Shown here piece after piece: positions 1 through 64,000 of a stretch of DNA of 64,000 nt; positions within the stretch are counted from its first letter, which is position 1, and the number at the start of each line of letters is the position of its first letter. The DNA lies in contig JBEDUK010000013.1 of NCBI GenBank assembly GCA_040414485.1, positions 10,570 through 74,569 of the forward strand, written 5' to 3'. The DNA comes from Actinomycetota bacterium. Its GTDB lineage: Bacteria; Actinomycetota; UBA4738. The notes below the pieces were generated by a model, which searched no databases, was not told the origin of the DNA, and saw only the letters and a program-made list of their open reading frames with translations. A program made the position numbers and the translations under genes.

Positions 1-1987
1 GCTTCGATTCGAGCTTGGTGTAGAGGATGTCGTCGGCCGTCGCGCTCGTGAGCGCCGTGGTGTCGACCGCCAGGCTGTCCAGGCCGAACTGACCGACGCA
101 CGCATCGAGCTGCTTGTACACGGCCGCCAGTCGCTCGAATCCGGATCGGTTCCCCGCGATCCCGAGCGGCAGCGCCGACGGATCCAGGACCTCAGACAGG
201 ACCCGCCCGTCCGAGACGTAATCGTCTGTCAGGCCGGTGAGGGCAAGGACGGTCGGCCTGATGTCTGTGTGGTCCGACCACACCTGGCCGTCGGCGCCGA
301 GGCTCTGGACACCCGGCCCCACCAGACCGAGCCAGGTCGTGGTGATGTCGGGATCCACGTCGCCGTGGTTCCACCCGAACTTCGGGTCCAGGGTTACGCA
401 TGGGTTGTTGCAGTTCGGCGCGCCGGTGAACAGGAAGTAGTTCTCGTTGCCGAACAGCGTGAGCGTCGGCGTTCGCTTCGGATCGCCGGTCACCATGTGG
501 AGGATCCGTTCCTCCACGGGATCGGCCATGTAATGGGTGATCGCGTCGATCTGGCCGGTGATCGGGTTCTTCGCCCACAGCAGGTTCAGGTTGCGTTCGA
601 ACGATCTGGTCGCCGGATCGTTCGGCGCCGGGTTGCCGGACACGTAGACCGTCGGCGCCGAGTCCGAGTGGACGGCGAACTGCGTGGTGTCGCCGGTCTC
701 GGTGGCGAGCAGGCCCGTCATCTGCCCGTCGACCTCGCCCTTCTGCGTGTACGTGCACGGCGTGTTGACGCCGTCGCACCCCGAAGGGCTCGCCGCGCCG
801 CCGACGAAGTGGTCGTTCTCGTCCGCGGTGATCACGAAGAGCGTGTTCGAGCTGTTGATCCCGTCGTTCGCCAGGCGAGTGAAGAACTCGCCGAAGGCGT
901 TGTCGTAGGAATGCAGGGCTGCCTCGTACCCGGCTTCGCCCGGACCGTAGTCCGGCCCGTTCGGGTGCGCGTCGTGGGCGTCGGAGATGTACGCGTAGGT
1001 GACCGGCACGCCGTGCTCCTGCATGGCGGCCACGTACGACAGCGACACCGACGCGCTCATCCCGTCGAACCCCGGGAAGCCGTCGTAGCCCTGCGGGTTC
1101 TGGATCACGTTGCCGTCGAGGTCCGTCATCGGCCCGCCGGGCGAGATCTGCGGCGCCACGTACGTGTTGCCGATCAGCGTCTGGTAGCCGGTGTAGCCGC
1201 CGGGCTCGTCGGGCAGCCGGTCGGCCACTCCGCCGTTCGCCGCGCCGCACAGCGACGCGCCGGCCGCGCAGTGCACGCCTATTCCGACGAAGTCGGCCGA
1301 CGCCTGGTCGGGGTTGTTGATCCGCTCCTGGTCCTGCGGGGACCCCGCGCCGAAGAAGTCCGGCACGTCCGGGTTCAGGTTCTCCAGGACGGTGTTCGCG
1401 AGCGCGACCTGCCCGACGTTGCAGCCCGCGCGCGTGAATGGAACCCACGGCGCCGGCGTGTTCAGGCCGTTCGGCGTGATCATGTTCGGCAGTGTGTCCG
1501 TCGGCGGGTTCGGAAACGCGGGGTCCGCCAGGGGGTCGGTCCAGTACGCGAAGGAAAGTCCCGTGTCCGTCTTGCCGTTCGGAAGCCAGTACCGGTAGCT
1601 GTTCGCGACGGGCACGCCGTGTCGGTCCCCGTACACGCCGGTGAGCGTGGTGAGGATGTCATTGCCCGTGTGCGAGATCAGCGGCGTGTGGTGGTTCGTC
1701 AGGAGCGTGCCGTTGCTCTCGAGGAAGTTCTGAAGATTCGGCATCTGCTCCAGGTCCGACGGCACGTTCGGGTTGTCGCGCGTGAGGTGCACGTTGTCGA
1801 ACTGGATCGAGATCACGTGCTGGATCGCGCCCGAGGGGGAATGCAGCGTGCACACCGGGTCGGCGTGCGCGGCGGTCGCGACGCCGGTGACAAGACCGGT
1901 CGACGCGACGACTGCGGCGGCCAGGGCGGCCACCGTCCCCCGGACGGTGCGAAGCGGTGCCCCGCGATCGCGGGCATGCCGTCTCAT
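1..1987 (-). CDS. secreted phosphoesterase family protein (phospholipase C / acid phosphatase-like), 5' complete, 3' truncated by window edge
   Basis: Own translation of minus frame from ATG at 1987 (MRRHARDRGAPLRTVRGTVAALAAAVVASTGLVTGVATAAHA signal peptide, ...LFVITADENDHFVGG... resembling phosphoesterase DENGGFFDH motif); GGGAGGTGG SD 4 nt upstream; absent from ORF track because it has no stop inside window. Confidence 0.6.
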   Translation of the reverse strand, partial: MRRHARDRGAPLRTVRGTVAALAAAVVASTGLVTGVATAAHADPVCTLHSPSGAIQHVISIQFDNVHLTRDNPNVPSDLEQMPNLQNFLESNGTLLTNHHTPLISHTGNDILTTLTGVYGDRHGVPVANSYRYWLPNGKTDTGLSFAYWTDPLADPAFPNPPTDTLPNMITPNGLNTPAPWVPFTRAGCNVGQVALANTVLENLNPDVPDFFGAGSPQDQERINNPDQASADFVGIGVHCAAGASLCGAANGGVADRLPDEPGGYTGYQTLIGNTYVAPQISPGGPMTDLDGNVIQNPQGYDGFPGFDGMSASVSLSYVAAMQEHGVPVTYAYISDAHDAHPNGPDYGPGEAGYEAALHSYDNAFGEFFTRLANDGINSSNTLFVITADENDHFVGGAASPSGCDGVNTPCTYTQKGEVDGQMTGLLATETGDTTQFAVHSDSAPTVYVSGNPAPNDPATRSFERNLNLLWAKNPITGQIDAITHYMADPVEERILHMVTGDPKRTPTLTLFGNENYFLFTGAPNCNNPCVTLDPKFGWNHGDVDPDITTTWLGLVGPGVQSLGADGQVWSDHTDIRPTVLALTGLTDDYVSDGRVLSEVLDPSALPLGIAGNRSGFERLAAVYKQLDACVGQFGLDSLAVDTTALTSATADDILYTKLESK

Positions 1988-2542
1988 GCGTCCACCTCCC
2001 GTGTTCCCATGGGCCCGGCGCGAGAACGGACCCGGTTCCGCCGGCATCTGCCGGAGCGCCCCGGACCGTAGGTGTGGAGGGTGGCGCGCTCCGGGCGGCG
2101 AGGTGTCCGCGACGCGGAGCCCCGGCGAACCTGGCGTGCCGGTCGGGCATCGGGCCGGTGGCCGCGACGCGACCGCAGGGCGACCGACGAATGACGGTCG
2201 GCCGAACGCCGCGCGGGCCGTCGGCGGCCGCCGCAGGCGCTGACATACGCTTGCTGACACGCGCCGGCCGAACGGGATTCGTCGTGCGGGCCCCGAACCG
2301 TCGACGCGGCGACGCCGAACGGTCCGCAGTTGCTCGTTGTCCTGGCAGTCGCGCGTCACCGATCCGACAGCGCTCCGCCACCGTGGCTTGCGAGGGTTGC
2401 GCCCTGTGATCCGTCCTCACCGTGGCCGGCGGGCCCTTCTCCGGCGGCGCCGGTGCGCGCGTTCGCGCGTGCCCGGCCCGCGCTTCGCCGGCTCCGTGAC
2501 GGCGGGTACGGGCTGCGGCAGCGCCTCGCCGGGCATAGGGTT

Positions 2543-2583
2543 GTTCACCGACGGGCAAATGTCCATTCACCCAACAGTCACAG
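2543..2583. promoter_or_regulatory. putative PHO box: GTTCACC (2543), ATTCACC (2565), GTCACAG (2577) direct repeats at 11/22-bp phasing, ~90-120 nt upstream of pstC
   Basis: direct-repeat units read from sequence; matches PhoP-type PHO box architecture of Streptomyces/Corynebacterium. Confidence 0.45.
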
Positions 2584-2662
2584 ACCGCCGACATGCTCCG
2601 GTGGTCTTGACGTCAGGTCGCGGCCGGAACGGTCGCGGCCGGAGCGCTCGCAGCGGGGGAAG

Positions 2663-3682
2663 ATGAGCACGATCTCTGCCGACGTGGCGCAGCCACCGGA
2701 CGGCGACAGCACGCCGGATGCGCCGCGAACCATTACCCATACCCGGACGGGGGTCGATCGAGCGTTCCGGCGGCTGGCCACCGGGGCCGGCCTCGCGACG
2801 TTCGTCATCCTCTTCCTGATCGGGCTGTTCCTGCTGATCAAGTCGTGGCCGGCGTTCCACACCATGGGCCTGAAGTTCTTCACGACCTCACGATGGGACC
2901 CGGAGGGATCGCACGTCTTCGGCATCGCGGCGATCCTGTACTGGACGTTCGTCATCGCCATCGTCGCGCTGGCGATCGCGGTGCCGCTGTCGATCGCGAC
3001 GGCGCTGTTCATCACCGAGTACGCGCCGCGCCGGCTCCGCCGATGGATGATCTCGCTGGTCGACCTGTTGGCGGCGATCCCGAGCATCATCTACGGCATC
3101 TGGGGCCTGGCCTTCCTGGAGCCGCGGCTGGTTGGCGTCTCGCGATTCATCTCGAAGAACTTCGGGTTCATCCCGATCTTCAAGGTCCCCGGATCGAACC
3201 TGAACCCCGGGGCCTTCGCGGCGTCGGCATTCGTGGCCGGTGTGATCGTCTCGCTGATGGTCCTGCCGATCTGCGCGTCGATCGTGCGCGAGGTGTTCTC
3301 ACAGACCCCGCCGGGTGAGAAGGAAGCCGCCTTCGCGCTCGGCGGCAGCCGGTGGGGCATGATTCGGAGCGTCGTGCTGCCGTTCGGCCGCGGCGGCATC
3401 ATCGGGGGCGCGATGCTCGGGCTCGGCCGGGCGCTCGGCGAGACGATCGCCGTGGCGCTGGTGATCTCCCCGATCTTCACGATCTCGATCCACGTCCTGG
3501 CGACGGGCGCGAACGGCGTGGCGCCTCTCATCGCATTGCGGTTCGGCGAGGCGACCCAGAAGTTCGGCATCCCGGCGCTGATGGCTGCCGGACTGACGTT
3601 GTTCGTCGTGACCCTCCTCGTGAACTTCGCGGCCTCCGCGATCGTGGCCCGCTCGCGGTCCGGCAAGGGGGTCGAGATCTAG
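2663..3682 (+). CDS. pstC: phosphate ABC transporter permease PstC
   Basis: MSTISADV...FITEYAPRRLRRWMISLVDLLAAIPSIIYGIWGL; ATG 2663 with GGGGGAAG SD; ORF 2330..3682 trimmed. Confidence 0.9.
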   Translation: MSTISADVAQPPDGDSTPDAPRTITHTRTGVDRAFRRLATGAGLATFVILFLIGLFLLIKSWPAFHTMGLKFFTTSRWDPEGSHVFGIAAILYWTFVIAIVALAIAVPLSIATALFITEYAPRRLRRWMISLVDLLAAIPSIIYGIWGLAFLEPRLVGVSRFISKNFGFIPIFKVPGSNLNPGAFAASAFVAGVIVSLMVLPICASIVREVFSQTPPGEKEAAFALGGSRWGMIRSVVLPFGRGGIIGGAMLGLGRALGETIAVALVISPIFTISIHVLATGANGVAPLIALRFGEATQKFGIPALMAAGLTLFVVTLLVNFAASAIVARSRSGKGVEI

Positions 3683-4870
3683 ATGGCGGTCACCGCGCCC
3701 CCCAGGTCGCCGGGCTCTGCCGAGGCGCCGCCTCCGGGCGCGGGGGTCTTCGGCGGTCCGGGCGGCGACACGCCGATCCGGCCGCGTTCGTTCAACGCGG
3801 TCGACGCCTGGGTCCTCGTCGCGTCGATCGGCTCGTCGTTCGCGTTGATATGGGTGATCTTCCGGCTGATGCCGATCTCCGGCGCTGTCGGGTTCCTGTT
3901 CTGGTGGTTCGTGTCGTTCGCGTTCATCTACTGGCTGGCGATGCTGCAACTCGAGGGGCCGCTGGTGGCCAAGGACCGCCTGATGGCCGTCCTGATCGTC
4001 ACGGGCACGGGCATCCTGATCGTGCCGCTGGTCTCGATCATCGTGTTCGTTACGGCGAAGGGCATCGCGTACATCCGGCCGCACGTGTTCGTTCAGACGA
4101 ACAACCTCTGCGGCCAGCTGGACGGCCCCACGTGCGGAGGCATCGCGCATGCCATCGTCGGCACGCTCGAACAGGTCGCCATCGCCATGGTCATCTCGGT
4201 GCCGCTGGCGGTGCTCTGCGCGGTCTATCTGAACGAGATCGGCGGACCACTGCGACGGCCGGTGAGGCTCTTCGTCGACGCGATGAGCGGCGTGCCTTCG
4301 ATCGTGGCCGGCCTGTTCATCTACGCCGTGGTGGTCGTGAGCCTGGGCTGGGGGTTCTCGGGCTTCGCGGCCGCGCTCGCCCTGTCGATCCTGATGCTCC
4401 CGACGGTGACGCGGACCTCGGAGGAGGTGCTGCGCCTGGTGCCGGACGGCCTGCGCGAAGGCTCGCTCGCCCTCGGCGGCTACGAATGGCGCACGGTGTG
4501 GAATGTGGTGCTTCCCACCGCTCGCAGCGGCCTGATCACCGCGGTGATCCTGGGCGTCGCGCGTGCGGTCGGTGAGACGGCGCCGGTCCTGCTCACCGCG
4601 TTCGGCGCCCAGGTCATGAACGGCAACCCGTTCCACGGCCCGCAGGAGTCGCTGCCCCTGTTCATCTGGACCTATGTCCGGTTCAATCCCGGCGAAGCGC
4701 CGTACCTGCGCGCGTGGATGGCCTCCTTCGTACTGATCGTCCTGGTGCTCGGCCTGTTCACGCTCGCGCGCGTCCTGGGGACGCGCACGTCGATCGAACG
4801 CAGGCAGAAGCGAGCCGCGAAGCGCGACGCCAAACGCGCCGCGGCCGAACCCGGAGGAGCGAGAGCGTGA
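3683..4870 (+). CDS. pstA: phosphate ABC transporter permease PstA
   Basis: ATG directly after pstC TAG; EAA-loop permease signature ([25 protein letters not shown]...). Confidence 0.9.
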
Positions 4871-5688
4871 CGACGACCGAACAGGACCTGAGCGCCGGCA
4901 TGAACGGCGGCCCTTCCGGCAGCGGCGGCATGCGCGCCGAACGGGTTTCGGCGTGGTTCGGCACGCACAAGGTGCTCGAGCAGGTGACCCTGGACATGCC
5001 GGCCGGGAAGGTGACGGCGCTGATCGGGCCTTCGGGGTGCGGCAAGTCCACCTTCATCAGGATCCTCAATCGCATGCACGAGCTGGTCCCCGGTGCGCAG
5101 CTCTCGGGCCAGGTGTTCCTCGACGGGACCGACATCTACTCCCCAGAGGTCCGCCCCATCGAGACGCGGCGGAAGGTGGGCATGGTCTTCCAGAAGCCCA
5201 ACCCGTTTCCGGCGATGAGCGTCTACGACAACGTCCTGTCGGGCCTGAAGCTCTCCGGGATGAAGCCGGCGAACCCTGATGCCCTGGTGGAGGACTCCCT
5301 CACCCGGGCCGGCCTGTGGCGGGAGGTCCGCAACCGCCTGGAGGATCCGGGCGGAGGCCTCTCCGGAGGCCAGCAGCAGCGCCTGTGCATCGCCAGGTCC
5401 CTCGCCGTGTCGCCGGAGGTCCTGCTCATGGACGAGCCCTGCTCGGCGCTGGACCCCTCCTCCACGAGGCGCATCGAGGAGACCATCGGCGAGATCGTCC
5501 ACGAGGTGACCGTGGTGATCGTGACCCACAACATGCAGCAGGCCCAGCGCATCTCCGACCTCTGCGCGTTCTTCAACGTTGACGAAGGCTCGCCGGGTGG
5601 GATCGTGGAGATCGGTCCCACCACGAAGATCTTCAACGACCCCGACGATCCCCGGACCGCGGACTACGTCCACGGCAGGTTCGGATAG
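4867..5688 (+). CDS. pstB: phosphate ABC transporter ATP-binding protein PstB
   Basis: GTG 4867 overlaps pstA stop (GTGA); Walker [24 protein letters not shown]-terminal ADYVHGRFG. Confidence 0.9.
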
Positions 5689-5698
5689 GAAGGTCTCC

Positions 5699-7348
5699 AT
5701 GCTTCGAGGGAGAACGAACCGAACGACGCGAACCTCGCCAGTGCGCCACATCCTCCGCGCCGCCGCGGCGATGTGGTTCGCAGCGACATCGGCGCTCCTC
5801 ATGCTCCTGCTGATCCCGGCGTTGCCGGCATCCGCGTCGGGCCCGCCGGTGACCGGTGCCGGTTCGACCTGGGTCCAGATCGCGCTGGACCAGTGGCGCG
5901 CCGACTACGCGCACTTCGGCTACCAGATCAACTACTCGGGCGTGGGCTCGAGCGCGGGCCGGAACTTCTACATCATCAATCAGGTCGATTTCGCCGCGAC
6001 CGAGATCCCGTTCCAGCCCGACGAGGTCGCCCAGCTCCAAGCGGAGCACAAGACCTACCAGTACCTGCCCGACGTCGCCGGCGGAACCTCGCTGATGTAC
6101 AACCTGCACGACACCGCGGGCCGGCGCATCAGGAGCCTGAACATCGATTCGAACGCGGCCGCCCTGATCTTCACCGGCAAGATCAGCAGCTGGCAGGATC
6201 CGGCGATCACGCGTCTGAACCCGGGGCTCCACATCAGGGACACCCACATCACGCCGGTGATCCGGTCCGACGGCTCCGGCACCTCGGCGCAGTTCTCGCT
6301 GTACCTGCAGAACCAGCAGCAGAGCCTGTGGAACCAGTTCGTCCAGCAGTGGGGGTGCCAGGCACCCTGTTCGGTGTGGCCGAGCTTCAACGGCTCGGTC
6401 GGCGCCAATGGGAGCGACGGCGTGGCGAACTTCATCGCCAACGACACGCTCGGCCAGGGCGCGATCGGCTACGTCGAAGCGGGGTACGCCTACGGGCGGA
6501 ACTTCCCCGTGGGCAATCTGCACAATCGGAGCGGGCACTACGTCCAGCCGTCGTCGAACAACGTCGCGACGGCCCTCACGCACGCGACGCTGAACCACGA
6601 CCTGACGCAGAACCTGGTGGGCGTCTACAACGCGCCCGAGGCGAACTCGTATCCCATGTCCTCGTACTCGTACATGATCACGCCGACCGCCGAAGGGTTC
6701 GGATTCACGGCCGAGAAGGGCGCGGTCCTTTCGGGCTGGATCGTCTACATCGCGTGCAAGGGCCAGCAGAGCGCTGCCCCCCTCGGGTATTCGCCGCTGC
6801 CGAAGAACCTGATCCAGGCGGACTTCGACGCCGTGAACCGCATACCAGGGCATGTGAAGCCGCCGCCGATCGACTATCAGCACTGTCCGAATCCGAATCT
6901 GCCCCAGGGAAACGGCGGCAACAACGGGGGGAACAACGGGGGGAACAACGGCGGCAACGACGGGAACACTGGCAGCACCGGTGGCAGCACCGCCAGTACG
7001 GATCCCAGCTCGACGACGCCCGGCGCGACCGATCCCAGCCCGACGGCGGCACAGACCACGCCGCCGCCCGCGATCGGAGGGGTGGGCGGCAACCAGCCGC
7101 CATCCGGCGTCCAGGTCACCACGATGACCCAGGAGCAACAGCAGGCGGCGTACGCGGCTGCCCTGAAGAGCGCCTCCTACGCGCAGCCCGAGCCCATCCT
7201 TCCGCTGGTCGTGACCGCGCTCGGCGTGCTCGTGCTCGTATTCGCGCCGGTGTTGCTGCAGGTCAGGCGGCAGGCGCCGGCGCCGCGGTCGGCAACCGAC
7301 CGGCTGCGCCGGGATGAAGGGCGAGAGACGACGGACCATGGCGGATAA
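5699..7348 (+). CDS. PstS-like phosphate-binding protein with long low-complexity C-terminal extension (NGGNNGG repeats, S/T/P-rich) and C-terminal TM anchor
   Basis: ATG 5699 after GGAAGG SD; signal peptide ...ALPASA; IFTGKISSWQDPAITRLNPGLHIRDTHITPVIRSDGSGTS matches E. coli PstS core; hydrophobic LPLVVTALGVLVLVFAPVLL + RRQ tail. Confidence 0.8.
   Translation: MLRGRTNRTTRTSPVRHILRAAAAMWFAATSALLMLLLIPALPASASGPPVTGAGSTWVQIALDQWRADYAHFGYQINYSGVGSSAGRNFYIINQVDFAATEIPFQPDEVAQLQAEHKTYQYLPDVAGGTSLMYNLHDTAGRRIRSLNIDSNAAALIFTGKISSWQDPAITRLNPGLHIRDTHITPVIRSDGSGTSAQFSLYLQNQQQSLWNQFVQQWGCQAPCSVWPSFNGSVGANGSDGVANFIANDTLGQGAIGYVEAGYAYGRNFPVGNLHNRSGHYVQPSSNNVATALTHATLNHDLTQNLVGVYNAPEANSYPMSSYSYMITPTAEGFGFTAEKGAVLSGWIVYIACKGQQSAAPLGYSPLPKNLIQADFDAVNRIPGHVKPPPIDYQHCPNPNLPQGNGGNNGGNNGGNNGGNDGNTGSTGGSTASTDPSSTTPGATDPSPTAAQTTPPPAIGGVGGNQPPSGVQVTTMTQEQQQAAYAAALKSASYAQPEPILPLVVTALGVLVLVFAPVLLQVRRQAPAPRSATDRLRRDEGRETTDHGG
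6895..6965 (+). repeat. in-frame tandem nucleotide repeat encoding (NGGN)n inside PstS-like 1
   Basis: aacaacggggggaacaacggggggaacaacggcggcaac. Confidence 0.6.
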
Positions 7349-9473
7349 GCGGCGTGCTCCGGCAAAGCATCGCGCGCGCCGCCCGGCCCCGCGGCGCGGC
7401 CCCGCGCGGGTCGCCGCGTCGCTCCTGATCCCCATCGCCATCGGGATCCTCGGCGTCGTCGCCTCTCCGCTCGAGCTCGCGGCGCATGCCGACGGCCCGC
7501 AGATCAAGCTCGATCCGTCGAAAGACGTGACGTACGGGCAGTACATCCATGTGAGCCTGTCCGGGTACGCGCCCGGCATCGGCGTCGCGTTCCGCCAGTG
7601 CGTGAACGGCACACAGACGCCGGATCTGGACACGCAGTGCTCGCCGATCTACCCGGTGAGCACGGTCACCGACTCGTCCGGCAACGGTGACATCTATCTG
7701 AACGTGCTGCCGGACCCCGAGAACGCCCAGACCGGCCAGGGCAACCTCGTGTACGCGTCGAGCGCCGACACGTCGAAGGCCTGCGGTGACGGCAACCCGT
7801 GTTTTCCATGCGACCAGAACACCCCCTGCCAGATGGCCGCGTTCACTGATCCGCACGATGTCGGCACCGGCGTGTTCGCGAAGATGGAGTACGGTCCCTC
7901 GCCCACCGCATGCCCGGCGCCCGGACAGGATCAGGCGTTCGCCCACGGCTCCGGTTCGGCCTCCGCGTACCGAGCCCTCTACACGTGGGAAGGCATCGTG
8001 TGCCAGAACCCGAAGGACCTCTCGGTCCAGGTGGATCTCACGAACTCCTACGACGGGGTGCAGGCTTGGACGAACGGCATATCCGACTTCGCCGTCACGG
8101 GGCAGCCGCTGGATGCGGACCAGAAGGCGGCGCTGCACGCCGCGGGGAGGACGTGGGCGTACGCGCCGATCAGCGGCTCGGGTGTGGTCCTCGCCTACGA
8201 CATCTTCGACAAGCGCGGTCCGCAGATCACGAACCTGATCCTCACGCCGGACCTGATCGCGCAGCAGTTCACCAGCCAGATCCCGAACTGGAACTTCGTC
8301 GACGCGATCAACAAGCTGAACCCGGGGATCCAGTGGCCCTCCCGAATCGTCTCCTACGTCCGGGCCGAGCACTCCGCGGAGACGATGGCGTTCACCACGT
8401 GGCTCACCAATGTGGCGAGTGGCTCGCTCGGGGGCCTCAACCCGCCGTGGCCGGGCGCCACGAACGTGTTCCCGCAGTACGGGTTCGACGTCGGGGTTCA
8501 GGGGGCGAACAAGCTCGCGCTGGCCATCCGGAACCCGAACACCGACTTCAGCACCTACGGGAACATCGGGTTCATCGACTCGAGCATGGCGGCCTTCTAC
8601 GGCTTGCCGACGGTGAAGATCGAGCTCGCCCCGGGGGTCGACGTGCCGGCGACACCCGACACGATCCTCAAGGCGATCAACGACGCGCTCCCGCCGGATT
8701 CCAGCGGCGCCGTGAACTTCGCCTATGACGACGCCGATCACGGCGCCTGGCCGATCCCGCTGATCTCCTACATCCCGGCACCGACGAACAAGATCGACCA
8801 GTCGGTGGGAGCCGTGCTCCGGTCGTTCATCACCTTCGCGGTGGGTGACGGACAGGATGCGCTCCCGGGGTTCCTGAACTACGCGAAGTTGCCGGCGGTG
8901 CTCTCGGCCGAGGCGGTGGCGGCCGCGAATCGGATCCCGCATGTGCCGCATACGACCCCGCCGCACCACACGACCACGCCGCCCACGCATTACACGACGC
9001 CGCCCACGTACTACACGACGCCGCCCACGTACTACACGACCACGACGCCGCCGACGTTCACGACGGGCCCACCGCCGACGTTCCCGACCGGCTCGCCAAC
9101 CGCGACGACCACGTTGCCCTGCCCGGGGGCCACCCCGAGCGCGACCGGTTCCCCGGCCGCATCCGGATCGGTCCTGCCGACGACGCAGTCGCCCACGCCG
9201 TCGGTGTCGGCATCGGGTTCGTTCGGGCCCTCCGAATCCCCCTCGCCCACCGAGAGCCCCTGCCCGAGCGGACCGCCCGCGGGTGCCGTCGCGAGCGGTG
9301 GTCCGCTCTATCCTTCGGCGGCTCGGTTCGTCCTGCCCTCGATCGCCCTCCTCGGACTGGTCGGCCTCACGGCGGGGCCCATCCTTCAGCGGATGAGCGC
9401 ACACCGTCGGACAGGGCCCGCCGCGGCCGCTGCGACCGCCGCGGTCACTCCGGAACCGCCCGCGCCGGCGTGA
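7338..9473 (+). CDS. secreted two-part protein: Cys-containing N-terminal domain + PstS/PBP-like domain + TTPPTYY repeat linker + C-terminal TM anchor
   Basis: signal peptide ending AHA; AHGSGSASAYRALYTW and DLIAQQFTSQIPNWNFVDAINKLNPGIQWPSRIVSYVRAEHSAETMAFTTWL resemble PstS; 21-nt tandem repeats 8950-9060; hydrophobic C-terminus + HRR tail; start 7338 (alt 7314). Confidence 0.6.
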   Translation: MADKRRAPAKHRARRPAPRRGPARVAASLLIPIAIGILGVVASPLELAAHADGPQIKLDPSKDVTYGQYIHVSLSGYAPGIGVAFRQCVNGTQTPDLDTQCSPIYPVSTVTDSSGNGDIYLNVLPDPENAQTGQGNLVYASSADTSKACGDGNPCFPCDQNTPCQMAAFTDPHDVGTGVFAKMEYGPSPTACPAPGQDQAFAHGSGSASAYRALYTWEGIVCQNPKDLSVQVDLTNSYDGVQAWTNGISDFAVTGQPLDADQKAALHAAGRTWAYAPISGSGVVLAYDIFDKRGPQITNLILTPDLIAQQFTSQIPNWNFVDAINKLNPGIQWPSRIVSYVRAEHSAETMAFTTWLTNVASGSLGGLNPPWPGATNVFPQYGFDVGVQGANKLALAIRNPNTDFSTYGNIGFIDSSMAAFYGLPTVKIELAPGVDVPATPDTILKAINDALPPDSSGAVNFAYDDADHGAWPIPLISYIPAPTNKIDQSVGAVLRSFITFAVGDGQDALPGFLNYAKLPAVLSAEAVAAANRIPHVPHTTPPHHTTTPPTHYTTPPTYYTTPPTYYTTTTPPTFTTGPPPTFPTGSPTATTTLPCPGATPSATGSPAASGSVLPTTQSPTPSVSASGSFGPSESPSPTESPCPSGPPAGAVASGGPLYPSAARFVLPSIALLGLVGLTAGPILQRMSAHRRTGPAAAAATAAVTPEPPAPA
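8950..9060 (+). repeat. in-frame 21-nt tandem repeat (TACACGACGCCGCCCACGTAC-like) encoding TTPPTYY units
   Basis: read directly from sequence. Confidence 0.6.
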
Positions 9474-11023
9474 GCGGATCGGTGATGCTCGAGGACCGTC
9501 CCGCCGGCGACGGCGAGGCGAAGGTCGCCCAGGCGCGAGAGGGGCTCGCCGCCCTCGATGCGCACCTTGCCACGATCGACGGGCGGCCCGTCGGCCCCGA
9601 CGAGCGCAACGAGATGATCGGCCTCGTCCTGTCGGTCGACGAGACCCTCCGTGAGCTCGAGATGTGGAGCGGCAATGGGTCGGGCGAGCCGACGGCGCCG
9701 CCGCGGCGGCGGGGTCTGCACTTCCGGCGGCACAAGGTCCGCACGGATACCGGCGGTCCCGTGAACGGCGAAGATTCGAACGCCACCGTGGTCCTCGACC
9801 GCGTCGAGCCGGGCACGAAGATCACGGCCGAGACCGCGCCTGCCGAGCTGATCCCGGTTCAGCCGATGCCCGTCGCACCGTCGCCGCCGCCGCCGACGGC
9901 GACGCCGCCGACGGCAGATCAGCCATCGCCGGTCGAACCGACGCGGGTCGAGGGACCCGGCGCCGCGCCGGATGAGCGCGTCTCGATCGACGAGGAGTAC
10001 CGGCAGGACCTTGCGGCCCGCGTCAGGGCGCTCCGCGCCGAACTCGACGAGCGCGCGGGCCGGGTGCTCGTCCTCACCACCGATGAGCGGCAACGCCCGC
10101 GCCGGCGGCTGGCCGGGTTGTTCGGCTCCATCGGTCAGCCGGCGACTGCAGAGACCGCCGCCACGACGGCGACCCTGCCCGCCGCGCTCAGGAGCCGCCG
10201 ATCCGTCGAGCGCTCCGTGGGAAAGGTCCTCACCGCCGCGGGAGTCATCGCCGTGCTGTTCCTGCTGTTCGAGTTCGGCCTGACCGGCTCCCTCGAGGCG
10301 CGGGACCAACGGGCGCTGCTGCTCCAGTTCCAGGACGCCATCGTCACGACGAACCTCGACCTGCCGAACAAGACCATCCCGTCGGGTACGGCGGTCGCGC
10401 TCATGAACATCCCGTCCATCCACGTGAGTCAGGTGGTCGTCGAGGGCACGACCAATCGCCTGCTGAAGGCGGGACCGGGCCACCTCGCCGCCGCCCCGCT
10501 GCCGGGCGAGTTCGGCAACGCGATCATCCTGGGGCACCGGACGAAGTACGGAGCGCCGTTCCGCAGCCTGAACCTGCTCCATACGGGCGACCTGATCAAC
10601 GTCACCACCGGGCAGGGGTTGTTCGTCTATTCGGTAAACCATGTTTACCACTTGAAGTCCGGCGACCCGGATGTGTTCGCCGGCTCGACCGATTCGCGCC
10701 TGACACTCGTCAGCGCTGACCCGCCCCAGGGGGCGAGCGGCCGCATCGTCGCCGTCGCACTCCTCCGAGGGAGCCCGGTCGCCGTCGACACGCGCCCGCC
10801 GGTGCCGGTGGGCCGGGACGAACTGGGGCTTTCGGCCGATCCGGTCGGCGCCGTGTTCGGCCTGATCTGGCTTCAGGTGTTCATCGTGGCGTACCTGATC
10901 ACCCGTCGTATCCGTCGGACGTGGAACCCCACCGTGACGTGGTTGCTCGCCGCGCCGATCCTGCTGGCCCTGCTGCTGCTCGTGTTCATCAACGTCGACC
11001 TGCTGCTGCCGGGCACGCTGTAA
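9470..11023 (+). CDS. class E sortase homolog with active-site Cys replaced by Ala (TLVSA instead of TLxTC); long Pro-rich N-terminal cytoplasmic extension and C-terminal TM helices
   Basis: VVEGTTNRLLKAGPGHLAAAPLPGEFGNAIILGHRTKYGAPFRSL...GDLINV...YSVNHV...SRLTLVSADP; GTG 9470 overlaps upstream stop (GTGA); catalytic His (GHRT) and Arg retained. Confidence 0.6.
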   Translation: MSGSVMLEDRPAGDGEAKVAQAREGLAALDAHLATIDGRPVGPDERNEMIGLVLSVDETLRELEMWSGNGSGEPTAPPRRRGLHFRRHKVRTDTGGPVNGEDSNATVVLDRVEPGTKITAETAPAELIPVQPMPVAPSPPPPTATPPTADQPSPVEPTRVEGPGAAPDERVSIDEEYRQDLAARVRALRAELDERAGRVLVLTTDERQRPRRRLAGLFGSIGQPATAETAATTATLPAALRSRRSVERSVGKVLTAAGVIAVLFLLFEFGLTGSLEARDQRALLLQFQDAIVTTNLDLPNKTIPSGTAVALMNIPSIHVSQVVVEGTTNRLLKAGPGHLAAAPLPGEFGNAIILGHRTKYGAPFRSLNLLHTGDLINVTTGQGLFVYSVNHVYHLKSGDPDVFAGSTDSRLTLVSADPPQGASGRIVAVALLRGSPVAVDTRPPVPVGRDELGLSADPVGAVFGLIWLQVFIVAYLITRRIRRTWNPTVTWLLAAPILLALLLLVFINVDLLLPGTL

Positions 11024-11035
11024 GGGTCACGCTCG

Positions 11036-11485
11036 ATGCCGAGCCGCGGACGATCGGTCGCTCCGGCTGCCTTGCTCGCCATCGCCGTGCTGGCGGCGGC
11101 GTGCACCTCGGGCGCGAGCGCGAACACACCGACCTCGCCGCCGGTACGGCCGACGCCGTCCCGGTCGGCAGGCTCGCCCGACCCGAACCGGGAGCGTGAC
11201 CATCCCGATCCGAACTTCGACTTTGGCTTCACGATCCGCATCACCGACCAGGGCTTCCACCCGCAGTGGCTGGTGTCGTTGTGCTGCAAGCCGGTGACGT
11301 GGATCAACGACACGAACGCGCCGGTGAAGGTGGTCTTCGACCATCAATCGGTCCGATCCGGCCAGATCGCGCCCGGGGGCACGTTCGTGTGGAAGCCGAA
11401 GAACGTCCAGAGCGTGACCTACCACGACGCGGCCGATCCGAGCCGCCACGGGATCATCCAGGTCAATCAGTCGTTCGAGTCCTGA
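11036..11485 (+). CDS. putative lipoprotein, unknown function
   Basis: lipobox LAAAC after n/h-region; high GC3; 149 aa. Confidence 0.5.
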   Translation: MPSRGRSVAPAALLAIAVLAAACTSGASANTPTSPPVRPTPSRSAGSPDPNRERDHPDPNFDFGFTIRITDQGFHPQWLVSLCCKPVTWINDTNAPVKVVFDHQSVRSGQIAPGGTFVWKPKNVQSVTYHDAADPSRHGIIQVNQSFES

Positions 11486-11496
11486 GTCCACGGGCG

Positions 11497-11537
11497 CCTT
11501 GCTCCGGGCGGGATGGGGCGTTTACTTCGGAGCAAGG
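11497..11537. terminator. possible stem-loop (10-bp stem CCTTGCTCCG / CGGAGCAAGG, 21-nt loop) after lipoprotein gene
   Basis: inverted repeat read from sequence; no U-tract. Confidence 0.25.
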
Positions 11538-11613
11538 GCTCGGGAGCGAACCGGGAGGAGAGAGCCATGCTCAATGAAGAGCGGCGGATCGTCCATGAGG
11601 CAACCCGGTACTG

Positions 11614-12156
11614 GTGGGTCCTGCTGGTGAGCGGCGGCGCCTGGCTCGTGATCGCCTGGTGCTGCGCTTGAACACCACATCGCTCGTCACCGTCGGCGTT
11701 CTGCTCGGCTTCGTGTTCCTCCTGGCCGGGATCAACGAGGTGGGCGTGGCGGCCATGGTTTCAGGGGGCTGGAAGGTCTGGCACTGGATCCTCGCGGTGA
11801 TCTTCTTCCTGGGCGCGCTCTGGGGCTTCATCCGCCCGGTCAACACCTTCTTCGCGCTGGCGTCGGTGCTCGGCTTGATCCTGATCCTCTACGGCACGTT
11901 CGAGATCATCGAGGGGATCGCGTCGCGGGCGGCGAACCCGTACTGGTGGCTCAACCTCACCCTGGGCATCCTGCTGGTGCTCCTTGCGTTCTGGGTGTCC
12001 GGCTCGGACCGCGTCTACGCCCTGGCCCGGCGCAGTTATCTGATCCTGTTCTGGATCGGCTTCATGGCCATCTTCCGCGGCGTCTCGCAGATCGCGCTGG
12101 CGTTCAGCCTCAACCACGCCCGGAAGTTGGCGGATTCGGGGACCGTGGCGGCCTGA
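11614..12156 (+). CDS. DUF308 / HdeD-like multi-TM membrane protein; first repeat (MLNEERRIVHEATRYWWVLLVSGGAWLVIAW) encoded in a different frame 11567..11671, apparent frameshift
   Basis: frame B has 5 TM helices with internal YWW(L)xL repeat; frame A short ORF with SD GGGAGGAGAGAGCC-ATG carries homologous first repeat and ends in TGA at ~11669. Confidence 0.55.
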   Translation: MGPAGERRRLARDRLVLRLNTTSLVTVGVLLGFVFLLAGINEVGVAAMVSGGWKVWHWILAVIFFLGALWGFIRPVNTFFALASVLGLILILYGTFEIIEGIASRAANPYWWLNLTLGILLVLLAFWVSGSDRVYALARRSYLILFWIGFMAIFRGVSQIALAFSLNHARKLADSGTVAA

Positions 12157-12248
12157 CCGCCCGCGAAGCCAGAACCCCACACCTACGACCCGAGAACCCC
12201 TGCCGGACCGATCCCGGCCTCCCGACGCGTGCCCGCCGGTTGCCATCC

Positions 12249-12299
12249 GTTCACGCAATCGCCCCCGCCCGTTCGTCGTCCATCCTTCGTCCGTTCGGA
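12249..12299. promoter_or_regulatory. degenerate PHO-box-like repeats: CCGTTCACG (12247), CCGTTCGTC (12269), CCGTTCGGA (12291) at exact 22-bp phasing
   Basis: read from sequence upstream of PstS-like 3. Confidence 0.3.
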
Positions 12300-12474
12300 G
12301 ACGAGCCACAGCGACGCAACCTCCCGCGGAGAGACTCCTGCCCGCTGATCGCACTTGAACGACGTGCCGAAAGGGGGGAGGGCGTTCGAGGACGTGAATG
12401 CACGGTGGTTCTCGCACGGCAGGATGGATCTGGCCGCTGAAGCGCCGGGTCATTTCGATTCCGAAAGGCAGGCG

Positions 12475-13668
12475 ATGATCAAGAAGACGAAGAGTCGCCG
12501 GCTGGGGCTCATCGGTGCGGTGATCGTGGGCAGCAGCGCCCTGTTCATCTCCGCGGCGATGCCGGCAGGGGCGACGGGAGGTGGCGGACCGGTCGCGGCG
12601 AGCGTGCTCGGCAGCGGCTCGGACACCACGCAGTTCATGATGAACGCGATCGATAACCTGTACCTGTTCAGCCCCGGGTGTTCACCCATCCCGACGCAGG
12701 GACAGAACGCGTGGCTGGACTTCAGCTGCGAGTCCCCTGACCCGCCGAACACGATCCTCTCTGAGAACTACAAGCACGACCAGGTGCACGAGGCCTACTT
12801 CCTGGGGTCGAGCAACGGGATCAAGCAGCTGTGCTCGCAGGGACAGTCGGGCGTGGCCCGCATCGACTTCGCCCGTTCGTCGCGCGGTCCCGGGAGCAGC
12901 GACTGCACCGGGCTGAAGTTCGTTGCCTACGCGCGTGACGGCATCTCCTGGGAGGCCTTCAACATCAAGGGCTCCGGTATCAAGAACATGAACAACCAGA
13001 ACGGAACCTGCGCGGGGTCCGGCGGGGACACGCAGTTCTGTCTGACCCAGAGTCAGCTGAACGGCATCTTCGTGGCCTGCACGATCACGAACTGGAGCCA
13101 GGTCGGCGGCAACAACCTCAAGTTCGCCATCTACACGCCCCAGGCCGGGTCCGGGACACGCTCCACCTGGGACGGGTTCGTCGGCGGCGACTCATCGCAT
13201 TGCATCCCGGCCGGCCAGCAGAGCACCCACATCGTCCCGGAGAACGACAACACGGCCATCTTCAACAACGGCGACCAGAAGAAGGCCATCTTCCCGTTCT
13301 CTTTCGGTGTGTGGACGCAGCGCGTCCACGGGCAGCACAAGGCGATCCTCGGCGCCATCGACAACGTCCCGGTGAACAAGGACACGATCGCCGATGGGTC
13401 GTTCCCGTTCGGCCGCTTCCTCTACAACGTCTACTGCACCGCGTCGTGCTCGAGCGGTGCCTCGGAGGACGAGGCCGTCACCTACGTGGGTGAGGAAGGC
13501 TGGATCTGCAAGCTGGACGCGGACCACGCCAACGACCCGGCCACCGGCGCGAACTACCGGACCGAGATCGCGAACGCCATCTCGGCGAGCGGGTTCGTCC
13601 CCGTGCCGAAGGGTGTCATCGGCGGCGGTGACACGAACCAGGACTACTGCAGGTTGTTCAACCACTAG
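12475..13668 (+). CDS. secreted Cys-rich PstS/PBP-superfamily-like protein (third PstS-like paralog)
   Basis: signal peptide MIKKTKSRRLGLIGAVIVGSSALFISAAMPAGA; GSSNGIKQL...IDFARSSRG and AGSGTRSTWDGFVGG resemble PstS GSGAGIRQF/VDFGASDAP/DGSGTSF motifs. Confidence 0.55.
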   Translation: MIKKTKSRRLGLIGAVIVGSSALFISAAMPAGATGGGGPVAASVLGSGSDTTQFMMNAIDNLYLFSPGCSPIPTQGQNAWLDFSCESPDPPNTILSENYKHDQVHEAYFLGSSNGIKQLCSQGQSGVARIDFARSSRGPGSSDCTGLKFVAYARDGISWEAFNIKGSGIKNMNNQNGTCAGSGGDTQFCLTQSQLNGIFVACTITNWSQVGGNNLKFAIYTPQAGSGTRSTWDGFVGGDSSHCIPAGQQSTHIVPENDNTAIFNNGDQKKAIFPFSFGVWTQRVHGQHKAILGAIDNVPVNKDTIADGSFPFGRFLYNVYCTASCSSGASEDEAVTYVGEEGWICKLDADHANDPATGANYRTEIANAISASGFVPVPKGVIGGGDTNQDYCRLFNH

Positions 13669-13695
13669 GCGCCCAAAGCGAACCGCAACACCGAA

Positions 13696-13730
13696 GGCCC
13701 GGACCGCCTGACGCGGTCCGGGCCTTCGAC
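13696..13730. terminator. perfect GC-rich hairpin (AAGGCCCGGACCGC-CTGAC-GCGGTCCGGGCCTT) 28 nt after stop of 12475..13668
   Basis: inverted repeat read from sequence; no U-tract (common in high-GC genomes). Confidence 0.5.
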
Positions 13731-13804
13731 CGTTCGACCCGCGGAACACGTTCGTCCAGGCGGGACGGGTTCAACAGGGAGCCACGCTCGGCCGGAGAAA
13801 GGGG

Positions 13805-13836
13805 CAGGCCCGGCGCCGGGGAAGCGCCGGGCCTAT
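13805..13836. terminator. second perfect hairpin (AGGCCCGGCGC-CGGGGAA-GCGCCGGGCCT)
   Basis: inverted repeat read from sequence. Confidence 0.35.
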
Positions 13837-14082
13837 CGGGGAGCCGGACGATCGCCGGGGTGGCGAGGGGCGAGGAACATCCGGCCGACAGGAATCATGC
13901 AGAGCCCGGATGACCACGTGCGGTCCCGCACGCGACCGGGAAATGAACGGTCATCACGGCAAACGGTCCACGGAGGCGGGCGTTCTTCCTGCTCGTGCGC
14001 CGCGCGTGGCCGCGCACGATTCACCGGACGGTCGACCTGCGTTCATCGCTCGGCCATCCGGCCGCTGCACCGTGCCGCGTGC

Positions 14083-14850
14083 ATGGAAGGGCAGGTGCAA
14101 CCCGTCGGGATCGGAGCCTCTCGGGCCGCCGGGCCCCGCGTCGTGGATCGCCTCGAGGCGAACCTGACCCGCCGCGCACCCGGCAGCGACGTACCCGATG
14201 CGGCGGTGCTGGCGGAGGAGCTCGAGACGACGCCCGGCGCCGTTCGCCGGGCCTTGACCGAACTGGAGCGGCGCTTCGTCGTTCGCCGGAACCAGACCCG
14301 GCACCTGGTGGTCTCCTCGCGGATCGACTACCGCATCGGCTCCGGGATGCTTCCCGGACTGACCGAGGCGGTCGCCGCATCGGGCGTCACCGTCCGCTCG
14401 GAGACCGAGCGGGTCCGCCTCCAGCGCGTACCGCCCCGCGTCCGGCTCGAGCTCGACATCGGACGGATGTCGCGTGTCCACGTCCTCTCCCGGCGCCGTT
14501 TCGTCGACGACGAACCGGTGGCGTGCTCCGTCTCCTACGTGGTCGCGGACCTGACGCCCGGCCTGCCGGACCGACTCGGCACCGAGGGATCGCTGCACGC
14601 CACGCTCCGCGAGGCGTTCGGGCTTCATCCCGTGCCCGCGTGGGTTCGGGCCGAGATGGACGTGCCGCCGGTGGACATCCCTCGCCGGCTGAAACTGGGA
14701 GGCCGGCCTGTGCTGGTGTCGATCAGGTCACGAACGGACTGCGCCAGACTGGGCCGCCCGCTCGAGGTGACCGCCTCCTGGCTGCGCCCCGACGTCTTCC
14801 GCGTGGTCCTGGAGGTGAACGGTGCGACGGGTGTGGGAGGCGCCGCGTGA
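14083..14850 (+). CDS. GntR-family transcriptional regulator with UTRA effector domain (HutC/PhnF subfamily)
   Basis: ATG 14083; HTH ...AAVLAEELETTPGAVRRALTELERRFVVRR; C-terminal UTRA-like domain. Confidence 0.75.
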   Translation: MEGQVQPVGIGASRAAGPRVVDRLEANLTRRAPGSDVPDAAVLAEELETTPGAVRRALTELERRFVVRRNQTRHLVVSSRIDYRIGSGMLPGLTEAVAASGVTVRSETERVRLQRVPPRVRLELDIGRMSRVHVLSRRRFVDDEPVACSVSYVVADLTPGLPDRLGTEGSLHATLREAFGLHPVPAWVRAEMDVPPVDIPRRLKLGGRPVLVSIRSRTDCARLGRPLEVTASWLRPDVFRVVLEVNGATGVGGAA

Positions 14851-14862
14851 GCGTCGGGCAGG

Positions 14863-15327
14863 TCAGGGCGCGGGCCAGTAGCGCGCGCACGTGAATCGTC
14901 CGCCGTCGGCCTCGAGTTCCCACACCGAACCCTTCGCGAACCCGACGTCTCCCTCGACCCGCATCCCGCGCAGCACCAGATGCGGGATGAGCGCTTCGAT
15001 CACGTCGCCGTGACTGCACGCCGCCGTCGGCTGGTCGGCCAGCCGAACGAGGAGCGCCTCCACGCGCTCCACCGGTGTCCCCTCCGCGAGGTCCGGTTCG
15101 TCGCTGACATCCTGGCGTCGCGCGGCGGCGAGGGGCTCGAGTGTCTGCACACACCGAACGAACGGGCTCGAGGCGAGCCTGCCGATGATGAGGCTGTCGA
15201 AGCTCTCCGCGAGGGACTTCGCCTGCCGACGGCCCTTCGCCGAGAGCGGGCGAAGGTCGTCCGCGCCGCTCCACGACTTCCGGTTCCCGGCGTCGGCGTG
15301 ACGGATGAGGTACAGCGTCACCGTCAC
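14863..15327 (-). CDS. histidine phosphatase family protein (SixA-like phosphohistidine phosphatase)
   Basis: LYLIRHADAG (RHG-type catalytic motif); ATG overlaps upstream NUDIX stop (ATGA). Confidence 0.7.
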   Translation of the reverse strand: MTVTLYLIRHADAGNRKSWSGADDLRPLSAKGRRQAKSLAESFDSLIIGRLASSPFVRCVQTLEPLAAARRQDVSDEPDLAEGTPVERVEALLVRLADQPTAACSHGDVIEALIPHLVLRGMRVEGDVGFAKGSVWELEADGGRFTCARYWPAP

Positions 15328-15788
15328 CTGCGGTCGTCCGGCTCGTCCGGCTCGGACGGCTCGAACGGCTCGAACGTCGCAACGAGCTCGCGATCATGCG
15401 GGTAGGTCAGCCGGGCGAGCGCCTGCTGCACGGGGAGCCAGGCGATCGCGTCCACCTCGTCGCCGGGTTCGAACGACCCCTCCCCCGATCCCGGTCCGGC
15501 GCGCATCTCGAAGTAATTGACGGCCTTCGGCGTGCCGGACGCGTCACGGTAGGAGATCGTTCCGAGCGGCCGCACGATCTGGCAGCGCACTCCGGTCTCC
15601 TCCCACACCTCGCGCAGCGCCGCGGTGACCTCGTCCTCCCCGGGCACGAGCTTGCCCTTGGGCAGGCTCCAGTCGTCGTACCTGGGGCGGTGCACGAGCA
15701 AGATCTCGACCGCGCCGTCGTCCCCGCGCCGCCTGACGATCCCGCCCGCGGCCCGAACGGTCCCTGCCCCGGTTCCAGTTCCGATCAC
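15324..15788 (-). CDS. NUDIX hydrolase
   Basis: Nudix box GKLVPGEDEVTAALREVWEETGV; GTG 15788 overlaps CHAD gene stop (GTGA). Confidence 0.8.
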   Translation of the reverse strand: MIGTGTGAGTVRAAGGIVRRRGDDGAVEILLVHRPRYDDWSLPKGKLVPGEDEVTAALREVWEETGVRCQIVRPLGTISYRDASGTPKAVNYFEMRAGPGSGEGSFEPGDEVDAIAWLPVQQALARLTYPHDRELVATFEPFEPSEPDEPDDRR

Positions 15789-17428
15789 GTCCACGCCTTC
15801 GGCCGCTTCGCCTTGACGCGCTTCCACGCCTCGCGCCACGTGTCGCGGGTCTGCGCCGCCGACCACCGCTCCAGACCGGCCAGTTCGCCCGCGACGAATG
15901 CCGTTCGGGCCGAACGCGCCCGTGCCGCCGCCTCCCGGAGCCAGCGGGCGGCGACGACGGCGTCGTTGTGCCGGCCCAGCACATCCTGGAGCCCTGCCGC
16001 CGCCTCGCCGAGATCCCGCGCCGGCTTGCCCAGCAGGGGCGAGACGGCCTCGGTCGCGTACCGAAGGCGCTTCGCCCTGATGCGGACAGCGTGAAGCCCT
16101 TCGTCGGACGGAGGATCGTCAAGCTGCTTGACGGCCTTGCGCAGCCGGCGCCATGGCTTGCGGAGCAGATCGGGGAGCGTGGCGCCCGCGGGCAGGTCGG
16201 CCTCGAGCAGCAGCGCCGGCTCGTTGCCCGCGTTCACCAGCCGGTCGAGGACCTGCGCGTACCGCGGTTCGCGCATGGCCTCCAGGAGATCGGCCCGCGC
16301 GATGCGGCGCTCTTCGGACATGCGATCGAGCAGCCGTGCCCCTGCCTCGCGGTCCGGCCCCTCGAGCGCCTCGACCCGGTCGGTGAGGAGCTCCATCAAC
16401 ACGTCCGCGTCGCGCGCGGCGCCGAGCTTGTCGGCGAGCCAGTGGAGGTCGTCGACCAGATGAGCGGCCCACGTCGGATCGAGGAGCGGCGCGAAGGTCC
16501 TGAGGTCCGAACGCAGCCGCCGGGTGGCGACCCGGGCCTGGTGGACGCCCTCCGGATGGGCGTCAAGGCGGACGACGGCGTCGTGCTTGAGCAGCCTGAT
16601 CACCGACGCGGCGATGGCGTTCCGGACGACCGCGCCCGCCGTCGCGCCCGCATGCAGTTCGGCCACGGCCAGCTCGGCCGGGCCCGTCGCCCGCGGACCC
16701 ACCGCCCGGATGTACTTGGTGGTCGAATCGGGTTCGCCCGCGCCGGCGTCGCGCAGGAGCGAGACGATCCGCGCGAGGAGCTCGTCCGTCGCTCCTTCGC
16801 CCGCCTCCACCTCGAGCTCGCGGAAGCGCGCGGCGAGCCGGCGGCCGTCCATGACCGACACCTCGTCGTCGACGATCTCGGCCACGCGGCTGCCCGGCGC
16901 CTCGTCGGACGCCACCGCCGGCCCGACCGCGTCCGCGTCGCCCTCGCCGTCCATCACGGCGTCCGGGACCCGCACGACCACCGAACGCCGCAGTGTCCGC
17001 AGGCGGGTGACGGGCACGACGTCGGCCGTTCGCACGTACGCGCGCAGCAGGTCGATCGCTCCCGCGGGAGGTTCCTTCGGGCCGCCGTCGAACGTGACCT
17101 CTTCGCGGATCAGCGCGTCGCCCTCCGTTTCGGGCGGAAGCTTGACCGTCCAGCCTTCGGTGTCGCGATACCGGAGGCTGCATCCCCATCGCGCAAGCCG
17201 AAGGTCCGGTGTGTCGAAGTAGGTCGTCCGCTGCGTCCTCGGCTGGGCGACCTCCACCTGGAGCCCGTCCAGCGCCTTTGCGAGGTCCGGCAAGCGGAAG
17301 GACGGCGCCGCGGCGAGCTTGATCTCGCGCTCGGGGGCGTGGCGTACGGGCTCGTGCCGCGCGGTGGCGGCGGAGGCCAGCTCCAAGCCGCCCCGCCCGC
17401 CTGGTTCCTGAGGCGCGGTGTCAGCCAC
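15785..17428 (-). CDS. CYTH (triphosphate tunnel) + CHAD domain protein
   Basis: N-terminal EREIKL...CYTH fold region, C-terminal CHAD helices (RVATRRLRSDLR, RIRAKRLRYATE); start uncertain (17428 GTG or 17473). Confidence 0.7.
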   Translation of the reverse strand: MADTAPQEPGGRGGLELASAATARHEPVRHAPEREIKLAAAPSFRLPDLAKALDGLQVEVAQPRTQRTTYFDTPDLRLARWGCSLRYRDTEGWTVKLPPETEGDALIREEVTFDGGPKEPPAGAIDLLRAYVRTADVVPVTRLRTLRRSVVVRVPDAVMDGEGDADAVGPAVASDEAPGSRVAEIVDDEVSVMDGRRLAARFRELEVEAGEGATDELLARIVSLLRDAGAGEPDSTTKYIRAVGPRATGPAELAVAELHAGATAGAVVRNAIAASVIRLLKHDAVVRLDAHPEGVHQARVATRRLRSDLRTFAPLLDPTWAAHLVDDLHWLADKLGAARDADVLMELLTDRVEALEGPDREAGARLLDRMSEERRIARADLLEAMREPRYAQVLDRLVNAGNEPALLLEADLPAGATLPDLLRKPWRRLRKAVKQLDDPPSDEGLHAVRIRAKRLRYATEAVSPLLGKPARDLGEAAAGLQDVLGRHNDAVVAARWLREAAARARSARTAFVAGELAGLERWSAAQTRDTWREAWKRVKAKRPKAWT

Positions 17429-19547
17429 GTCGGACGACCCGCCGGTCCTTCGCGCTGGCGCGGGCGAGGGCACGCTCCTGGAGCCGCTGCTGCGCGTCGA
17501 TGCCCGCGCGCGTGGGGACCTTCGTGTAGCAGCCGTCCGGCCCCAGGGTCCACGCCAGCATGTCGTCGGACATGCAGATGTCCAGGATCTCCTGAAGCCG
17601 TGCTTTCAACACGGGATCCTTGACCTCGACGGTCGCCTCCACGCGCCGGTCGAGGTTCCGGGGCATGAGGTCCGCGGAGCCGATGAAGTACCGCGCCTGC
17701 TTTTCCTTCGCGCCGAACCGGAAGATCCGCGAATGCTCGAGGTAGCGCCCGACGATCGAGCGCACGCTGATGTTCTCCGACAGGCCCGGCTCGCCCGGGC
17801 GGAGGCAGCAGATCCCGCGCACGATGAGGTCGATCTTCGTGCCCGCCTGCGAGGCCTCGTAGAGCGCGTCGATCATCTCGGTGTCCACCAGGCTGTTCAT
17901 CTTCAGGATGATGCGGCCCTCGGGGGCGGCGGCCTGTTCGGCGATCAGCTCGATCAGACGCGAACGAAGGCTCATGGGCGCGACCAGCAGGTTCCGGTAG
18001 CGCGTCTGCCGGCTGTACCCCGTGAGGTAGTTGAACAGGTCGGCCACGTCGGCGGTGAGGTCCGGGTCGGCCGTGAGCAGGCCGACGTCCTCGTAGGCCT
18101 TCGCCGTGTTGGGGTTGTAGTTGCCGGTGCCAACGTGGCAGTAGCGCCGCACCCCGGATGCCTCCCCTCGGACGGCCAGGGAGATCTTCGCGTGGGTCTT
18201 CAGGCCGACCACGCCGTACAGCACGTGGACGCCCGCCCGCTCCATCAGCTTCGCCCACCCGATGTTCGCCTCCTCGTCGCCCCGCGCCTGGAGCTCGACC
18301 AGCGCCACGACCTGCTTGCCACCCTCGGCGGCGCGGATCAGCGAGCGGACGATCGGGCTCTCGCGGTCGGAGGTCCGGTACAGGGTCTGCTTCAGGGCGA
18401 GCACCGCCGGGTCGCGCGCGGCCTGTTCGATGAACTCCTCGACGGTGGCGTCGAAGGACTCATACGGGAGGTGCACGAGGACGTCGCCGCGGCGAAGCAC
18501 GTCGAACACGTCGGTGGGCAATCCTTCCTCAGACGGGGCGAGCCGTCGCGGCGTGATCCCGGCCCACGGCTCGTCCTTCAGCTCCGGCCGGTCGAGCGCG
18601 TAGAGCGTCATCAGGCCCGAAGCATCGAGCAGGCTGTCGACCACGTAGACGTCCTCGTCATCCAGCTCCAGTTCCTGGATCAGCCGATCGAGCACGTCCC
18701 TGGGCATGGACGCGCCGACCTCGAGCCGCACGACCTCAGGCGACCGTTGGCGGAGCCGGACGAAGGATTCGATCGCGGACAGGAGATCCTCGCCCTCGTC
18801 GATCTCGATATCGAGGTCCGCGTCGCGCGTGACCCGGAACAGATGGTGGGCGACGATGTCCATGCCGGGGAACAGGGCCGTCACGTTCGCGCCGATGAGC
18901 TCCTCCAGCGGGATGAAACGGACCCCGTCGGGCAGCGCCATGAACCGGGGAAGCAGCGGAGGCACCTTCACGCGGGCGAACCGCCGCACCTGCGTCACCT
19001 TGTCCCGCACGACCACGGCGAGGTTCAGCGAAAGGTGCGAGATGTACGGGAACGGGTGCGCCGGGTCGACCGAGAGCGGCGTCAGCACGGGGAACACGCG
19101 GTCGCGGAAGGTGCCCTCGAGGTACTGGCGGTCCTCCTTCGTCAGGTCGTCCCAACGGACGATCGAGATCTTCGACGCGTCCATCGCCGGGATCAGCTGC
19201 TCGGCGATCACGCGTGACTGGCGGTCGACCAGCGCCTGAACCCGCGCGCGGATCGCCGCGAGTTGCTCGCCGGCGGTCATCCCGTCGGGCGTGGTGGACG
19301 AGAAGCCCGCCTCGACCTGCTCGCTCAGACCCGCCACGCGGATCTGGAAGAACTCGTCCAGGTTCGAACTGAAGATCGCCACGAAGCGCGCGCGTTCGAG
19401 CAGCGGGCGGTGCTCGTCCTCAGCCAGCGCGAGGACGCGTTCGTTGAAGTCGAGCCAGGAGAGCTCGCGATTGATGTACCGGCCCGCCACAGGCACGCGC
19501 GACGGCCTCTCGCGAGCCGTGTGGAGCCGTTCGTTCGTGTCGACCAT
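17421..19547 (-). CDS. ppk1: polyphosphate kinase 1
   Basis: 708 aa; RYINRELSWLDFNERVL...FIGSADLMPRNLDRRVE hallmark PPK1 motifs. Confidence 0.95.
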   Translation of the reverse strand: MVDTNERLHTARERPSRVPVAGRYINRELSWLDFNERVLALAEDEHRPLLERARFVAIFSSNLDEFFQIRVAGLSEQVEAGFSSTTPDGMTAGEQLAAIRARVQALVDRQSRVIAEQLIPAMDASKISIVRWDDLTKEDRQYLEGTFRDRVFPVLTPLSVDPAHPFPYISHLSLNLAVVVRDKVTQVRRFARVKVPPLLPRFMALPDGVRFIPLEELIGANVTALFPGMDIVAHHLFRVTRDADLDIEIDEGEDLLSAIESFVRLRQRSPEVVRLEVGASMPRDVLDRLIQELELDDEDVYVVDSLLDASGLMTLYALDRPELKDEPWAGITPRRLAPSEEGLPTDVFDVLRRGDVLVHLPYESFDATVEEFIEQAARDPAVLALKQTLYRTSDRESPIVRSLIRAAEGGKQVVALVELQARGDEEANIGWAKLMERAGVHVLYGVVGLKTHAKISLAVRGEASGVRRYCHVGTGNYNPNTAKAYEDVGLLTADPDLTADVADLFNYLTGYSRQTRYRNLLVAPMSLRSRLIELIAEQAAAPEGRIILKMNSLVDTEMIDALYEASQAGTKIDLIVRGICCLRPGEPGLSENISVRSIVGRYLEHSRIFRFGAKEKQARYFIGSADLMPRNLDRRVEATVEVKDPVLKARLQEILDICMSDDMLAWTLGPDGCYTKVPTRAGIDAQQRLQERALARASAKDRRVVRRG

Positions 19548-19678
19548 GTGTCCGCTGCCCCGGCGTTTGGAGGTTCGCCCACAGGGTACTCGACCACCGG
19601 CAGGGGCTGCCGAGCCGTGCGCTCCATGCCTGGTGAGCCGTGCGTTCCGGATGAACGACAGGCCTTCTCGGCGCGGTC

Positions 19679-19718
19679 GTTCACCGGACGTTCACCGTGT
19701 CGTGCCGGTCGATTCACT
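19679..19718. promoter_or_regulatory. PHO box: GTTCACC (19679), GTTCACC (19690), degenerate unit (19701), ATTCACT (19712) direct repeats at exact 11-bp phasing in ppk1/pstS divergent promoter
   Basis: read from sequence ~50-90 nt upstream of pstS ATG 19767. Confidence 0.55.
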
Positions 19719-19766
19719 TCCCACGCATAGCGTGCCCGTGGCCGCTCGACGACGAAAGGACGGCTC

Positions 19767-20849
19767 ATGAGACTTCCGCGCCCCCTCACCTGGACGGTCT
19801 GTGTCGCCGCTGCCGCGCTCGTCGCGGCGGGATGCGGCTCGAACGGCGGTGGCTCCTCGAGTGGCGTGCCCCTGACGGGCGCCGGCTCGACGTTCGCCCA
19901 GCCCATGTATCAGAGCTGGTCCCACTCGTACCTCTCGATCCAGTCGGGGGCCAAGATCAACTACCAGGCGATCGGTTCGGGCGGAGGCGTGCAGCAGTTC
20001 ACCTCGAAGACGGTCGACTTCGGCGCGACGGACGTGCCACTGCAGCAGGACGAGATCTCGGCGCTGCCGTCCAAGAACTACATCGAGTTTCCGACCTGCC
20101 TCGGCGCGGTGGTCATCGCGTACCACGTGACCGGCCTGCAGAGCGGCCTGAAGCTCGACGGCGCGACCGCCGCCGGCATCTTCCTGGGGAAGATCACCTC
20201 GTGGAACGACCAGGCCATCGCCGCGCTGAACCCGGGCATGACGTTGCCGAACACCCCGATCCACACGGTACACCGTGCCGACGAGTCGGGGACCACCGCG
20301 GTGTTCACCGGATGGCTCGCGAAGGAGAGCTCCGACTGGGAGAGCCAGGTCGGATCCGGTAAGGCCGTGCAGTGGCCCGGCGGTACCTCGGCCAACGGAA
20401 GCGACGGCGTCGCCGCGGCCGTGAGCCAGACCGACGGTGCCGTCGGCTACCTCTCCTACGACTTCGCGGTCACCGCGAACCTCGGCATCACCGACATCAA
20501 AGCGCCCGACGGCACGTACGTGGCGCCCTCGATCAAGTCGATCACCGCGGCCGGCGGCGGCCTGTCCTTCCCGATCACGCCGACCACGAACATCCTGGAT
20601 TCGTCGACGCCAGGCGCGTACCCGATCGCCAGCACGACGTACGTCCTGATCTACACGGACCAGACGAACCAGGACAAGGCGCAGACGCTGTCGAACTTCT
20701 GGACCTGGGCGCTGACCAAGGGCCAGAGCGCGACCACGGCGATCAATTACGCGCCTCTGCCGTCGTCCGTCGCGCAATCGGCGCTGGCGGAGGTCAAGAA
20801 GATCAGCGTCAACGGCACGGCCGTGACGCCCTCGGTCGGATCCTCCTAA
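19767..20849 (+). CDS. pstS: phosphate-binding lipoprotein PstS
   Basis: lipobox LVAAGC; near full-length similarity to E. coli PstS (IFLGKITSWNDQAIAALNPGMTLPNTPIHTVHRADESGTT). Confidence 0.95.
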   Translation: MRLPRPLTWTVCVAAAALVAAGCGSNGGGSSSGVPLTGAGSTFAQPMYQSWSHSYLSIQSGAKINYQAIGSGGGVQQFTSKTVDFGATDVPLQQDEISALPSKNYIEFPTCLGAVVIAYHVTGLQSGLKLDGATAAGIFLGKITSWNDQAIAALNPGMTLPNTPIHTVHRADESGTTAVFTGWLAKESSDWESQVGSGKAVQWPGGTSANGSDGVAAAVSQTDGAVGYLSYDFAVTANLGITDIKAPDGTYVAPSIKSITAAGGGLSFPITPTTNILDSSTPGAYPIASTTYVLIYTDQTNQDKAQTLSNFWTWALTKGQSATTAINYAPLPSSVAQSALAEVKKISVNGTAVTPSVGSS

Positions 20850-20856
20850 CCCGGGC

Positions 20857-21897
20857 GTGTCGGTCGCAGCGGGAGCCCCGGAGGCGTTCGCCGGTCCCTC
20901 GTCCCTGACGGGGCACGGACGGTCGCGGCTGGCCGACCGGTCGTTCGGCCGTGGGTCGATGGCGATCGCGTTCGCGCTCATCGTCCTCCTGGCGCTGATC
21001 ATGTGGGTGCTGCTCGACGGCAGCATCCGCATCTGGCAGACCGAAGGCCTGAGCTTCCTGGTCGGCACGAACTGGAACCCCGTGCCGGGCCGCGAGCAGT
21101 ACGGCGCGTTGCCGTTCATCTACGGAACGGTGGTGACCTCCGTCCTGGCGATCGCGCTCGCGGTCCCGGTTTCGGTGAGCCTGGCGCTGCTGCTGAACGA
21201 GGGGCCGGTCGGGTGGCTTCGGCACACGCTCGCTGTCCTGGTCGACCTGCTGGCGGCGATCCCGAGCGTCGTGTACGGCCTGTGGGCGGTCTTCGTCATG
21301 CTGCCGATCTTCGACCACCACGTCGAGCCGTTCCTGACGGACACGATCGGCAAGGTGCCGATCATCGGCTCGTTGTTCCAGGGCAATCCTGCCGGCGGCG
21401 ACATGTTCACGGCCGGCGTGATCCTGGCCGTCATGATCCTGCCGATCATCACGGCGGTGAGCAGGGAGGTGGTCGCCGTGGTTCCGCGAGACCTCCGTGA
21501 GGCCGCCCTGGGGCTCGGCGCCACCCGCTACGAGATGATCCGGCTGGCGGTCCTGCCGTATGCGCGAAGCGGCATCGTGGGCGCGACCATGCTCGGGCTG
21601 GGCCGCGCGCTCGGTGAGACCATCGCCGTCGCCCTCGTGGTCGGAAATTCACCCACGATCAACGTCTCGCTGTTCCACGCGGGATACACGATCCCGGCCG
21701 TCATCGCCAACGAGTTCCGCGAAGCGACCAACGCGGGCCTGCACCGTTCGGCCCTGCTCGGGCTGGCGATCATCCTCATGGTGATCGCGCTGGTGATGGC
21801 GACCCTGTCGCGGCTTCTCGTGGGCCGGACGGAACGGCAGGCCGGTGTTCCGGCGGCGGACCAGGCGGATCTGACCGCGACGACGGGGCTGCAATGA
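20857..21897 (+). CDS. pstC: phosphate ABC transporter permease PstC
   Basis: GTG 20857; homologous to 2663..3682 product. Confidence 0.9.
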   Translation: MSVAAGAPEAFAGPSSLTGHGRSRLADRSFGRGSMAIAFALIVLLALIMWVLLDGSIRIWQTEGLSFLVGTNWNPVPGREQYGALPFIYGTVVTSVLAIALAVPVSVSLALLLNEGPVGWLRHTLAVLVDLLAAIPSVVYGLWAVFVMLPIFDHHVEPFLTDTIGKVPIIGSLFQGNPAGGDMFTAGVILAVMILPIITAVSREVVAVVPRDLREAALGLGATRYEMIRLAVLPYARSGIVGATMLGLGRALGETIAVALVVGNSPTINVSLFHAGYTIPAVIANEFREATNAGLHRSALLGLAIILMVIALVMATLSRLLVGRTERQAGVPAADQADLTATTGLQ

Positions 21898-22766
21898 GCG
21901 CCACCACCCTGGGACCCGGCCTGACGATCGCCCGCTCGCGGCGGGTGAAGAACACCGTGTTCATGGTGGTCTTGTGGGCCGCCGGCGCGCTGGCCCTGCT
22001 GCCGCTGATCTTCATCAGCGCCTACGTCGTGGTGCGTGGCCTGGCGGCGCTGAACATCGACTTCTTCACGCAGGAGCCCGTCCCGCCGCCGCTGCCGGGC
22101 GGCGGATTCGGACCTGCGTTCGTCGGCACCGGGATGATGGTCGGGATCGCCTGCCTGATCTCGATCCCCATCGGGCTGCTGTCGGCCGTCTACCTCTCCG
22201 AATACGGACGGGGGAAGGTTGCCAGCTCGGTGCGGTTCGTCGCCGAGATCCTGCTTTCCACGCCCTCGATCATCGCGGGCGCGTTCATCTGGGCGCTGGT
22301 GGTCGTGGCGCTCGGCAACTTCTCCGCCCTCGCCGGCGCGCTCGCGCTCAGCGTGATCATGTGGCCGATCATCACGCGATCGGCCGAGGAGGTCCTCCGC
22401 CTGGTGCCCCATGAGCTGCGCGAGGGCGGCCTCGCCCTCGGCATGCGACGCTGGAAGGTGATCATGCGCGTGGTGGTCCCCACCGCCGGAGCGGGCATCT
22501 TCACGGCCATCATGCTCGCCGTCGCCCGCGGCCTGGGTGAGACGGCGCCCATCCTGCTCACTGCGCTCGGCAACGACTTCTACAACACGAACCCGCTCCA
22601 ACCGACGGACGCGGTCACACTAAGGATGTTCAACTACGCTCAGAGCCCCTATCCGACCCAGCACTCCCAGGCGTGGGGCGGGGCGATCGTGTTGCTGTTC
22701 GCGGTCCTGCTGCTTTCGATATCCGCGCGAGTCCTGTCGGCTCGGCAGCAACGGAGGACGAGATGA
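21894..22766 (+). CDS. pstA: phosphate ABC transporter permease PstA
   Basis: ATGA overlap with pstC; permease EAA loop. Confidence 0.9.
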
Positions 22767-23602
22767 GCGTTCCGAATCCCGCCCAGGTCCGCAGCGCGGA
22801 TCCGGGAGACCCGCCGCCGGACGACGCCGTGCAGGCTGAACCGCGGGGAACCACGATCGAGTCGGTGGATCTCCGCGTGGCGTTCGCGTCCAACGAGGTC
22901 CTCCACGGCGTGTCGGTTGCCGCGGCGACCCAGTCCGTCACCGCGGTGATCGGGCCGAGCGGCTGCGGCAAGTCCACGTTCCTCCGCGCGCTGAACCGGA
23001 TGCACGACGAGGTCCGCGGCGCTCGCGTGACGGGCAAGGTGCTGTTCGACGGCATGGACATCTACGACTCGAGCGTCGATCCGGTCCTGGTTCGAACCCG
23101 CATCGGCATGGTCTTCCAGCGGGCGAACCCGTTCCCGACCATGAGCGTGCGCGACAACGTGACGGCCGGCCTTCGGCTTCAGGGCCGGCGCTCGAAGAAG
23201 GAGATGAACGACGAGGCCGAGCGCTCCCTTCGGCGCGCCGGCCTGTGGGAGGAGGTCAAGGACCGGCTGGAGGAACCGGGCGGGAAGCTGTCCGGCGGCC
23301 AGCAGCAGCGCCTGTGCATCGCGCGCGCGCTCGCCGTGGAGCCGGAGGTCCTGTTGATGGACGAGCCGGCCTCAGCGCTCGACCCGGCGTCGACGCTTCG
23401 CATCGAGCAGCTCATCGAGGAGTTGAAGACCACCTACACGGTGATCATCGTGACCCACAACATGCAGCAGGCCGCGCGGATCTCGGACTGGACGCTGTTC
23501 CTGCTGAACGGCGACCTGGTCGAGTTCGGTCCGACGGAGCGGATCTTCACGGCTCCGACGGACTCGCGGACCGAGGACTACGTCACGGGGCGGTTCGGGT
23601 AG
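22763..23602 (+). CDS. pstB: phosphate ABC transporter ATPase PstB
   Basis: ATGA overlap; [31 protein letters not shown]. Confidence 0.95.
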
Positions 23603-23604
23603 CC

Positions 23605-24327
23605 ATGAACGAAGTGCGAGGCAAGTTTCACCAGGAGCTCCGGGACCTCGAAGGGGAGGTCCTGCGCGTGGGCGACGAGGCGGCCGACATGGTGAGCCGC
23701 GCCGTCCGGGCATTGGTAAAGCGGGATGACGAATTGGCCCGGGGCGTGATCATCTCCGACGACGTCGTCGACCGCATGTATCTGGACATCGAACGCCGGA
23801 TCCTCGACGCGTTCGCCCTGCAGGCACCGGTCGCGTCGGACCTGCGCCTGCTCTCGACCATGCTGCACATCAACCTGCATCTGGAGCGGATCGGCGACCA
23901 GGCGGTCAACGTCTCGAAGATGTCCCTCGCGGCGCGGTCGCTCCCCTCCGACGAGACGATCATGCTGCACCTCACGGAGATGGGCGACATCGTCGGCGCC
24001 ATGCTCCGGACCGCGCTGGAGGCGTTCGCGCGCCGCGATCTCGAACTGTGCATGCGGCTGCCGGCCATGGACGATCCAGTGGACGAGCTGAACCGCGGGA
24101 TGTACCGGCACGTGGTTCGGCTTTCAGGCGACGCCGCGGCGCTCGAATGGGGCATCCGCATGAACGTCGTGGCGCGCCAACTGGAGCGCGTGGGCGACAA
24201 CGCCGTCGACATCGGGGAGCAGGTCGCCTACCTGCTCACGGGAGAATTCCGCGAATTCACGGACGCCAGTCACAGGGATGGTTCGGCATCGTCCGCAGAG
24301 GGGGACCATGGCGACGAACGGACATAA
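23605..24327 (+). CDS. phoU: phosphate signalling regulator PhoU
   Basis: two PhoU repeats (DxxxD motifs), 240 aa, ATG 3 nt after pstB stop. Confidence 0.9.
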   Translation: MNEVRGKFHQELRDLEGEVLRVGDEAADMVSRAVRALVKRDDELARGVIISDDVVDRMYLDIERRILDAFALQAPVASDLRLLSTMLHINLHLERIGDQAVNVSKMSLAARSLPSDETIMLHLTEMGDIVGAMLRTALEAFARRDLELCMRLPAMDDPVDELNRGMYRHVVRLSGDAAALEWGIRMNVVARQLERVGDNAVDIGEQVAYLLTGEFREFTDASHRDGSASSAEGDHGDERT

Positions 24328-25036
24328 CCGGCCGGCGGTGCTCATCGTCGAGGACGAGCCGGCGCTCGCCGACAGCATCCAGTACTCGCTCGAACGCGAG
24401 GGGTTCGACGTGGCGATCGCCGTCGACGGCGAACGTGCGCTCGAACGGTTCCGCGTCGCGTCGCCCTCGCTGATCCTGTTGGACCTGATGCTCCCGAGGC
24501 TTTCCGGTCTGGACGTGTGCCGGATCGTCCGGTCCGAGTCCACCGTCCCGATCATCATGCTGACGGCGAAGGACTCCGAGGCGGACAAGGTCGCCGGCCT
24601 GGAACTGGGCGCCGACGACTACGTGACGAAGCCGTTCTCCATGCGCGAGCTGGTCTCGCGCGTGCGCGCGCACCTGCGGCGGGCCGGAATGGTGACCGAA
24701 CCGCCCGAGGTCGAGGTGCTCACCGGCGGACCGGTCGAGCTGGACATCGCGCGGCACGAGGCGCGCGTCCGAGGCGAAAGGGTCGGGCTCACGCCGAAGG
24801 AGTTCGAGCTGCTCGAGACGTTCCTGCTCCGCAAGGGCCGGATGCTCACGCGGGACTTCCTGATAGAGGAGGTCTGGGGCGCGGACTATTTCGGCGACAC
24901 CAAGACGCTCGACGTCCACGTGAAGCGCCTGCGGCAGAAGATCGAACGCCAGCCGCACCAGCCGGAGCACCTGGTGACCGTGCGCGGGCTCGGATACCGG
25001 TTCCTGGACGAACCGCAGCAGGCGCCCACGGGCTGA
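24308..25036 (+). CDS. OmpR/PhoB-family response regulator, overlapping phoU 3' end by 20 nt; no adjacent histidine kinase
   Basis: REC (LIVEDEPA...DLMLPRLSGLDVCR...TAKD) + winged-helix (TVRGLGYRF). Confidence 0.85.
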   Translation: MATNGHNRPAVLIVEDEPALADSIQYSLEREGFDVAIAVDGERALERFRVASPSLILLDLMLPRLSGLDVCRIVRSESTVPIIMLTAKDSEADKVAGLELGADDYVTKPFSMRELVSRVRAHLRRAGMVTEPPEVEVLTGGPVELDIARHEARVRGERVGLTPKEFELLETFLLRKGRMLTRDFLIEEVWGADYFGDTKTLDVHVKRLRQKIERQPHQPEHLVTVRGLGYRFLDEPQQAPTG

Positions 25037-25062
25037 CGCCGGGGGCCTTCGGGGGCGGCCGG

Positions 25063-25713
25063 TCAGGTGCCGGGCGTGGTCGTGTGCCGGGCGAGATACG
25101 CGGCCGCCTCCGCCCGCCGGGCCACCTCGAGCTTCGACAGGATGCTCGAGACGTAGTTCTTGACCGTCTTCTCCGCGAGGTGCAGCTCCTCGCCGATCTG
25201 CTTGTTCGTGCGTCCGTCGGCCACCAGCGAGAGGATCCGTTCCTCCTGCGGCGACAGACGGGCCAGGCGTTCGTCCCGAAGGAGGTGCTTGCCCTTGCGC
25301 AGCCGGTCCAGCACGTTCTTCGTGACGGCCGGGTCGAGCAGGCTCTGGCCCTGGCCGACCGCCCTGATGGCGCGGACCAGCTCGCCGCTCTTGATCTGCT
25401 TGAGCACGTAGCCGCTGGCGCCGGCCATGATCGAGGCGAACAGCGCCTCGTCGTCGGCGAACGATGTGAGCATCAGCACCGCCGTCTGCGGGCGGCGCGC
25501 CCGGATCTCGCGGGTTGCCTCGATGCCGCTGCCGTCGGTGAGACGCACGTCCATGACCACGACGTCCGGCCGGCTTCGTTCGGCCTCGTCGATCGCCTCC
25601 TGGACCGAGCCCGCCTCGGCGGTCACCACGATGTCGTCGGTGGACTGGAGCAGAGCCTTGATGCCCCCGCGGACCACCTCGTGGTCGTCGACGAGCATCA
25701 CGCGCAGCGGCAT
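25063..25713 (-). CDS. NarL/LuxR-family response regulator, DevR/DosR-like
   Basis: REC + LuxR HTH (KQIGEELHLAEKTVKNYVSSILSKL); start ATG 25713 (alt GTG 25734). Confidence 0.85.
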   Translation of the reverse strand: MPLRVMLVDDHEVVRGGIKALLQSTDDIVVTAEAGSVQEAIDEAERSRPDVVVMDVRLTDGSGIEATREIRARRPQTAVLMLTSFADDEALFASIMAGASGYVLKQIKSGELVRAIRAVGQGQSLLDPAVTKNVLDRLRKGKHLLRDERLARLSPQEERILSLVADGRTNKQIGEELHLAEKTVKNYVSSILSKLEVARRAEAAAYLARHTTTPGT

Positions 25714-25786
25714 CCCACCACCGGTGCTGGTCACGGCGTCATGCTCCCATCTCGCGGGGCGACCCTCAAGCCGCCACGGACAACGC

Positions 25787-27436
25787 TCACAGCGGCAGGG
25801 TGACGCACACGGTCGTCCCCTCGCCCGGTTCGCTCTTCATCGCGAGCGTCCCGCCCAGCGACTCGGCGCGGTGCTCGAGGTTCCCGAGCCCGTTGCCCGA
25901 TCCCCGGGCGGCGGCCGGATCGAACCCCCGTCCGTCGTCGTCGATCTCGAGCATCGCGCCGCCCGTGGCGCTGAATCGCAGCTGGACCCGGCAGGTGACG
26001 GCGTCCGCGTGGCGCCCCACGTTCGACAGGGCCTCCCGGGTCATCTGGACGATGTCGGCCGCCTTCGATCCGAGCTCGGCCGCCACCCGATCGTCGATGT
26101 CGACCGCGACGGTGACCCCCGACTTCTGGGCGAAGTCCTCGGCGAGCTCTCGGAGCGCCTCGCCCAGCTGCCGATCGGCCAGGATGCCCGGCCGGAGGCC
26201 GAAGATGTAGTTCCGAAGATCGCGGATGACACGGTCGAGTTCGTTGACCGCGCCTTCGATCCTGGCCGAGATCTCGTCCTCGGCGATCATTGCCGTGCCC
26301 TGCAGTCCCATCCCGACGGCGAACAGTGACTGGATCACGCCGTCGTGGAGCTCCTTCGCGATCCGCTCGCGGTCCTCCATCACGACCAGCCGCTTGAGCT
26401 GCTCCTGCGCCCGCCCGTACTCGAGGGCGATCGACGCCTGATCGGCGAAGGACGCCACGACCCGGATGTCCTCGTCTGTGAACGTCCTGCCGGGAGCCCG
26501 GTTCGCGACCGTCAGCGTGCCGAACGCCTCGCCCTGTGCGGTCATGGGCACGACCACCGCCGGGCCGACGGAGCCAAGCCGAACGACCGGCTGATCGACG
26601 CGCTCGTCCGCGGACGCGTCGGCGAGCACCTGCGGCTCGCGCTTGCGGATCGCGTCGCCCGAGATGGACCCGTCCACGGGGAACCGGAGGCCGAGCAGCT
26701 CGTCCGCCAGGTCGCCCGTTGCCGCCTGATTGACGAACCACGAGCCATCCGTTGCGCGGACCGCGATCGTGGCCAGGTCGGCGCCGGCCAGCTCGCGCGC
26801 CCTGGCCGCGGCCAGCGTCAGAACCTCGGACGAGTCGCTTCCCGCGAGGATCGCCGTGCTGATCTCCCCGACCGCGTCCAGCCAGCGCTCCCGGCGTCGG
26901 GTCTCCTCGTACAGGTGCGCGTTGGCCACCGCGACGCCCGCCTGGGTGGCGAGCACCACCAGGTCCTCCTCGTCCTGTTCGGTGAACTCGGCCGCGCCCT
27001 GCTTCTCGGCCAGGTAGATGTTGCCGTAGACGCGCCCGAGCGCCTTGACCGGCGCGCCGAGAAACGACCGCATCGGTGGGTGATGGGGTGGGAAGCCCAC
27101 CGAGCGCGGGTCGTCGGCGATGTTCGTCAGGCGGAGGGGCCGCGCGTCCTCGATGAGCGCGCCGAGCACGCCGCCGCCGGTCGGGTAATGGCCGATCGCC
27201 CGCCGCGTCTCCTCGTCGACGCCGATCGTGACGAATTCCGCGATCCGCCCGTCGGCTCCCAGCACGCCGAGCGCGCCGTAGCGGGCGCCGCAGATCTCCG
27301 TGGCGGTCTGCACGATCCGCCGGAGCACCGCCGCGAGCGAGAGCTCCGAGGACAGAACCATGCCGGCCTGAAGCAAGGCGTCCTTGCGCGATGCGTGCTC
27401 CGCCCCCTGAGGAGACCTCGTCTCCGGGTCCGCCAT
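25787..27436 (-). CDS. GAF-GAF-histidine kinase (HisKA_3 + HATPase), DevS/DosS/DosT-like sensor
   Basis: two GAF domains, H-box ERERIAKELHDGVIQSLF, N/G boxes; 549 aa. Confidence 0.85.
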   Translation of the reverse strand: MADPETRSPQGAEHASRKDALLQAGMVLSSELSLAAVLRRIVQTATEICGARYGALGVLGADGRIAEFVTIGVDEETRRAIGHYPTGGGVLGALIEDARPLRLTNIADDPRSVGFPPHHPPMRSFLGAPVKALGRVYGNIYLAEKQGAAEFTEQDEEDLVVLATQAGVAVANAHLYEETRRRERWLDAVGEISTAILAGSDSSEVLTLAAARARELAGADLATIAVRATDGSWFVNQAATGDLADELLGLRFPVDGSISGDAIRKREPQVLADASADERVDQPVVRLGSVGPAVVVPMTAQGEAFGTLTVANRAPGRTFTDEDIRVVASFADQASIALEYGRAQEQLKRLVVMEDRERIAKELHDGVIQSLFAVGMGLQGTAMIAEDEISARIEGAVNELDRVIRDLRNYIFGLRPGILADRQLGEALRELAEDFAQKSGVTVAVDIDDRVAAELGSKAADIVQMTREALSNVGRHADAVTCRVQLRFSATGGAMLEIDDDGRGFDPAAARGSGNGLGNLEHRAESLGGTLAMKSEPGEGTTVCVTLPL

Positions 27437-27502
27437 CGGCGCGAGCGTACCATCGCCGGTTCGGGCGAAATCGCGACGTCCCGGCCGGGTCCCGCGTCGT
27501 CA

Positions 27503-27516
27503 GGGCCGTTCGGCCG
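27503..27516. promoter_or_regulatory. inverted repeat GGGCCGTTCGGCCG ~67 nt upstream of DosS-like kinase start
   Basis: member of recurring GGGCCGWWCGGC(C/A)C motif family found at 7-8 promoters in window. Confidence 0.4.
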
Positions 27517-27555
27517 TAGGTGGATCCGGCGCCCTCGTCGACCCTTGCCACCATC

Positions 27556-28089
27556 ATGTTCGTCCGATACTTCGCCGTGCTGCAGATGTCCTCCGTCGAG
27601 GTCGACGAGGTGCTGCTCCGCAACGCCTTCGAATGGATCCCGGGGCTCGCCATGGACGCCGGGGATCACGGGATCCGCCTGTGGGCGGACGTCGGCATCG
27701 GGTCCGAGGGCCACCGTGTTACGAAGACCGTGGAGATCGAGGTGGGCGACGCGACGCGGCTCGGTGAGAAGACCATCCTGCCGCTCGTATGGCGTGCCGC
27801 GGGCGCCGAGGCGCTGTTCCCCGTCATGGAGGGCGATCTCGAGGTCGCCCCGCTCGGGCCGAACCGGACGCAACTGGCGATGAGCGCACGCTACCGCCCG
27901 CCGCTGGGACCCGTGGGGCGCGCGATCGACCGGGCCTTGATGCATCGCGTCGCCGAGGCGACCATCAAGGACTTCGTCGATCGGGTCGCGTCGGCGATCG
28001 AACGCCGCGGCGCGTCGCCCGCCGGTCACGCGGCGATTGCGCCGGCCGCTCCCATCGTGATGGGGACCCCGTCGGCCGGCGTGGTCTAA
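27556..28089 (+). CDS. hypothetical protein (possibly SRPBCC-fold)
   Basis: high GC3 ORF divergent from DosS-like gene; no confident family. Confidence 0.35.
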   Translation: MFVRYFAVLQMSSVEVDEVLLRNAFEWIPGLAMDAGDHGIRLWADVGIGSEGHRVTKTVEIEVGDATRLGEKTILPLVWRAAGAEALFPVMEGDLEVAPLGPNRTQLAMSARYRPPLGPVGRAIDRALMHRVAEATIKDFVDRVASAIERRGASPAGHAAIAPAAPIVMGTPSAGVV

Positions 28090-28119
28090 GACGACACGTC
28101 CGTCCGCGAAGCCCGTTCG

Positions 28120-28536
28120 TCAGGCGATGAGCGCGGATCGGACCGCGCGCAACAGTGCCTCCCGCCCGACCGGCCGCTCGATCACCGACACGTGGTCGCC
28201 GCCGGTCGGAACGAACGGTTCGTCGCCGCTTGCGACCACCACAGTCGGCTTGCCGAGCCCGAAATACAGAAGCAGCAGTTCCCACGCGCGGGTGCCCTCG
28301 CCGGCCACGTCGCCGGCGAGTGTCAGGTCGAGCACGATCGCGTCCGCGTCGGACGCAAGAGGGCACGTGCCCGTTCGGCTGCCCACGCAGTTGTAGTCGG
28401 GCGCGCTCGGGCCGGGACACACCGTCACGTCGAACCCGGCGTCCTCGAGCCAGCCGGCCTCCCAGTCGCGGGCGCGCGCATTCGCTTCGACGACCAGGAC
28501 GCGCCCCCGGCGCCCGGCGGTCCCGCTTGCACGCAT
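28120..28536 (-). CDS. stand-alone receiver (REC) domain protein
   Basis: RVLVVEANARARDWEAGWLEDAGFDV...DAIVLDLTL phospho-acceptor Asp; no output domain. Confidence 0.55.
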   Translation of the reverse strand: MRASGTAGRRGRVLVVEANARARDWEAGWLEDAGFDVTVCPGPSAPDYNCVGSRTGTCPLASDADAIVLDLTLAGDVAGEGTRAWELLLLYFGLGKPTVVVASGDEPFVPTGGDHVSVIERPVGREALLRAVRSALIA

Positions 28537-28616
28537 GCGGCCGACCTCCTCTGTCCCCGCCAGCATGGGTGCCGGGGACCACGCGGCGCCGGGCCGAAGG
28601 TCCCGCTCCCGGGACG

Positions 28617-31496
28617 TCAGATGGACCGGCGCGCGAGCAGCGGCCGGGCGGCCGGCGCCGGCTCGGCGCGGATGCGCGCGTCGACGACGAGGGCGCCTTC
28701 GGGAAGCGCGATGACCGGATTGAGGTCGAGTTCGGCGATCTCCGCGTGTGCCTCGACCATGGCCCCCACGCGAAGGATCACGTCCTCGAGCGCCGCGACG
28801 TCGGCCTTCGGCGCACCACGGAAGCCGTCAAGTAGCGGAAACGTCGCGAGCGAGCGCAGCATCTCCCGGGCCTCCAGGTCGGTGAGCGGCGTCAGGCCGA
28901 CGCGGACGTCCTTGATCAGTTCGGCGGCGGTCCCTCCCGCGCCGACGGCGACGACCGGACCGAACAGCGGGTCGTGCACCACCCCCACCAGCATCTCGAC
29001 GCCGCCGTCGACCATCCGCTGGACGATGAACCCGTCCGCCTGGTGGCCGGCGTCCGTGAGGGCCTTCCGGAGCGCCCTCGCCTCCCGTTCGACCTGTGCG
29101 CGGCCGCTCAGGCCCAATCTGATCGCGCCGATGTCGGTCTTGTGCAGCACACCGGGGCCGAGTGCCTTCAGGGCGACCGTGCCGCCCAGGCGATCCGCTG
29201 CCGCGCCGGCCGCCCGGGCGGAACGCGCGACCTCGGACGGTGGAACCGCGAGCCCGTAGCAGGCGAGCAGGCGTTCGACCTCCTCCACGGTGAGCCACCC
29301 GCCTCCGCGGAGCAGCGCGCTGGCGATCGTGGCCGCCGCGCCGTCCGCATCGACCCGGGCCAGGTCGGGCATGGCGCCGACAGGCGCGCGCCGCCAGGCG
29401 CCGTACCCCACGGTATGGGCGAGCGCGCGGGCCGCTTCCTCTGGGAAGCCGAACGACGGAACGGTGCGCAAGCCGTTCGTTTCGGCAGACGCTCCGTCGT
29501 CCTGCGTGCGTTCGCCTCGAAGGATCGCCTCGGGAAGGCCGTCGGAGGACATGAACACGGCCAGGATCGGCATTTCGTGCCGGCGGCCTGCACTGTCACG
29601 CACCGCCTCGGCCACCGCGGTCGCCTCCGCGGCGAACGGAGGCAGGGAGATGACGATCAGCGCGTCGACCTCTCCGGCGGCCGCCAGCATGTCGATCGCC
29701 TCCGTGTACGCGGACGGGCCGGCCGAGGCGATCAGGTCGACCGGGTTGAGCACGCTCGCCGCGTGCGGGATCCGTTCGCGGAGGCGGCGCTGTGTGCCGT
29801 CGGAGAGGGCGGGCACCGTCAGGCCCAGAGCCTCGCACGCGTCGGCGCAGACGATGCCGGCGCCGCCGCCGTTGGTGACGATGCCGACGCGAGCGCCGCC
29901 CGGCACCGGCTGGCTCGCCAGGACCGATGCCACGTCGAACAACTCCGACAGCGTGTCGGTCCGGATCACGCCTGCCTGGCGGAACAGCGCATCCACGGTG
30001 AGGTCCGACGCGGCGATCAGCGCGCCGGTGTGCGAGCCCGTGGCGCGGACTCCGGCCGCGAAACGTCCGGATTTCACGGCAACGATCGGCTTGCTGCGCG
30101 AGACGCGTCGCGCGATCCTGCCGAAATTCCGGGGATTTCCGAAGGACTCGAGATACAGGAGGATCACCGCCGTATCGTCGTCCTGCTCCCAGAACTGGAT
30201 CACGTCGTTTCCGGAGATGTCGGCCTTGTTCCCGACCGAGACGAAGGACGACATGGCGAGGGGCGGCGCCGTCGCGCGGGTGACCGCGGCGACGCCGAGG
30301 CCGCCGCTCTGCGAGAGGAACCCGATGCGGCCGCGCGGCGGGTATCCGGGTGAGAACGTGGCGTTCATCCGGACCGCGGGGTCGGTGTTCATGATGCCCA
30401 TGCAGTTCGGCCCGATCAGGCGCATGCCGTATTCACGGCAGATCGACAGCAGCTCGCGCTGGCGAGCCCGGCCCTCGGCGCCGGTTTCGGCGAACCCGGC
30501 CGAGATCCCGACGAGCGCGCGGACGCCCGCCTCGCCGCAGGCCCGCGCGACGTCGGCGACCTGGTCGGCGGGAACGGCCACCAGGGCGAGGTCGACCGGG
30601 CCCGGGATGTCCCCGACCGAGGCGAACGCCGGGACCGACTGCACCACGGGAGCCGACGGGTTCACCGGGTAGACCGGTCCCTGGAAGCCCGTGGCGAGCA
30701 GGTTGTGGAACAACTCGCCCCCCACCGTTCCGCGCCGGCGCGACGCGCCGATCACGGCAACGGATGACGGCCGCAGGAAGGTCGTGAGGGCGGCCACCGC
30801 GGCGATGCGGTCGCGGTCCATGAAGCGCTCCAGGCCGTCCGGGGCGAGCGAGGTGGGGACCTCGATCTCCATGTATCCGGGCATCGAGCGGGTACGAAGC
30901 GGGAACCCGCTCGCCCGGATGACGCCGATCATGCGCCGGTTGTCCGGGAGGACCTGGTTGACGAAGACCTGGTAGCCGGCCTCGTGGGCGGCCTCGGCGA
31001 GGTGCGCGAGCAGGATCGTGCCGAGCCCCCGGCCCTGGTAGTCGTCGGCAACGGCGAAGGCCGACTCGGCAGCCACCACGGAAGGCGCGCTCCCCGTCGT
31101 ACCTGCCTCCGCCACCGCGATCTCCGACCCGTGATCGTGCGGCCGGTCCAGCCGCACATAGATCGCGTGGCCCACGATCCGGTGGTCGTGCCCCACGGTG
31201 GCGACGAGCGCGTACCGGTCGAGGTAGTCGACCTCCACCGACTGCTTCGCGGCCCGGTCCAGGTTCGCCCCGGCCGAGAAGAAGCGGAACGCCCGGGATT
31301 CGATGGACAGGTGCGCGTAGAACGCCCGCATCGCGGCCTCGTCGTCGGCTCGCACCGGCCTGATGTGGACCGTCGAGCCGTCTCGCAGGGCGACGTCCGC
31401 CTCGCGGTCGGCCGGATACGGGTGGCGCTCAGCCGTGGCGGCGCCGAGTGCCTTCAGCGTCGGCGTCGCTCGGTCCGGGGCGCTGGGGGTGGTCAC
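28617..31496 (-). CDS. GNAT acetyltransferase fused to ADP-forming acetyl-CoA synthetase (CoA-binding + ligase-CoA + ATP-grasp domains)
   Basis: N-terminal GNAT (QGRGLGTILLAHL), then SVAVIGASRR...GPNCMGI...ATP-grasp; start uncertain (GTG ~31496). Confidence 0.75.
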   Translation of the reverse strand: MTTPSAPDRATPTLKALGAATAERHPYPADREADVALRDGSTVHIRPVRADDEAAMRAFYAHLSIESRAFRFFSAGANLDRAAKQSVEVDYLDRYALVATVGHDHRIVGHAIYVRLDRPHDHGSEIAVAEAGTTGSAPSVVAAESAFAVADDYQGRGLGTILLAHLAEAAHEAGYQVFVNQVLPDNRRMIGVIRASGFPLRTRSMPGYMEIEVPTSLAPDGLERFMDRDRIAAVAALTTFLRPSSVAVIGASRRRGTVGGELFHNLLATGFQGPVYPVNPSAPVVQSVPAFASVGDIPGPVDLALVAVPADQVADVARACGEAGVRALVGISAGFAETGAEGRARQRELLSICREYGMRLIGPNCMGIMNTDPAVRMNATFSPGYPPRGRIGFLSQSGGLGVAAVTRATAPPLAMSSFVSVGNKADISGNDVIQFWEQDDDTAVILLYLESFGNPRNFGRIARRVSRSKPIVAVKSGRFAAGVRATGSHTGALIAASDLTVDALFRQAGVIRTDTLSELFDVASVLASQPVPGGARVGIVTNGGGAGIVCADACEALGLTVPALSDGTQRRLRERIPHAASVLNPVDLIASAGPSAYTEAIDMLAAAGEVDALIVISLPPFAAEATAVAEAVRDSAGRRHEMPILAVFMSSDGLPEAILRGERTQDDGASAETNGLRTVPSFGFPEEAARALAHTVGYGAWRRAPVGAMPDLARVDADGAAATIASALLRGGGWLTVEEVERLLACYGLAVPPSEVARSARAAGAAADRLGGTVALKALGPGVLHKTDIGAIRLGLSGRAQVEREARALRKALTDAGHQADGFIVQRMVDGGVEMLVGVVHDPLFGPVVAVGAGGTAAELIKDVRVGLTPLTDLEAREMLRSLATFPLLDGFRGAPKADVAALEDVILRVGAMVEAHAEIAELDLNPVIALPEGALVVDARIRAEPAPAARPLLARRSI

Positions 31497-31530
31497 CGAC
31501 CGCAGCGTAGCGCCGGTGACCGGCGGACGC

Positions 31531-32214
31531 TCAGCGGGTCGCGGCGGGTTCGGGCTCGCGCGCTTCCCGAACGTGCGGAGGGCTCGGGCGCAGGGGGACG
31601 GAGACGGACGCCGCCGCGGCCGCCCCTTCAACCTGTCGGCCGGCCCGCGCCCGGACCGCCGCGGGGGCGTTGGCGGGCACCGCCTTCCGCTGTGGACGCA
31701 GACCCGCGGTGAGCCCGCGCACCAGGACCAGGAACACCACGATCGCGGCCGTGGACACGTAGATCCACCACATCCACGGCCGGGCGGTGTCGGTTCCCGC
31801 GAACACCCCGTGGACCATGGCCAGCGAGAACATCGGCACGGCCAGGAGGTGCAGGCGCCGCCACCACGCCGGACCGACGCGCTTGCGGAGCCACGACGAA
31901 CAAAGGACCACCACGGTCAGGTACATCGCCAGGATCCCGGCCGCGACCGCGGGCGCCTTGAAGCTCGTGTGGAACGGCACCAGGACGTCGACCAGCGTGA
32001 ACGGCACGAATCGGTCGAGCAGGAGCCCGCCGAGGTGGAAGGTGAGGAGCGCCAACGCGGCCGTGGAGAGGAACTGGTGCACGGCCGTGGCCGTCGCCCG
32101 CGGCAGTCGCTTCCCGCCGATGGTCGTCGTGCCGGCCAGACCCCACGCCACGGTGCCGAACAGCATCACATACGCGCCGATGCCCGCGGCTCGGAGCACG
32201 ATCCACGTCAACAC
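31531..32214 (-). CDS. ferric-reductase-like (MsrQ/YedZ-like) transmembrane haem-binding protein
   Basis: 6 predicted TM helices with conserved His pairs (VHQFL...FHLGG; HLLAVPMF...VHGVF); GTG 32214 after GGGAGG SD, 4 nt after ApbE stop. Confidence 0.55.
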   Translation of the reverse strand: MLTWIVLRAAGIGAYVMLFGTVAWGLAGTTTIGGKRLPRATATAVHQFLSTAALALLTFHLGGLLLDRFVPFTLVDVLVPFHTSFKAPAVAAGILAMYLTVVVLCSSWLRKRVGPAWWRRLHLLAVPMFSLAMVHGVFAGTDTARPWMWWIYVSTAAIVVFLVLVRGLTAGLRPQRKAVPANAPAAVRARAGRQVEGAAAAASVSVPLRPSPPHVREAREPEPAATR

Positions 32215-33191
32215 GCCGCTCCGACCTCCCGTTCGGCGCCGGCGTCGTGCATGTTCACCAGGACGCGGCCGTCCTCCAGGAAGAGCACCACGGGAAACCG
32301 GTCGAGGATCTCCTCGGCCGCCAGGAGCGCCCATTTCGATCGGATCTCCGCCTCCGCGCCCGTGGATGCCCACGCCGTGGCCTGCACGACGCGGGTCGCC
32401 GATGACGTGCCGGTGCGCGGATCGATGATGTGGTGACGACGCTCCGCGCCGCGCGACCACGAGCGGAAGAGGGTCGAGGACGTGGCCAGGGCCCCCCCGT
32501 GGAGGTCGAGGTGCAATGCCACGCCGGACCCGTCGGGGTCGTCGACCGCGACGCGGAGCGCGCCACCGTTCGGGCGCCCCCGAAGCCGGAGGTCGCCCCC
32601 CGCGTCGATCAGGGACCAGGGAAGACTGCTGGTCCGCTGCGACGCGAGATCCGCCGCCCACCCCTTCGCGATCCCACCGAGATCGAGGGCAGTGTCCGGG
32701 GGGAGGAGGACTTGCCACGGATCCGCTACCAGGCGAACGTCCGCCCACCGTCCCACCGGCCCTGGAGGAGGCGCGTCGTCGCCGCCGGCGCGGGTGCCGG
32801 TCACGCGTCGGGGATCACCCGTGCCGGCACGCACCTCCTCGAAGTCGCGGTCGTACCCGGCCGCGACCAGGGCCGGAAGGATGGTGGGATCGAACAGCCC
32901 GTTGCTCGCGCGCGCTCCGGCGAGCGCCAGGGCGAGCACCGCGGCGAACGGATCCGAAATGCGGGTCCACCGTCCCGCTCGTGCGTTGACCTTCGAGAGT
33001 TCGCTGTCGGGCCGGAACCGGGACAGGCGGGCCTCGAGCTCGTCGAACCTCGACCGCACTCGGGCGGCTGCCGTGCGTGCGGCGGCCTCACAGCCGGCCG
33101 GCGCGACGAGGGAGATCTCGGTGCCCATGGCGCGAAACGAATGCCGCGTCTCGGTCGGGGGAACCCTGGTGCGGGCAGGTGCGGTCAGCAT
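32208..33191 (-). CDS. apbE: FAD:protein FMN transferase ApbE (paralog 2)
   Basis: RAMGTEISLV...RFDELEARLSRFRPDSELSKVNARAG...LDLGGIAKGWAAD; trimmed from ORF 32208..33572; start coupled to upstream small gene stop. Confidence 0.8.
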   Translation of the reverse strand: MLTAPARTRVPPTETRHSFRAMGTEISLVAPAGCEAAARTAAARVRSRFDELEARLSRFRPDSELSKVNARAGRWTRISDPFAAVLALALAGARASNGLFDPTILPALVAAGYDRDFEEVRAGTGDPRRVTGTRAGGDDAPPPGPVGRWADVRLVADPWQVLLPPDTALDLGGIAKGWAADLASQRTSSLPWSLIDAGGDLRLRGRPNGGALRVAVDDPDGSGVALHLDLHGGALATSSTLFRSWSRGAERRHHIIDPRTGTSSATRVVQATAWASTGAEAEIRSKWALLAAEEILDRFPVVLFLEDGRVLVNMHDAGAEREVGAAC

Positions 33192-33505
33192 GTCGAGCAC
33201 TTCGTCCGCACGCCGCCCCCGCCTCCGCTCGAGCCGCTGGAGCCGCCCGTGTAGACGTATCGAACCTGGGGCGGGCCGCTTTGTGCCGGCGCATTCGGCG
33301 GATCGACGATCACGATCCGTCGGGTGATCTTGCGGATCTCGGTCGGCGCCTGCTGCTGGCTCTGCGTTCCGGCGGATGCCGGCGGACGCGGGACCGCGTT
33401 CAGCACGACCCACGGCGTGGCGAAGGAGACCGCACCGGCAGCGTAGGCCCAGACACGGATCGTCCGCTTCGACCTGCGCGGCCGGCGAGATGAGGCGGCG
33501 GTCAT
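33185..33505 (-). CDS. small single-TM protein with TEIRKIT motif and Gly/Ser-rich C-terminus ending CSTC; paralog of 34460..34783
   Basis: ATGA overlap with ApbE1 stop, stop abuts ApbE2 start; high GC3; shares TEIRxIT...V.Y..GGSSGSS core with 34460..34783 product. Confidence 0.5.
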   Translation of the reverse strand: MTAASSRRPRRSKRTIRVWAYAAGAVSFATPWVVLNAVPRPPASAGTQSQQQAPTEIRKITRRIVIVDPPNAPAQSGPPQVRYVYTGGSSGSSGGGGGVRTKCSTC

Positions 33506-34473
33506 GGGTCGGTCCGCCCGTGCTCGGCTCGCTCGTCGCCGTCAAGGTTCGTGACGACCGCGCCGTCGTCACGAACCAGGACGACGGGGAGTCGTTCCAG
33601 CGCCCGGTCCGGCGCCAGGAGCGCCCATTTCGAGCCGACCTCGGCCTTCGCGCAGGTCGGACCCCAGACCGTGGCCTGGACCACGCCGGTCCGCGCCGGC
33701 AGGCCGGTGCGCGGGTCGATCAGATGGTGGCGGTCCGGGCCCCAGGCGCGCGCGGTCACGGCCGAGGTCGCGATCGCGCCGCGGCCGACCCGCAGACGGA
33801 GGATCTCGGTCCCGGGGTCGTGAGGATCCTCCACGCCGATGTCCACCGCGCCGCCGGGTGGCCTCCCGACCACGCGAAGGTCTCCGCCGGCATCGACCAT
33901 CGCCCATGGGAGCAATCCGCGCACGCGGCGAGCGGCGCGGTCGACGGTCCAGCCCTTGGCGATCCCGCCGAAGTCGAGCGCGACCCCGCCCGGGACCAGC
34001 ACGCGGTCGTCCCGGAGGCGGATCTCGCGCCAGCGGCCGCATGGTTCGGGTGGATGCAGCGCCAATCGTCCCCCGGCGATCACGTCGTCGAAGTCGCGGT
34101 CGTACCCGATCGCGAGCAGGGCCGGCAGCACCGTCGGGTCGAACAGCCCGCCCGTCCGTCGCGCCGCGTCGAGCGCCGCGCGCAGCACCGCATGGAACGG
34201 CTTCGACACGCGGGTCCACCGGCCGGCCGTCGCGTTGACCCGCGACAGCTCGGTCGCCTCGCGGAACCGGCTGAAGCGGTCGTCCTCGCGGCTGAATGTG
34301 GCACGGATCACGCCGAATGCCTCGTCGACGGCGGCGGCCGCGGCCGCGTCCGCCGGCCCGATCAGCGTGACGAGCGTTCCCATGGAACGGAACGAACGCC
34401 GTGCCCAGCGGACCGGTTCGGACGCATCCGAGACCTCGTCGATCCGGCGGGGGAGGGCCTCAGTCGTCGTCAC
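33502..34473 (-). CDS. apbE: FAD:protein FMN transferase ApbE (paralog 1)
   Basis: RSMGTLVTLIGP...FDEAFGVIRATFSREDDRFSRF...LDFGGIAKGWTVD; ~55% identical to paralog 2. Confidence 0.8.
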   Translation of the reverse strand: MTTTEALPRRIDEVSDASEPVRWARRSFRSMGTLVTLIGPADAAAAAAVDEAFGVIRATFSREDDRFSRFREATELSRVNATAGRWTRVSKPFHAVLRAALDAARRTGGLFDPTVLPALLAIGYDRDFDDVIAGGRLALHPPEPCGRWREIRLRDDRVLVPGGVALDFGGIAKGWTVDRAARRVRGLLPWAMVDAGGDLRVVGRPPGGAVDIGVEDPHDPGTEILRLRVGRGAIATSAVTARAWGPDRHHLIDPRTGLPARTGVVQATVWGPTCAKAEVGSKWALLAPDRALERLPVVLVRDDGAVVTNLDGDERAEHGRTDP

Positions 34474-34783
34474 CGCCCTGCCCCTCTTCGCCGTCGTCGC
34501 CGTGGTGATGCGAGCCGCCCGTGTGGTGGTAGGCCGAGGATCCGGAGGACGAGCCGCCGGAGGATCGGTGCACCGTGATCGTCACGGGCGAGGGCTTCGT
34601 CTTCGGCGTTTTCGCCTTCTTGTGGATCGTGATCGTGCGGATCTCCGTCCGAACGATCGGCTTCGCGGGTGCGGCGCGGTCCGCCGAGGCGGCCTGTTCG
34701 AGGGTCGCCGTGTACCCCACCACGCCGGACACCAGGGCGCCCGTCACGCCGCCGGCCAGTGCGATCGCCGTTCGCTTGTTCAA
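34460..34783 (-). CDS. small single-TM protein, TEIRTIT motif, Gly/Ser-rich then His-rich acidic tail (HHTGGSHHHGDDGEEGQGGDDD)
   Basis: overlaps ApbE1 start by 14 nt; paralog of 33185..33505. Confidence 0.5.
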   Translation of the reverse strand: MNKRTAIALAGGVTGALVSGVVGYTATLEQAASADRAAPAKPIVRTEIRTITIHKKAKTPKTKPSPVTITVHRSSGGSSSGSSAYHHTGGSHHHGDDGEEGQGGDDD

Positions 34784-34920
34784 CGTTCACCTCCGCGGTC
34801 CGACTTCGAGAGGTGAACGCTACGAACGGGCCGGTAAGCGGTCCTCCAGCGGCGGGTTCAGGGCAGGCAAACGTTGGCTCTGAACGGCCTGTGAAGCTGG
34901 CTCCGGTCCCTGGACGATGA

Positions 34921-34934
34921 GGGGCGTTCGGCCC
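34921..34934. promoter_or_regulatory. inverted repeat GGGGCGTTCGGCCC ~58 nt upstream of CBS-BON gene (and in divergent promoter of ApbE module operon)
   Basis: recurring motif family. Confidence 0.4.
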
Positions 34935-34992
34935 AGGCGCTGAGCGACCACGCGGTGCAGCATCGGCGCGGACGAGGGAATCGAGGCGAGCC

Positions 34993-35712
34993 ATGGCCCG
35001 ACTGGTGAAGGACCTCATGACCCGAACGGTGGTCACCGTCCCCGAGGAGGCGCCGTTCAGGCAGATAGTCAAGTTGCTTGACGAATATCGGATCAGCGCG
35101 CTCCCGGTGGTCGACGCCGGCGATCGTTTGGTCGGGATCGTCTCCGAGGCGGATCTGCTGCTGAAGGAGGAACGCGACGACCGGGACCTGGACGAGCCTC
35201 GGCGGTCACCACCGTTCGAGAGCAGGAGGCGCAGGATCGAACGCATGAAGGCCGGCGGAACGGTCGCGCGCGATCTCATGACCACGCCGGTGGTCACGAT
35301 CGGCCCCGATGCGTCGGCGGGCGACGCCGCCCGGTTGATGCACCGCCAGGGTGTGAAGCGACTTCCGGTGGTGTGGCGCGATGGTCAGGTGCTGGGCATC
35401 GTGAGCCGGCGCGATCTCCTACGGCTGTTCCTGCGCAGCGACGCGGACATCCGCGAGGAGATCCATCACGAGGTGATGGAACGGACGCTCTGGATCGACC
35501 GGTACGCCGTCGCCGTCCAGGTTCGCGATGGCGTCGTGACGCTTCGCGGCGAACTCGACCGACGCTCGCTGTGTTCGATGCTGGTCACGCTTGTCGGGCG
35601 CGTGGAGGGCGTGGTCGGCGTCAACGACCGGCTGACGTATCGGATCGACGACTCCGACGTGCGGCCGCGCGGGGTCCCGCTGGAGCTGATCGTCACGGGT
35701 ATCCGGACGTGA
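34993..35712 (+). CDS. tandem CBS domain + BON domain protein
   Basis: two CBS repeats (RISALPVVD...GIVSEADLL; KRLPVVWRDGQVLGIVSRRDLL) and C-terminal BON-like region. Confidence 0.75.
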   Translation: MARLVKDLMTRTVVTVPEEAPFRQIVKLLDEYRISALPVVDAGDRLVGIVSEADLLLKEERDDRDLDEPRRSPPFESRRRRIERMKAGGTVARDLMTTPVVTIGPDASAGDAARLMHRQGVKRLPVVWRDGQVLGIVSRRDLLRLFLRSDADIREEIHHEVMERTLWIDRYAVAVQVRDGVVTLRGELDRRSLCSMLVTLVGRVEGVVGVNDRLTYRIDDSDVRPRGVPLELIVTGIRT

Positions 35713-35765
35713 TCCAGCGGCGTACAGGTGCACGGCACGAGCCGGCCGTCGTGCCCGGCACGGGC

Positions 35766-35779
35766 GGGCCATTCGGCAC
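35766..35779. promoter_or_regulatory. inverted-repeat variant GGGCCATTCGGCAC ~73 nt upstream of CBS-pair gene
   Basis: recurring motif family. Confidence 0.35.
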
Positions 35780-35851
35780 AGCTGCGGCACCGCGGCCTCC
35801 GCTAGCGTGCCCGCACGGGTCACGACGCACGTGGTCCGCGAAGGAGCCACG

Positions 35852-36220
35852 ATGAAGGTCGACGCGATCTACCGGCCGGAACTCTTCACGGTCGGGGCCG
35901 ATGACTCGCTCGCCGAGGCGGCGAGTTCGATGCAGTACAACGAGGTGGGGGCCCTTCCGGTGTACGAGGGCGAGCGGTTCGTCGGGATCATCACCGAGCG
36001 CGATCTGGTGCGCGCGATCGCCGACGACATCGCCCCGCAGGAGACTGCGGTTCGCGATTACATGACGCCGGATCCGGCGTCCATCACGCCCGAAACCGAC
36101 GTCCGCAACGCGGCCGAGCGCATGCTCCAGATGGGCGTCAGGCACCTGCCGGTGGTGGTCGGCGACGAAGTCGTCGGCATGGTGTCGGTTCGGGACCTCC
36201 TGATCGATTCGTCCGGCTGA
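35852..36220 (+). CDS. CBS-pair protein (hypoxic response protein 1-like)
   Basis: ATG 35852 after AAGGAGCC SD; two CBS domains in 122 aa. Confidence 0.8.
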   Translation: MKVDAIYRPELFTVGADDSLAEAASSMQYNEVGALPVYEGERFVGIITERDLVRAIADDIAPQETAVRDYMTPDPASITPETDVRNAAERMLQMGVRHLPVVVGDEVVGMVSVRDLLIDSSG

Positions 36221-36235
36221 TCGGGACCGGGCAGA

Positions 36236-37507
36236 TCAGAGGTAGTGAGCCGTCCGGGCGAAGCGTTCGAGCTCGTCACGGAACGCCGGGTGGGCCACGG
36301 CGATCAGCGCCTGCGCCCGTTCGCGCGTCGACCTTCCGTACAGCTCGGCGACCCCGAACTCGGTCACGACCGTCCGGACGTGCGCTCGCGTGGTGACGAC
36401 ACCGGAGCCCTCCTTCAGCACGGGCACGATGCGGCTGGCGGTGCCCTTCGCCGCGGTCGCCGGCAGCGCGATGATCGCCCTGCCCTCCTCCGCGAGGGCG
36501 GCACCGCGGATGAAGTCCATCTGGCCGCCGACACCGCTGAAGAGGTGGTAGCCGAGGGAATCGGCGCAGACCTGGCCGGTGAGGTCCACCTCGATCGCGG
36601 AGTTGATCGCGACCATCCGTGAGAGGCGCCGGATAACCGCGGTGTCGTTCGTGTAGTCACAGGGCCGGAGCTCGATCATCGGGTTGTCGTCGACGAACCG
36701 GTACAGGCGCTCGGTGCCCATCATGAACGACGAGACGATCTTGTTGCGGTTGATCTCCTTCCGGCGCCCCGTGACCACACCTTTCTCGACCAGGTCGACA
36801 ACCGCGTCCGTGAACATCTCCGTGTGGATGCCCAGATCTCGCTTGTCGCCGAGTGCCATGGCGACCGCCGCGGGGATGGCCCCGATCCCGAGCTGGAGGG
36901 TCGCCCCGTCGGGCACCAGGTCCGCGACGTGCAGACCGATCAGCCGTTCGGCATCGCCGATCTGGGGCGGCGGGCTCACGTAGGGCGGGATGTCCACCTC
37001 GACCGCCGTATCGATCTGGTCCACGTGGACGAACGCGTCGCCGAGCGTGCGCGGCATCGAGTGGTTGAACTGGGCGATCACCGTGTCCGCGGCGCGGACG
37101 GCGGCGAGCGTCGCTTCGACGGACGTGCCGAGCGAACAGAAGCCGTGGGCGTCAGGCGGCGAGACGTTGATGAGCACCGCGTCCAGATCGAGCGTCCGGT
37201 CTCGGAACATGCCCGGGATGTCGTTCAGGAACGCGGGGATGTACTCGGCGCGACCCTCGTTGATGGCGGCCCGCGCGTTGCTTCCGATGAAGAGCGCACG
37301 GTGGCGGAAATGCCCGGCCATCTCCGGTTGCAGGTGCGGTCCGGGGCCCTCCAGATGCAGATGCAGGACCTGCACGTCGTGGAGCTCGTCGGCCCGGGCG
37401 ACCAGTGCGTCGAGCAGGACCGACGGCGCGGCGGCGGCCGCGTGGACATAGATCCAGTCGCCCGACCTGATCGGCGCCACCGCTTCTTCGGCGCTCACGA
37501 TCCTCAT
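36236..37507 (-). CDS. acetyl-CoA hydrolase/transferase family protein (4-hydroxybutyrate CoA-transferase-like)
   Basis: 423 aa, N- and C-terminal AcetylCoA_hydro domains (GIGAIPAAVA..., VTTRAHVRTVVTEFGVAELYG). Confidence 0.85.
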   Translation of the reverse strand: MRIVSAEEAVAPIRSGDWIYVHAAAAAPSVLLDALVARADELHDVQVLHLHLEGPGPHLQPEMAGHFRHRALFIGSNARAAINEGRAEYIPAFLNDIPGMFRDRTLDLDAVLINVSPPDAHGFCSLGTSVEATLAAVRAADTVIAQFNHSMPRTLGDAFVHVDQIDTAVEVDIPPYVSPPPQIGDAERLIGLHVADLVPDGATLQLGIGAIPAAVAMALGDKRDLGIHTEMFTDAVVDLVEKGVVTGRRKEINRNKIVSSFMMGTERLYRFVDDNPMIELRPCDYTNDTAVIRRLSRMVAINSAIEVDLTGQVCADSLGYHLFSGVGGQMDFIRGAALAEEGRAIIALPATAAKGTASRIVPVLKEGSGVVTTRAHVRTVVTEFGVAELYGRSTRERAQALIAVAHPAFRDELERFARTAHYL

Positions 37508-37566
37508 GACGCAGCAAGTGTATTTCGCGGTCGCGGCTCTCCTCCGCCGCCTAGCCCGTCCACGGC

Positions 37567-37580
37567 GGGCCGACCGGCAC
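37567..37580. promoter_or_regulatory. inverted-repeat variant GGGCCGACCGGCAC 60 nt upstream of CoA-transferase gene
   Basis: recurring motif family. Confidence 0.3.
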
Positions 37581-37586
37581 GGCGCA

Positions 37587-37888
37587 TCAGGCCGCTTCTT
37601 CGGCGTCCTCTGGAAGCGTGGCCGTCTGCCCGATCTCGAGGCTGCGCGCCTTCGTGTAGAGCTTCCTCTCGCGCATGCCGAACGGCCAGATCCGCCGCTT
37701 CCGGCGCCGCTCGTCCCTCAGCCGGAGCGCTCGCGCCTCCTCGGCCTGCCTGGCGCGCTCCTCCTCCACGCCGGAATACGGCTTGCCCGCGACCTCTGCG
37801 TAGAACCGGCCGAGCTCGACGGCCTCAGCGTCGCTCAGGCCCACGCCCGCTGCCTTCTTCTCGAGCTGCTTCATCCGAAGCGCGTCCA
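37587..37888 (-). CDS. hypothetical charged coiled-coil protein (100 aa)
   Basis: ATG 37888 after GAGGAGG SD; no family assigned. Confidence 0.4.
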
Positions 37889-37982
37889 TGGCGTCCTCCT
37901 CGTGCGCGCCCGTCGCATGTCTCGGGATCGATCGTGCCACCGTCCGCCGCGCCGGGCGGGGGTCCATCGCGCCGACCCGCAT

Positions 37983-37996
37983 GGGCCCTTCGGCAC
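37983..37996. promoter_or_regulatory. inverted-repeat variant GGGCCCTTCGGCAC ~78 nt upstream of WS/DGAT gene
   Basis: recurring motif family. Confidence 0.35.
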
Positions 37997-38073
37997 CGCC
38001 GCGGCGGCCGCTCGGGGGCGACGATGCAGATCGAAGAGTTGTTGATCGCCGTTTTCGGCACAGGAGATCCGAC

Positions 38074-39474
38074 ATGGCCGCCATCGAACGCATCAGCGGC
38101 CGCGACGCGGCGTTCTTCCTTCTGGAGGGGCCGAAGACGCCGTATCACGTCGCCGCGCTGATCACGCTGGAGGGTCCGCCCCTCCCGCACCAGGACCTCA
38201 TGCGCGCCGTCGAGCGCCGGCTCGACGCCCTCCCGCGCTTCCGGCAGCGATTGGACCACCGTCGGTTCGCCGGGCGGCCGGTCTGGATCGACGATCCGAA
38301 CTTCGACCTGGAGTATCACGTGCGGCGGACGGCGGTGGATGCACCTGGAACCGAGGAGCAGCTCAAGCACCTCGTTGCCGGGCTCATGGAGGGGCATGTA
38401 TCGCGGTTCCGGCCTCTGTGGGAGCTGTGGGCGATCGACGGCCTGCTCTCCGGGGGGACCGCGCTGCTGCTGAAGGTGCACCACGCCATGGCCGACGGGG
38501 TGACGGGCGTCCACGACCTCATGCTGCTGTTCGACGAACGGCGGCGGCCGTCGCGTCGCGCGGGGACGGGGCCGCGGCCGGCCGAGTCATGGCGCCCTGA
38601 GCCAGCACCCGGCCGCGCCCGTCTCCTGGCGGGGGCGGCCGCCGAGGCGCTGATGACGCCGATCACGCTGTCCCGCGCCGCGGTGCGTGCAGTGGCGAAT
38701 CCACTGGCTACCGCGTCGACGGCGCTCGGATGCGCCGAGGTGGCCGCCGCCGCGTTCCGGCCCGCACCCCGGTCGCCGTTCAACGTCGCCATCGGCCCGA
38801 ACCGGACGTTCCAGCTCGCTCGGGTACCCCTGGCCGACGTGAGGGAGATCGCGACGGCACGGAGCGTAACCGTCAACGACGTGCTGCTCGCAGTGACCGC
38901 GGGAGCCCTCAGGCGGTGGCTCCTGGAGCACGGTCACCACGTCGATGGGCTCGAGCTGCGTGCCCTCATCCCGGTGTCGCTGCGACCCACCGGCGATACC
39001 GACTCGGCCGGCAATCGGGTGAGCGGCATCATCGGGCCGCTGCCGGTGTTCGAAGCCGACCCGATCGCGCGGCTCGAGCGCGTGCACCGCGCGATGCTTC
39101 GCGCGAAGCGGTCGAAGCAGGTGCTCGGGGCCGGCGCCATGCTGAACCTTCCGGCGGTCGTGCCGGGCGTGGTGGCCAGGCCGGTGGCCGGCATCCAGAG
39201 CGTCCAGCGGTTCTTCAACGTCTGCATGACGAACGTGCCCGGTCCGGCCCGACCGCTGTATCTGGCAGGGCGCCGCATCGTCGACCTGATCCCGCTCACT
39301 CCGCTGTCGGCGAACGCGGCGCTGCTCGTGGCCGCCATCTCCTACGCGGGTGAGGTGACGTTCGGGCTGGTGGCGGATCCGGACGCGGTGCCGGATCTGG
39401 CGGTGATCGCCGAGGGCATCGAGAAGTCGCTGGTCGAACTCCTGCACGCCGTGCCGGATGGAGGTGCGCGATGA
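38074..39474 (+). CDS. tgs: wax ester synthase / diacylglycerol acyltransferase (triacylglycerol synthase)
   Basis: HHAMADG catalytic motif; ATG 38074 after AGGAG SD. Confidence 0.85.
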   Translation: MAAIERISGRDAAFFLLEGPKTPYHVAALITLEGPPLPHQDLMRAVERRLDALPRFRQRLDHRRFAGRPVWIDDPNFDLEYHVRRTAVDAPGTEEQLKHLVAGLMEGHVSRFRPLWELWAIDGLLSGGTALLLKVHHAMADGVTGVHDLMLLFDERRRPSRRAGTGPRPAESWRPEPAPGRARLLAGAAAEALMTPITLSRAAVRAVANPLATASTALGCAEVAAAAFRPAPRSPFNVAIGPNRTFQLARVPLADVREIATARSVTVNDVLLAVTAGALRRWLLEHGHHVDGLELRALIPVSLRPTGDTDSAGNRVSGIIGPLPVFEADPIARLERVHRAMLRAKRSKQVLGAGAMLNLPAVVPGVVARPVAGIQSVQRFFNVCMTNVPGPARPLYLAGRRIVDLIPLTPLSANAALLVAAISYAGEVTFGLVADPDAVPDLAVIAEGIEKSLVELLHAVPDGGAR

Positions 39475-40661
39475 GCCGTGCCGCGGTCGTTCCCCCTCGT
39501 ACGTCGTCATCCGTGGTCGTGTCGCCGGCATGCGGGCCGGACGGCATGCGGGCCTTCGTCGATCTCCCGTTCCGCCTCTACCGCGACGATCCGAACTGGG
39601 TGGCGCCGTTCCGCACCGATCTGACCAGGCAGCTGGACCCGGCGCGCGGTCCGTTCTTCGACCACGGAAGGGCGAGGTACTTTCTCGCGCGTCGCGACGA
39701 TCGGGTGGTCGGACGCATCTCCGCCCACGTCGACCGGGCCTTCAACATGTTCCATGCCGACGAACCGGAGGCGGCGGCCGGCGGCTTCTGGGGATTCTTC
39801 GAATGCGATGACGATCCGGACGCCGCGTGCGCGCTGTTCGACGCGGCGGCGGGCTGGCTGGCCGGCCAGGGCATGTCGTCCATGCTCGGTCCCGCGTCGT
39901 TCTCGCTGAACGACCAGGCGGGGCTTCTGGTCGACGGGTTCGCTGCGCCGCCCATGATCGAGATGACGTACAACCCGCCGTACTACCGGCGGCTCGTGGA
40001 GTCGGCCGGCTTCACCAAGGCCCAGGACCTGTTCGCCTACCGCCTGGAGTCGACGGCGGAACCGCCCGCCGACCTGGTGGCGCTCGCGCGCAGCGCGGAG
40101 ACGCTGTTCACCTTCCGCACGGTGCGCATGCGCGACTTCGACGCCGAGCTGGAGCGGTTCCTGCGCGTGTACAACGCGGCATGGGAGCGGAACTGGGGCT
40201 TCAGCCCCATGACCGAACGCGAGATCCGGCATCACGCGAAACAGCTGAAGCCCGTGCTGGATCCGAACCTGGTGATCGTCGGCGAACGAGGCGGTGAGAC
40301 GGTGGCGGTCGGGCTCACCATCCCGAACGTGAACGAGGAGATCATCCGGATGCACGGCCGGTACTCGCCGGCGGGGCTGGCCAGGCTGCTATGGCGGGCG
40401 AAGCGCCGCAGATGGGAGTCGTGCCGCGTCTACATCCTCGGCGTCAGGCGCGAGTTCCGGGAGAGCGGCATCGGCGCGCACCTGTACCTGGACACGCTGG
40501 CTGCCGTCAGGCACGGCGGCTACCGGTGGGGCGAGATGTCGTGGATCCTCGAGTCGAACGACGCGATGAATCGCGCCATCCGGCACATGGGCGGTACGGT
40601 CTACAAGACCTACCGCATGTACCAGCGGCCCATCCCGACTACGATGCGAACGACGCCGTGA
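39471..40661 (+). CDS. GNAT-fold acyltransferase-like protein
   Basis: ATGA overlap with tgs; family assignment tentative. Confidence 0.5.
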   Translation: MSRAAVVPPRTSSSVVVSPACGPDGMRAFVDLPFRLYRDDPNWVAPFRTDLTRQLDPARGPFFDHGRARYFLARRDDRVVGRISAHVDRAFNMFHADEPEAAAGGFWGFFECDDDPDAACALFDAAAGWLAGQGMSSMLGPASFSLNDQAGLLVDGFAAPPMIEMTYNPPYYRRLVESAGFTKAQDLFAYRLESTAEPPADLVALARSAETLFTFRTVRMRDFDAELERFLRVYNAAWERNWGFSPMTEREIRHHAKQLKPVLDPNLVIVGERGGETVAVGLTIPNVNEEIIRMHGRYSPAGLARLLWRAKRRRWESCRVYILGVRREFRESGIGAHLYLDTLAAVRHGGYRWGEMSWILESNDAMNRAIRHMGGTVYKTYRMYQRPIPTTMRTTP

Positions 40662-41728
40662 CAAGAGGACGAACGCGCCGCCTTCTGCTGTGGTCGATCC
40701 TGGCGGCGTTCGTGGCGCGGCTCATGACCGTCCGCCGCCGCAGGGATGAAGCCGCCCGGCAGATCGCCGCCGGTGAAGCGCCGGGACGGCACATCGCGTG
40801 GCTCGGTCGCGCGCTCGATCCCTTTCCCGAATCGGCGAACCAGCCGTATGTGATGCCGTCGCTTCCCCCTGCCGAGGTCGTGTCGATCCCCGACCGCGGC
40901 GAGTTCGTCGTGCGGCGCGGCGGGCGCGCTGCCGGCACGCCCGTCCTCCTGCTGCATGGCTGGATGGCGACGGCGGACCTGAACTGGTTCCTTCTCTACG
41001 ACGCCCTCGGGGCGCATCACCCGATCGTCGCGCCGGACCTCCGCGGACACGGACGGGCCCCGCGTTCGTCGGGCGCGTTCACGCTCGAGTCGTGCGCCGA
41101 CGACGCGGCGGCCATCCTTCGGCAGCTCGGCATCGAACGGGCCGTCGTGGTCGGCTACTCGCTGGGCGGCCCGGTGGCGATGCTGCTCTGGCGCAGGCAT
41201 CCCGAGCTGGTCGCCGGCCTGGTGCTGGAGGCGACGGCCATGGAATGGAGCGGTACACGGCGTGAGCGCATGGCCTGGCGAACCCTTGGGCTGATCGGGT
41301 TCCTGCTGCGCTGGCCGACGGGCCGCATCGTCCTCCTTCGCGCGCTGGGCGGCGTTCGGAGTGTGCCGACGGACCTGCTCCCGTATCGCGCGTGGGCCGA
41401 CGGCGAGTTCCGCCGGAACGATCCCACCGAGGCGGCGGAGGCCGGCCGGGCGCTGGCTGCGTTCGACGCCCGCCCGTTCGCCGGGTTGGTCGACGTGCCG
41501 GCCGCGGTCGTGGTCACGTCGGAGGACAGCCTGGTGCCGCCGGAACGCCAGCGGGCATTGGCGGCCGCGCTGCGCGCCTCGGTGTTCGAACTGGCCGGCG
41601 ATCACACGGCCGTCGCGGTCCGTCCGGACGAACTGGCGGAGACGACGCTTCGGGCGATCCAGTCCGTGACGGGCGAGCCGTCCGCGCCGGTCGAGGCACC
41701 GCCTCCTGCGACCGAAACAGTGATGTAG
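40657..41728 (+). CDS. alpha/beta hydrolase fold protein with N-terminal TM segment
   Basis: HGW...GYSLGG nucleophile elbow; GTGA overlap with upstream gene. Confidence 0.7.
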
Positions 41729-41730
41729 CC

Positions 41731-42963
41731 TTACGAGTCAGCCGCAGCGGGCGTGGGCGCCGCGGCAGGAGCCTGCGCGCCGGCCGCCGTTTCCGGCAAC
41801 ATGAGCGCCAGCGCCACCGCGCCCAGCGCCAGTGCCACCTCCAGCACGACCGCGCCCGAGAAGTCGCCCTGCGCGCTCTTGAGCAGCCCCATCAGGCCCA
41901 CGATCGCGGCCCCGCCGAGGTTCCCGGACAGGAGGATCACGCCGACGGCGGTGCTGCCCACCTGAGGCCCGAGCGTTCGATCCTCCCCGACCATCGCGAT
42001 CGAGATCGGGAGCGCCGCCAGCAGAAAGAAGCCCATGACCGCCGCCACGGAGATCAGCGCACCCAGCGATCCGAGATGTCCGAGGAGCCACAGCGACGGC
42101 GCGGCCACCAGGCCGGCGAGCAGGATGAACGGCTTCCGCCGGCGGAGCCGGTCGGACACGGCGCCGAGCGAGGCCGATCCGACCATCCCCGCGATCGTGA
42201 TCACGCCGGCAACCAGACCGGCGCCCGAGGCGCCGATGCCCTTCGGCTTGAGCATCTCCTCCAGCCACGTGGTCACGCCGAGGTACAGGCCGAACCCGAG
42301 GAACAGGACCGCCGAGAGCTTCCACTGGGTCGGGGATCGAAGCACGCGTGACAGGGCCTGTCGAACGCTCAATCCCTCCGGGGCGACCAGCCGCTCGGGA
42401 ACGCGCCTCGGCGCGATCACGTAGAAGCCGAGGAGCGCGACGGAGGCGAACGATGCGTAGACGAGCTGGCAGCCCCGCACACCGATGGCGTCGACCAGCG
42501 GTGGCGTCGCGATCAGCCCCACGGTGATCCCCAGGAAGATGGCCATCGTGCCGATCCCGGTCGCAGTGGCGGCGTCCTCCGGAGGGAAATGCCGGTTCAC
42601 GACGTCGGCGACGGCGTTGATCAGGAACGGCTGAGGGAGCAGCAGGCCGACCGTGAGCAGCAGCAGGACCGGGAGGTCGGCCGCGAGGGGGCGGAGGAAG
42701 GCGAAGACCGCGGTGGCGAGCCCGGCCCACAGCAGCGGGTTCCGGTATCCGAAGCGGTCGGCGACCGCGCCGGCGGGGATCGAGAGCAGGGCCGAACAGA
42801 TGGGACCGATGGAGACGAGGAGGCCGATGGAGACCTCCGACGTATGGAACGCGCGGGCGGCGTCGGCCGTCGCCGAGGCGAACGAGATCCAGAGGATGTG
42901 GCTCGCGGCGACCAGGGCGACATAGGCGAGGAGGACGCGCCAAGCGCCTGGCCGGATCTGCAC
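41731..42963 (-). CDS. MFS transporter
   Basis: 12 TM helices, GAVADRFGYR motif; start uncertain. Confidence 0.75.
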   Translation of the reverse strand: MQIRPGAWRVLLAYVALVAASHILWISFASATADAARAFHTSEVSIGLLVSIGPICSALLSIPAGAVADRFGYRNPLLWAGLATAVFAFLRPLAADLPVLLLLTVGLLLPQPFLINAVADVVNRHFPPEDAATATGIGTMAIFLGITVGLIATPPLVDAIGVRGCQLVYASFASVALLGFYVIAPRRVPERLVAPEGLSVRQALSRVLRSPTQWKLSAVLFLGFGLYLGVTTWLEEMLKPKGIGASGAGLVAGVITIAGMVGSASLGAVSDRLRRRKPFILLAGLVAAPSLWLLGHLGSLGALISVAAVMGFFLLAALPISIAMVGEDRTLGPQVGSTAVGVILLSGNLGGAAIVGLMGLLKSAQGDFSGAVVLEVALALGAVALALMLPETAAGAQAPAAAPTPAAADS

Positions 42964-43142
42964 CGGTGCAGTGTCGCATCCCGACGGAGGCGATCGTCGC
43001 GGACTCGAAGTCCTCGTGCGCGCCCTTCGCCTCCATCTCACCTCAGGCCGAACGGCCGGTCGCGACGGGACCGACCGGCCGTGCTCGGCGGTTCGGGCGT
43101 CGACCATGCTGGGTAAGTGGTGTGGCTGGGAGGTGAGGTCTG

Positions 43143-43601
43143 ATGAACAAAACCAGGCTCGATGTTGAACGGCCGTTCGCGCTCACTTTGATCGGCTGGC
43201 TCACGGCCGCTGCCGGGTTCATGCTCGTGGTCGGCACCCTCTACCGCGTGACCTCGGGTCGGGCCGACTCAACGGCCCGGATCGCACTGGGTCTCGGCGT
43301 GGTCGAGTTCCTGATCGGTTTGGCCATGGGTATCGGCGCCCGGTGGGCATACTGGCCCATCCGGATCCTCACGCCCATCAACTTCGTCATCGCCGTCGTG
43401 GCGACCGTCATCGGCGACAGGGCACTGGTCCTCTGGGCGGTCCTGTTCGGCGGGGCCACCTTGATCCTGTGGGGACCGGATCAGCTGGTCGGACGGTTCC
43501 GGACGGCGATCCGCCGCTGGCGCAAAGGCGAGCCGGCAGTCGCCGCGCCACGGACTGCGGCCTCGGCGAAGCCTGACGCCGGTGAGCGGATCGCAGCGTA
43601 G
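43143..43601 (+). CDS. hypothetical small membrane protein
   Basis: 4 predicted TM helices; lower-GC codons at 5' end. Confidence 0.4.
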   Translation: MNKTRLDVERPFALTLIGWLTAAAGFMLVVGTLYRVTSGRADSTARIALGLGVVEFLIGLAMGIGARWAYWPIRILTPINFVIAVVATVIGDRALVLWAVLFGGATLILWGPDQLVGRFRTAIRRWRKGEPAVAAPRTAASAKPDAGERIAA

Positions 43602-43680
43602 AAGGGCGACGGTTCCGATAGGAAAGAACGGGCGGGACGCCTCCGGCGTCCCGCCCGTTTCATTCGTGCCTTCGAGCGGT

Positions 43681-44829
43681 TCACTCGATCACGTGGATGT
43701 TGTGCCGCTCACCGATCTCCTTGAGGATCTTCGGCCAGACGGTCACACTGACCTCGCCGAGGTGCGCGGTGCGAAGCAGGAGCATCTGCGTGCGTGACTG
43801 ACCGATCCCCCCGCCGACCGACAGCGGCAGCGTTCCATCAACGATGCCGCGGTGGTACGGCAGGTCGAGCCATTCGGTCTGCCCGGTGATCTCCAATTGC
43901 CGCAGAAGGGCCGGGCCGTCGACGCGGATGCCCATCGACGACAGCTCGTGGCGCCGCCGCGTGACGTGGTTCCACACGAGGATGTCGCCGTTGAGGCCGT
44001 GCCGAACCTTGCCGTCCACCGTCGAGGTCTCCGTCGACCAGTCGTCGTAGTCGGCCGCGCGAAGCTCATGCGGGTATCCGTCCGCGAGCGTCCAGCCGAT
44101 GCCGATGATGAACACGGCGGGGTGATCCTTCAGCAGCATGGTCTCGCGCTGCTTCCGCGGCAGGTCCGGGTAGCGCTCGAGCACCTCTTCGGCATGGAAG
44201 AACTCGATCTCGTCCGGCACGTTGGGGAAGCGTGGGTCCCGGAGCGCCGGAAACAGACTTTGGACGTGGAGCTCGGCGTCGCGGATGACGCGCCACAGCG
44301 TGCGCACGACCGATTTCAGGTACTCGAGGTCGCGCTGCCCGGGCGCGATCGTCTTCTCCCAGTCCCACTGGTCGACGTACGCGCTGTGGTCGTGGTCCAG
44401 GAAGTAGTCCTTGCGGACCGCGCGCATGTCCGTGCAGATTCCATCGCCGATCTGACAGTCGAACTGCCTGAGCGCCAGGCGCTTCCATTTCGTCGCCGCC
44501 TGGACGACCTGCGCCTCGACCGGGTGCAGGTCGCGGTCGTTCGAGATATGGAACTGCACCGGCGTGCGTGATCCGTCCCGGTCGAGCATGTCGTTCACGC
44601 CGCCGTCGGCAGCCACGATGAGCGGCACCTGAACCATCATGAGGTTCATCCGGCGACACAGCTCGGATTCGATGAACTGCTTCGTGGCGAAGATGGCCTG
44701 CTGCATCTGGCGGGGAGACAGCAGCGCGGCGTAGTCCGAGGGGAGCGCGCGATCGATCTCGTCGTAGGTGCCGATCCCCGGGCCGGCCAGGTCTCCCCGC
44801 TTGTCGTCGATCTGCGTACCGGTCGCCAT
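43681..44829 (-). CDS. asnA: aspartate--ammonia ligase (asparagine synthetase A)
   Basis: near full-length similarity to E. coli AsnA (VYVDQWDWE, DYDDWS, LNGDILVWN, ELSSMGIRVD, GGGIGQSR). Confidence 0.85.
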   Translation of the reverse strand: MATGTQIDDKRGDLAGPGIGTYDEIDRALPSDYAALLSPRQMQQAIFATKQFIESELCRRMNLMMVQVPLIVAADGGVNDMLDRDGSRTPVQFHISNDRDLHPVEAQVVQAATKWKRLALRQFDCQIGDGICTDMRAVRKDYFLDHDHSAYVDQWDWEKTIAPGQRDLEYLKSVVRTLWRVIRDAELHVQSLFPALRDPRFPNVPDEIEFFHAEEVLERYPDLPRKQRETMLLKDHPAVFIIGIGWTLADGYPHELRAADYDDWSTETSTVDGKVRHGLNGDILVWNHVTRRRHELSSMGIRVDGPALLRQLEITGQTEWLDLPYHRGIVDGTLPLSVGGGIGQSRTQMLLLRTAHLGEVSVTVWPKILKEIGERHNIHVIE

Positions 44830-44844
44830 GGCGCTCTCCTTTCG

Positions 44845-46947
44845 TCAGGCGCGATCAGGCGCGATCAGCCCGCCTGGGTGCGTGTTCGCATTCCGCCGCG
44901 CGGCCGCGGTCAGCACCTGTCCCAGAGCGATGCCGTCGTCCCCGATCGGAACGGCCCGAGGGACGAAGACCTCGAACCCGAACGACGCCAGTCGGGCGCC
45001 CACGTCCGAGGCCAGAAGGTCGTCGGCGAAGACCTCGCCGGCGAGGCAGACGCGGCGCAGGCCGGTCTGCATCGCGATCAGCCGCCCCATGGCCGCCACC
45101 GCCGCGGCCATCGTGCGGTGGAACCGGCCGGCCACCTGGCCGGGTGAACGACCCTGTACGAGGTCCCGGACGATCGCGGTCACGATCGGGCGGGTGTCGA
45201 TCGTGAGACGTCCGTCCTCGGCGCCGATGTCGAACGGATACTCATGGGTCGCCGAGCCGTCGGCGGCCTGCTCGAGCAGGGTCGCGGCTCTCCCGCCGGG
45301 ATCGGCCTCGCGGCAGATCCCTGTCAGCGCGGCGACCGCGGCGAAGAGGTGCTCGGCGCTCGACGTCGCCGTGACGGTGGGTGGCGTCGAAGCGTCCGCA
45401 CCCGTTCGGAACGGCAGGGAGGCCGACGACGGACGGATGTGGAGCAGCTTCATGGCCCGTTCCAGGCATCCGGCATCGTCCGCATGAGCCAGCGCCAGCC
45501 GCAGGGGATCGTTCACGGCGCTCTCCCCGCCCGGCACCCGGACCGTCAGCAGGTTCCCGATCCGCTTGGAAGAGGTCCAGTCGGAGACGAGGAACTCACC
45601 CCCCCAGACCGCTCCGTCCGTTGCGACCGAGCCCGCGTCGAACACGATTCCAAGCGTCGATCCATCCAGACCGTGCTCGGCCATGACCGCTGCGATGTGG
45701 CCATGGACGTGCTCCACGGGCACCAGCGGCACGCCGAGCGACGACGCGAACCGCACGGCCGGACCGTCGTCGCTCGCGTCGTGGGCGACCAGGGCGGGCT
45801 CGATGCCGAGGATGCGCGCCCGCCGCTCGACGCTCCGCGTGTACATCTGCAGCGCGTCCGCGGAGGCGAGCGTCCCGTCACGCTCGGCGAGGAACGCGTC
45901 GGTGCCGTCGGCCAGACAGAACGCCGGCCGCGACCCGGCGCCCGTGGCCAGCATCGGTTCGGCCTGCACCGGGATCTCCAGCGGCACCGTGGCGCGCGTC
46001 CGGCCCCGGCGGAGCACGACGGGAGCTTCACGGCGAACGGCCAGCACGGTGTCGGCGCCGGGTTCGGCGATCCTGCGGTCGTGAAACAGCACCAGGTCGT
46101 GGCCGCGGACGTGTGATCTGGCATCCGTGTCGTCCCACCTGATCGGTTCGCCGGGCGAGCCGGCCGGGATCAGCACCAGCGGCCTGCCCGCGTCCCTGGC
46201 GAGCAGATGCAGGAGCGGCGTGGACGGCAGGCACACGCCGGCGCGCACGAAACCGGGCGCGGCGTCGGACGTCACGGCCGCCGTCCGCATCGCGGCGAGC
46301 AGCACCGGCGCCTCTGCCGATGACAGCTCCGCCTCCTCTTGGGCGTTCAGCACGAACGAATGGCGCGCCGTCTCCAGGTCGGGCGCCATGATCACGAATG
46401 GCTCGTGGGGCCGATGGGTCCGCCGACGGAGACGTGCGAGCGCCTGGTCGTCGGTGGCGTCGCACACGAGCTGATACCCAGCCGCACCCTTCAGGGCGAC
46501 GATCCCGCTCTCCCGGAGCGCATCCGCCGCCTGTCGCAACGCATCGCCGGACACCCGGCGCCACCGGCTGTCCGCCAATCGGAGCGCCGGCCCACAATTC
46601 GGACACGAGATCGTCTCGTCGTCGAACCGCCGCCCGTGCGCGTCCCCGTACTCGGCACGACAGGAGTCACACATTGGGAAGTCCCGCATGGTCGTCCGCC
46701 GGCGTTCGAAGGGCAGCGACTCGACGACCGAGAGGCGTGGGCCGCAAGTGGCGCAGTCGATGAACGGGTAGCGGAACCGGCGGTTGGACGGGTCGAACAG
46801 TTCTGCCAGGCAGGAGGGGCACGGAGCCGTGTCGGCCGGAATCGCGGCGTGCTGCCCGGCGTCCGGCGTGATGAGCAGGTCGGCCGGAGAGGGAGCCTCC
46901 GGATGGAGCAGGAGTGCCTCGCCGGCGGCGCCCGCGCGTGGGCTCAC
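44845..46947 (-). CDS. hypF: [NiFe]-hydrogenase maturation carbamoyltransferase HypF (starts at zinc-finger region; no acylphosphatase domain)
   Basis: CPSCLAELFDP...RYPFIDCATCGPR zinc fingers, YrdC and Kae1-like domains; GTGA/ATGA coupling to protease gene. Confidence 0.9.
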   Translation of the reverse strand: MSPRAGAAGEALLLHPEAPSPADLLITPDAGQHAAIPADTAPCPSCLAELFDPSNRRFRYPFIDCATCGPRLSVVESLPFERRRTTMRDFPMCDSCRAEYGDAHGRRFDDETISCPNCGPALRLADSRWRRVSGDALRQAADALRESGIVALKGAAGYQLVCDATDDQALARLRRRTHRPHEPFVIMAPDLETARHSFVLNAQEEAELSSAEAPVLLAAMRTAAVTSDAAPGFVRAGVCLPSTPLLHLLARDAGRPLVLIPAGSPGEPIRWDDTDARSHVRGHDLVLFHDRRIAEPGADTVLAVRREAPVVLRRGRTRATVPLEIPVQAEPMLATGAGSRPAFCLADGTDAFLAERDGTLASADALQMYTRSVERRARILGIEPALVAHDASDDGPAVRFASSLGVPLVPVEHVHGHIAAVMAEHGLDGSTLGIVFDAGSVATDGAVWGGEFLVSDWTSSKRIGNLLTVRVPGGESAVNDPLRLALAHADDAGCLERAMKLLHIRPSSASLPFRTGADASTPPTVTATSSAEHLFAAVAALTGICREADPGGRAATLLEQAADGSATHEYPFDIGAEDGRLTIDTRPIVTAIVRDLVQGRSPGQVAGRFHRTMAAAVAAMGRLIAMQTGLRRVCLAGEVFADDLLASDVGARLASFGFEVFVPRAVPIGDDGIALGQVLTAAARRNANTHPGGLIAPDRA

Positions 46948-47507
46948 GAGGCTACCTCCGCGAGGAGGCTCCGCACCTCGCGCTCCAGCGCGTCGACGAA
47001 CGCCGGCATCGCATCGGCGACCTGGATGGAGAGCAGGCCACCCGGCGCGACCGAGGTCACCTGAAGGCCGAGGAAGACGGTCCGAGGCAACCGGCCCAGC
47101 GCACCGGCCAGCGCGATCGCTTCACCGACGCCAAGACCGTGGGTCGATACGGATGTCGCCAGCTCGGCGGGCAGACCCCCAGGTCCGGCCTCCACGCGAA
47201 TCGCCGCGCCGGACGGCCGAGCACAAGGGCTGTGCACCGCGTCGACCACGATCACCGCGGAAGCCCCTTCGAGCACGTCCAGCACCTGGAGCCCGGTCGC
47301 CGCCTCGAGCACCTCGACGTCGTTCCGGTCGCGGAGCCTCCGGCGAAGCGCGCGCACGGCGATGAGGCCGAGGGCGTCGTCGCCCCGGTCGCCGTTGCCG
47401 CACCCGATCACCCGGACACGCGCGGGGGTGGCCGTATCGCCCTTCAACGCCTTCGTCGCGGCGATCCTCGCGAGCCGAACCTCCCGCGGTTCCGTTCGCG
47501 CGCTCAT
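46944..47507 (-). CDS. hydrogenase maturation endopeptidase (HycI/HoxW-like)
   Basis: VRVIGCGNGDRGDDALG motif; ATGA overlap with large-subunit stop; trimmed from ORF 46944..48164. Confidence 0.8.
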   Translation of the reverse strand: MSARTEPREVRLARIAATKALKGDTATPARVRVIGCGNGDRGDDALGLIAVRALRRRLRDRNDVEVLEAATGLQVLDVLEGASAVIVVDAVHSPCARPSGAAIRVEAGPGGLPAELATSVSTHGLGVGEAIALAGALGRLPRTVFLGLQVTSVAPGGLLSIQVADAMPAFVDALEREVRSLLAEVAS

Positions 47508-48826
47508 GGGCGTTCGACCTCCACACGCTCCAGCCGAAGGAAGTGCGTCGCACAGGAGATGCAGGGGTCGTAGTTCCGTACGACCATCTCGCACAGACGA
47601 GCCAGATCCTCGTCGTCGCGGTCCAGCACCCCGGGGACGAAGAGCCGGAGGTCCCGCTCCATGTGACGCAGGTTCTGCGACGTCGGCGGCACGATCCGGG
47701 CGGACAGGATGGTGCCGTCCGCGGCGACGTCGTAGCGGTGGTAGAGGATGCCGCGCGGCGCTTCGGTGATCCACATACCCCGGCCGGCCCGCGGCACGAC
47801 GTGGGCGTGCGGCTCCCTCGGTGGCGTGTAGGCCTCGATCAGGCGCGCGCATTCGTCGATGGCGACGGCCGTCTCCACCACGCGCGCGGCCATCGACGCG
47901 AACGGATCCACCTCCGGCGATGACAGACGGGTTCGCCGGGCGACGTCCACAGCGGTCGGCGTCAGGTGCTCCCAGTTGAGGTTCACCCGGGCCAGAGGGC
48001 CGACGAAGTACGGCATGCCGGTGTCGGCGAACACGGCGTGCAGGGCGTTCGAGTGTTGGACGTGCTGTTCCTCGACCACGTTCTCGAAGGCGTCCGCGGT
48101 GAACTCGCGGCCCTCGGTGCTTCGGACCAGGCCCTCGTTGATCGGGTACTCGTCCGGGTGCCACAGGCCGACGAGCTCAGCCGGCCTGGGGAATGGAGGG
48201 ATGTCGAACGACGACGTCCAGTCGGCGACGCGAAGGATCTCCTCGCGAGCTTCCTCGAGTCGGGGGAGATATGCCTGCAAGGCGGCGCGCCGAGGCGCCT
48301 TCGAGAAGCCACCGACGACCGGGGAGACCGGATGGATCTCGCGGCCGCCGATCTCGGCCATCAGGTCGTTGCCCAGCCGCTTCAGTTTCAGGCCCCGCTC
48401 CAGGGCCTCGCGCTCGTGCGCCGCCATCGTCACCGCGCTCTCGTAGCCCAGGAAGTCGGGCGCCGCGAGCAGGTGGACGTGGAGCATGTGGCTTTCGATC
48501 CACTCGGCCAGGTAGAGGATCCTGCGGAGCTCGTGGACGCCGTCCGGAGGCGTGACGCCGAAGGCCTGTTCGAGGGCGTGGATCGCGCTCATCTGGTACG
48601 CGACCGGGCAGATGCCGCAGATCCTGGGGACGATGTCCGGCACCTCGGAGAAGTGCCGGCCCTCCAGGAACGCTTCGAAGAACCTCGGCGGCTCGTAGAT
48701 CTCGAGGCGAAGGTCGACGATCTCGCCATCGTGGACCCGCAGGTGCAGCGCGCCCTCGCCCTCCACGCGGGCGATCGACGGGATCTCGACCAGGCGGTTC
48801 GGGGTCCACGCGACCTTGTGCGTCAT
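47504..48826 (-). CDS. [NiFe]-hydrogenase large subunit, group 3b-type
   Basis: RICGICPVAY N-terminal and DPCISCATH C-terminal Ni-binding motifs; ATG 48826 after CAGGAGG SD. Confidence 0.9.
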   Translation of the reverse strand: MTHKVAWTPNRLVEIPSIARVEGEGALHLRVHDGEIVDLRLEIYEPPRFFEAFLEGRHFSEVPDIVPRICGICPVAYQMSAIHALEQAFGVTPPDGVHELRRILYLAEWIESHMLHVHLLAAPDFLGYESAVTMAAHEREALERGLKLKRLGNDLMAEIGGREIHPVSPVVGGFSKAPRRAALQAYLPRLEEAREEILRVADWTSSFDIPPFPRPAELVGLWHPDEYPINEGLVRSTEGREFTADAFENVVEEQHVQHSNALHAVFADTGMPYFVGPLARVNLNWEHLTPTAVDVARRTRLSSPEVDPFASMAARVVETAVAIDECARLIEAYTPPREPHAHVVPRAGRGMWITEAPRGILYHRYDVAADGTILSARIVPPTSQNLRHMERDLRLFVPGVLDRDDEDLARLCEMVVRNYDPCISCATHFLRLERVEVERP

Positions 48827-49701
48827 GCGGTCGCCTCCTGTTCCGCGGCCGGATCCTCCGCGGTGTCGGCGGCGGCGCGGAACTCCGGCGCCCATCCGGT
48901 GATGAAGCGGAACCGACCGGCCACCTCGGCGGGCGTCAGTCCGAGCGCGCCGAACCGCGCTCCCAGCGCCCCCGTGTTCGGCGGTTGCGACGGCCCGAAG
49001 CACCCGTAACACGCGCGTGCCATGCCGGGGCAGAGCGCCCCGCACCCCGTGCGGGTGACCGGTCCCATGCAGGGTTCGCCCTTCGCCACGAGCACGCAAA
49101 CGAACCCGCGCCGCTTGCACTCGACGCATACGGGCGACGTCGACAGGCGTGGAACGGCGCCCCGGAGCAGCGACACCAGCGCGCCGAGCAACTGGCCGCG
49201 ATCGATCGGGCAGCCCGGAAGTTCCAGGTCGACCCGGACGTGATCCGACACGGGCGTCGACGAGTCGAGCGTGCTGATGTACTCGGGCGAGGCGTACACC
49301 GTCCGGATGTACCGCGCGGTGTCCGCGACGTTGCGGAGGGCCTGGATGCCGCCGGAGGTGGCACAGGCGCCGATCGTGACCAGGAACGTCGACTGGCGCC
49401 GGATCTCCCTGATCTCCTCGAGCTGGGCCGGGGTCGAAACCGAACCTTCGACCAGGGCGACGTCGTAAGGACCGGGCTCCGAGAGACCGCGGGCCTCGCG
49501 GAAGTGGACGATGTCCACGGCGCCGGCGAGCGCCAGCAACGCCTCTTCGGCGTCGAGCAGCTGCAGCTGGCAGCCGTCGCAGGACGACATCTTGAACACG
49601 GCCAGGCGGGGCTTGGGCGGAGCGTTCTTCGAGCCGCCCCGGTCACCGTTCGCGGCCGCTCTGGCGGCGTCCACCCTGGCAGAGATCGCGCCCTCGCTCA
49701 C
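48823..49701 (-). CDS. [NiFe]-hydrogenase small (delta) subunit
   Basis: PKPRLAVFKMSSCDGCQLQLLD...; GTGA overlap with gamma stop. Confidence 0.8.
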   Translation of the reverse strand: MSEGAISARVDAARAAANGDRGGSKNAPPKPRLAVFKMSSCDGCQLQLLDAEEALLALAGAVDIVHFREARGLSEPGPYDVALVEGSVSTPAQLEEIREIRRQSTFLVTIGACATSGGIQALRNVADTARYIRTVYASPEYISTLDSSTPVSDHVRVDLELPGCPIDRGQLLGALVSLLRGAVPRLSTSPVCVECKRRGFVCVLVAKGEPCMGPVTRTGCGALCPGMARACYGCFGPSQPPNTGALGARFGALGLTPAEVAGRFRFITGWAPEFRAAADTAEDPAAEQEATA

Positions 49702-50594
49702 AGCGCATGCGCCCCCAGGAGGTCGGCGATGCGGTCGTAGCGGAACACCGGGCCGTCGGCGCACACGAACGTGGGCCCGAACTGGCAGTGCCCGCACAGG
49801 CGCACGCCGCACTGCATGTTCCGCTCCATCGAGAGGTAGACGCGGTCGGGTGGGACGTCGCGGGCGAGAAGCCCCCTGATCGCGAAGCTCATCATGATCT
49901 CGGGGCCGCACACGAACGCCGTCGTGCGGTCCGGATCGATCCGGGCGCCGTCGAACAGCGTCGTGACGACCCCTTCGCCGTACGGCCATGCGTCGTCGGC
50001 GACGTCGACCGTCAGCGACACCTCCATGCGGCGCGAGCGCATCCACTCGTGCCACGCGTCCAGCAGGCCGCGGTACAGCATGTGCTCCGGTCCGCGGGCA
50101 CCGACCAGCACGATCACCCGCCGGTAGGCGTGACGTTCGCGGAGTGCCTCGTAGATCGCCGGTCGCACCGGCGCCAGGCCGAGGCCGCCGGCCACGATCA
50201 GGAGGTCGCTGCCCTCGGCCGCCTGCATCGGCCACGGCGTGCCGAACGGCCCGCGCAGGCCGACGACGTCGCCCACCCGCAGCGCGCCGATGGCGTCCGT
50301 GACCCTGCCGGTCGATCGGATCGTGTGTGCGAGGCGCGTGGGCAGCCCGGGGTCGGACGAGACCGAGATCGGCACCTCACCGACGCCGAAGACGTAGAGC
50401 ATGTTGAACTGACCGGGGAGGAACCGGTACGCCGCGCGGGCGTCGGGATCCGCGAGGCTCAGCCAGAACGTGCGGGTGTCGGGCGTCTCCCGAACGACCC
50501 GCCGGATCACGGCGGGGCGGTCCAGCGTCTCGTCTCCCGCGAGTGGCGGCGTGAATCCGGCAGCGGTCCGGCTGAGCAGGGCGGGCGCGGTCAT
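49698..50594 (-). CDS. hydrogenase gamma subunit (FAD/NAD(P)-binding, 2Fe-2S; AsrB/HydG-like)
   Basis: RFLPGQFNMLYVFGVGEVPISVSS...GGLGLAPVRP...CGVRLCGHCQFG; ATG 50594 after GAAGGAGGAGG SD. Confidence 0.85.
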   Translation of the reverse strand: MTAPALLSRTAAGFTPPLAGDETLDRPAVIRRVVRETPDTRTFWLSLADPDARAAYRFLPGQFNMLYVFGVGEVPISVSSDPGLPTRLAHTIRSTGRVTDAIGALRVGDVVGLRGPFGTPWPMQAAEGSDLLIVAGGLGLAPVRPAIYEALRERHAYRRVIVLVGARGPEHMLYRGLLDAWHEWMRSRRMEVSLTVDVADDAWPYGEGVVTTLFDGARIDPDRTTAFVCGPEIMMSFAIRGLLARDVPPDRVYLSMERNMQCGVRLCGHCQFGPTFVCADGPVFRYDRIADLLGAHAL

Positions 50595-51718
50595 GCCGGC
50601 ACCTCCTCCTTCTGCCTGGCGCCGTCGGTGCGCCGAATGGCGTCGATCTCCTCGGTCACGTCGATCCCCACGGGGCACCAGGTGATGCACCGCCCGCACC
50701 CGACGCAGCCGGACGTGCCGAACTGGTCGATCCAGGCGGCGAACTTGTGCGTGAGCCACTGGCGGTACCGCGCCTCGCGCGTGGCCCGGACGTCCATGCC
50801 GACGATGTGGCTGAACTCGGATGAGAAGCAGGACGCCCACTCGCGCGTGCGCGTGGCCGTCACCCCGGTGATGTCCGAGGTGTCGACCACGTCGTGGCAG
50901 AAGCAGGTCGGGCATGCCGACGTGCAGTTGCCGCAGGCGAGACACCGCTCCGCGACCTCCGCCCAGCGCGGGTGCTCGCGGTTGCGGTACAGCAGCGACG
51001 GCATGTCGTCGGTGCGGAGTTCGCGTCCCATGGTCTCGACGGCGCCGCGACGGATGCGTTCGGCGTCGGCCTCCTCCTCTTCCGTGGACGCACGCGTGCC
51101 GATCGCGTGGAGGACCTCCTCGCCCCGTTCGGTGCCGACCTCCGCCAGGAACCCGTCCTCGTCCAGCTCGGTCAGCGCGATATCGAACCCCGTGGTGCAC
51201 CTGGGTCCGGTCCCCATCGAAGCGCAGAAGCAGGTGCCGCCCGGCGAGCCGCAGTTGACGCCGACGAAGAAGGCATCGCGACGGCGCCGTGCGTAGTGCG
51301 GATCGGCGACCGCGCCGTTCAGGAAGACCCGGTCCTGAACAGCGATCGCGTGGAGGTCGCACGAGCGGAGCCCGATGAACGCCAGCGGGCGGTCGGTGTC
51401 GAGAGGTGCCGCGGGCCTGGACTTCAGCGACCCGTTCGTCTTCGTGATCGTCGCCAGGTCCTCGCGAGCCGGGAACAGGAACCGCTTCCCCGAGTCGGGC
51501 CCGTGAGCCCAGGCGAACATCAGATGGTCAGGTTGCTTGACCAACCGGTACCGGCCCGCATCCTGGATCTCGCGGACGCCCTGCGGGAGATCGGCCGCGC
51601 CGCCGATGTGATCCAGGACGATGGCGCCGTCCCGGACGGTTGGTCCGATCAGATCGAATCCGAGCGCCCTGAGTTCGTTCAGCAGGCGTTCGAACCCGGC
51701 CCGATCGATGAATCGCAT
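50591..51718 (-). CDS. hydrogenase beta subunit (4Fe-4S, AsrA/HydB-like)
   Basis: CLACGNCTSACPTCFC and CVGCGRCITWCP clusters; ATG 51718 after GAAGGAGG SD. Confidence 0.85.
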   Translation of the reverse strand: MRFIDRAGFERLLNELRALGFDLIGPTVRDGAIVLDHIGGAADLPQGVREIQDAGRYRLVKQPDHLMFAWAHGPDSGKRFLFPAREDLATITKTNGSLKSRPAAPLDTDRPLAFIGLRSCDLHAIAVQDRVFLNGAVADPHYARRRRDAFFVGVNCGSPGGTCFCASMGTGPRCTTGFDIALTELDEDGFLAEVGTERGEEVLHAIGTRASTEEEEADAERIRRGAVETMGRELRTDDMPSLLYRNREHPRWAEVAERCLACGNCTSACPTCFCHDVVDTSDITGVTATRTREWASCFSSEFSHIVGMDVRATREARYRQWLTHKFAAWIDQFGTSGCVGCGRCITWCPVGIDVTEEIDAIRRTDGARQKEEVPA

Positions 51719-51807
51719 CGCCGACGCCTCCTTCGACCCTTCGGCCTTCATGCGCGATGCTCGTCCGCGAATAGGCGGCCGTGTGGGGGCGAAGGGCCAG
51801 GTGGACG

Positions 51808-51821
51808 TGGGCCGAACGGCC
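51808..51821. promoter_or_regulatory. perfect inverted repeat GGGCCGAACGGCCC in divergent promoter between hydrogenase operon (-90) and YbaK/P-type ATPase operon (-78)
   Basis: best instance of recurring motif family. Confidence 0.45.
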
Positions 51822-51898
51822 CGGCTCAAACGTGCCGGCCGGTCGTTGCCTGGCTTCATGATCAGAGGTGAAGACGTTGACGCCGTGCCCCACGACGG

Positions 51899-52405
51899 GT
51901 GGACCGCGAGGAGACGCGGGTGAACGGTGTGGACCGGCTTTGCAGCTACCTGGACGAGCGCCGCGTCACGTATCACCGGCGCGCGCACCCGTTCGCGTTC
52001 ACGGCTCGCGAGATCGCCCACCTCGAACGCCTGGAGCCTCACCGCGTGGCGAAGGTGGTGATCGCCTCGGCCGGCGGGTCGCTCGTCATGCTCGTGCTTC
52101 CGGCCCCCTGCCGGGTCGACGCGCGCCGGGTTGCCGCGGCGCTGAAGACGCACGACGTGCGCCTTGCCCACGAGGAGGAGTTCACCCCGCGGTTCCCGGA
52201 CTGCGATCCGGGAGCGATGCCGCCGTTCGGCAACCTCTACGACATGCCGGTCTATGTCGACGAGTCGCTGACGAACGAGGCCAGCATCACCTTCCAGGCC
52301 GGAAGTCACGCGGAGACGCTGACGATCGACTTCGGCGACTTCGAACGTCTGGTTGGGCCGGTTGTCGCAACCTTCGCCGAGCCCGAGATCCGGTACGGCG
52401 CATGA
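51899..52405 (+). CDS. YbaK/ProX-like aminoacyl-tRNA deacylase domain protein
   Basis: PPFGNLYDMPVYVDESL...ITFQAGSHAETL; GTG start region 51899-51929. Confidence 0.65.
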   Translation: MDREETRVNGVDRLCSYLDERRVTYHRRAHPFAFTAREIAHLERLEPHRVAKVVIASAGGSLVMLVLPAPCRVDARRVAAALKTHDVRLAHEEEFTPRFPDCDPGAMPPFGNLYDMPVYVDESLTNEASITFQAGSHAETLTIDFGDFERLVGPVVATFAEPEIRYGA

Positions 52406-55269
52406 GCGGTGCGTCCACACTCCGCGCGGATCCCGGTGCGGCGGCCCGGGCCGAGGCGTCCGGCACGAGCACGCTCGGCGGCCCTCCGTGGATGCTCGCG
52501 ATCGAGGACGTCTACGGAGCGCTGAGGTCTGGACCGGGGGGTCTGTCCGGTTCCGAGGCGGCGCGGCGGCTCGCGACCGCCGGCCGGAACGAGATCCAGG
52601 AGATCCGCGGCCCGAGCCTTGCGCGGCGTTTCCTCGCGCAGTTCGTCAACCTCTTCGCGCTGCTCCTGTGGGGCGGAGCCGCGCTGGCGTTCGTCGCGGG
52701 CACGCCGCAGTTCGGTGCCGCGATCATCGCGGTGATCGTGCTGAACGGGGTGTTCGGGATGCTGCAGGAGTACCGTGCCGAACGGGCGGTGACGGCGCTT
52801 CGGCGCCTCCTTCCGCAGGTCGCGACCGTCGTGCGGGACGGCGACGCCATGCCCGCGCCCGCTGAGTCGCTCGTCGCCGGCGACCTGTTGGTGGTGGCTG
52901 AGGGTGACCGCGTCTCAGCCGACGCGCGCCTCGTCGACCAGACGGACCTGCGGGTCGACGAGTCCAGCCTCACGGGCGAGGCGCATCCGGTCCACAAGAC
53001 GGCGGAGGCCGAACGAGAGCCGCCGGCGACCTCGATCCAGGCGCACAACATGCTATTCGCGGGCAGCACCGTGATGGCCGGCTCCGGCCGCGCGATCGTG
53101 ACCGCCACGGGGATGGGCACCGAGTTCGGCCGGATCGCCCGCCTGACCCAGGAGGTGCGACAGGACCCGAGCCCCCTGCAGGTCGAGGTCGGACGCGTCG
53201 CGCGGCGGGTGGCGCTGCTGTCCGTCGTCCTCGGTGTCGGGTTCTTCGTCATCGGGTACGTGTTCGCGGGGCTGCCCCTGAAGGATGGCGCGATCTTCGC
53301 GATCGGGATCGTGCTGGCGAACGTGCCCGAGGGCCTGTTGCCCACGATGACGCTGGCGTTGGCGATGGCCGTGCAACGCATGGCGAAGCGCAATGCGCTC
53401 GTGAAACGGCTGTCGTCGGTCGAGACGCTCGGTTCGTGCACGGTCATCTGCACGGACAAGACCGGGACGATCACGAAGAACCAGATGACGGTCCGGGAGC
53501 TTTGGGCGCCGACTGGGCACGTCGCCCGGATCTCCGGGTCGGGCTACGAACCGGTGGGCGAGGTGAGGGTGTGCGATGCGCCGGCCGCGCGTCAGGACCT
53601 GATTCCCTTCCTGCCGATCCTTCGGATCGGCCACATGTGCAGCTCCGCGCGCCTCGTGCCCCCGTCGGACGAAGGCGCCGCGTGGCAGATCCGCGGCGAC
53701 CCGACCGAGGGCGCGCTCCTCGTGGCCGCCACCAGAGCCGGCCTCGACCGTGACGAGGACCTGCGGCTGCGCCCGGTCGTTCGCGAGCTGGCGTTCGACC
53801 CGAAACGCAAGCGCATGTCCACGATCCATCGGGCGCTTGCGTCGGACGGTCTGCTGGTCGCGTACGTCAAAGGTGCGCCGCGGGAGTTGCTCGAGCATTG
53901 CTCGCTCGTGCTCGTGGGCGGTCAGGAGGTGCCGCGAACGGCGGCGCTCACCGATATGGCGATGGCGGAGAACGACCGGATGGCGCGGGCCGGAATGCGC
54001 GTGCTCGGCATGGCGTACCGGTACCTTCCCGAAGAGCAGGAAGCTCACCTGGGCTCGCTGCATCCAGGCGACGTCGAACAGGAACTGGTGTTCGCTGGGC
54101 TCGTCGCGATGCAGGATCAGCCCAGGGACGAGGTTCCCGACGCGGTCGAGCGGTGCCATGCGGCCGGCATCCGGATCATCATGATCACCGGGGATTACGG
54201 GCTCACGGCCGAGGCGATCGCCCGTGAGGTGGGGATCGTTCGAAGCGGGGACGGGGCCGCCGTCCGCGTCATCGACAGCGCCGAGCTGGCACGCCTCTCG
54301 GACGACGAACTCCGGGAGGTGCTCGGCACGCCACAGCTGATCTTCTCCAGGGCGACGCCCGAGCACAAGCTCCGCGTGGTGCGCGCGCTTCAGGAGATGG
54401 GTCAGGTGGTGGCGGTGACCGGCGACGGCGTGAACGACGCACCGGCCTTGCGCCGCGCCGACATCGGCGTCGCGATGGGTCTGACAGGCACCGACGTGGC
54501 GCGCGAGGCCGCCGACATGATCCTGGTGGACGACAACTTCGCGACCATCGTCAGCGCCGTCGAAGAGGGCCGCGCGATCTTCGACAACATGCGGAAGTTC
54601 ATCGTCTACATCTTCGCCCACCTGTCGCCCGAGGCCATCCCGTTCATCTTCTACGCGCTGTTCCGGGTGCCGCTGCCGCTGACCGTCATGCAGATCCTGG
54701 CCATCGACCTCGGGACCGAGACCTTGCCGGCCCTGGCGCTGGGGATCGAGCGCCCGGAGCCGGACGTGATGACGCGGCCGCCCAGGCGCAGGGCGGAGCG
54801 GCTGCTCTCGGGCGGCGCGCTTGCCCGCGGGTACGGATTCCTGGGCGGGATGACATCGGTCGTGGTGATGTCGGCGTTCTTCCTCTACCTGACCGGGCAG
54901 GGGTGGCACTGGGGCGAGCACCAGCCCCCGACGTCCGAGGCCGGCGCCGTGGCGTCGACGATCGTCTTCCTGGGGATCGTGATCATGCAGATCGGCAACG
55001 CGTTCGCGTGCCGGACCGAACGGGTTTCGGCGTTCTCCGTCGGATTGTTCTCGAACCGGTTCCTGCTGTGGGGCATCGCCTTCGAGGTGGCGTTCGCGGC
55101 GGCCCTGATCTACGTTCCGGCGCTGCATGGGCTCTTCGGAACGGGGACCGTCCGCCCGGTGTGGTGGGTGTATCTGCTCGCGTTCGTCCCCGTCGTGTTC
55201 ACGGCGGAGGAGGCGCGGAAGGCAATCATGCGACGGCGCGCGGGACACATTCTGAGCGCACACCGCTGA
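52402..55269 (+). CDS. P-type cation-transporting ATPase (type II, Ca/Mg-type)
   Basis: ATGA overlap with YbaK-like stop; TGES-like, DKTGTIT phosphorylation site, GDGVNDAPAL hinge, 10 TM. Confidence 0.9.
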   Translation: MSGASTLRADPGAAARAEASGTSTLGGPPWMLAIEDVYGALRSGPGGLSGSEAARRLATAGRNEIQEIRGPSLARRFLAQFVNLFALLLWGGAALAFVAGTPQFGAAIIAVIVLNGVFGMLQEYRAERAVTALRRLLPQVATVVRDGDAMPAPAESLVAGDLLVVAEGDRVSADARLVDQTDLRVDESSLTGEAHPVHKTAEAEREPPATSIQAHNMLFAGSTVMAGSGRAIVTATGMGTEFGRIARLTQEVRQDPSPLQVEVGRVARRVALLSVVLGVGFFVIGYVFAGLPLKDGAIFAIGIVLANVPEGLLPTMTLALAMAVQRMAKRNALVKRLSSVETLGSCTVICTDKTGTITKNQMTVRELWAPTGHVARISGSGYEPVGEVRVCDAPAARQDLIPFLPILRIGHMCSSARLVPPSDEGAAWQIRGDPTEGALLVAATRAGLDRDEDLRLRPVVRELAFDPKRKRMSTIHRALASDGLLVAYVKGAPRELLEHCSLVLVGGQEVPRTAALTDMAMAENDRMARAGMRVLGMAYRYLPEEQEAHLGSLHPGDVEQELVFAGLVAMQDQPRDEVPDAVERCHAAGIRIIMITGDYGLTAEAIAREVGIVRSGDGAAVRVIDSAELARLSDDELREVLGTPQLIFSRATPEHKLRVVRALQEMGQVVAVTGDGVNDAPALRRADIGVAMGLTGTDVAREAADMILVDDNFATIVSAVEEGRAIFDNMRKFIVYIFAHLSPEAIPFIFYALFRVPLPLTVMQILAIDLGTETLPALALGIERPEPDVMTRPPRRRAERLLSGGALARGYGFLGGMTSVVVMSAFFLYLTGQGWHWGEHQPPTSEAGAVASTIVFLGIVIMQIGNAFACRTERVSAFSVGLFSNRFLLWGIAFEVAFAAALIYVPALHGLFGTGTVRPVWWVYLLAFVPVVFTAEEARKAIMRRRAGHILSAHR

Positions 55270-55296
55270 CGATCCAGCCCGGCCGACGAGCTTGTC

Positions 55297-55497
55297 TCAG
55301 TGGTTGACCGGTTGCCTCCGGAGGACCTTCGCCGCGCCTGCGCTCGGGAAATAGACGGACTCGTGCCCGTCCGACCAGCGCACGCGGTACTGGATGCCAG
55401 TCGGATGTTCGATGATTTCGACGACGTCGCCCTCACGCGGCGTCTGACCCACCCCTTCCGACTCCACGATGATGCGATCGCCGACGCTGGCGTCCAT
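55297..55497 (-). CDS. DUF1918-like small protein (66 aa)
   Basis: GDRIIVES...YRVRWSDGHESVYFP; ATG 55497 after GAAGGAGG SD. Confidence 0.55.
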   Translation of the reverse strand: MDASVGDRIIVESEGVGQTPREGDVVEIIEHPTGIQYRVRWSDGHESVYFPSAGAAKVLRRQPVNH

Positions 55498-55561
55498 GGG
55501 CGCCTCCTTCTCGCTGCGTTGGGTGCGTGACTGATCATCGCGTGGAGGCGCTTCTTCCGCA

Positions 55562-55575
55562 GGGACGTTCGGCCC
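55562..55575. promoter_or_regulatory. inverted repeat GGGACGTTCGGCCC 65 nt upstream of DUF1918 gene
   Basis: recurring motif family; this copy carries GGGAC half-site as in mycobacterial DosR boxes. Confidence 0.4.
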
Positions 55576-55655
55576 CGTCCCGCCGGGATCATGACGTCCT
55601 GGGAACGAGGGATCCTGCAGACCGCTCGACTCCTCCGGCCCCGCACGGGATCCAT

Positions 55656-56654
55656 TCAGCCCGAACGACCGAACCTGTCCGCCGGGCGCCGCTCCAGACG
55701 GCCGGCTGCGGTGAGGACGCGCAGTGCGTTCAGGGTGAGCATCTCGTTCGGGCCGGCGCTGCCCCAGTCGGCGACGTCGATGCCGGACCCGGCCGCACCG
55801 CGCCGCCAGTAGGTGCCGTCGACCGCCCAGGTGCCGTCGGCGCGACGCTTGCGTTCGACGAGATCGAGGGCATCCGCCGCGCGCGGATCCGTGATGAGGC
55901 CCAACGGGATCAGTTTCAGCAGCGCCTGCATGACGTCGTAGTGCCAGTAGGCCGGATACCTGAGGCGCAGCCACGCAGGATTGCCAACTTCCCCGGTCCG
56001 GTGCGACTTGAAGATGTGGTGCCGAAGGAGCAACTCGCCGGCCCGTCCGGCAGCTGTGCGCGCCAGTTCATCGTTCGTCGCGAGCGCGAATTCGGTCAGG
56101 CCCCACATCGGAGAGAGGCTCTCGTGAAACGACGAATGGCTGGCCGCCGGTCGAAGGTCGCAGTTCCAGCCCCCGTCCGGCCATTGCCACTCGATCAGGT
56201 CCCGCGCCATCCGCTGGACGCGAGGATCGCGGGCCATCCCAATTCTGCAGCAGACGGCGAGCGCGTTTCCCTCCATCGAAGCGTGGACCCGCACACGACC
56301 GTCGAGCGCCTTGATGTGACTTCGGCAGTCGTCGCCGCCCAGCCAAACGAGGACCTGCTCGGCTGCCGCGAGCCCTCGTGGATCCCGCGCGGGAAGCCCG
56401 AGTTCTATCAGCGATACGAGTCGCCAGTGCGCCCCGGTCCACTTCCGGTAGGGATGGCATCCGAATCCACCGTCGGCCTGCTGGCCTTCCAGCAGCGCCT
56501 GCACCCTGGGTCCTCCGATGATCGCTCGGCGGACGCCTCGCACGGACGCCGAGGAATCCGACTGGCCGAGAACGTCGACCCGGGTCAGGAACTGTACCGA
56601 CGGGTCGTTCGACGAAAGGAGCCATGCAACGCCCGGGTCCGCGCGTCCCACCAT
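55656..56654 (-). CDS. prenyltransferase/squalene-oxidase (PFTB) repeat protein
   Basis: QADGGFG and QWPDGGWN repeats. Confidence 0.5.
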   Translation of the reverse strand: MVGRADPGVAWLLSSNDPSVQFLTRVDVLGQSDSSASVRGVRRAIIGGPRVQALLEGQQADGGFGCHPYRKWTGAHWRLVSLIELGLPARDPRGLAAAEQVLVWLGGDDCRSHIKALDGRVRVHASMEGNALAVCCRIGMARDPRVQRMARDLIEWQWPDGGWNCDLRPAASHSSFHESLSPMWGLTEFALATNDELARTAAGRAGELLLRHHIFKSHRTGEVGNPAWLRLRYPAYWHYDVMQALLKLIPLGLITDPRAADALDLVERKRRADGTWAVDGTYWRRGAAGSGIDVADWGSAGPNEMLTLNALRVLTAAGRLERRPADRFGRSG

Positions 56655-56753
56655 CGACGGCTCGAGACTACGCGCTGGGCCGCTCCGGGATCGAGCGCTC
56701 CGGCATCGGGAGGACCCGGAGTGCCGTGTCGGTGGATGCCGAACCCGTTTCGT

Positions 56754-57761
56754 TCAATGCCGGGAGCGACTCGCGTAGCCCGCGATGGTCTTCATGTAGT
56801 TCGCCCGCTCGAACGCCGCCGGGTCGGGAAGCGAACGCTGGCTCATGGAGCCCCGGAGCTGTGACACGGATTCGTACTCATGCACGAGCATCCATTCGCG
56901 GAGCGCCTCTTCCACACGAGCGACGTGCTCGGGACCGTGCCGGAGGAGCGCCGACGTCATCATGGCCACATCGGCGCCGACCATCAGGACGCGAACCACG
57001 TCCTCCGCGGTGTGCACACCGGTCGTCGCCGCCAGATATGCGTCCACCCGTCCGTGCAGGATCCCGATCCAACGAAGCGGGAGTCGTAATTCGTTGGAAT
57101 TGGACAGCGTCAGGTGGCGGACGACGTGAAATTCCTCCAGGTCAAGGTCCGGCTGATAGAACCTGTTGAACAGCACCAGCCCGTCGGCGCCGGCCGCCAC
57201 CATGCGCCGGGCCATGTGCCCGATGGAGCTGAAGAACGGCCCCACCTTCACGGCGAGCGGGACGGTGACGGAGTCTCTGACCGCCTCGATGAGATCGAGG
57301 TACTGGCGTTCGACGTCGTCTCCCGACTGCCGGGTGTCGGCCGCCACGTAGTACACGTTCAATTCGAGCGCGTCGGCGCCGGCCTCCTGCAGGCGGCGCG
57401 CGTACCGGACCCACCAGCCGTCGGACACGCCGTTGAGGCTCGCGATCACCGGCACGGAGAGCGACGCCTTCGCTTCTTCGACCAGCTGCAGGTAGTCATC
57501 CGGCCCGGTGTTGTAGTCCTCGAGCTCCGGGAAGTAGGACAGCGCCTCCGCGAAGCATTCGGCGCCGGTTTCGATCACCCGGTCCAGGTGGAGCTCGGCG
57601 TGGGTGATCTGCTCCTCGAACAGCGACGGCAGCACGACCGCGGCGACGCCCGCGTCGTCCAGGCGCCGGAGGGATGGGAGCGACCCCGTCAGCGGCGAGG
57701 CGGACGCCACCAGCGGCGATCGGAGCGGGAGACCGAGGTATGTGGTCGAAAGGTCCGTCAC
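56754..57761 (-). CDS. dihydroorotate dehydrogenase-like protein (PFOR-associated)
   Basis: TIM-barrel DHOD family 1 similarity; start overlaps PFOR stop by 4 nt. Confidence 0.75.
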   Translation of the reverse strand: MTDLSTTYLGLPLRSPLVASASPLTGSLPSLRRLDDAGVAAVVLPSLFEEQITHAELHLDRVIETGAECFAEALSYFPELEDYNTGPDDYLQLVEEAKASLSVPVIASLNGVSDGWWVRYARRLQEAGADALELNVYYVAADTRQSGDDVERQYLDLIEAVRDSVTVPLAVKVGPFFSSIGHMARRMVAAGADGLVLFNRFYQPDLDLEEFHVVRHLTLSNSNELRLPLRWIGILHGRVDAYLAATTGVHTAEDVVRVLMVGADVAMMTSALLRHGPEHVARVEEALREWMLVHEYESVSQLRGSMSQRSLPDPAAFERANYMKTIAGYASRSRH

Positions 57762-60700
57762 GATGACACCTCCTCATCCGGCTCGACCGCCGGCAACGCC
57801 GGCGCGGTGCGTTCGACGCCGACCAGTTGCTCCTGGAAGCGGCGTCGCTCGCGCACATCCTCTTCCGCGAGGTCCATCAGCCGCCGATGGCCTGCGGGGT
57901 CGCTCCTCGCGAGCATCCAGAACCGCGCCTCGCGCGAGGTGAACTCCTCCAGCGGTATCGACGGTGGCTTCGCGTCCAGGTGGAACGGATGCTCGTGCTC
58001 GCCCGCGCCCGGGTTGAACCGGAACAGCGGCCAATAGCCGCTTCGGACCGCGTCCTTCTGGTGCGTCATGGACGTCGCCATGTCGATCCCGTGCGCGATG
58101 CACGTCGAATACGCGATCACCAGCGACGGACCGTCCCACGCCTCGGCCTCGAGCAGCGCCCGCACCGCCTGCATGTCGTTGGCGCCCAACGCGATCTGCG
58201 CGACATAGACGTTGCCGTAGGTGGTCGCGATCAGCCCGAGCTCCTTCTTCTCCGTCGGCTTGCCGCGCGCCGCGAACTTCGCCAGGGCGCCGCGCGGCGT
58301 GGACTTCGACGCCTGGCCGCCGGTGTTCGAATACACCTCGGTGTCGAGGACCAGGACGTTCACGTTGCGGCCGCTCGCCAGGACGTGATCGAGGCCGGCC
58401 GACCCGATGTCGTACGCCCAGCCGTCGCCGCCGACGATCCAGACGCTTCGACGCACGAGGTCGTCCGCCAGCCCGGCGAGGTCCTCTGCCGCCGAGGAAG
58501 TTGAACCGTTCAACGACGCGAGGCGGTGCTTGAGAGAGGTGACTCGGTCTCGCTGGAGTGCCACTTCATCGTCTGTCGACTGCGTCGCGTTCAGGATGCT
58601 GTTCGCCAGCGGCTCGCCCACATCCGCGGACAGCGACTCCAGCAGGTGCCGCGCGTGCGCGTTCTGCCGGTCGAGCGCCAGCCGCATGCCCAGGCCGAAT
58701 TCGGCGTTGTCCTCGAACAGCGAGTTCGCCCACGCGGGACCGCGCCCGTCCGAGGCCCGCGCCGACCATGGTGTCGTCGGCAGGTTCCCGCCGTAGATCG
58801 ACGAGCAGCCGGTCGCGTTCGCCACGATCAACCGGTCGCCGAAGAGCTGGGTGAGCAGCTTGAGGTACGGCGTCTCCCCGCACCCGGCGCACGCGCCCGA
58901 GAACTCGAACAGCGGCGGCCGGATCTGGGAGCCCTTGACCGTGTCGGGCTCCATGAATCCGGCCGGTGGATCGGGGATCGACAGGAAGAACTCGAACGCG
59001 TCGCGCTCGGCGGCGCGGAGGGGTTCGGCCGGCGCCATGTTCAGCGCCTTGTGCTTGATCTCCTCCTTGCTTCGTGCGGGGCACACGTCCACGCAGACGC
59101 CGCATCCGGTGCAGTCGTCGGGGGCGACCTGGATCGACAGCAGCGGTCCGGTGCCGCCGTCGGCGCCGCGCGCGTGCGCACCGAACGGCTTCGAACGGAA
59201 CCCCTCCGGCGCCCCGTCGAGCGACGCGGCGTCGAAGACCTTCATGCGGACAGCCGCGTGCGGACAGACGATCGCGCACTTGCCGCAGTCGATGCAGATC
59301 GAGGGATCCCACACGGGGATCTCCTCCCCGATCGCCCGCTTCTCCCATCGGGCGGTCCCGGTGGGGAACGTCCCGTCGACGGGCAGGGCGCTGACCGGGA
59401 GCAGGTCGCCCTGGCCCGCCAGCATCCGGGCCGTCACCCGCTGCACGAAGTCGGGGGCCTCCTGCCAGACGACGGCTCGTCGCGACGGCGCTGCGGCCGA
59501 CGCCTCGCCTGGGACGCGGACCCGCTGCAGCGCCTCCAGCGCCGCATCGACGGCGGCGAGGTTGCGCTGCACGACCGTCTCGCCGCGGCGCCCGTACGTC
59601 TTCTCGATCGAACGCCGGATCGCGGCCATCGCGTCGTCGCGGGGAAGCACGTCTGCCAGCGCGAAGAAGCACGGCTGCATCACGGTGTTGATCCGTCCGG
59701 CCAAGCCGGCCTCGCGGGCGACGCTGCCTGCGTCGATCACCCACAGGTCGAGCCCCTTGTCGATGATCGTCCGCTGAACCTCGGCCGGGAGCCGTTCCCA
59801 CACCTCATCCGGCCCGTACGGGCTGTTCAGCAGGAAGGTCGCGCCCGGCTCGGCCAGACCCAGGACGTCCACCCGGTCCAGCAGGCCGAGGTGATGGCAC
59901 GCCACGAAGTTCGCCCGCGAGATCAGGTACGTCGAGCGGATCGGCTCGCGCGAGAAGCGCAGGTGCGAAGTGGTAAGGCTACCTGACTTCTTCGAGTCGT
60001 AGACGAAGTACCCCTGCACGAACAGGCCGGTCTCCTCGCCGACAATCTTCGCGCTGTTCTTGTTCGCGCCGACCGTCCCGTCGCTGCCCAGTCCGAAGAA
60101 CACCGCGCGAACGTCGGCGCGGTCGGTCGAGAACGAGGGATCGACCGTGAGGCTCGTGTGCGTGACGTCGTCGACGATGCCCACCGTGAACCGGCGCTTC
60201 GGCTCCGGGGCTGCCAGCTCGCCGAATACGGCGGCGACCATCGCCGGGGTGAACTCCTTCGACGAGAGCCCGTACCGTCCGCCGATCACCAGGGGCATGG
60301 GCACCCCGTCGCTCATCGACCGCTCCGCGAACGCCGTCACGACGTCCTGGAGGAGCGGCTCGCCCTGCGCGCCCGGCTCCTTCGTTCGATCGAGCACCGC
60401 CACGGACCGGACGCTCGCCGGCAGCGCGTCGAAGAGCGCCGCCGTCGGGAACGGCCGGAACAGGCGGATGGTGAGCAGCCCGACGCGTTCCCCGGAGGCG
60501 TTCAGTGCCTCGACCGCCTCCCCGGCTGCGCCGGCGCCCGAGCCCATCAGCACCATCACGCGCTCGGCGTCCGGCGCGCCGGTGTAGTCGATCAGGTGGT
60601 ACCGGCGGCCGGTCTGTGCGGCCAGGGAGTCCATCGATGCCTGGACCGCGTCCGGCACGGCTACGTAGAACGGGTTGCAGGCCTCGCGCGCCTGGAAGAA

Positions 60701-61396
60701 CACGTCGGGGTTCTGGGCCGAGCCGCGCAGCACCGGCCGGTCCGGGGTGAGGCCTCGTGACCGGTGCGCGCGGACGGCCTCCAGGTCGATCAGCGCCAGC
60801 AGGTCCTCGTCGGACAGCGGCCGGATGCGGTCGATCTCGTGCGAGGTGCGGAAGCCGTCGAAGAAGTGCAGGAACGGGACGCGCGTGGCAAGGGTTGTCG
60901 CGTGCGAAACCGCCGCCAGGTCCTGTGCCTCCTGGACGGTCGAGGAGCACAGCATCGCCCACCCGGTCGGTCGCACCGCCATGACGTCCGACTGGTCGCC
61001 GAAGATCGACAGGGCGTGGGTGGCGACGGTTCGCGCCGCGACGTGGATGACCGCCGGGGTCAGTTCCCCGGCGATCTTGAACATGTTCGGGATCATGAGA
61101 AGCAGGCCCTGCGACGCGGTGAACGTCGTCGCCAGCGCGCCGCGCATCACCGCTCCATGGAGCACGCCGGCCGCGCCGGCTTCCGACTGCATCTCGACCA
61201 CCTCGGGGACCTGGCCCCAGAGGTTCTGCCGTCCGGCGGCGCTCCATGCGTCGGCAAGTTCACCCATCACCGACGCCGGGGTGATCGGATAGATGGCGAT
61301 CACCTCCGACAGGCGATGGGCAACTGCTGCGACGGCTTCGTTCCCATCCACGCACGCGTCCACGGCGGTGCGCGTCTCGCGATCGATGACGGCCAT
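57758..61396 (-). CDS. nifJ: pyruvate:ferredoxin (flavodoxin) oxidoreductase
   Basis: 1212 aa; VDGNEAVAAVAHRLSEVIAIYPITPAS N-terminus, CIDCGKCAIVCPH and CTGCGVCVDVCP ferredoxin motifs, TPP GDGW motif. Confidence 0.95.
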   Translation of the reverse strand: MAVIDRETRTAVDACVDGNEAVAAVAHRLSEVIAIYPITPASVMGELADAWSAAGRQNLWGQVPEVVEMQSEAGAAGVLHGAVMRGALATTFTASQGLLLMIPNMFKIAGELTPAVIHVAARTVATHALSIFGDQSDVMAVRPTGWAMLCSSTVQEAQDLAAVSHATTLATRVPFLHFFDGFRTSHEIDRIRPLSDEDLLALIDLEAVRAHRSRGLTPDRPVLRGSAQNPDVFFQAREACNPFYVAVPDAVQASMDSLAAQTGRRYHLIDYTGAPDAERVMVLMGSGAGAAGEAVEALNASGERVGLLTIRLFRPFPTAALFDALPASVRSVAVLDRTKEPGAQGEPLLQDVVTAFAERSMSDGVPMPLVIGGRYGLSSKEFTPAMVAAVFGELAAPEPKRRFTVGIVDDVTHTSLTVDPSFSTDRADVRAVFFGLGSDGTVGANKNSAKIVGEETGLFVQGYFVYDSKKSGSLTTSHLRFSREPIRSTYLISRANFVACHHLGLLDRVDVLGLAEPGATFLLNSPYGPDEVWERLPAEVQRTIIDKGLDLWVIDAGSVAREAGLAGRINTVMQPCFFALADVLPRDDAMAAIRRSIEKTYGRRGETVVQRNLAAVDAALEALQRVRVPGEASAAAPSRRAVVWQEAPDFVQRVTARMLAGQGDLLPVSALPVDGTFPTGTARWEKRAIGEEIPVWDPSICIDCGKCAIVCPHAAVRMKVFDAASLDGAPEGFRSKPFGAHARGADGGTGPLLSIQVAPDDCTGCGVCVDVCPARSKEEIKHKALNMAPAEPLRAAERDAFEFFLSIPDPPAGFMEPDTVKGSQIRPPLFEFSGACAGCGETPYLKLLTQLFGDRLIVANATGCSSIYGGNLPTTPWSARASDGRGPAWANSLFEDNAEFGLGMRLALDRQNAHARHLLESLSADVGEPLANSILNATQSTDDEVALQRDRVTSLKHRLASLNGSTSSAAEDLAGLADDLVRRSVWIVGGDGWAYDIGSAGLDHVLASGRNVNVLVLDTEVYSNTGGQASKSTPRGALAKFAARGKPTEKKELGLIATTYGNVYVAQIALGANDMQAVRALLEAEAWDGPSLVIAYSTCIAHGIDMATSMTHQKDAVRSGYWPLFRFNPGAGEHEHPFHLDAKPPSIPLEEFTSREARFWMLARSDPAGHRRLMDLAEEDVRERRRFQEQLVGVERTAPALPAVEPDEEVSS

Positions 61397-61587
61397 GGTT
61401 CCAACCTCTCTCCAGCCTCTGCCGGTGACGTTATGGCCCCGGTGAACGGCCGCCTTGGGTCCGATGGCCCACCGCAAGCCGGGCCGGATGGCCCGAGGAC
61501 GCGGGCCCGAAGTGCCTGACGGCGAACGCACGGGCGCACGAGTCTCGGTGCGTTGATTCAAGAGGTGTCTGCCTACGGAGGTTCGAC

Positions 61588-62766
61588 ATGGACATCCACG
61601 ACGGCGGGACGATCCGGACGGTCGGCGTTCCGCGAGCGGCGAGAGCCGGAGAGCGCCGCGTCGCAGTGACGCCGGCGATGGTGCCCGTCTACGAGAAGGC
61701 CGGGCTGGGGGTGATCGTCGAACGCGGCGCGGGTGCCGCGGCGGGCTTCCTCGACGACGCGTACAGAGACCGCGGAGCGACCCTGGCCGGACGCGACGAG
61801 GTCTTCGAACGAAGCGACCTGCTCGCCCAGATCAGGGTGGCCGGGCCGGACGAGCGCCCGACGCTTCGGCCCGGTCAGATCGCCGTGGGCCTGTCAGGGG
61901 CGCTGGATGCGACGCATCTGGCGACCGGGATGGCGGCCTCGGGCGCAACGGTCTTCGGCCTGGAACTGCTCCCCCGGATCACCCGCGCGCAGTCGATGGA
62001 CGTGTTGAGCTCGCAGGCCACGGTCGCCGGGTACGCGGCGGTCCTGGTCGGTTCGGCCAGGCTGGCGAAGATGCTGCCGATGATGACCACCGCCGCCGGG
62101 ACGGTGCCGCCGTCCCGCACGCTCGTCGTCGGCGCGGGCGTGGCAGGGCTCCAGGCGATCGCCACCGCCCGGCGCCTCGGCGCCGTGGTCGAGGCCTACG
62201 ACGTCAGGCAGGCGGCGGCTGAGGACGTGGAGAGCCTGGGCGCGCGGTTCGTCGAGCTGCCTCTCAACCCCGGCGACGCCGAGGACGCCAGCGGCTACGC
62301 GAAGGCGCTCGGCGAATCGTTCTACCGCCGGCAGCGCGAACTCCTGGGTCGGGTCGTGTCGAAGGCGGACCTGGTGGTCTGCACGGCCCTCCTGGTCGGC
62401 CGCCCGGCGCCGGTCCTCGTGACCGCGGACGCGGTCCGATCGATGGGCCGCGGGTCCGTGGTCGTCGACCTCGCGGCGGAGAAGGGCGGGAACTGCGAGG
62501 TCACGGAGCCCGACGAGGAGGTGCTCACGGATGAGGGCGTGCTCGTCCTCGGCCCGACCAACCTGGCTTCGGCGACTCCGGCGACCGCCAGCCAGCTGTT
62601 CGCCAAGAACGTGTCGGCGTTCGTCCTGCATGTGGTGAGAGAAGGGGTCCTGACGGTCGACTCGGAGGATCCGATCGCCACGCAGACGCTCGTCTGCCGC
62701 GCCGGCGCCGTCGTGAACAAGCGGGTCGTGAGCATGTTCGAGGAGCACGAGGGGAGGGCGGCGTGA
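61588..62766 (+). CDS. pntAA: NAD(P) transhydrogenase subunit alpha part 1
   Basis: GVVERGAGAAAGF..., VVGAGVAGLQAI Rossmann motif. Confidence 0.9.
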   Translation: MDIHDGGTIRTVGVPRAARAGERRVAVTPAMVPVYEKAGLGVIVERGAGAAAGFLDDAYRDRGATLAGRDEVFERSDLLAQIRVAGPDERPTLRPGQIAVGLSGALDATHLATGMAASGATVFGLELLPRITRAQSMDVLSSQATVAGYAAVLVGSARLAKMLPMMTTAAGTVPPSRTLVVGAGVAGLQAIATARRLGAVVEAYDVRQAAAEDVESLGARFVELPLNPGDAEDASGYAKALGESFYRRQRELLGRVVSKADLVVCTALLVGRPAPVLVTADAVRSMGRGSVVVDLAAEKGGNCEVTEPDEEVLTDEGVLVLGPTNLASATPATASQLFAKNVSAFVLHVVREGVLTVDSEDPIATQTLVCRAGAVVNKRVVSMFEEHEGRAA

Positions 62767-64000
62767 TGTCCGCGTCGATCGAGGCGGGGCTGTACGTCCT
62801 GGTGTTGGCGACCTTCCTTGGATTCGAACTGATCCGGCGCGTGCCGAAACTGCTGCATACGCCGCTGATGGCGCTGACGAACGCGATCTCCGGCGTGGCC
62901 CTCGTGGGATCGCTGGTCGTCGCGGGCGCCGATCATCCCGGTTGGGCGGTCGCGTTGGGGGCCGTGGCGGTGATGACCTCGACGATCAACGTCGTTGGCG
63001 GGTTCCTCATCACCGACCGCATGCTGCGCATGTTCAGGCGTCGCGATCCTTCCGCGGCGGAGGCTGGCACCGATGTCGCCGGAGCGGAGAAGGCCACGCC
63101 GACGGCGCAGACGGTGTCGAAGAGGTTCCTGGTGCCGGCCGCCGGCGCCGCCTCGCTGGTAGCGATCTGGGCCGTCCGGTCCGCGTGGACCGGCGGCGCC
63201 GGGCGCGGGACGGCGACCTTCACGACGCTGATGTACCTGGGCGCGGCGGCGGCGTTCGTCCTCGGGCTCGGCTGGCTGACCGACCCGCGCACCGCGCGCC
63301 GCGGCGTGCTGGTGGCCGAGGTCGGGATGCTGCTCGCGGTCGTCGGCACACTGGTCAAGGCCGACGTCGTGTCGTTCGAATGGATCCTGCTCGCGGCGGC
63401 GGTGGGGACCGCGATCGGAATCCCGATTGCGCGGCTGACGCCCATGACCGCGGTGCCGCAGATGATCGCGCTGTCGCACGCGTTCGGCGCGCTGGCGGCG
63501 GCGTTGGTGGGGACCGTCGAGTACTACCTGCGCCAACCTCGGATCTCGGCGTTCACCATGACCGTGATCGGGATCGAGGTCCTGCTCGGGTACCTGACGT
63601 TCACGGGCTCGCTCATGGCCTTCGGCAAGCTGCAGGGGGTTCTGCCCGAACGCCCGCTGGTCTACAAAGGTCAGAACGTCGTGAACCTCGGTGTGCTGGC
63701 GCTGGCGCTCGGCATCGGGGTGTGGCTCGCGGTGAGCCCGGGCGGAGCCGTGGCGTTCGCCGTCATGGCCGCGCTCGCGCTCGCGTTCGGCGTCATGCTG
63801 ATCGTCCCGATCGGCGGGTCGGACATGCCGACGGTCATCTCGCTGATGAACTCCTACGCCGGGCTGGCCGGCGCCGCGATGGGGTTCGTGCTCCGGAACC
63901 CGCTGCTGATCGTGGCCGGCGCCCTGAACGGCGCGTCAGGGCTCCTGCTGTCCGTGATCATGTGCCGGGCGATGAACCGTTCGTTCACGAACGTCCTGTT
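62766..64000 (+). CDS. pntB: NAD(P) transhydrogenase alpha part 2 fused in-frame to beta subunit N-terminus (runs off window end)
   Basis: own translation: MSASIEAGLYVLVLATFLGFELI...RMLRMF (PntAB) continues without stop through linker into ...DMPTVISLMNSYAGLAGAAMGF...CRAMNRSF (PntB). Confidence 0.7.
   Translation, partial: MSASIEAGLYVLVLATFLGFELIRRVPKLLHTPLMALTNAISGVALVGSLVVAGADHPGWAVALGAVAVMTSTINVVGGFLITDRMLRMFRRRDPSAAEAGTDVAGAEKATPTAQTVSKRFLVPAAGAASLVAIWAVRSAWTGGAGRGTATFTTLMYLGAAAAFVLGLGWLTDPRTARRGVLVAEVGMLLAVVGTLVKADVVSFEWILLAAAVGTAIGIPIARLTPMTAVPQMIALSHAFGALAAALVGTVEYYLRQPRISAFTMTVIGIEVLLGYLTFTGSLMAFGKLQGVLPERPLVYKGQNVVNLGVLALALGIGVWLAVSPGGAVAFAVMAALALAFGVMLIVPIGGSDMPTVISLMNSYAGLAGAAMGFVLRNPLLIVAGALNGASGLLLSVIMCRAMNRSFTNVL

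What the first reader, a model, noticed from the sequence alone, without database searches (positions are those of the whole stretch)
27503..55575. Recurring 14-bp inverted repeat GGGCCGWWCGGC(C/A)C at -60 to -90 of at least seven genes: a candidate DosR-like regulon encoded next to its own DosS/DosR pair
The same palindrome occurs in the promoter regions of seven or eight genes:
- 27503: GGGCCGTTCGGCCG, upstream of the GAF-GAF kinase.
- 34921: GGGGCGTTCGGCCC, upstream of the CBS-BON gene and in the divergent promoter of the ApbE-module / ACD operon.
- 35766: GGGCCATTCGGCAC, upstream of the CBS-pair gene.
- 37567: GGGCCGACCGGCAC, upstream of the CoA-transferase gene.
- 37983: GGGCCCTTCGGCAC, upstream of the tgs gene.
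- 51808: GGGCCGAACGGCCC, perfect repeat between the hydrogenase operon and the YbaK/P-type ATPase operon.
- 55562: GGGACGTTCGGCCC, upstream of the DUF1918 gene.
- 43045: AGGCCGAACGGCCG, weaker, upstream of the MFS gene.
All lie in non-coding DNA at a consistent distance from the start codons. The motif matches 10-11 of 14 positions of the mycobacterial DosR box core GGGACTWWAGTCCC. The genes behind it are orthologues or analogues of DosR-regulon members in mycobacteria (devS autoregulation, hrp1, tgs1, ctpF-like ATPase, Hyd3 hydrogenase in M. smegmatis). The window also encodes the candidate cognate regulator (25063..25713).
Basis: partly seen in the sequence, partly recalled or inferred. Interest (0 to 1): 0.8.

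Follow-up and report, generated by a model that had tools for sequence, protein, structure and literature searches.

The report
DosR/OsdR-type hypoxia regulon operator boxes
A short palindromic DNA box recurs in front of about ten operons next to a hypoxia-type sensor kinase and regulator in an uncultured soil actinobacterium; it is the same box already shown to bind the DosR-like regulator OsdR in Streptomyces, so this is a new example of a known regulon.

Summary
All eight sites exist as quoted; the perfect repeat starts at 51809, not 51808. GGGCCGWWCGGCCC with up to 2 mismatches occurs 17 times against 5.7±2.4 in shuffles. Ten of the 17 lie in the roughly 9% of the window that is non-coding (p≈5e-7). 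Unbiased motif discovery on the intergenic DNA returns GGGCCGATCGGCCC.

The invariant bases (G2, G3, C5 of each half) are the ones shown to be critical for M. tuberculosis DevR binding.

The adjacent regulator is 48% identical to DevR and keeps its DNA-contact residues K179, K182 and N183. The kinase keeps the haem His and Tyr of DosT/DevS.

The boxes survive in an 83%-identical relative. Group 3b hydrogenase promoters of eight more distant relatives share the layout box, 9 nt, weak box, 23 nt, -10-like hexamer.

It is a new member of the known DevR/OsdR kind. Modest additions are tandem boxes 23 bp apart, a likely PFOR target at 61481, and a compact hypoxic-fermentation gene island.

The parts
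25063..25713 (-). DevR/OsdR-like NarL-family response regulator (216 aa from ATG 25713; public annotation uses GTG 25734, 223 aa)
   Evidence: Pfam Response_reg + GerE. Best PDB hit is DevR 3c3w, E=1.3e-53, 48% identity, with K179/K182/N183 conserved. JGI names close homologues 'response regulator DevR'.
25787..27436 (-). DevS/DosT-like sensor kinase (GAF-GAF-HisKA_3-HATPase_c)
   Evidence: Pfam. The GAF-A domain best matches DosT 2vzw (E=3e-48) and DevS. The motifs PPHHPPMR (haem His) and GNIYLAEK (Tyr) are kept.
27503..27516 (.). Primary box GGGCCGTTCGGCCG in the divergent promoter of the kinase/regulator genes and a conserved 177-aa hypothetical gene
   Evidence: It is the longest invariant block in the alignment with L032 and L031.
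27480..27493 (.). Possible weak secondary box (half-site GGGAC on the minus strand), 23 nt towards the kinase
   Evidence: GGGACC is invariant in the three-genome alignment; geometry. Inferred.
27556..28089 (+). Conserved hypothetical gene (177 aa) divergent from the kinase; candidate target
   Evidence: A gene is present in the same position in L017, L026, L031 and L032. A -10-like GACCCT lies 23 nt after the box.
28591..28604 (.). Extra candidate box GGGCCGAAGGTCCC, between the GNAT-ACD gene end and a 148-aa ORF
   Evidence: function unclear.
28617..34783 (-). Operon: 107-aa ORF, ApbE, ApbE, ferric-reductase-like membrane protein, GNAT fused to an NDP-forming acyl-CoA synthetase
   Evidence: Pfam and NCBIfam. 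The operon is syntenic in L032, L017 and L026. It is served by the 34921 box, 144 nt from the first gene.
34921..34934 (.). Primary box GGGGCGTTCGGCCC in the divergent promoter of CBS-BON and the ApbE/ACD operon
   Evidence: Retained as AGGCCGATCGACCC in L032. A CAGCAT hexamer lies 23 nt downstream.
34993..35712 (+). CBS-CBS-BON protein gene
   Evidence: Pfam. The ATG 34993 start is supported by the alignment with L032.
35766..35779 (.). Primary box GGGCCATTCGGCAC upstream of the CBS-pair gene
   Evidence: CGGCCGAACGGCCC lies at the same place in L032. TAGCGT at 35803-35808 lies 23 nt after the box.
35852..36220 (+). CBS-pair protein (hrp1/Rv2626c-like)
   Evidence: Pfam CBS x2.
36236..37507 (-). 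Acetyl-CoA hydrolase/transferase family (butyryl-CoA:acetate CoA-transferase-like)
37567..37580 (.). Primary box GGGCCGACCGGCAC upstream of the CoA-transferase gene
37983..37996 (.). Primary box GGGCCCTTCGGCAC upstream of tgs
   Evidence: GACGAT lies 23 nt after the box.
38074..39474 (+). Wax-ester synthase / diacylglycerol acyltransferase (tgs)
   Evidence: Pfam WS_DGAT_cat and WS_DGAT_C; NCBIfam TIGR02946 above its cut-off.
43045..43058 (.). Weaker box AGGCCGAACGGCCG between an MFS transporter gene and a 137-aa ORF
   Evidence: The MFS start codon is uncertain, so its position relative to the gene is uncertain.
43068..43081 (.). Second box GGACCGACCGGCCG, 23 nt from the 43045 box
   Evidence: 10.9 bits with the OsdR matrix.
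44845..51751 (-). Group 3b-type [NiFe] hydrogenase operon: beta 50591-51751, gamma 49698-50510, delta 48823-49701, alpha 47504-48826, HycI protease 46944-47411, HypF 44845-46947
   Evidence: Pfam. The NCBIfam best hits are the sulfhydrogenase subunits HydABGD/ShyABCD, all below the equivalog cut-offs.
51809..51822 (.). Perfect primary box GGGCCGAACGGCCC in the divergent promoter of the hydrogenase and YbaK/P-type ATPase operons
   Evidence: A homologous box sits upstream of hydrogenase operons in relatives.
51786..51799 (.). Secondary (proximal) box on the hydrogenase side; reads TGGCCCTTCGCCCC on the minus strand
   Evidence: It lies 23 nt from the primary box. It is conserved as GGGCCTTCGCCC in 7 relatives.
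51757..51762 (-). -10-like hexamer GAGCAT of the hydrogenase promoter, 5 nt before the ATG (probably leaderless)
   Evidence: It lies 46 nt after the primary box. GAGNNT occupies the same offset in 7 of the 8 relatives and CAATCT in the eighth. Inferred; no TSS data.
51832..51845 (.). Weak secondary box GTGCCGGCCGGTCG on the YbaK/ATPase side
   Evidence: weak (2.4 bits).
51899..55269 (+). YbaK-like deacylase gene and P2-type (CtpF-like) cation ATPase gene
   Evidence: Pfam tRNA_edit; Cation_ATPase_N, E1-E2_ATPase and Cation_ATPase_C.
55297..55497 (-). DUF1918 gene
   Evidence: Pfam.
55562..55575 (.). Primary box GGGACGTTCGGCCC upstream of DUF1918
   Evidence: It is the top hit of the independent OsdR matrix at 19.0 bits.
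61457..61517 (.). Three phased candidate boxes between PFOR and pntA: 61457 GGGTCCGATGGCCC, 61481 GGGCCGGATGGCCC, 61504 GGCCCGAAGTGCCT
Evidence: TAACGT lies 47 nt after the 61481 box on the PFOR side.
57758..61396 (-). Pyruvate:ferredoxin oxidoreductase (1212 aa); candidate additional target
   Evidence: Pfam POR_N, POR, EKR, PFOR_II, TPP_enzyme_C.

Best explanation
The 14-bp palindromes are operator boxes (Dev/OsdR boxes) of the DevR/DosR/OsdR-type response regulator encoded at 25063-25713.

Proposed mechanism. When O2 falls, or NO or CO appears, the haem-GAF kinase (25787-27436) phosphorylates the regulator. Regulator dimers then bind boxes of the form (A)GGGCCGWWCGGCCC(T), reading G2, G3 and C5 of each half-site through the conserved Lys-Lys-Asn of the recognition helix. 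Binding activates transcription.

Two promoter layouts are inferred:
- A single strong box whose end lies 23 nt before a -10-like NANNNT hexamer. The box centre is then near -42 and overlaps the -35 region. This applies to CBS-BON, the CBS pair, tgs, DUF1918 and the 177-aa gene.
- A strong distal box one 23-bp step further upstream, with a weak proximal box in between that is presumably filled cooperatively. This applies to the hydrogenase, PFOR, the MFS gene and probably the CoA-transferase and the kinase.

The regulon is a compact island of about 35 kb that would let the cell survive without oxygen. It comprises PFOR, a CoA-transferase, a GNAT-ACD protein, a group 3b H2-evolving hydrogenase with its maturation genes, TAG synthase, CBS-domain proteins, a CtpF-like ATPase, an ApbE/ferric-reductase module, and the kinase/regulator genes themselves.

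What is shown: the motif, its enrichment, its conservation, its geometry and the protein similarities. What is inferred: that this regulator binds these boxes, the direction of regulation, the signal, and the transcription start sites.
For: Enrichment:
- 17 matches against 5.7±2.4 expected.
- 10 of 17 matches lie in the 9.3% of the window that is intergenic, p=5e-7.

Independent matrix: a matrix from the 25 published S. coelicolor OsdR sites (PMC5069765) ranks 55562, 27503, 51809 and 34921 as the four best positions in the whole window. Seven of the 10 hits at ≥10 bits are intergenic, p=6e-6.

Critical bases: the invariant positions among 15 boxes are G2, G3, C5 and G10, with C12 near-invariant. 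These correspond to G4, G5 and C7 of the 18-bp Dev box, which are the critical bases for DevR binding (PMC3177182).

Proteins: regulator and kinase similarities to DevR and to DosT/DevS, with DNA-contact and haem residues kept.

Footprinting: in L032 (83% DNA identity) the boxes before the kinase, CBS-BON and the CBS pair are retained. L031 has a perfect box before its kinase.

Hydrogenase relatives (59-69% protein identity): 11 boxes in 1.9 kb of -130..-30 windows against 25 in 92.7 kb elsewhere, Poisson p=1e-11. The layout P box, 9 nt, S box, 23 nt, -10-like hexamer (GAGNNT in 7 of 8, CAATCT in L046) is shared by all eight relatives and the window.

Tandem spacing: the best neighbouring box lies at exactly ±23 nt for 5 of 10 sites, p=1.5e-5.

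-10-like hexamers: they are enriched at 22-24 nt (5 observed, 0.9 expected, p=0.002) and at 45-47 nt (6 observed, 0.9 expected, p=2e-4) after the box.

Literature: tandem Dev boxes with the proximal one near -42.5 are the hallmark of DevR promoters. Hyh and Tgs1 are DosR-controlled in M. smegmatis.
Against: - No binding, expression or TSS data exist for this organism. The link between regulator and box is by analogy and co-location.
- The tandem spacing is 23 bp, whereas the spacing documented for M. tuberculosis tgs1 is 21 bp.
- The -10 and secondary-box analyses were made after seeing the data.
- More distant relatives (regulator 87-92% identical; L017-L029) show only a few, more GGGAC-like boxes within ±10 kb. 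De novo discovery there is barely better than competing motifs.
- No USP-domain gene, the commonest DosR/OsdR target class, was found among the window genes scanned.
- One strong box lies inside a coding sequence (50239).
- The MFS start codon, and therefore the position of the 43045 box, is uncertain.
Confidence: 0.82

Rival explanations
1. The boxes are real operators, but they are bound by another transcription factor encoded elsewhere in the genome, for example another NarL/LuxR-family regulator or a Crp/FNR-like protein that reads GTG-N8-CAC-like variants. The neighbouring DevR-like protein would then regulate something else.
For: Three boxes end in GGCAC and one begins GTGCC, which faintly recalls Crp-type GTG..CAC sites. 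NarL-family paralogues are numerous in actinobacteria, and NCBIfam has no DevR-specific model that the protein passes. Only 64 kb of the genome was seen.
Against: The invariant bases are GG.C/G.CC, not the GTGA/TCAC of Crp sites. The core is identical to the EMSA-verified OsdR box. A conserved box sits in the regulator/kinase promoter in three genomes. The recognition helix is identical to that of DevR. The only other regulator in the window is an OmpR/PhoP-type protein beside phoU, and that type binds direct repeats.
Confidence: 0.08
2. The palindromes act at the nucleic-acid level, as RNA or DNA hairpins (terminators, attenuators, processing sites) or as copies of a small REP-like repeat, and not as protein operators.
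For: A GC-rich inverted repeat can form a 5-bp stem. One site (35766) lies between two co-directional genes, and one (28591) lies just after a gene end.
Against: Among 14 distinct boxes every departure from the palindrome breaks pairing (12 cells), and there is not one compensatory change. No T-run follows any site (sequence). Most sites lie in divergent promoter regions. Flanks are not conserved between copies, so this is not a mobile repeat. Rfam finds nothing in the window.
Confidence: 0.03
3. The recurrence is a by-product of 70% G+C composition, that is, chance GC-rich palindromes.
For: Seven matches with up to 2 mismatches lie in coding DNA, roughly the number that shuffles predict.
Against: The total is threefold above shuffles and no shuffle reaches it. 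The intergenic density is 14-fold higher (10 in about 6 kb against 7 in about 58 kb). Distance to start codons and to -10-like hexamers is constant. The boxes are conserved in orthologous promoters.
Confidence: 0.02

Closest known systems
OsdK/OsdR (SCO0203/SCO0204) regulon of Streptomyces coelicolor (Urem et al. 2016, PMC5069765)
   Same: - The 14-bp core is identical: OsdR consensus AGGGCCGATCGGCCCT.
- Boxes lie 50-100 nt upstream of start codons.
- Boxes cluster in the chromosomal neighbourhood of the regulator and include an autoregulatory box.
- The partner is a DevS-like kinase.
- A matrix from the OsdR sites finds the window's sites.
   Different: - Gene content differs. S. coelicolor targets are mainly USP genes, nitrate reductase/transport, PPDK and nitroreductase.
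- Here the targets are a group 3b hydrogenase, PFOR, tgs, a CoA-transferase, a GNAT-ACD protein, an ApbE module, CBS proteins and a P-type ATPase. No USP or nar genes are seen in the window.
- The host is an uncultured Actinomycetota lineage, not Streptomyces.
- The protein identity to OsdR could not be measured here.
DevS/DosT-DevR (DosR) dormancy regulon of Mycobacterium tuberculosis
   Same: - The regulator is 48% identical, with the DNA-contact residues and the phospho-acceptor region conserved.
- The kinase haem-GAF domain is conserved.
- The palindrome has the same critical bases (G4, G5, C7 of the Dev box).
- Boxes are arranged in tandem and the proximal one is inferred to overlap -35.
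- Targets are shared: tgs1, hrp1 (CBS pair), a ctpF-like ATPase, and the regulator's own operon.
   Different: - The box core is GGGCCGWWCGGCCC against GGGACTWWAGTCCC (10 of 14 positions).
- The tandem step is 23 bp against 21 bp at tgs1-Rv3131.
- No hspX, USP, narK2 or nitroreductase genes are seen in the window.
- The gene order is kinase then regulator.
DosR regulon of Mycobacterium smegmatis (Hyh group 3b hydrogenase, Tgs1; Berney et al. 2014 as cited in bioRxiv 10.1101/2023.09.11.557286)
   Same: A fermentative group 3b [NiFe] hydrogenase and a TAG synthase fall under the hypoxia regulator. The implied physiology is the same: H2 evolution as a redox valve, together with carbon storage.
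   Different: Here control of the hydrogenase is only predicted from the boxes. The island additionally carries PFOR, a CoA-transferase and a GNAT-ACD protein, which suggests a more complete fermentative route.

Membership tests
DevR/DosR/OsdR two-component regulon | NarL/LuxR-family response regulator (REC + GerE HTH) most similar to DevR, with the DNA-contact residues Lys179, Lys182 and Asn183 | tested here: met
   Pfam. The best PDB hit is 3c3w DevR at E=1.3e-53; the next is VraR at 8e-44. AEKTVKNYVS is identical, and identity is 48% over 204 residues.
DevR/DosR/OsdR two-component regulon | Adjacent sensor kinase with tandem GAF domains, the first binding haem (proximal His, distal Tyr), plus HisKA_3 and HATPase_c | tested here: met
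   Pfam. GAF-A against DosT 2vzw gives E=3e-48. The His of PPHHPPMR and the Tyr of GNIYLAEK align with the DosT/DevS residues. Haem binding itself is not testable here.
DevR/DosR/OsdR two-component regulon | Palindromic operator with GGG-N-C half-sites, in which G4, G5 and C7 of the 18-bp Dev box are critical | tested here: met
   Invariant G2, G3, C5 and G10, and near-invariant C12, in 15 boxes, mapped to G4, G5 and C7. De novo consensus GGGCCGATCGGCCC. The OsdR matrix finds the sites.
DevR/DosR/OsdR two-component regulon | Autoregulation: a box in the promoter of the regulator/kinase operon | tested here: met
   Box 27503 lies 73.5 nt upstream of the kinase start. It is conserved in L032 and L031, and L031 has a further box before its regulator gene.
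DevR/DosR/OsdR two-component regulon | At least two tandem boxes per promoter in helical phase, with the proximal box overlapping -35 (M. tuberculosis hallmark) | tested here: inconclusive
   A second box at ±23 nt accompanies 5 of 10 sites, p=1.5e-5, and is conserved in hydrogenase promoters. Several promoters show no recognisable second box. The spacing is 23 bp, not 21 bp, and TSSs are unknown.
DevR/DosR/OsdR two-component regulon | Target set enriched in hypoxia and dormancy functions shared with known regulons | tested here: met
   tgs, a CBS pair, a CtpF-like ATPase and a group 3b hydrogenase are behind boxes. These are known DosR targets and general knowledge of Rv3130c, Rv2626c and Rv1997. 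USP genes are absent from the window genes scanned but present beside the regulator in relatives.
DevR/DosR/OsdR two-component regulon | Phosphorylation-dependent binding of the regulator to the boxes, and induction by hypoxia, NO or CO | not testable with these tools
   Requires EMSA or footprinting and expression data. The organism is uncultured.
Group 3b [NiFe] hydrogenase (Hyh/sulfhydrogenase type) | Four-subunit beta-gamma-delta-alpha operon with an FeS/NAD(P)-binding diaphorase part | tested here: met
   Fer4_22, NAD_binding_1 with DHODB_Fe-S_bind, Oxidored_q6 and NiFeSe_Hases occur in that order. The NCBIfam best hits are HydB/G/D/A and ShyB/C/D/A, all below the equivalog cut-offs. No phylogenetic classification was done.

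The most novel reading that the evidence does not exclude
In a widespread but uncultured lineage of soil Actinomycetota, a DosR/OsdR-type switch controls a self-contained 'hypoxic fermentation island'. The island comprises PFOR, a CoA-transferase, a GNAT-ACD protein, a group 3b H2-evolving hydrogenase, TAG synthesis and a flavinylated extracytosolic reductase module. The promoter layout of distal box, weak proximal box and -10 hexamer, built on a fixed 23-bp step, is conserved upstream of group 3b hydrogenase operons across divergent high-G+C soil metagenome relatives (presumably Actinomycetota). This would mean that DosR-gated H2-evolving fermentation, so far shown only in M. smegmatis, is an ancestral and common survival strategy of aerobic soil actinobacteria.
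Probability: 0.45. Interest if true: 0.45.

Novelty: new member of a known kind. Interest (0 to 1): 0.33.

Why it matters
It extends the DosR/OsdR hypoxia regulon, known from Mycobacterium and Streptomyces, to an uncultured soil actinobacterial lineage. It also gives a concrete, testable list of about ten promoters.

The predicted targets point to H2-evolving fermentation with TAG storage as this lineage's answer to oxygen loss. The conserved box in front of group 3b hydrogenase operons in other metagenome contigs suggests that the link between DosR-type control and fermentative hydrogenases is general. That bears on soil H2 cycling and on the persistence of aerobes in fluctuating oxygen.

It does not reveal a new regulatory principle.

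Tried and rejected
- A genome-contig scan with the kinase returned only distant relatives (37-54% identical; Solirubrobacteraceae, other Actinomycetota and Chloroflexi MAGs). They show no excess of the box and were uninformative.
- Exact-sequence look-ups of the window's own regulator found no contig, either with the 216/217-aa form or as P0001, so the source record could not be read.
It was replaced by de novo EM and by the OsdR-site matrix.
- A generic scan for GGG-N8-CCC with inner palindromy was both too strict and too loose, and was dropped.
- De novo EM on ±10 kb around more distant regulators (87-92% identical) gave GGGACGATCGTCCC only marginally ahead of unrelated motifs. It counts as weak support only.
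- Rfam found no RNA family in the window.
- NCBIfam has no model that names the regulator as DevR. The best hit is MadR, below its cut-off.
- A polyphosphate-kinase search gave no taxonomy finer than 'Actinomycetota bacterium'.
- Six small ORFs near the boxes have no significant Pfam hit, so no alternative regulator was found there.
- The hairpin/terminator reading was rejected: there are no compensatory changes and no T-runs.
Full report
**Observation**

The window is 68-73% G+C. My GC3-based gene calls make it about 91% coding.

The only slip is that the perfect palindrome starts at 51809, not 51808.

GGGCCGWWCGGCCC with up to 2 mismatches occurs 17 times. Dinucleotide-preserving shuffles give 5.7±2.4, and 0 of 100 reach 17. 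Ten of the 17 lie in intergenic DNA, which is 9.3% of the window, binomial p=5e-7. All ten lie between 27.5 and 61.5 kb. The intergenic DNA of the left 27 kb has none.

- a NarL/LuxR response regulator
- a GAF-GAF-HisKA_3 kinase
- a GNAT fused to an NDP-forming acyl-CoA synthetase, followed by a ferric-reductase-like protein and two ApbE proteins
- a CBS-BON protein and a CBS-pair protein
- an acetyl-CoA hydrolase/transferase
- a WS/DGAT (tgs)
- an MFS transporter
- a four-subunit hydrogenase of sulfhydrogenase (group 3b) type, with HycI and HypF
- YbaK and a P2-type ATPase
- DUF1918

(i) A palindrome-constrained EM run on all 29 intergenic regions (5.8 kb) returns GGGCCGATCGGCCC as the best motif.

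(ii) I built a 16-bp matrix solely from the 25 S. coelicolor OsdR sites listed in Urem et al. 2016. Over the whole window its four best positions are 55562, 27503, 51809 and 34921. Seven of the 10 hits at ≥10 bits are intergenic (p=6e-6), and a reversed-sequence control gives 3 such hits.

(iii) Among 14 distinct boxes, every departure from the palindrome is one-sided. Twelve cells are unpaired and none shows a compensatory change. Independently degenerate protein half-sites behave this way; a selected hairpin does not.

**What the box is**

The published OsdR consensus is 5'-AGGGCCGATCGGCCCT. It was derived from 12 Streptomyces osdR promoters and verified by EMSA, including point mutants. Its sites lie at -50 to -100 and cluster around osdR. 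The window's consensus has the same 14-bp core.

The positions that never vary in 15 boxes from the window and two close relatives are G2, G3, C5 and G10, with C12 nearly invariant. In the numbering of the 18-bp Dev box these are G4, G5 and C7. Chauhan et al. (PMC3177182) showed these to be the critical bases for DevR binding. [quoted passage not shown] The position that differs between the mycobacterial box (A) and this box (C) is not among the critical ones.

**The regulator and kinase**

The regulator's best solved relative is M. tuberculosis DevR (3c3w, E=1.3e-53), ten orders of magnitude ahead of the next hit, VraR. Identity is 48% over 204 residues. The recognition-helix segment AEKTVKNYVS is identical and contains Lys179, Lys182 and Asn183.

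The kinase's first GAF domain best matches the haem domains of DosT and DevS (E=3e-48 to 3e-43). It keeps the His of the P-x-H-H-P-P-M-R segment and the Tyr of G-N-x-Y-L. That these are the haem ligand and the distal Tyr is taken from established DevS/DosT literature, recalled from memory.

JGI annotations call close homologues 'response regulator DevR'. NCBIfam has no DevR-specific model, and its best hit (MadR) is below cut-off.

**Related sequences**

The lineage is uncultured. The names attached to homologues go no further than 'Actinomycetota bacterium'.

L032 is a forest-soil contig with 83% DNA identity, syntenic with window 25063-35815. It keeps a box before the kinase (CGGCCGAACGGCCC), before CBS-BON (AGGCCGATCGACCC) and before the CBS-pair gene (CGGCCGAACGGCCC).

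In a three-way alignment of kinase promoters the box is the longest invariant block. This holds even against L031, which aligns to the window only in the regulator gene. L031 has a perfect GGGCCGTTCGGCCC between its kinase and a divergent USP operon, and another box before its regulator gene.

Loci whose regulator is only 87-92% identical (L017-L029) share neighbours: ACD, ApbE, CBS-BON, USP and P-type ATPase genes. They show only a few boxes, of a more GGGAC-like kind, such as GGGACCAAGGTCCC and GGGACGAAGGTCCC. The statistical signal there is weak.

**Hydrogenase promoters**

A metagenome scan with the first hydrogenase subunit found relatives at 59-69% protein identity with 69-72% G+C.

In the 19 closest, boxes matching GGGNCNWWNGNCCC at 9 or more of the 10 specified positions occur 11 times in the -130..-30 windows (1.9 kb). 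They occur 25 times in the remaining 92.7 kb (Poisson p=1e-11). More distant, lower-G+C relatives lack them.

Eight of these promoters and the window share one layout: strong box, 9 nt, weak box (GGGCCTTCGCCC), 23 nt, a -10-like hexamer. That hexamer is GAGNNT in seven of the eight and CAATCT in L046.

**Promoter geometry (inferred)**

Around the ten intergenic boxes of the window, the best neighbouring box lies at exactly ±23 nt in five cases: 35766, 37983, 43045, 51809 and, at the next rank, 61481. The probability is 1.5e-5 given 54 possible offsets.

A -10-like NANNNT hexamer lies 22-24 nt after the box end for five promoter directions: the 177-aa gene, CBS-BON, the CBS pair, tgs and DUF1918. 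Six such hexamers lie at 45-47 nt, in five promoter directions: the hydrogenase, MFS, PFOR, the 137-aa ORF and pntA. For both windows 0.9 are expected (p=0.002 and 2e-4).

If transcription starts about 7 nt after these hexamers, the promoter-proximal box is centred near -42. That is the position of the proximal Dev box in M. tuberculosis, where P and S lie at -42.5 and -63.5 at tgs1 and tandem boxes are a hallmark. There DosR contacts sigma region 4 and the alpha subunit.

These geometric analyses were done after looking at the data, and no TSS is known, so they are suggestive only. The 23-bp step differs from the 21 bp documented in M. tuberculosis.

**Mechanism and regulon**

The best-supported reading is a DevR/OsdR-type activator regulon. 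It is autoregulated, and it controls a roughly 35-kb island whose content makes sense for life without oxygen:
- PFOR.
- CoA-transferase and a GNAT-ACD protein.
- A group 3b hydrogenase as an electron valve.
- TAG synthase.
- CBS-domain proteins.
- A CtpF-like ATPase.
- An ApbE/ferric-reductase module.

In M. smegmatis the group 3b hydrogenase Hyh and Tgs1 are DosR-controlled.

**Rivals**

- Another transcription factor reading the same boxes, about 0.08.
- Hairpin or terminator elements, about 0.03. There is no covariation, no T-run and no Rfam hit.
- Chance, about 0.02.

**Novelty**

The kind of system is known: DevR in mycobacteria and OsdR in Streptomyces. The box is essentially the OsdR box.

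What is new is the host lineage, the particular target set, and the conserved two-box hydrogenase promoter.

I rate it a new member of a known kind, interest about 0.33.

Noticed in passing
window 19548-19865: Upstream of a pstS-like gene there are 11-nt direct repeats (GTTCACCGGAC, GTTCACCGTGT, then ATTCACTTCC) followed by TAGCGT. These look like actinobacterial PhoP PHO boxes (identification from memory).
   Followed up: no
window 1-25036; also L017, L026, L030: The left 25 kb is a phosphate island: two pst-like ABC systems, several PBP_like_2 proteins, CYTH-CHAD, ppk1, phoU and an OmpR-type regulator. The phoU-regulator-pst-ppk block lies directly beside the devR-like gene in three other genomes as well. 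This is a conserved linkage of phosphate and hypoxia regulators.
   Followed up: partly
window 31531-34783: Two ApbE flavin-transferase genes, a ferric-reductase-like membrane protein and small ORFs form a module resembling extracytosolic flavinylated redox systems. It travels with the devS/devR pair in L017, L019, L026, L029 and L032. A 442-nt stretch between the ApbE genes (33060-33501) got no gene call; the matching stretches in L026 and L029 are Gly-rich and of low complexity.
   Followed up: partly
window 50239-50252: A high-scoring box (GTGCCGAACGGCCC; 11.5 bits with the OsdR matrix) lies inside the hydrogenase gamma-subunit gene. It could be an internal operator or chance.
   Followed up: no
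window 28617-31496: This 959-aa protein has an N-terminal GNAT followed by an NDP-forming acyl-CoA synthetase. That domain order is known from actinobacterial Pat-type protein acetyltransferases (from memory). It may therefore be a protein acetyltransferase and not a catabolic ACD.
   Followed up: partly
window 55656-56654: A 332-aa ORF on the minus strand has no Pfam hit. My GC3 caller truncated it to 125 aa, which points to atypical codon usage for this genome.
   Followed up: no
window 51751 and 27436/37507: For the hydrogenase, kinase and CoA-transferase genes the -10-like hexamer ends only 5-9 nt before the start codon. This suggests leaderless mRNAs. The hydrogenase relatives instead have a 25-35-nt leader with a GGAGG Shine-Dalgarno sequence.
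   Followed up: partly
window 1934-2662 and 13669-14205: Two long stretches (729 and 537 nt) have no confident gene call and contain many GAACG/CGTTC-rich segments. They were not examined.
   Followed up: no

Follow-up and report, generated by a model that had tools for sequence, protein, structure and literature searches.

A probable DosS/DosR-controlled island of hydrogenase, pyruvate-oxidation, acyl-CoA and triacylglycerol genes in an uncultured soil actinomycetotal bacterium

Does the gene set found in this locus form one fermentative module under a single regulator, and does it lead from pyruvate to acetate and H2? The sequence analysed here (the window) is a 64,000-nt stretch from an uncultured soil member of the Actinomycetota with a high-GC (~70% GC) genome; the module occupies positions 28617-64000, and DosR/DosS genes lie just upstream. 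With Pfam and NCBIfam, the genes for PFOR, its DHOD-like partner, the GNAT-ACD fusion, CoA-transferase, hydrogenase (Hyh) with protease and HypF, transhydrogenase (Pnt) and triacylglycerol (TAG) synthase (TGS) were all recovered where a preliminary description had placed them. The island is real and probably co-regulated, a variant of the known DosR/Hyh/Tgs system, and its probable role is that of a DosS/DosR-controlled hypoxia/redox-stress island with a fermentative H2/acetate and TAG module. The regulators and their neighbors are:

25063..25734, minus strand: dosR-type response regulator (receiver + LuxR/GerE), assigned by match to a solved relative
25787..27436, minus strand: dosS/dosT-type sensor kinase (GAF-GAF-HisKA_3-HATPase), assigned in the same way
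27520-28089, plus strand: SRPBCC-like gene, divergent from dosS
28120..28566, minus strand: small receiver-like protein, sequence read directly, no family match

The best solved relative of DosR is M. tuberculosis DevR (3c3w, E=1.4e-53), and the recognition helix AEKTVKNYVS is identical in the two proteins. The GAF-A domain of DosS best matches DosT (2vzw, 4e-47) and also DevS (2w3d), in a range of ~1e-47 to 1e-42, and the HHPPMR histidine, the YL tyrosine and the heme-pocket residues are kept. Judged by these matches, DosS and DosR are true orthologues of the M. tuberculosis regulators. Their co-location with the module, as described previously, is borne out; at 25063-27436 they lie just upstream of the range given for it. 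The SRPBCC-like gene adjoins dosR/dosS in related contigs as well (L101, L138 and L055).

The hydrogenase genes and their surroundings are arranged as follows:

43681-44829, minus strand: asnA (NCBIfam)
44845-46947, minus strand: hypF (NCBIfam)
46944-47507, minus strand: hydrogenase maturation protease
47504-48826, minus strand: hyhL
48823-49698, minus strand: hyhS
49698-50594, minus strand: hyhG
50591-51751, minus strand: hyhB
from 51920, plus strand: YbaK/tRNA_edit-domain protein, translationally coupled to the P-type ATPase (Pfam, NCBIfam)
52402-55269, plus strand: type II P-type cation ATPase (Pfam, NCBIfam)
55297-55497, minus strand: DUF1918 protein (Pfam)

From hyhB to hypF, the stops and starts of consecutive genes overlap, and the order hyhBGSL-protease-hypF is kept in ~45-56 of 60 related loci, most of which conserve only the hyh cluster within ±10 kb. 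The best NCBIfam matches of HyhB/G/S/L are the sulfhydrogenase subunits HydB/G/D/A or ShyB/C/D/A. The closest solved relatives of HyhL belong to soluble hydrogenase I (sulfhydrogenase; ~1e-71), namely P. furiosus SHI alpha (9nez, 1.8e-71) and the T. kodakarensis enzyme (5yxy), in comparison with ~1e-44 for other group 3 classes, so the earlier assignment to a four-subunit group 3b [NiFe]-hydrogenase holds. As in soluble hydrogenase I, there are an AsrA-like beta, a PyrK/AsrB-like gamma, a small and a large subunit; however, the scores fall far under the archaeal equivalog cut-offs, and the enzyme belongs to a bacterial host and is regulated differently. Maturation of the enzyme stays putative because no acylphosphatase domain was found in HypF and hypA-E were not found within the window. 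HyhL is only 84% identical to its counterpart in the closest genome representative. Among related contigs, a 69%-identical ATPase adjoins hyh in L055, and a DUF1918 homologue lies near hyh in L001.

Pyruvate oxidation and transhydrogenation are represented at the distal end of the window:

55656-56654, minus strand: orf332, no assignment
56754-57761, minus strand: DHOD-like flavoprotein (NF005741, 471 bits versus a cut-off of 303)
57758-61396, minus strand: PFOR, nifJ-type (TIGR02176, 1664 bits versus a cut-off of 911)
61588-62766, plus strand: pntAA (Pfam, NCBIfam)
from 62763, plus strand: in-frame pntAB-pntB fusion, cut by the window end at 64000 (Pfam, NCBIfam)

The DHOD-like gene is translationally coupled to PFOR through a 4-nt overlap with the PFOR stop, and direct reading of the sequence revealed no stop codon at the pntAB-pntB junction. 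Within the window we found no gene for a ferredoxin or a ferredoxin:NAD(P)+ oxidoreductase (FNR), so nothing encoded there connects PFOR to the NAD(P)H-type hydrogenase. The genes of the pyruvate-to-acetate and H2 route proposed previously are present, but the route is not complete within the window, which lacks ferredoxin, a ferredoxin:NAD(P) link and hypA-E. Electrons could pass from PFOR to the hydrogenase by way of a ferredoxin/FNR whose genes lie outside the window, or by way of the DHOD-like flavoprotein coupled to PFOR.

The genes for acyl-CoA conversion and lipid storage are located closer to the regulators:

28617..31496, minus strand: N-terminal GNAT fused to an NDP-forming acyl-CoA synthetase (CoA_binding, Succ_CoA_lig, ATP-grasp_5), 959 aa (Pfam)
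31531..34783, minus strand: upstream genes of the GNAT-ACD operon (frame-specific GC3, Pfam)
within 31531..34783, minus strand: Ferric_reduct-like membrane protein of the same ApbE...GNAT-ACD operon
32208-~33190, minus strand: ApbE, first copy by coordinate
between the two ApbE genes, minus strand: orf106
33502-34473, minus strand: ApbE, second copy by coordinate
in the ApbE...GNAT-ACD operon, minus strand: orf107, membrane-anchored
34993..36220, plus strand: CBS-CBS-BON protein and CBS-pair protein (Pfam)
36236-37507, minus strand: family I CoA-transferase of the acetyl-CoA hydrolase/transferase family (Pfam N- and C-terminal domains)
38074-39474, plus strand: WS/DGAT tgs (TIGR02946, 418 bits versus a cut-off of 310)
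39471-40661, plus strand: GNAT-like protein after tgs (Pfam)
~40850-41728, plus strand: alpha/beta hydrolase (Pfam)

The GNAT-ACD fusion, which is 100% identical to P0001, has the domain set of ADP-forming acyl-CoA synthetases (ACD; 4xyl, 8wzu, 2csu, 9y43) with an added N-terminal GNAT. Its best solved relative is an ADP-forming 4-hydroxybutyrate-CoA ligase (8wzu, 7e-125). The fusion carries the His-alpha motif SHTG and, in its ATP-grasp part, the HK[ST][DE] motif; SHTG is kept in 120/120 of the best homologues, and essentially all of these keep the two catalytic histidine motifs together. Since the ACD half keeps these histidines, ATP formation from acyl-CoA is plausible. The scores of both the ACD and the CoA-transferase lie under the substrate-specific equivalog cut-offs (all of them for the ACD; for the CoA-transferase the best NCBIfam match, butyryl-CoA:acetate CoA-transferase, gives 319 bits against 675), so their substrates are left putative. 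The proposed ADP-forming acetyl-CoA synthetase is retained as a member of the ACD family, with acetyl-CoA as a putative substrate. The WS/DGAT protein carries an HHAMADG motif. The class of the CBS-pair protein includes M. tuberculosis Rv2626c (1e-9, not the best match).

The fusion also resembles Pat acetyltransferases (E. coli PatZ, type I; Streptomyces lividans PatA, type II), which join a GNAT to an NDP-forming acyl-CoA-synthetase-like module. It is possible, if rather unlikely, that the island is a DosR stress regulon whose members are co-regulated without forming one linear pathway from pyruvate to acetate and H2. GNAT-ACD would then act mainly as a Pat-type lysine acetyltransferase that turns off AMP-forming acyl-CoA synthetases, PFOR/DHOD-like would serve another sink, Hyh would, as in M. 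smegmatis, do no more than bleed off NAD(P)H, and carbon would go into TAG instead of leaving the cell as acetate. Consistent with this, the GNAT is homologous to that of SlPatA (4nxy, 5e-27), the GNAT-then-ACD order matches type II Pat (PMC12184503), and GNAT-ACD closes an operon of ApbE and membrane-protein genes and has no box of its own. PFOR immediately precedes the DHOD-like gene in 46/51 metagenome loci from very different organisms, and hyh adjoins the pair in 0/43 testable loci. However, in a comparison covering the alpha-subunit histidine only, the regulatory-only PatZ has lost that residue (...NTT-----AG...), whereas true ACDs read SHTGA/S and the fusion keeps the phospho-histidine motif GSHTGAL, so its synthetase half looks catalytically competent. 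Related contigs also speak against separate roles, as they contain the same gene set in reshuffled order: in L030, PFOR-DHODlike-hyhBGSL-hycI-hypF is one contiguous string with an exact box upstream; GNAT-ACD adjoins hyh in L025; and L063, L101 and L138 bring together DosRS, PFOR/DHOD-like, GNAT-ACD and CBS genes, the last recurring beside PFOR, ACD and DosR. In L035, L027 and L009, pnt adjoins hyh.

Under the favored fermentative reading, which draws on what is known of the enzyme families and on the M. smegmatis precedent, oxidation of pyruvate by PFOR would give acetyl-CoA and CO2 together with low-potential electrons. The acetyl-CoA would yield acetate and ATP through the ACD half of GNAT-ACD or the CoA-transferase, or would alternatively be stored as TAG by WS/DGAT. 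Surplus reductant would escape as H2 through the group 3b hydrogenase, which is NAD(P)-linked, and PntAB would balance NADH against NADPH. In M. smegmatis, DosR activates the group 3b Hyh (Hyd3) and Tgs, H2 is evolved and TAG is stored (Gillett et al. 2023, bioRxiv 10.1101/2023.09.11.557286); that preprint cites Berney et al. 2014 for a DosS/T-DosR regulon with Hyh and Tgs and extends the earlier work. In the island as in M. smegmatis, an orthologous heme-GAF kinase is paired with a NarL-type regulator, the four-subunit group 3b hydrogenase is accompanied by its protease and hypF, WS/DGAT and CBS-type proteins share the regulatory neighborhood, and a palindromic GGGxC...GxCCC operator, predicted for the island, lies upstream of targets. 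The island would extend the hypoxic H2 fermentation known from that species, as the box-marked set adds nifJ-type PFOR/DHOD-like, PntAB, CoA-transferase and, by operon, GNAT-ACD to the known Hyh/Tgs; these additions point to oxidation of pyruvate and possibly to formation of acetate and ATP. The word "acetate" has 0 occurrences in the text of the M. smegmatis paper (10.1101/2023.09.11.557286). Because carbon is stored and not excreted in M. smegmatis, the precedent does not imply an output of acetate.

In vitro, group 3b enzymes and PFOR can work in either direction, and tgs and pnt are box-marked together with hyh and PFOR. Both facts would suit a reductive direction, in which Hyh oxidizes H2 to give NAD(P)H, PntAB adjusts the pools and PFOR acts as a pyruvate synthase feeding fatty-acid/TAG synthesis, so that H2 drives carbon storage. 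We regard this as improbable: the regulator is the orthologue of a hypoxia/redox sensor, the one group 3b enzyme under DosR control that has been studied by experiment evolves H2, the histidine-intact ACD and the CoA-transferase point to acyl-CoA consumption, and no CO2-fixation genes were found in the window.

Regulation as one set rests on a palindrome present at the following positions:

27503..27516, unstranded: GGGCCGTTCGGCCG, one mismatch, between dosS and the divergent SRPBCC-like gene; centre 73 bp from dosS start
28591-28604: exact box GGGCCGAAGGTCCC by the small receiver-like gene
34921..34934, unstranded: GGGGCGTTCGGCCC, divergent promoter region of the ApbE...GNAT-ACD operon and CBS-BON; centre 66 bp from CBS-BON start and 144 bp from orf107 start
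37567-37580: box upstream of the CoA-transferase gene; centre 66 bp from start
37983-37996: box upstream of tgs; centre 86 bp from tgs start
51809..51822, unstranded: exact box GGGCCGAACGGCCC, between hyhB and the divergent ybaK-like/P-type ATPase operon; centre 64 bp from hyhB start
55562-55575: exact box GGGACGTTCGGCCC upstream of the DUF1918 gene; centre 71 bp from start
61457..61516, unstranded: three tandem boxes (61457, 61481 exact, 61503) between PFOR and pntAA, spacings 24 and 22 bp; centres 67-113 bp from PFOR start and 79-125 bp from pntAA start

The M. tuberculosis DosR consensus is TTSGGGACTWWAGTCCCSAA (PMC2275270), which is not strictly matched here. The strict M. tuberculosis core GGGACNNNNGTCCC gave 4 matches at ≤1 mismatch versus 8.2 expected and is not enriched; in contrast, GGGMCGWWCGKCCC gave 6 at ≤1 mismatch (0.97 expected) and exact GGGMCNNNNGKCCC gave 5 (1.5 expected). 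The earlier statement that several members carry a DosR-like box is thus correct for the enriched variant palindrome, GGGMC-N4-GKCCC, and not for the strict core. The half-sites, GGGCC/GGGAC around a G+C-rich spacer in place of GGGACTWWAGTCCC, set the box apart from the M. smegmatis system. Intergenic boxes lie 61-91 bp upstream of eight start codons, and all four exact matches in 25063-64000 are intergenic, each 61-91 bp from a start codon. The distribution supports the box as a predicted operator marking most transcription units of the module (hyh, PFOR/pnt, CoA-transferase, tgs, CBS-BON and dosS).

That the co-location is coincidental and the box a chance palindrome is hardly credible: GC-rich palindromes are common in such a genome, the general pattern has 19 coding-region matches at ≤1 mismatch and the strict core is not enriched, but the tests run here argue strongly against chance, with 10/29 matches of the variant in intergenic DNA (4.6% of sequence; p=3.5e-7), a fixed distance to start codons, a box (≤1 mismatch) at -120..-20 of hyhB in 28/46 related loci (61%) versus 5.2% of control windows, 17/38 neighboring box pairs across relatives exactly 23 bp apart, and the same genes shuffled in several related contigs.

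The sites and their conservation are read directly from the DNA; for their use, orthology suggests that the heme-GAF of DosS would sense O2 loss or a reduced state and phosphorylate DosR. We infer that DosR~P binds GGGMC-N4-GKCCC ~60-90 bp upstream of starts, often in tandem 23 bp apart, and would switch on at least 8 units: dosSR, the small receiver-like gene, CBS-BON/CBS, the CoA-transferase, tgs with lipid genes, hyhBGSL-protease-hypF(-asnA), DUF1918, and PFOR-DHODlike with the divergent pntA/pntB.

The M. tuberculosis DosR (DevR) regulon, of which ctpF and Rv2626c are members, offers a second comparison. Beyond DosR/DosS orthology, the similarities include a predicted autoregulatory box ahead of the operon for sensor and regulator, multi-box promoters, and neighbors such as tgs, a CBS-pair protein and a type II P-type ATPase. 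A group 3b hydrogenase, PFOR and ACD are not known from the M. tuberculosis regulon, whereas all three are found in the island.

Pfam, NCBIfam and motif searches recovered every gene that the preliminary description had listed in the window, i.e. those of the [NiFe]-hydrogenase (hyh), pyruvate:ferredoxin oxidoreductase (PFOR) and its DHOD-like neighbor, the GNAT/ACD fusion, the CoA-transferase, WS/DGAT and transhydrogenase (pnt). Since long spurious ORFs are common at the ~70% G+C that the window has throughout, genes were called from third-position GC, start/stop overlaps and family searches. The main features are as follows.

25063–25734, minus strand: response regulator (DosR)
25787–27436, minus strand: sensor kinase (DosS)
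28617–31496, minus strand: GNAT-ACD, a GNAT domain fused to an NDP-forming acyl-CoA synthetase, 959 aa
36236–37507, minus strand: family I CoA-transferase, N- and C-terminal AcetylCoA_hydro domains both present
38074–39474, plus strand: WS/DGAT (tgs) with the active-site motif HHAMADG (HHxxxDG); TIGR02946, 418 bits, cut-off 310
43681–44829, minus strand: asnA (aspartate-ammonia ligase), scoring above the equivalog cut-off
44845–46947, minus strand: hypF, starting at the zinc-finger region
47504–48826, minus strand: hyhL, hydrogenase large subunit, 440 aa
50591–51751, minus strand: hyhB, first of the chain hyhB, hyhG, hyhS and hyhL with overlapping stops and starts, followed by a maturation endopeptidase gene and hypF
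56754–57761, minus strand: DHOD-like gene, NF005741 ('DHOD-like protein'), 471 bits, overlapping PFOR by 4 nt
57758–61396, minus strand: PFOR, single-chain NifJ type; TIGR02176, 1664 bits, cut-off 911

The top solved relative of the response regulator is M. tuberculosis DevR (3c3w, 1.4e-53), and the recognition helix, LAEKTVKNYVS, is identical in the two proteins. The kinase has the Pfam architecture GAF-GAF-HisKA_3-HATPase, and its GAF-A domain is ~55% identical to the heme domains of DosT/DevS (2vzw, 2w3d), in which both the histidine of HHPPMR and the tyrosine of YL have aligned counterparts. By these comparisons, the two proteins are DosS/DosR orthologues. The earlier statement that several genes carry a DosR-like box stood for a variant operator, which is overrepresented, lies in intergenic DNA and keeps its position, and not for the strict M. 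tuberculosis core GGGACNNNNGTCCC, which was rejected as the operator because it gave four matches with at most one mismatch versus 8.2 expected. A GGGCCGWWCGGCCC-like palindrome, read by eye, recurs in intergenic regions of the window. With at most one mismatch, GGGMCGWWCGKCCC was found six times (0.97 expected), and exact GGGMC-N4-GKCCC was found five times (1.5 expected). Ten of the 29 matches with at most one mismatch between 25063 and 64000 lie in intergenic DNA, which makes up 4.6% of this region (binomial p = 3.5e-7). The centers of the boxes are located 61–91 bp 5′ of the starts of dosS, a small receiver-like gene, CBS-BON, the CoA-transferase gene, tgs, hyhB, DUF1918 and PFOR, and the three tandem boxes before PFOR (61457, 61481 and 61503) are common to the divergent pntAA. 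The half-site GGG(A/C)C is the same as in the published M. tuberculosis DosR consensus TTSGGGACTWWAGTCCCSAA (PMC2275270), whereas the spacer is different.

The same predicted operator was observed in related loci (contigs, designated by L-numbers). Among 46 high-GC loci with a related hydrogenase, a box with at most one mismatch is located 20–120 bp 5′ of hyhB in 28 (61%), compared with 5.2% of 100-bp windows drawn at random from these loci, and exact boxes precede hyhB in 11 of the 46, mostly at −50 to −75. Boxes also occur in pairs with a preferred spacing: of the 38 neighboring pairs in 64 high-GC loci (1.07 Mb), 17 have a distance of exactly 23 bp and 22 a distance of 22–24 bp (e.g. L063, 5405/5428; L109, 3454/3477; L101, 4288/4311). 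This 23-bp tandem architecture does not arise by chance. In the window itself, a second box 23 bp to either side of the primary one was seen as a weak trend, except at PFOR/pnt and hyhB. A box-like match inside hyhG (50239–50252) was rejected as a site, as it occupies the same coding position in several relatives (+1450 to +1484 relative to the start of hyhB), which reflects protein conservation. The predicted definition of the operator, GGGMC-N4-GKCCC with 23-bp tandems, is testable and could be used to predict hypoxia regulons in metagenome-assembled genomes. It is probable that the window contains a DosR-type regulon island that includes the genes listed in the preliminary description.

The hydrogenase comprises four subunits: an AsrA-like Fe-S beta subunit (Pfam Fer4_22), a PyrK/AsrB-like FAD/NAD(P) gamma subunit (NAD_binding_1 and DHODB_Fe-S_bind), a small subunit (Oxidored_q6) and a large subunit (NiFeSe_Hases). 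As read from its sequence, HyhL carries both the N- and C-terminal CxxC motifs that provide the Ni-Fe ligands (RICGICPVAY and DPCISCATH). Its closest solved relatives are the alpha subunits of soluble hydrogenase I from P. furiosus and T. kodakarensis (9nez, 5yxy and 9e15; ~1e-70 to 1e-71), and the scores against Mvh, NAD-reducing SH and Frh, which represent the other group 3 classes (3a, 3c and 3d), are ~1e-44. The top NCBIfam matches of the four subunits are sulfhydrogenase HydB/G/D/A, with HyhL matching both sulfhyd_HydA and ShyA. The assignment to group 3b appears sound because of this difference between ~1e-71 and ~1e-44 and the sulfhydrogenase top matches for all subunits. The proteins of the window have their nearest relatives in metagenome-assembled genomes of uncultured Actinomycetota; the closest genome representative by HyhL is MFD04944.bin.2.174 (L001), with 84% identity.

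The maturation genes in the window are a partial set. No hypA-E gene was found within the 64 kb, and HypF scores 475 bits with TIGR00143 (cut-off 466), with a match confined to profile positions 90–741. It has no N-terminal acylphosphatase domain and thus does not show the full acylphosphatase, Zn-finger, YrdC and Kae1-like set; this domain, with its VQGVGFRPFVW motif, is retained by the closest HypF relatives (L001, L002, L025, L027 and L030; ~11800–12200). The position of asnA after hypF was observed in the window only (0 of 60 related loci). Just past the asnA stop (43625–43660), between the convergent genes asnA and unk152, is a perfect G+C-rich hairpin followed by a brief stretch of T (TTTC).

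PFOR is a full-length match with POR_N, POR, EKR, two [4Fe-4S] and TPP domains in Pfam. Among metagenome loci (L061–L140) whose hosts differ widely in GC content, it lies directly 5′ of the DHOD-like gene in 46 of the 51 that could be assessed. The DHOD-like protein was rejected as a dihydroorotate dehydrogenase, an enzyme whose catalytic base is Cys in class 1 and Ser in class 2: the catalytic cysteine of the class 1 enzyme (ISCPN motif, 1ep1) aligns with a tyrosine (ELNVYY), and this residue, Tyr137, is conserved in at least 95% of 81 family members, in a family that is devoid of conserved cysteines. PFOR passes its electrons to ferredoxin, and group 3b hydrogenases are NAD(P)-linked. When the window was searched for a stand-alone ferredoxin, the only matching clusters were those within PFOR and HyhB themselves, and no ferredoxin:NAD(P)+ oxidoreductase was found within the window. 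The earlier claim of a complete route from pyruvate to acetate and H2 in the window is therefore not borne out, both at this step and in hydrogenase maturation. The DHOD-like protein is a candidate for the link between PFOR and the hydrogenase. In Propionibacterium, a similar gene beside PFOR was proposed to encode part of an Nfn-like complex (PMC7650540). According to a bolder proposal, which we regard as improbable, PFOR and the DHOD-like protein of this soil lineage, the latter a flavoprotein with no Fe-S cluster, would hand pyruvate electrons straight to the group 3b hydrogenase, with whose genes theirs form a single string in L030, and so constitute a DosR-switched 'pyruvate:H+ oxidoreductase'. 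GNAT-ACD would, on this view, be catalytically active in producing acetate with formation of ATP and would acetylate targets as well. If the proposal were true, nominally aerobic Actinomycetota would possess a genuine fermentation to acetate, CO2 and H2 with substrate-level phosphorylation. Between the DHOD-like gene and DUF1918 lies orf332 (55656–56654, minus strand; 332 aa), which has no family match and a third-position GC below that of its neighbors, and which may be a recent insertion.

For the ATP step, two readings of GNAT-ACD were considered. Its domain order, GNAT followed by the synthetase, is the same as in Streptomyces lividans PatA, and its GNAT domain is homologous to that of SlPatA (4nxy, 4u5y; ~5e-27) and carries the acetyl-CoA-binding Q/RxxGxG/A motif as YQGRGLG. 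Because of this shared order and homology, a purely regulatory role as a Pat-type lysine acetyltransferase was a serious alternative. However, the synthetase phospho-histidine, which is lost in E. coli PatZ (9isq; NTT-----AG at this position), is present in GNAT-ACD, so the synthetase half does not have the appearance of a non-catalytic module. GSHTGAL of the alpha phospho-histidine loop aligns with SHTG of the ADP-forming synthetases 4xyl, 8wzu, 2csu and 9y43, and LHKTD of the ATP-grasp (beta) part, the histidine of which is presumably the catalytic one, as in ACD1, aligns with IHKSD/LHKTD of 8wzu and 9y43. As SHTG is retained in 120 of the 120 closest homologues and the HK[ST][DE] motif in 118 of them, the synthetase half is, by the measure of motif conservation, under selection for catalysis. 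Formation of ATP from an acyl-CoA by GNAT-ACD is thus plausible. The match to AcCoA-syn-alpha (465 bits) is below the cut-off of 567, and the top match, 4-hydroxybutyrate-CoA ligase, is, like every other equivalog, also below its cut-off. No box was found directly before GNAT-ACD, the most distal gene of an operon with a box-bearing promoter region at 34921. The 5′ part of this operon (31531–34783, minus strand) encodes a pair of ApbE flavin transferases together with a Ferric_reduct-like membrane protein and two small proteins, of which one is membrane-anchored with a His-rich tail; this set may represent a flavinylated membrane electron-transfer system. An ORF at 31628–32206 (minus strand; 'unk192') was rejected as non-coding by GC3, the real gene being in the frame of 31531–32748 (minus strand).

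The CoA-transferase is below the cut-off of every substrate equivalog, the best being butyryl-CoA:acetate CoA-transferase (319 versus 675 bits). In the transhydrogenase, dI (PntAA) and membrane dII are present, and PntB ends with the window at profile position 268 of 460, with dIII beyond.

In related loci, hyhBGSL-protease-hypF forms a conserved core, around which the other genes of the window are found in shuffled orders.

L030: PFOR-DHODlike-hyhBGSL-hycI-hypF in one co-directional string, with an exact box 5′ of PFOR and no box in front of hyhB
L035: PFOR-DHODlike-pntA-pntB 5′ of hyh
L027 and L009: pnt adjoins hyh
L025: GNAT-ACD adjoins hyh
L055: P-type ATPase and ApbE adjoin hyh
L101 (found via the DHOD-like protein): DosS...SRPBCC-DosR-PFOR-DHODlike
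L138 (found via the DHOD-like protein): GNAT-ACD-CBS-CBS-DHODlike with DosR and DosS
L063 (found via the DHOD-like protein): GNAT-ACD...CBS-PFOR-DHODlike with tandem boxes

Recurring linkage in varying order is a classical sign of functional coupling. DosR of L138 and L101 is 84–87% identical to that of the window. L063 (15302–16648) and L138 (1233–3118) encode a different [NiFe]-hydrogenase, with a large subunit 30% identical to HyhL.

To our knowledge, M. smegmatis is so far the only species in which hydrogen fermentation activated by DosR has been documented, and where its Hyh obtains electrons and what becomes of the carbon are matters of debate. In this species, DosS/T-DosR activates group 3b Hyh and triacylglycerol synthases, and hypoxic cells evolve H2 while carbon is stored as triacylglycerol (TAG) (Gillett et al. 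2023, bioRxiv 10.1101/2023.09.11.557286). The DosR/Hyh/Tgs system of the window is of the same kind but belongs to another lineage, an uncultured one. It is distinguished by a variant operator and by a larger box-marked set that includes PFOR/DHOD-like, Pnt, CoA-transferase and, by operon, GNAT-ACD. This enlarged set points to pyruvate as the source of electrons, with acetate/ATP as an extra carbon outlet. PFOR with its DHOD-like partner would supply electrons to Hyh, the histidine-competent GNAT-ACD or the CoA-transferase would carry out the ATP/acetate step, PntAB would balance the pools, and WS/DGAT would store carbon. Whether the island runs from pyruvate to acetate/TAG and H2 in this way is, in our judgment, evenly poised; for the combined statement of a regulon island operating along this route, we lean moderately toward acceptance. 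The island provides concrete candidates for the missing steps of the DosR/Hyh response and is of relevance to hydrogen metabolism and actinobacterial persistence. Together with its shuffled versions in soil and groundwater Actinomycetota, it suggests that this response is widespread in uncultured lineages.

Several further features were noted. The 4-TM segment pntAB and PntB (62763–64000, plus strand) are in one reading frame with a linker of ~50 residues; their counterparts in L027 are encoded in separate frames. A YbaK/tRNA_edit gene and a type II P-type cation ATPase gene (51920–55269, plus strand) are coupled by an ATGA overlap and are divergent from hyhB, with which they have a common box; the P-type ATPase that adjoins hyh in L055 is 69% identical. 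The DUF1918 protein was dropped as a counterpart of the DosR-regulon protein Rv1738, as it gave only a weak match, to Rv2302 (2a7y, E = 0.003). A specific closest relationship of the CBS-pair protein to M. tuberculosis Hrp1/Rv2626c was likewise not borne out. Rfam and tRNA scans of the window for structured RNAs and tRNAs were empty. Positions 1–25000, where no promoter-proximal DosR-like box was seen, are phosphate-related and contain two pst-like ABC transporter sets, several PBP_like_2 proteins, Ppk1, CYTH-CHAD, an OmpR-type regulator and a sortase.
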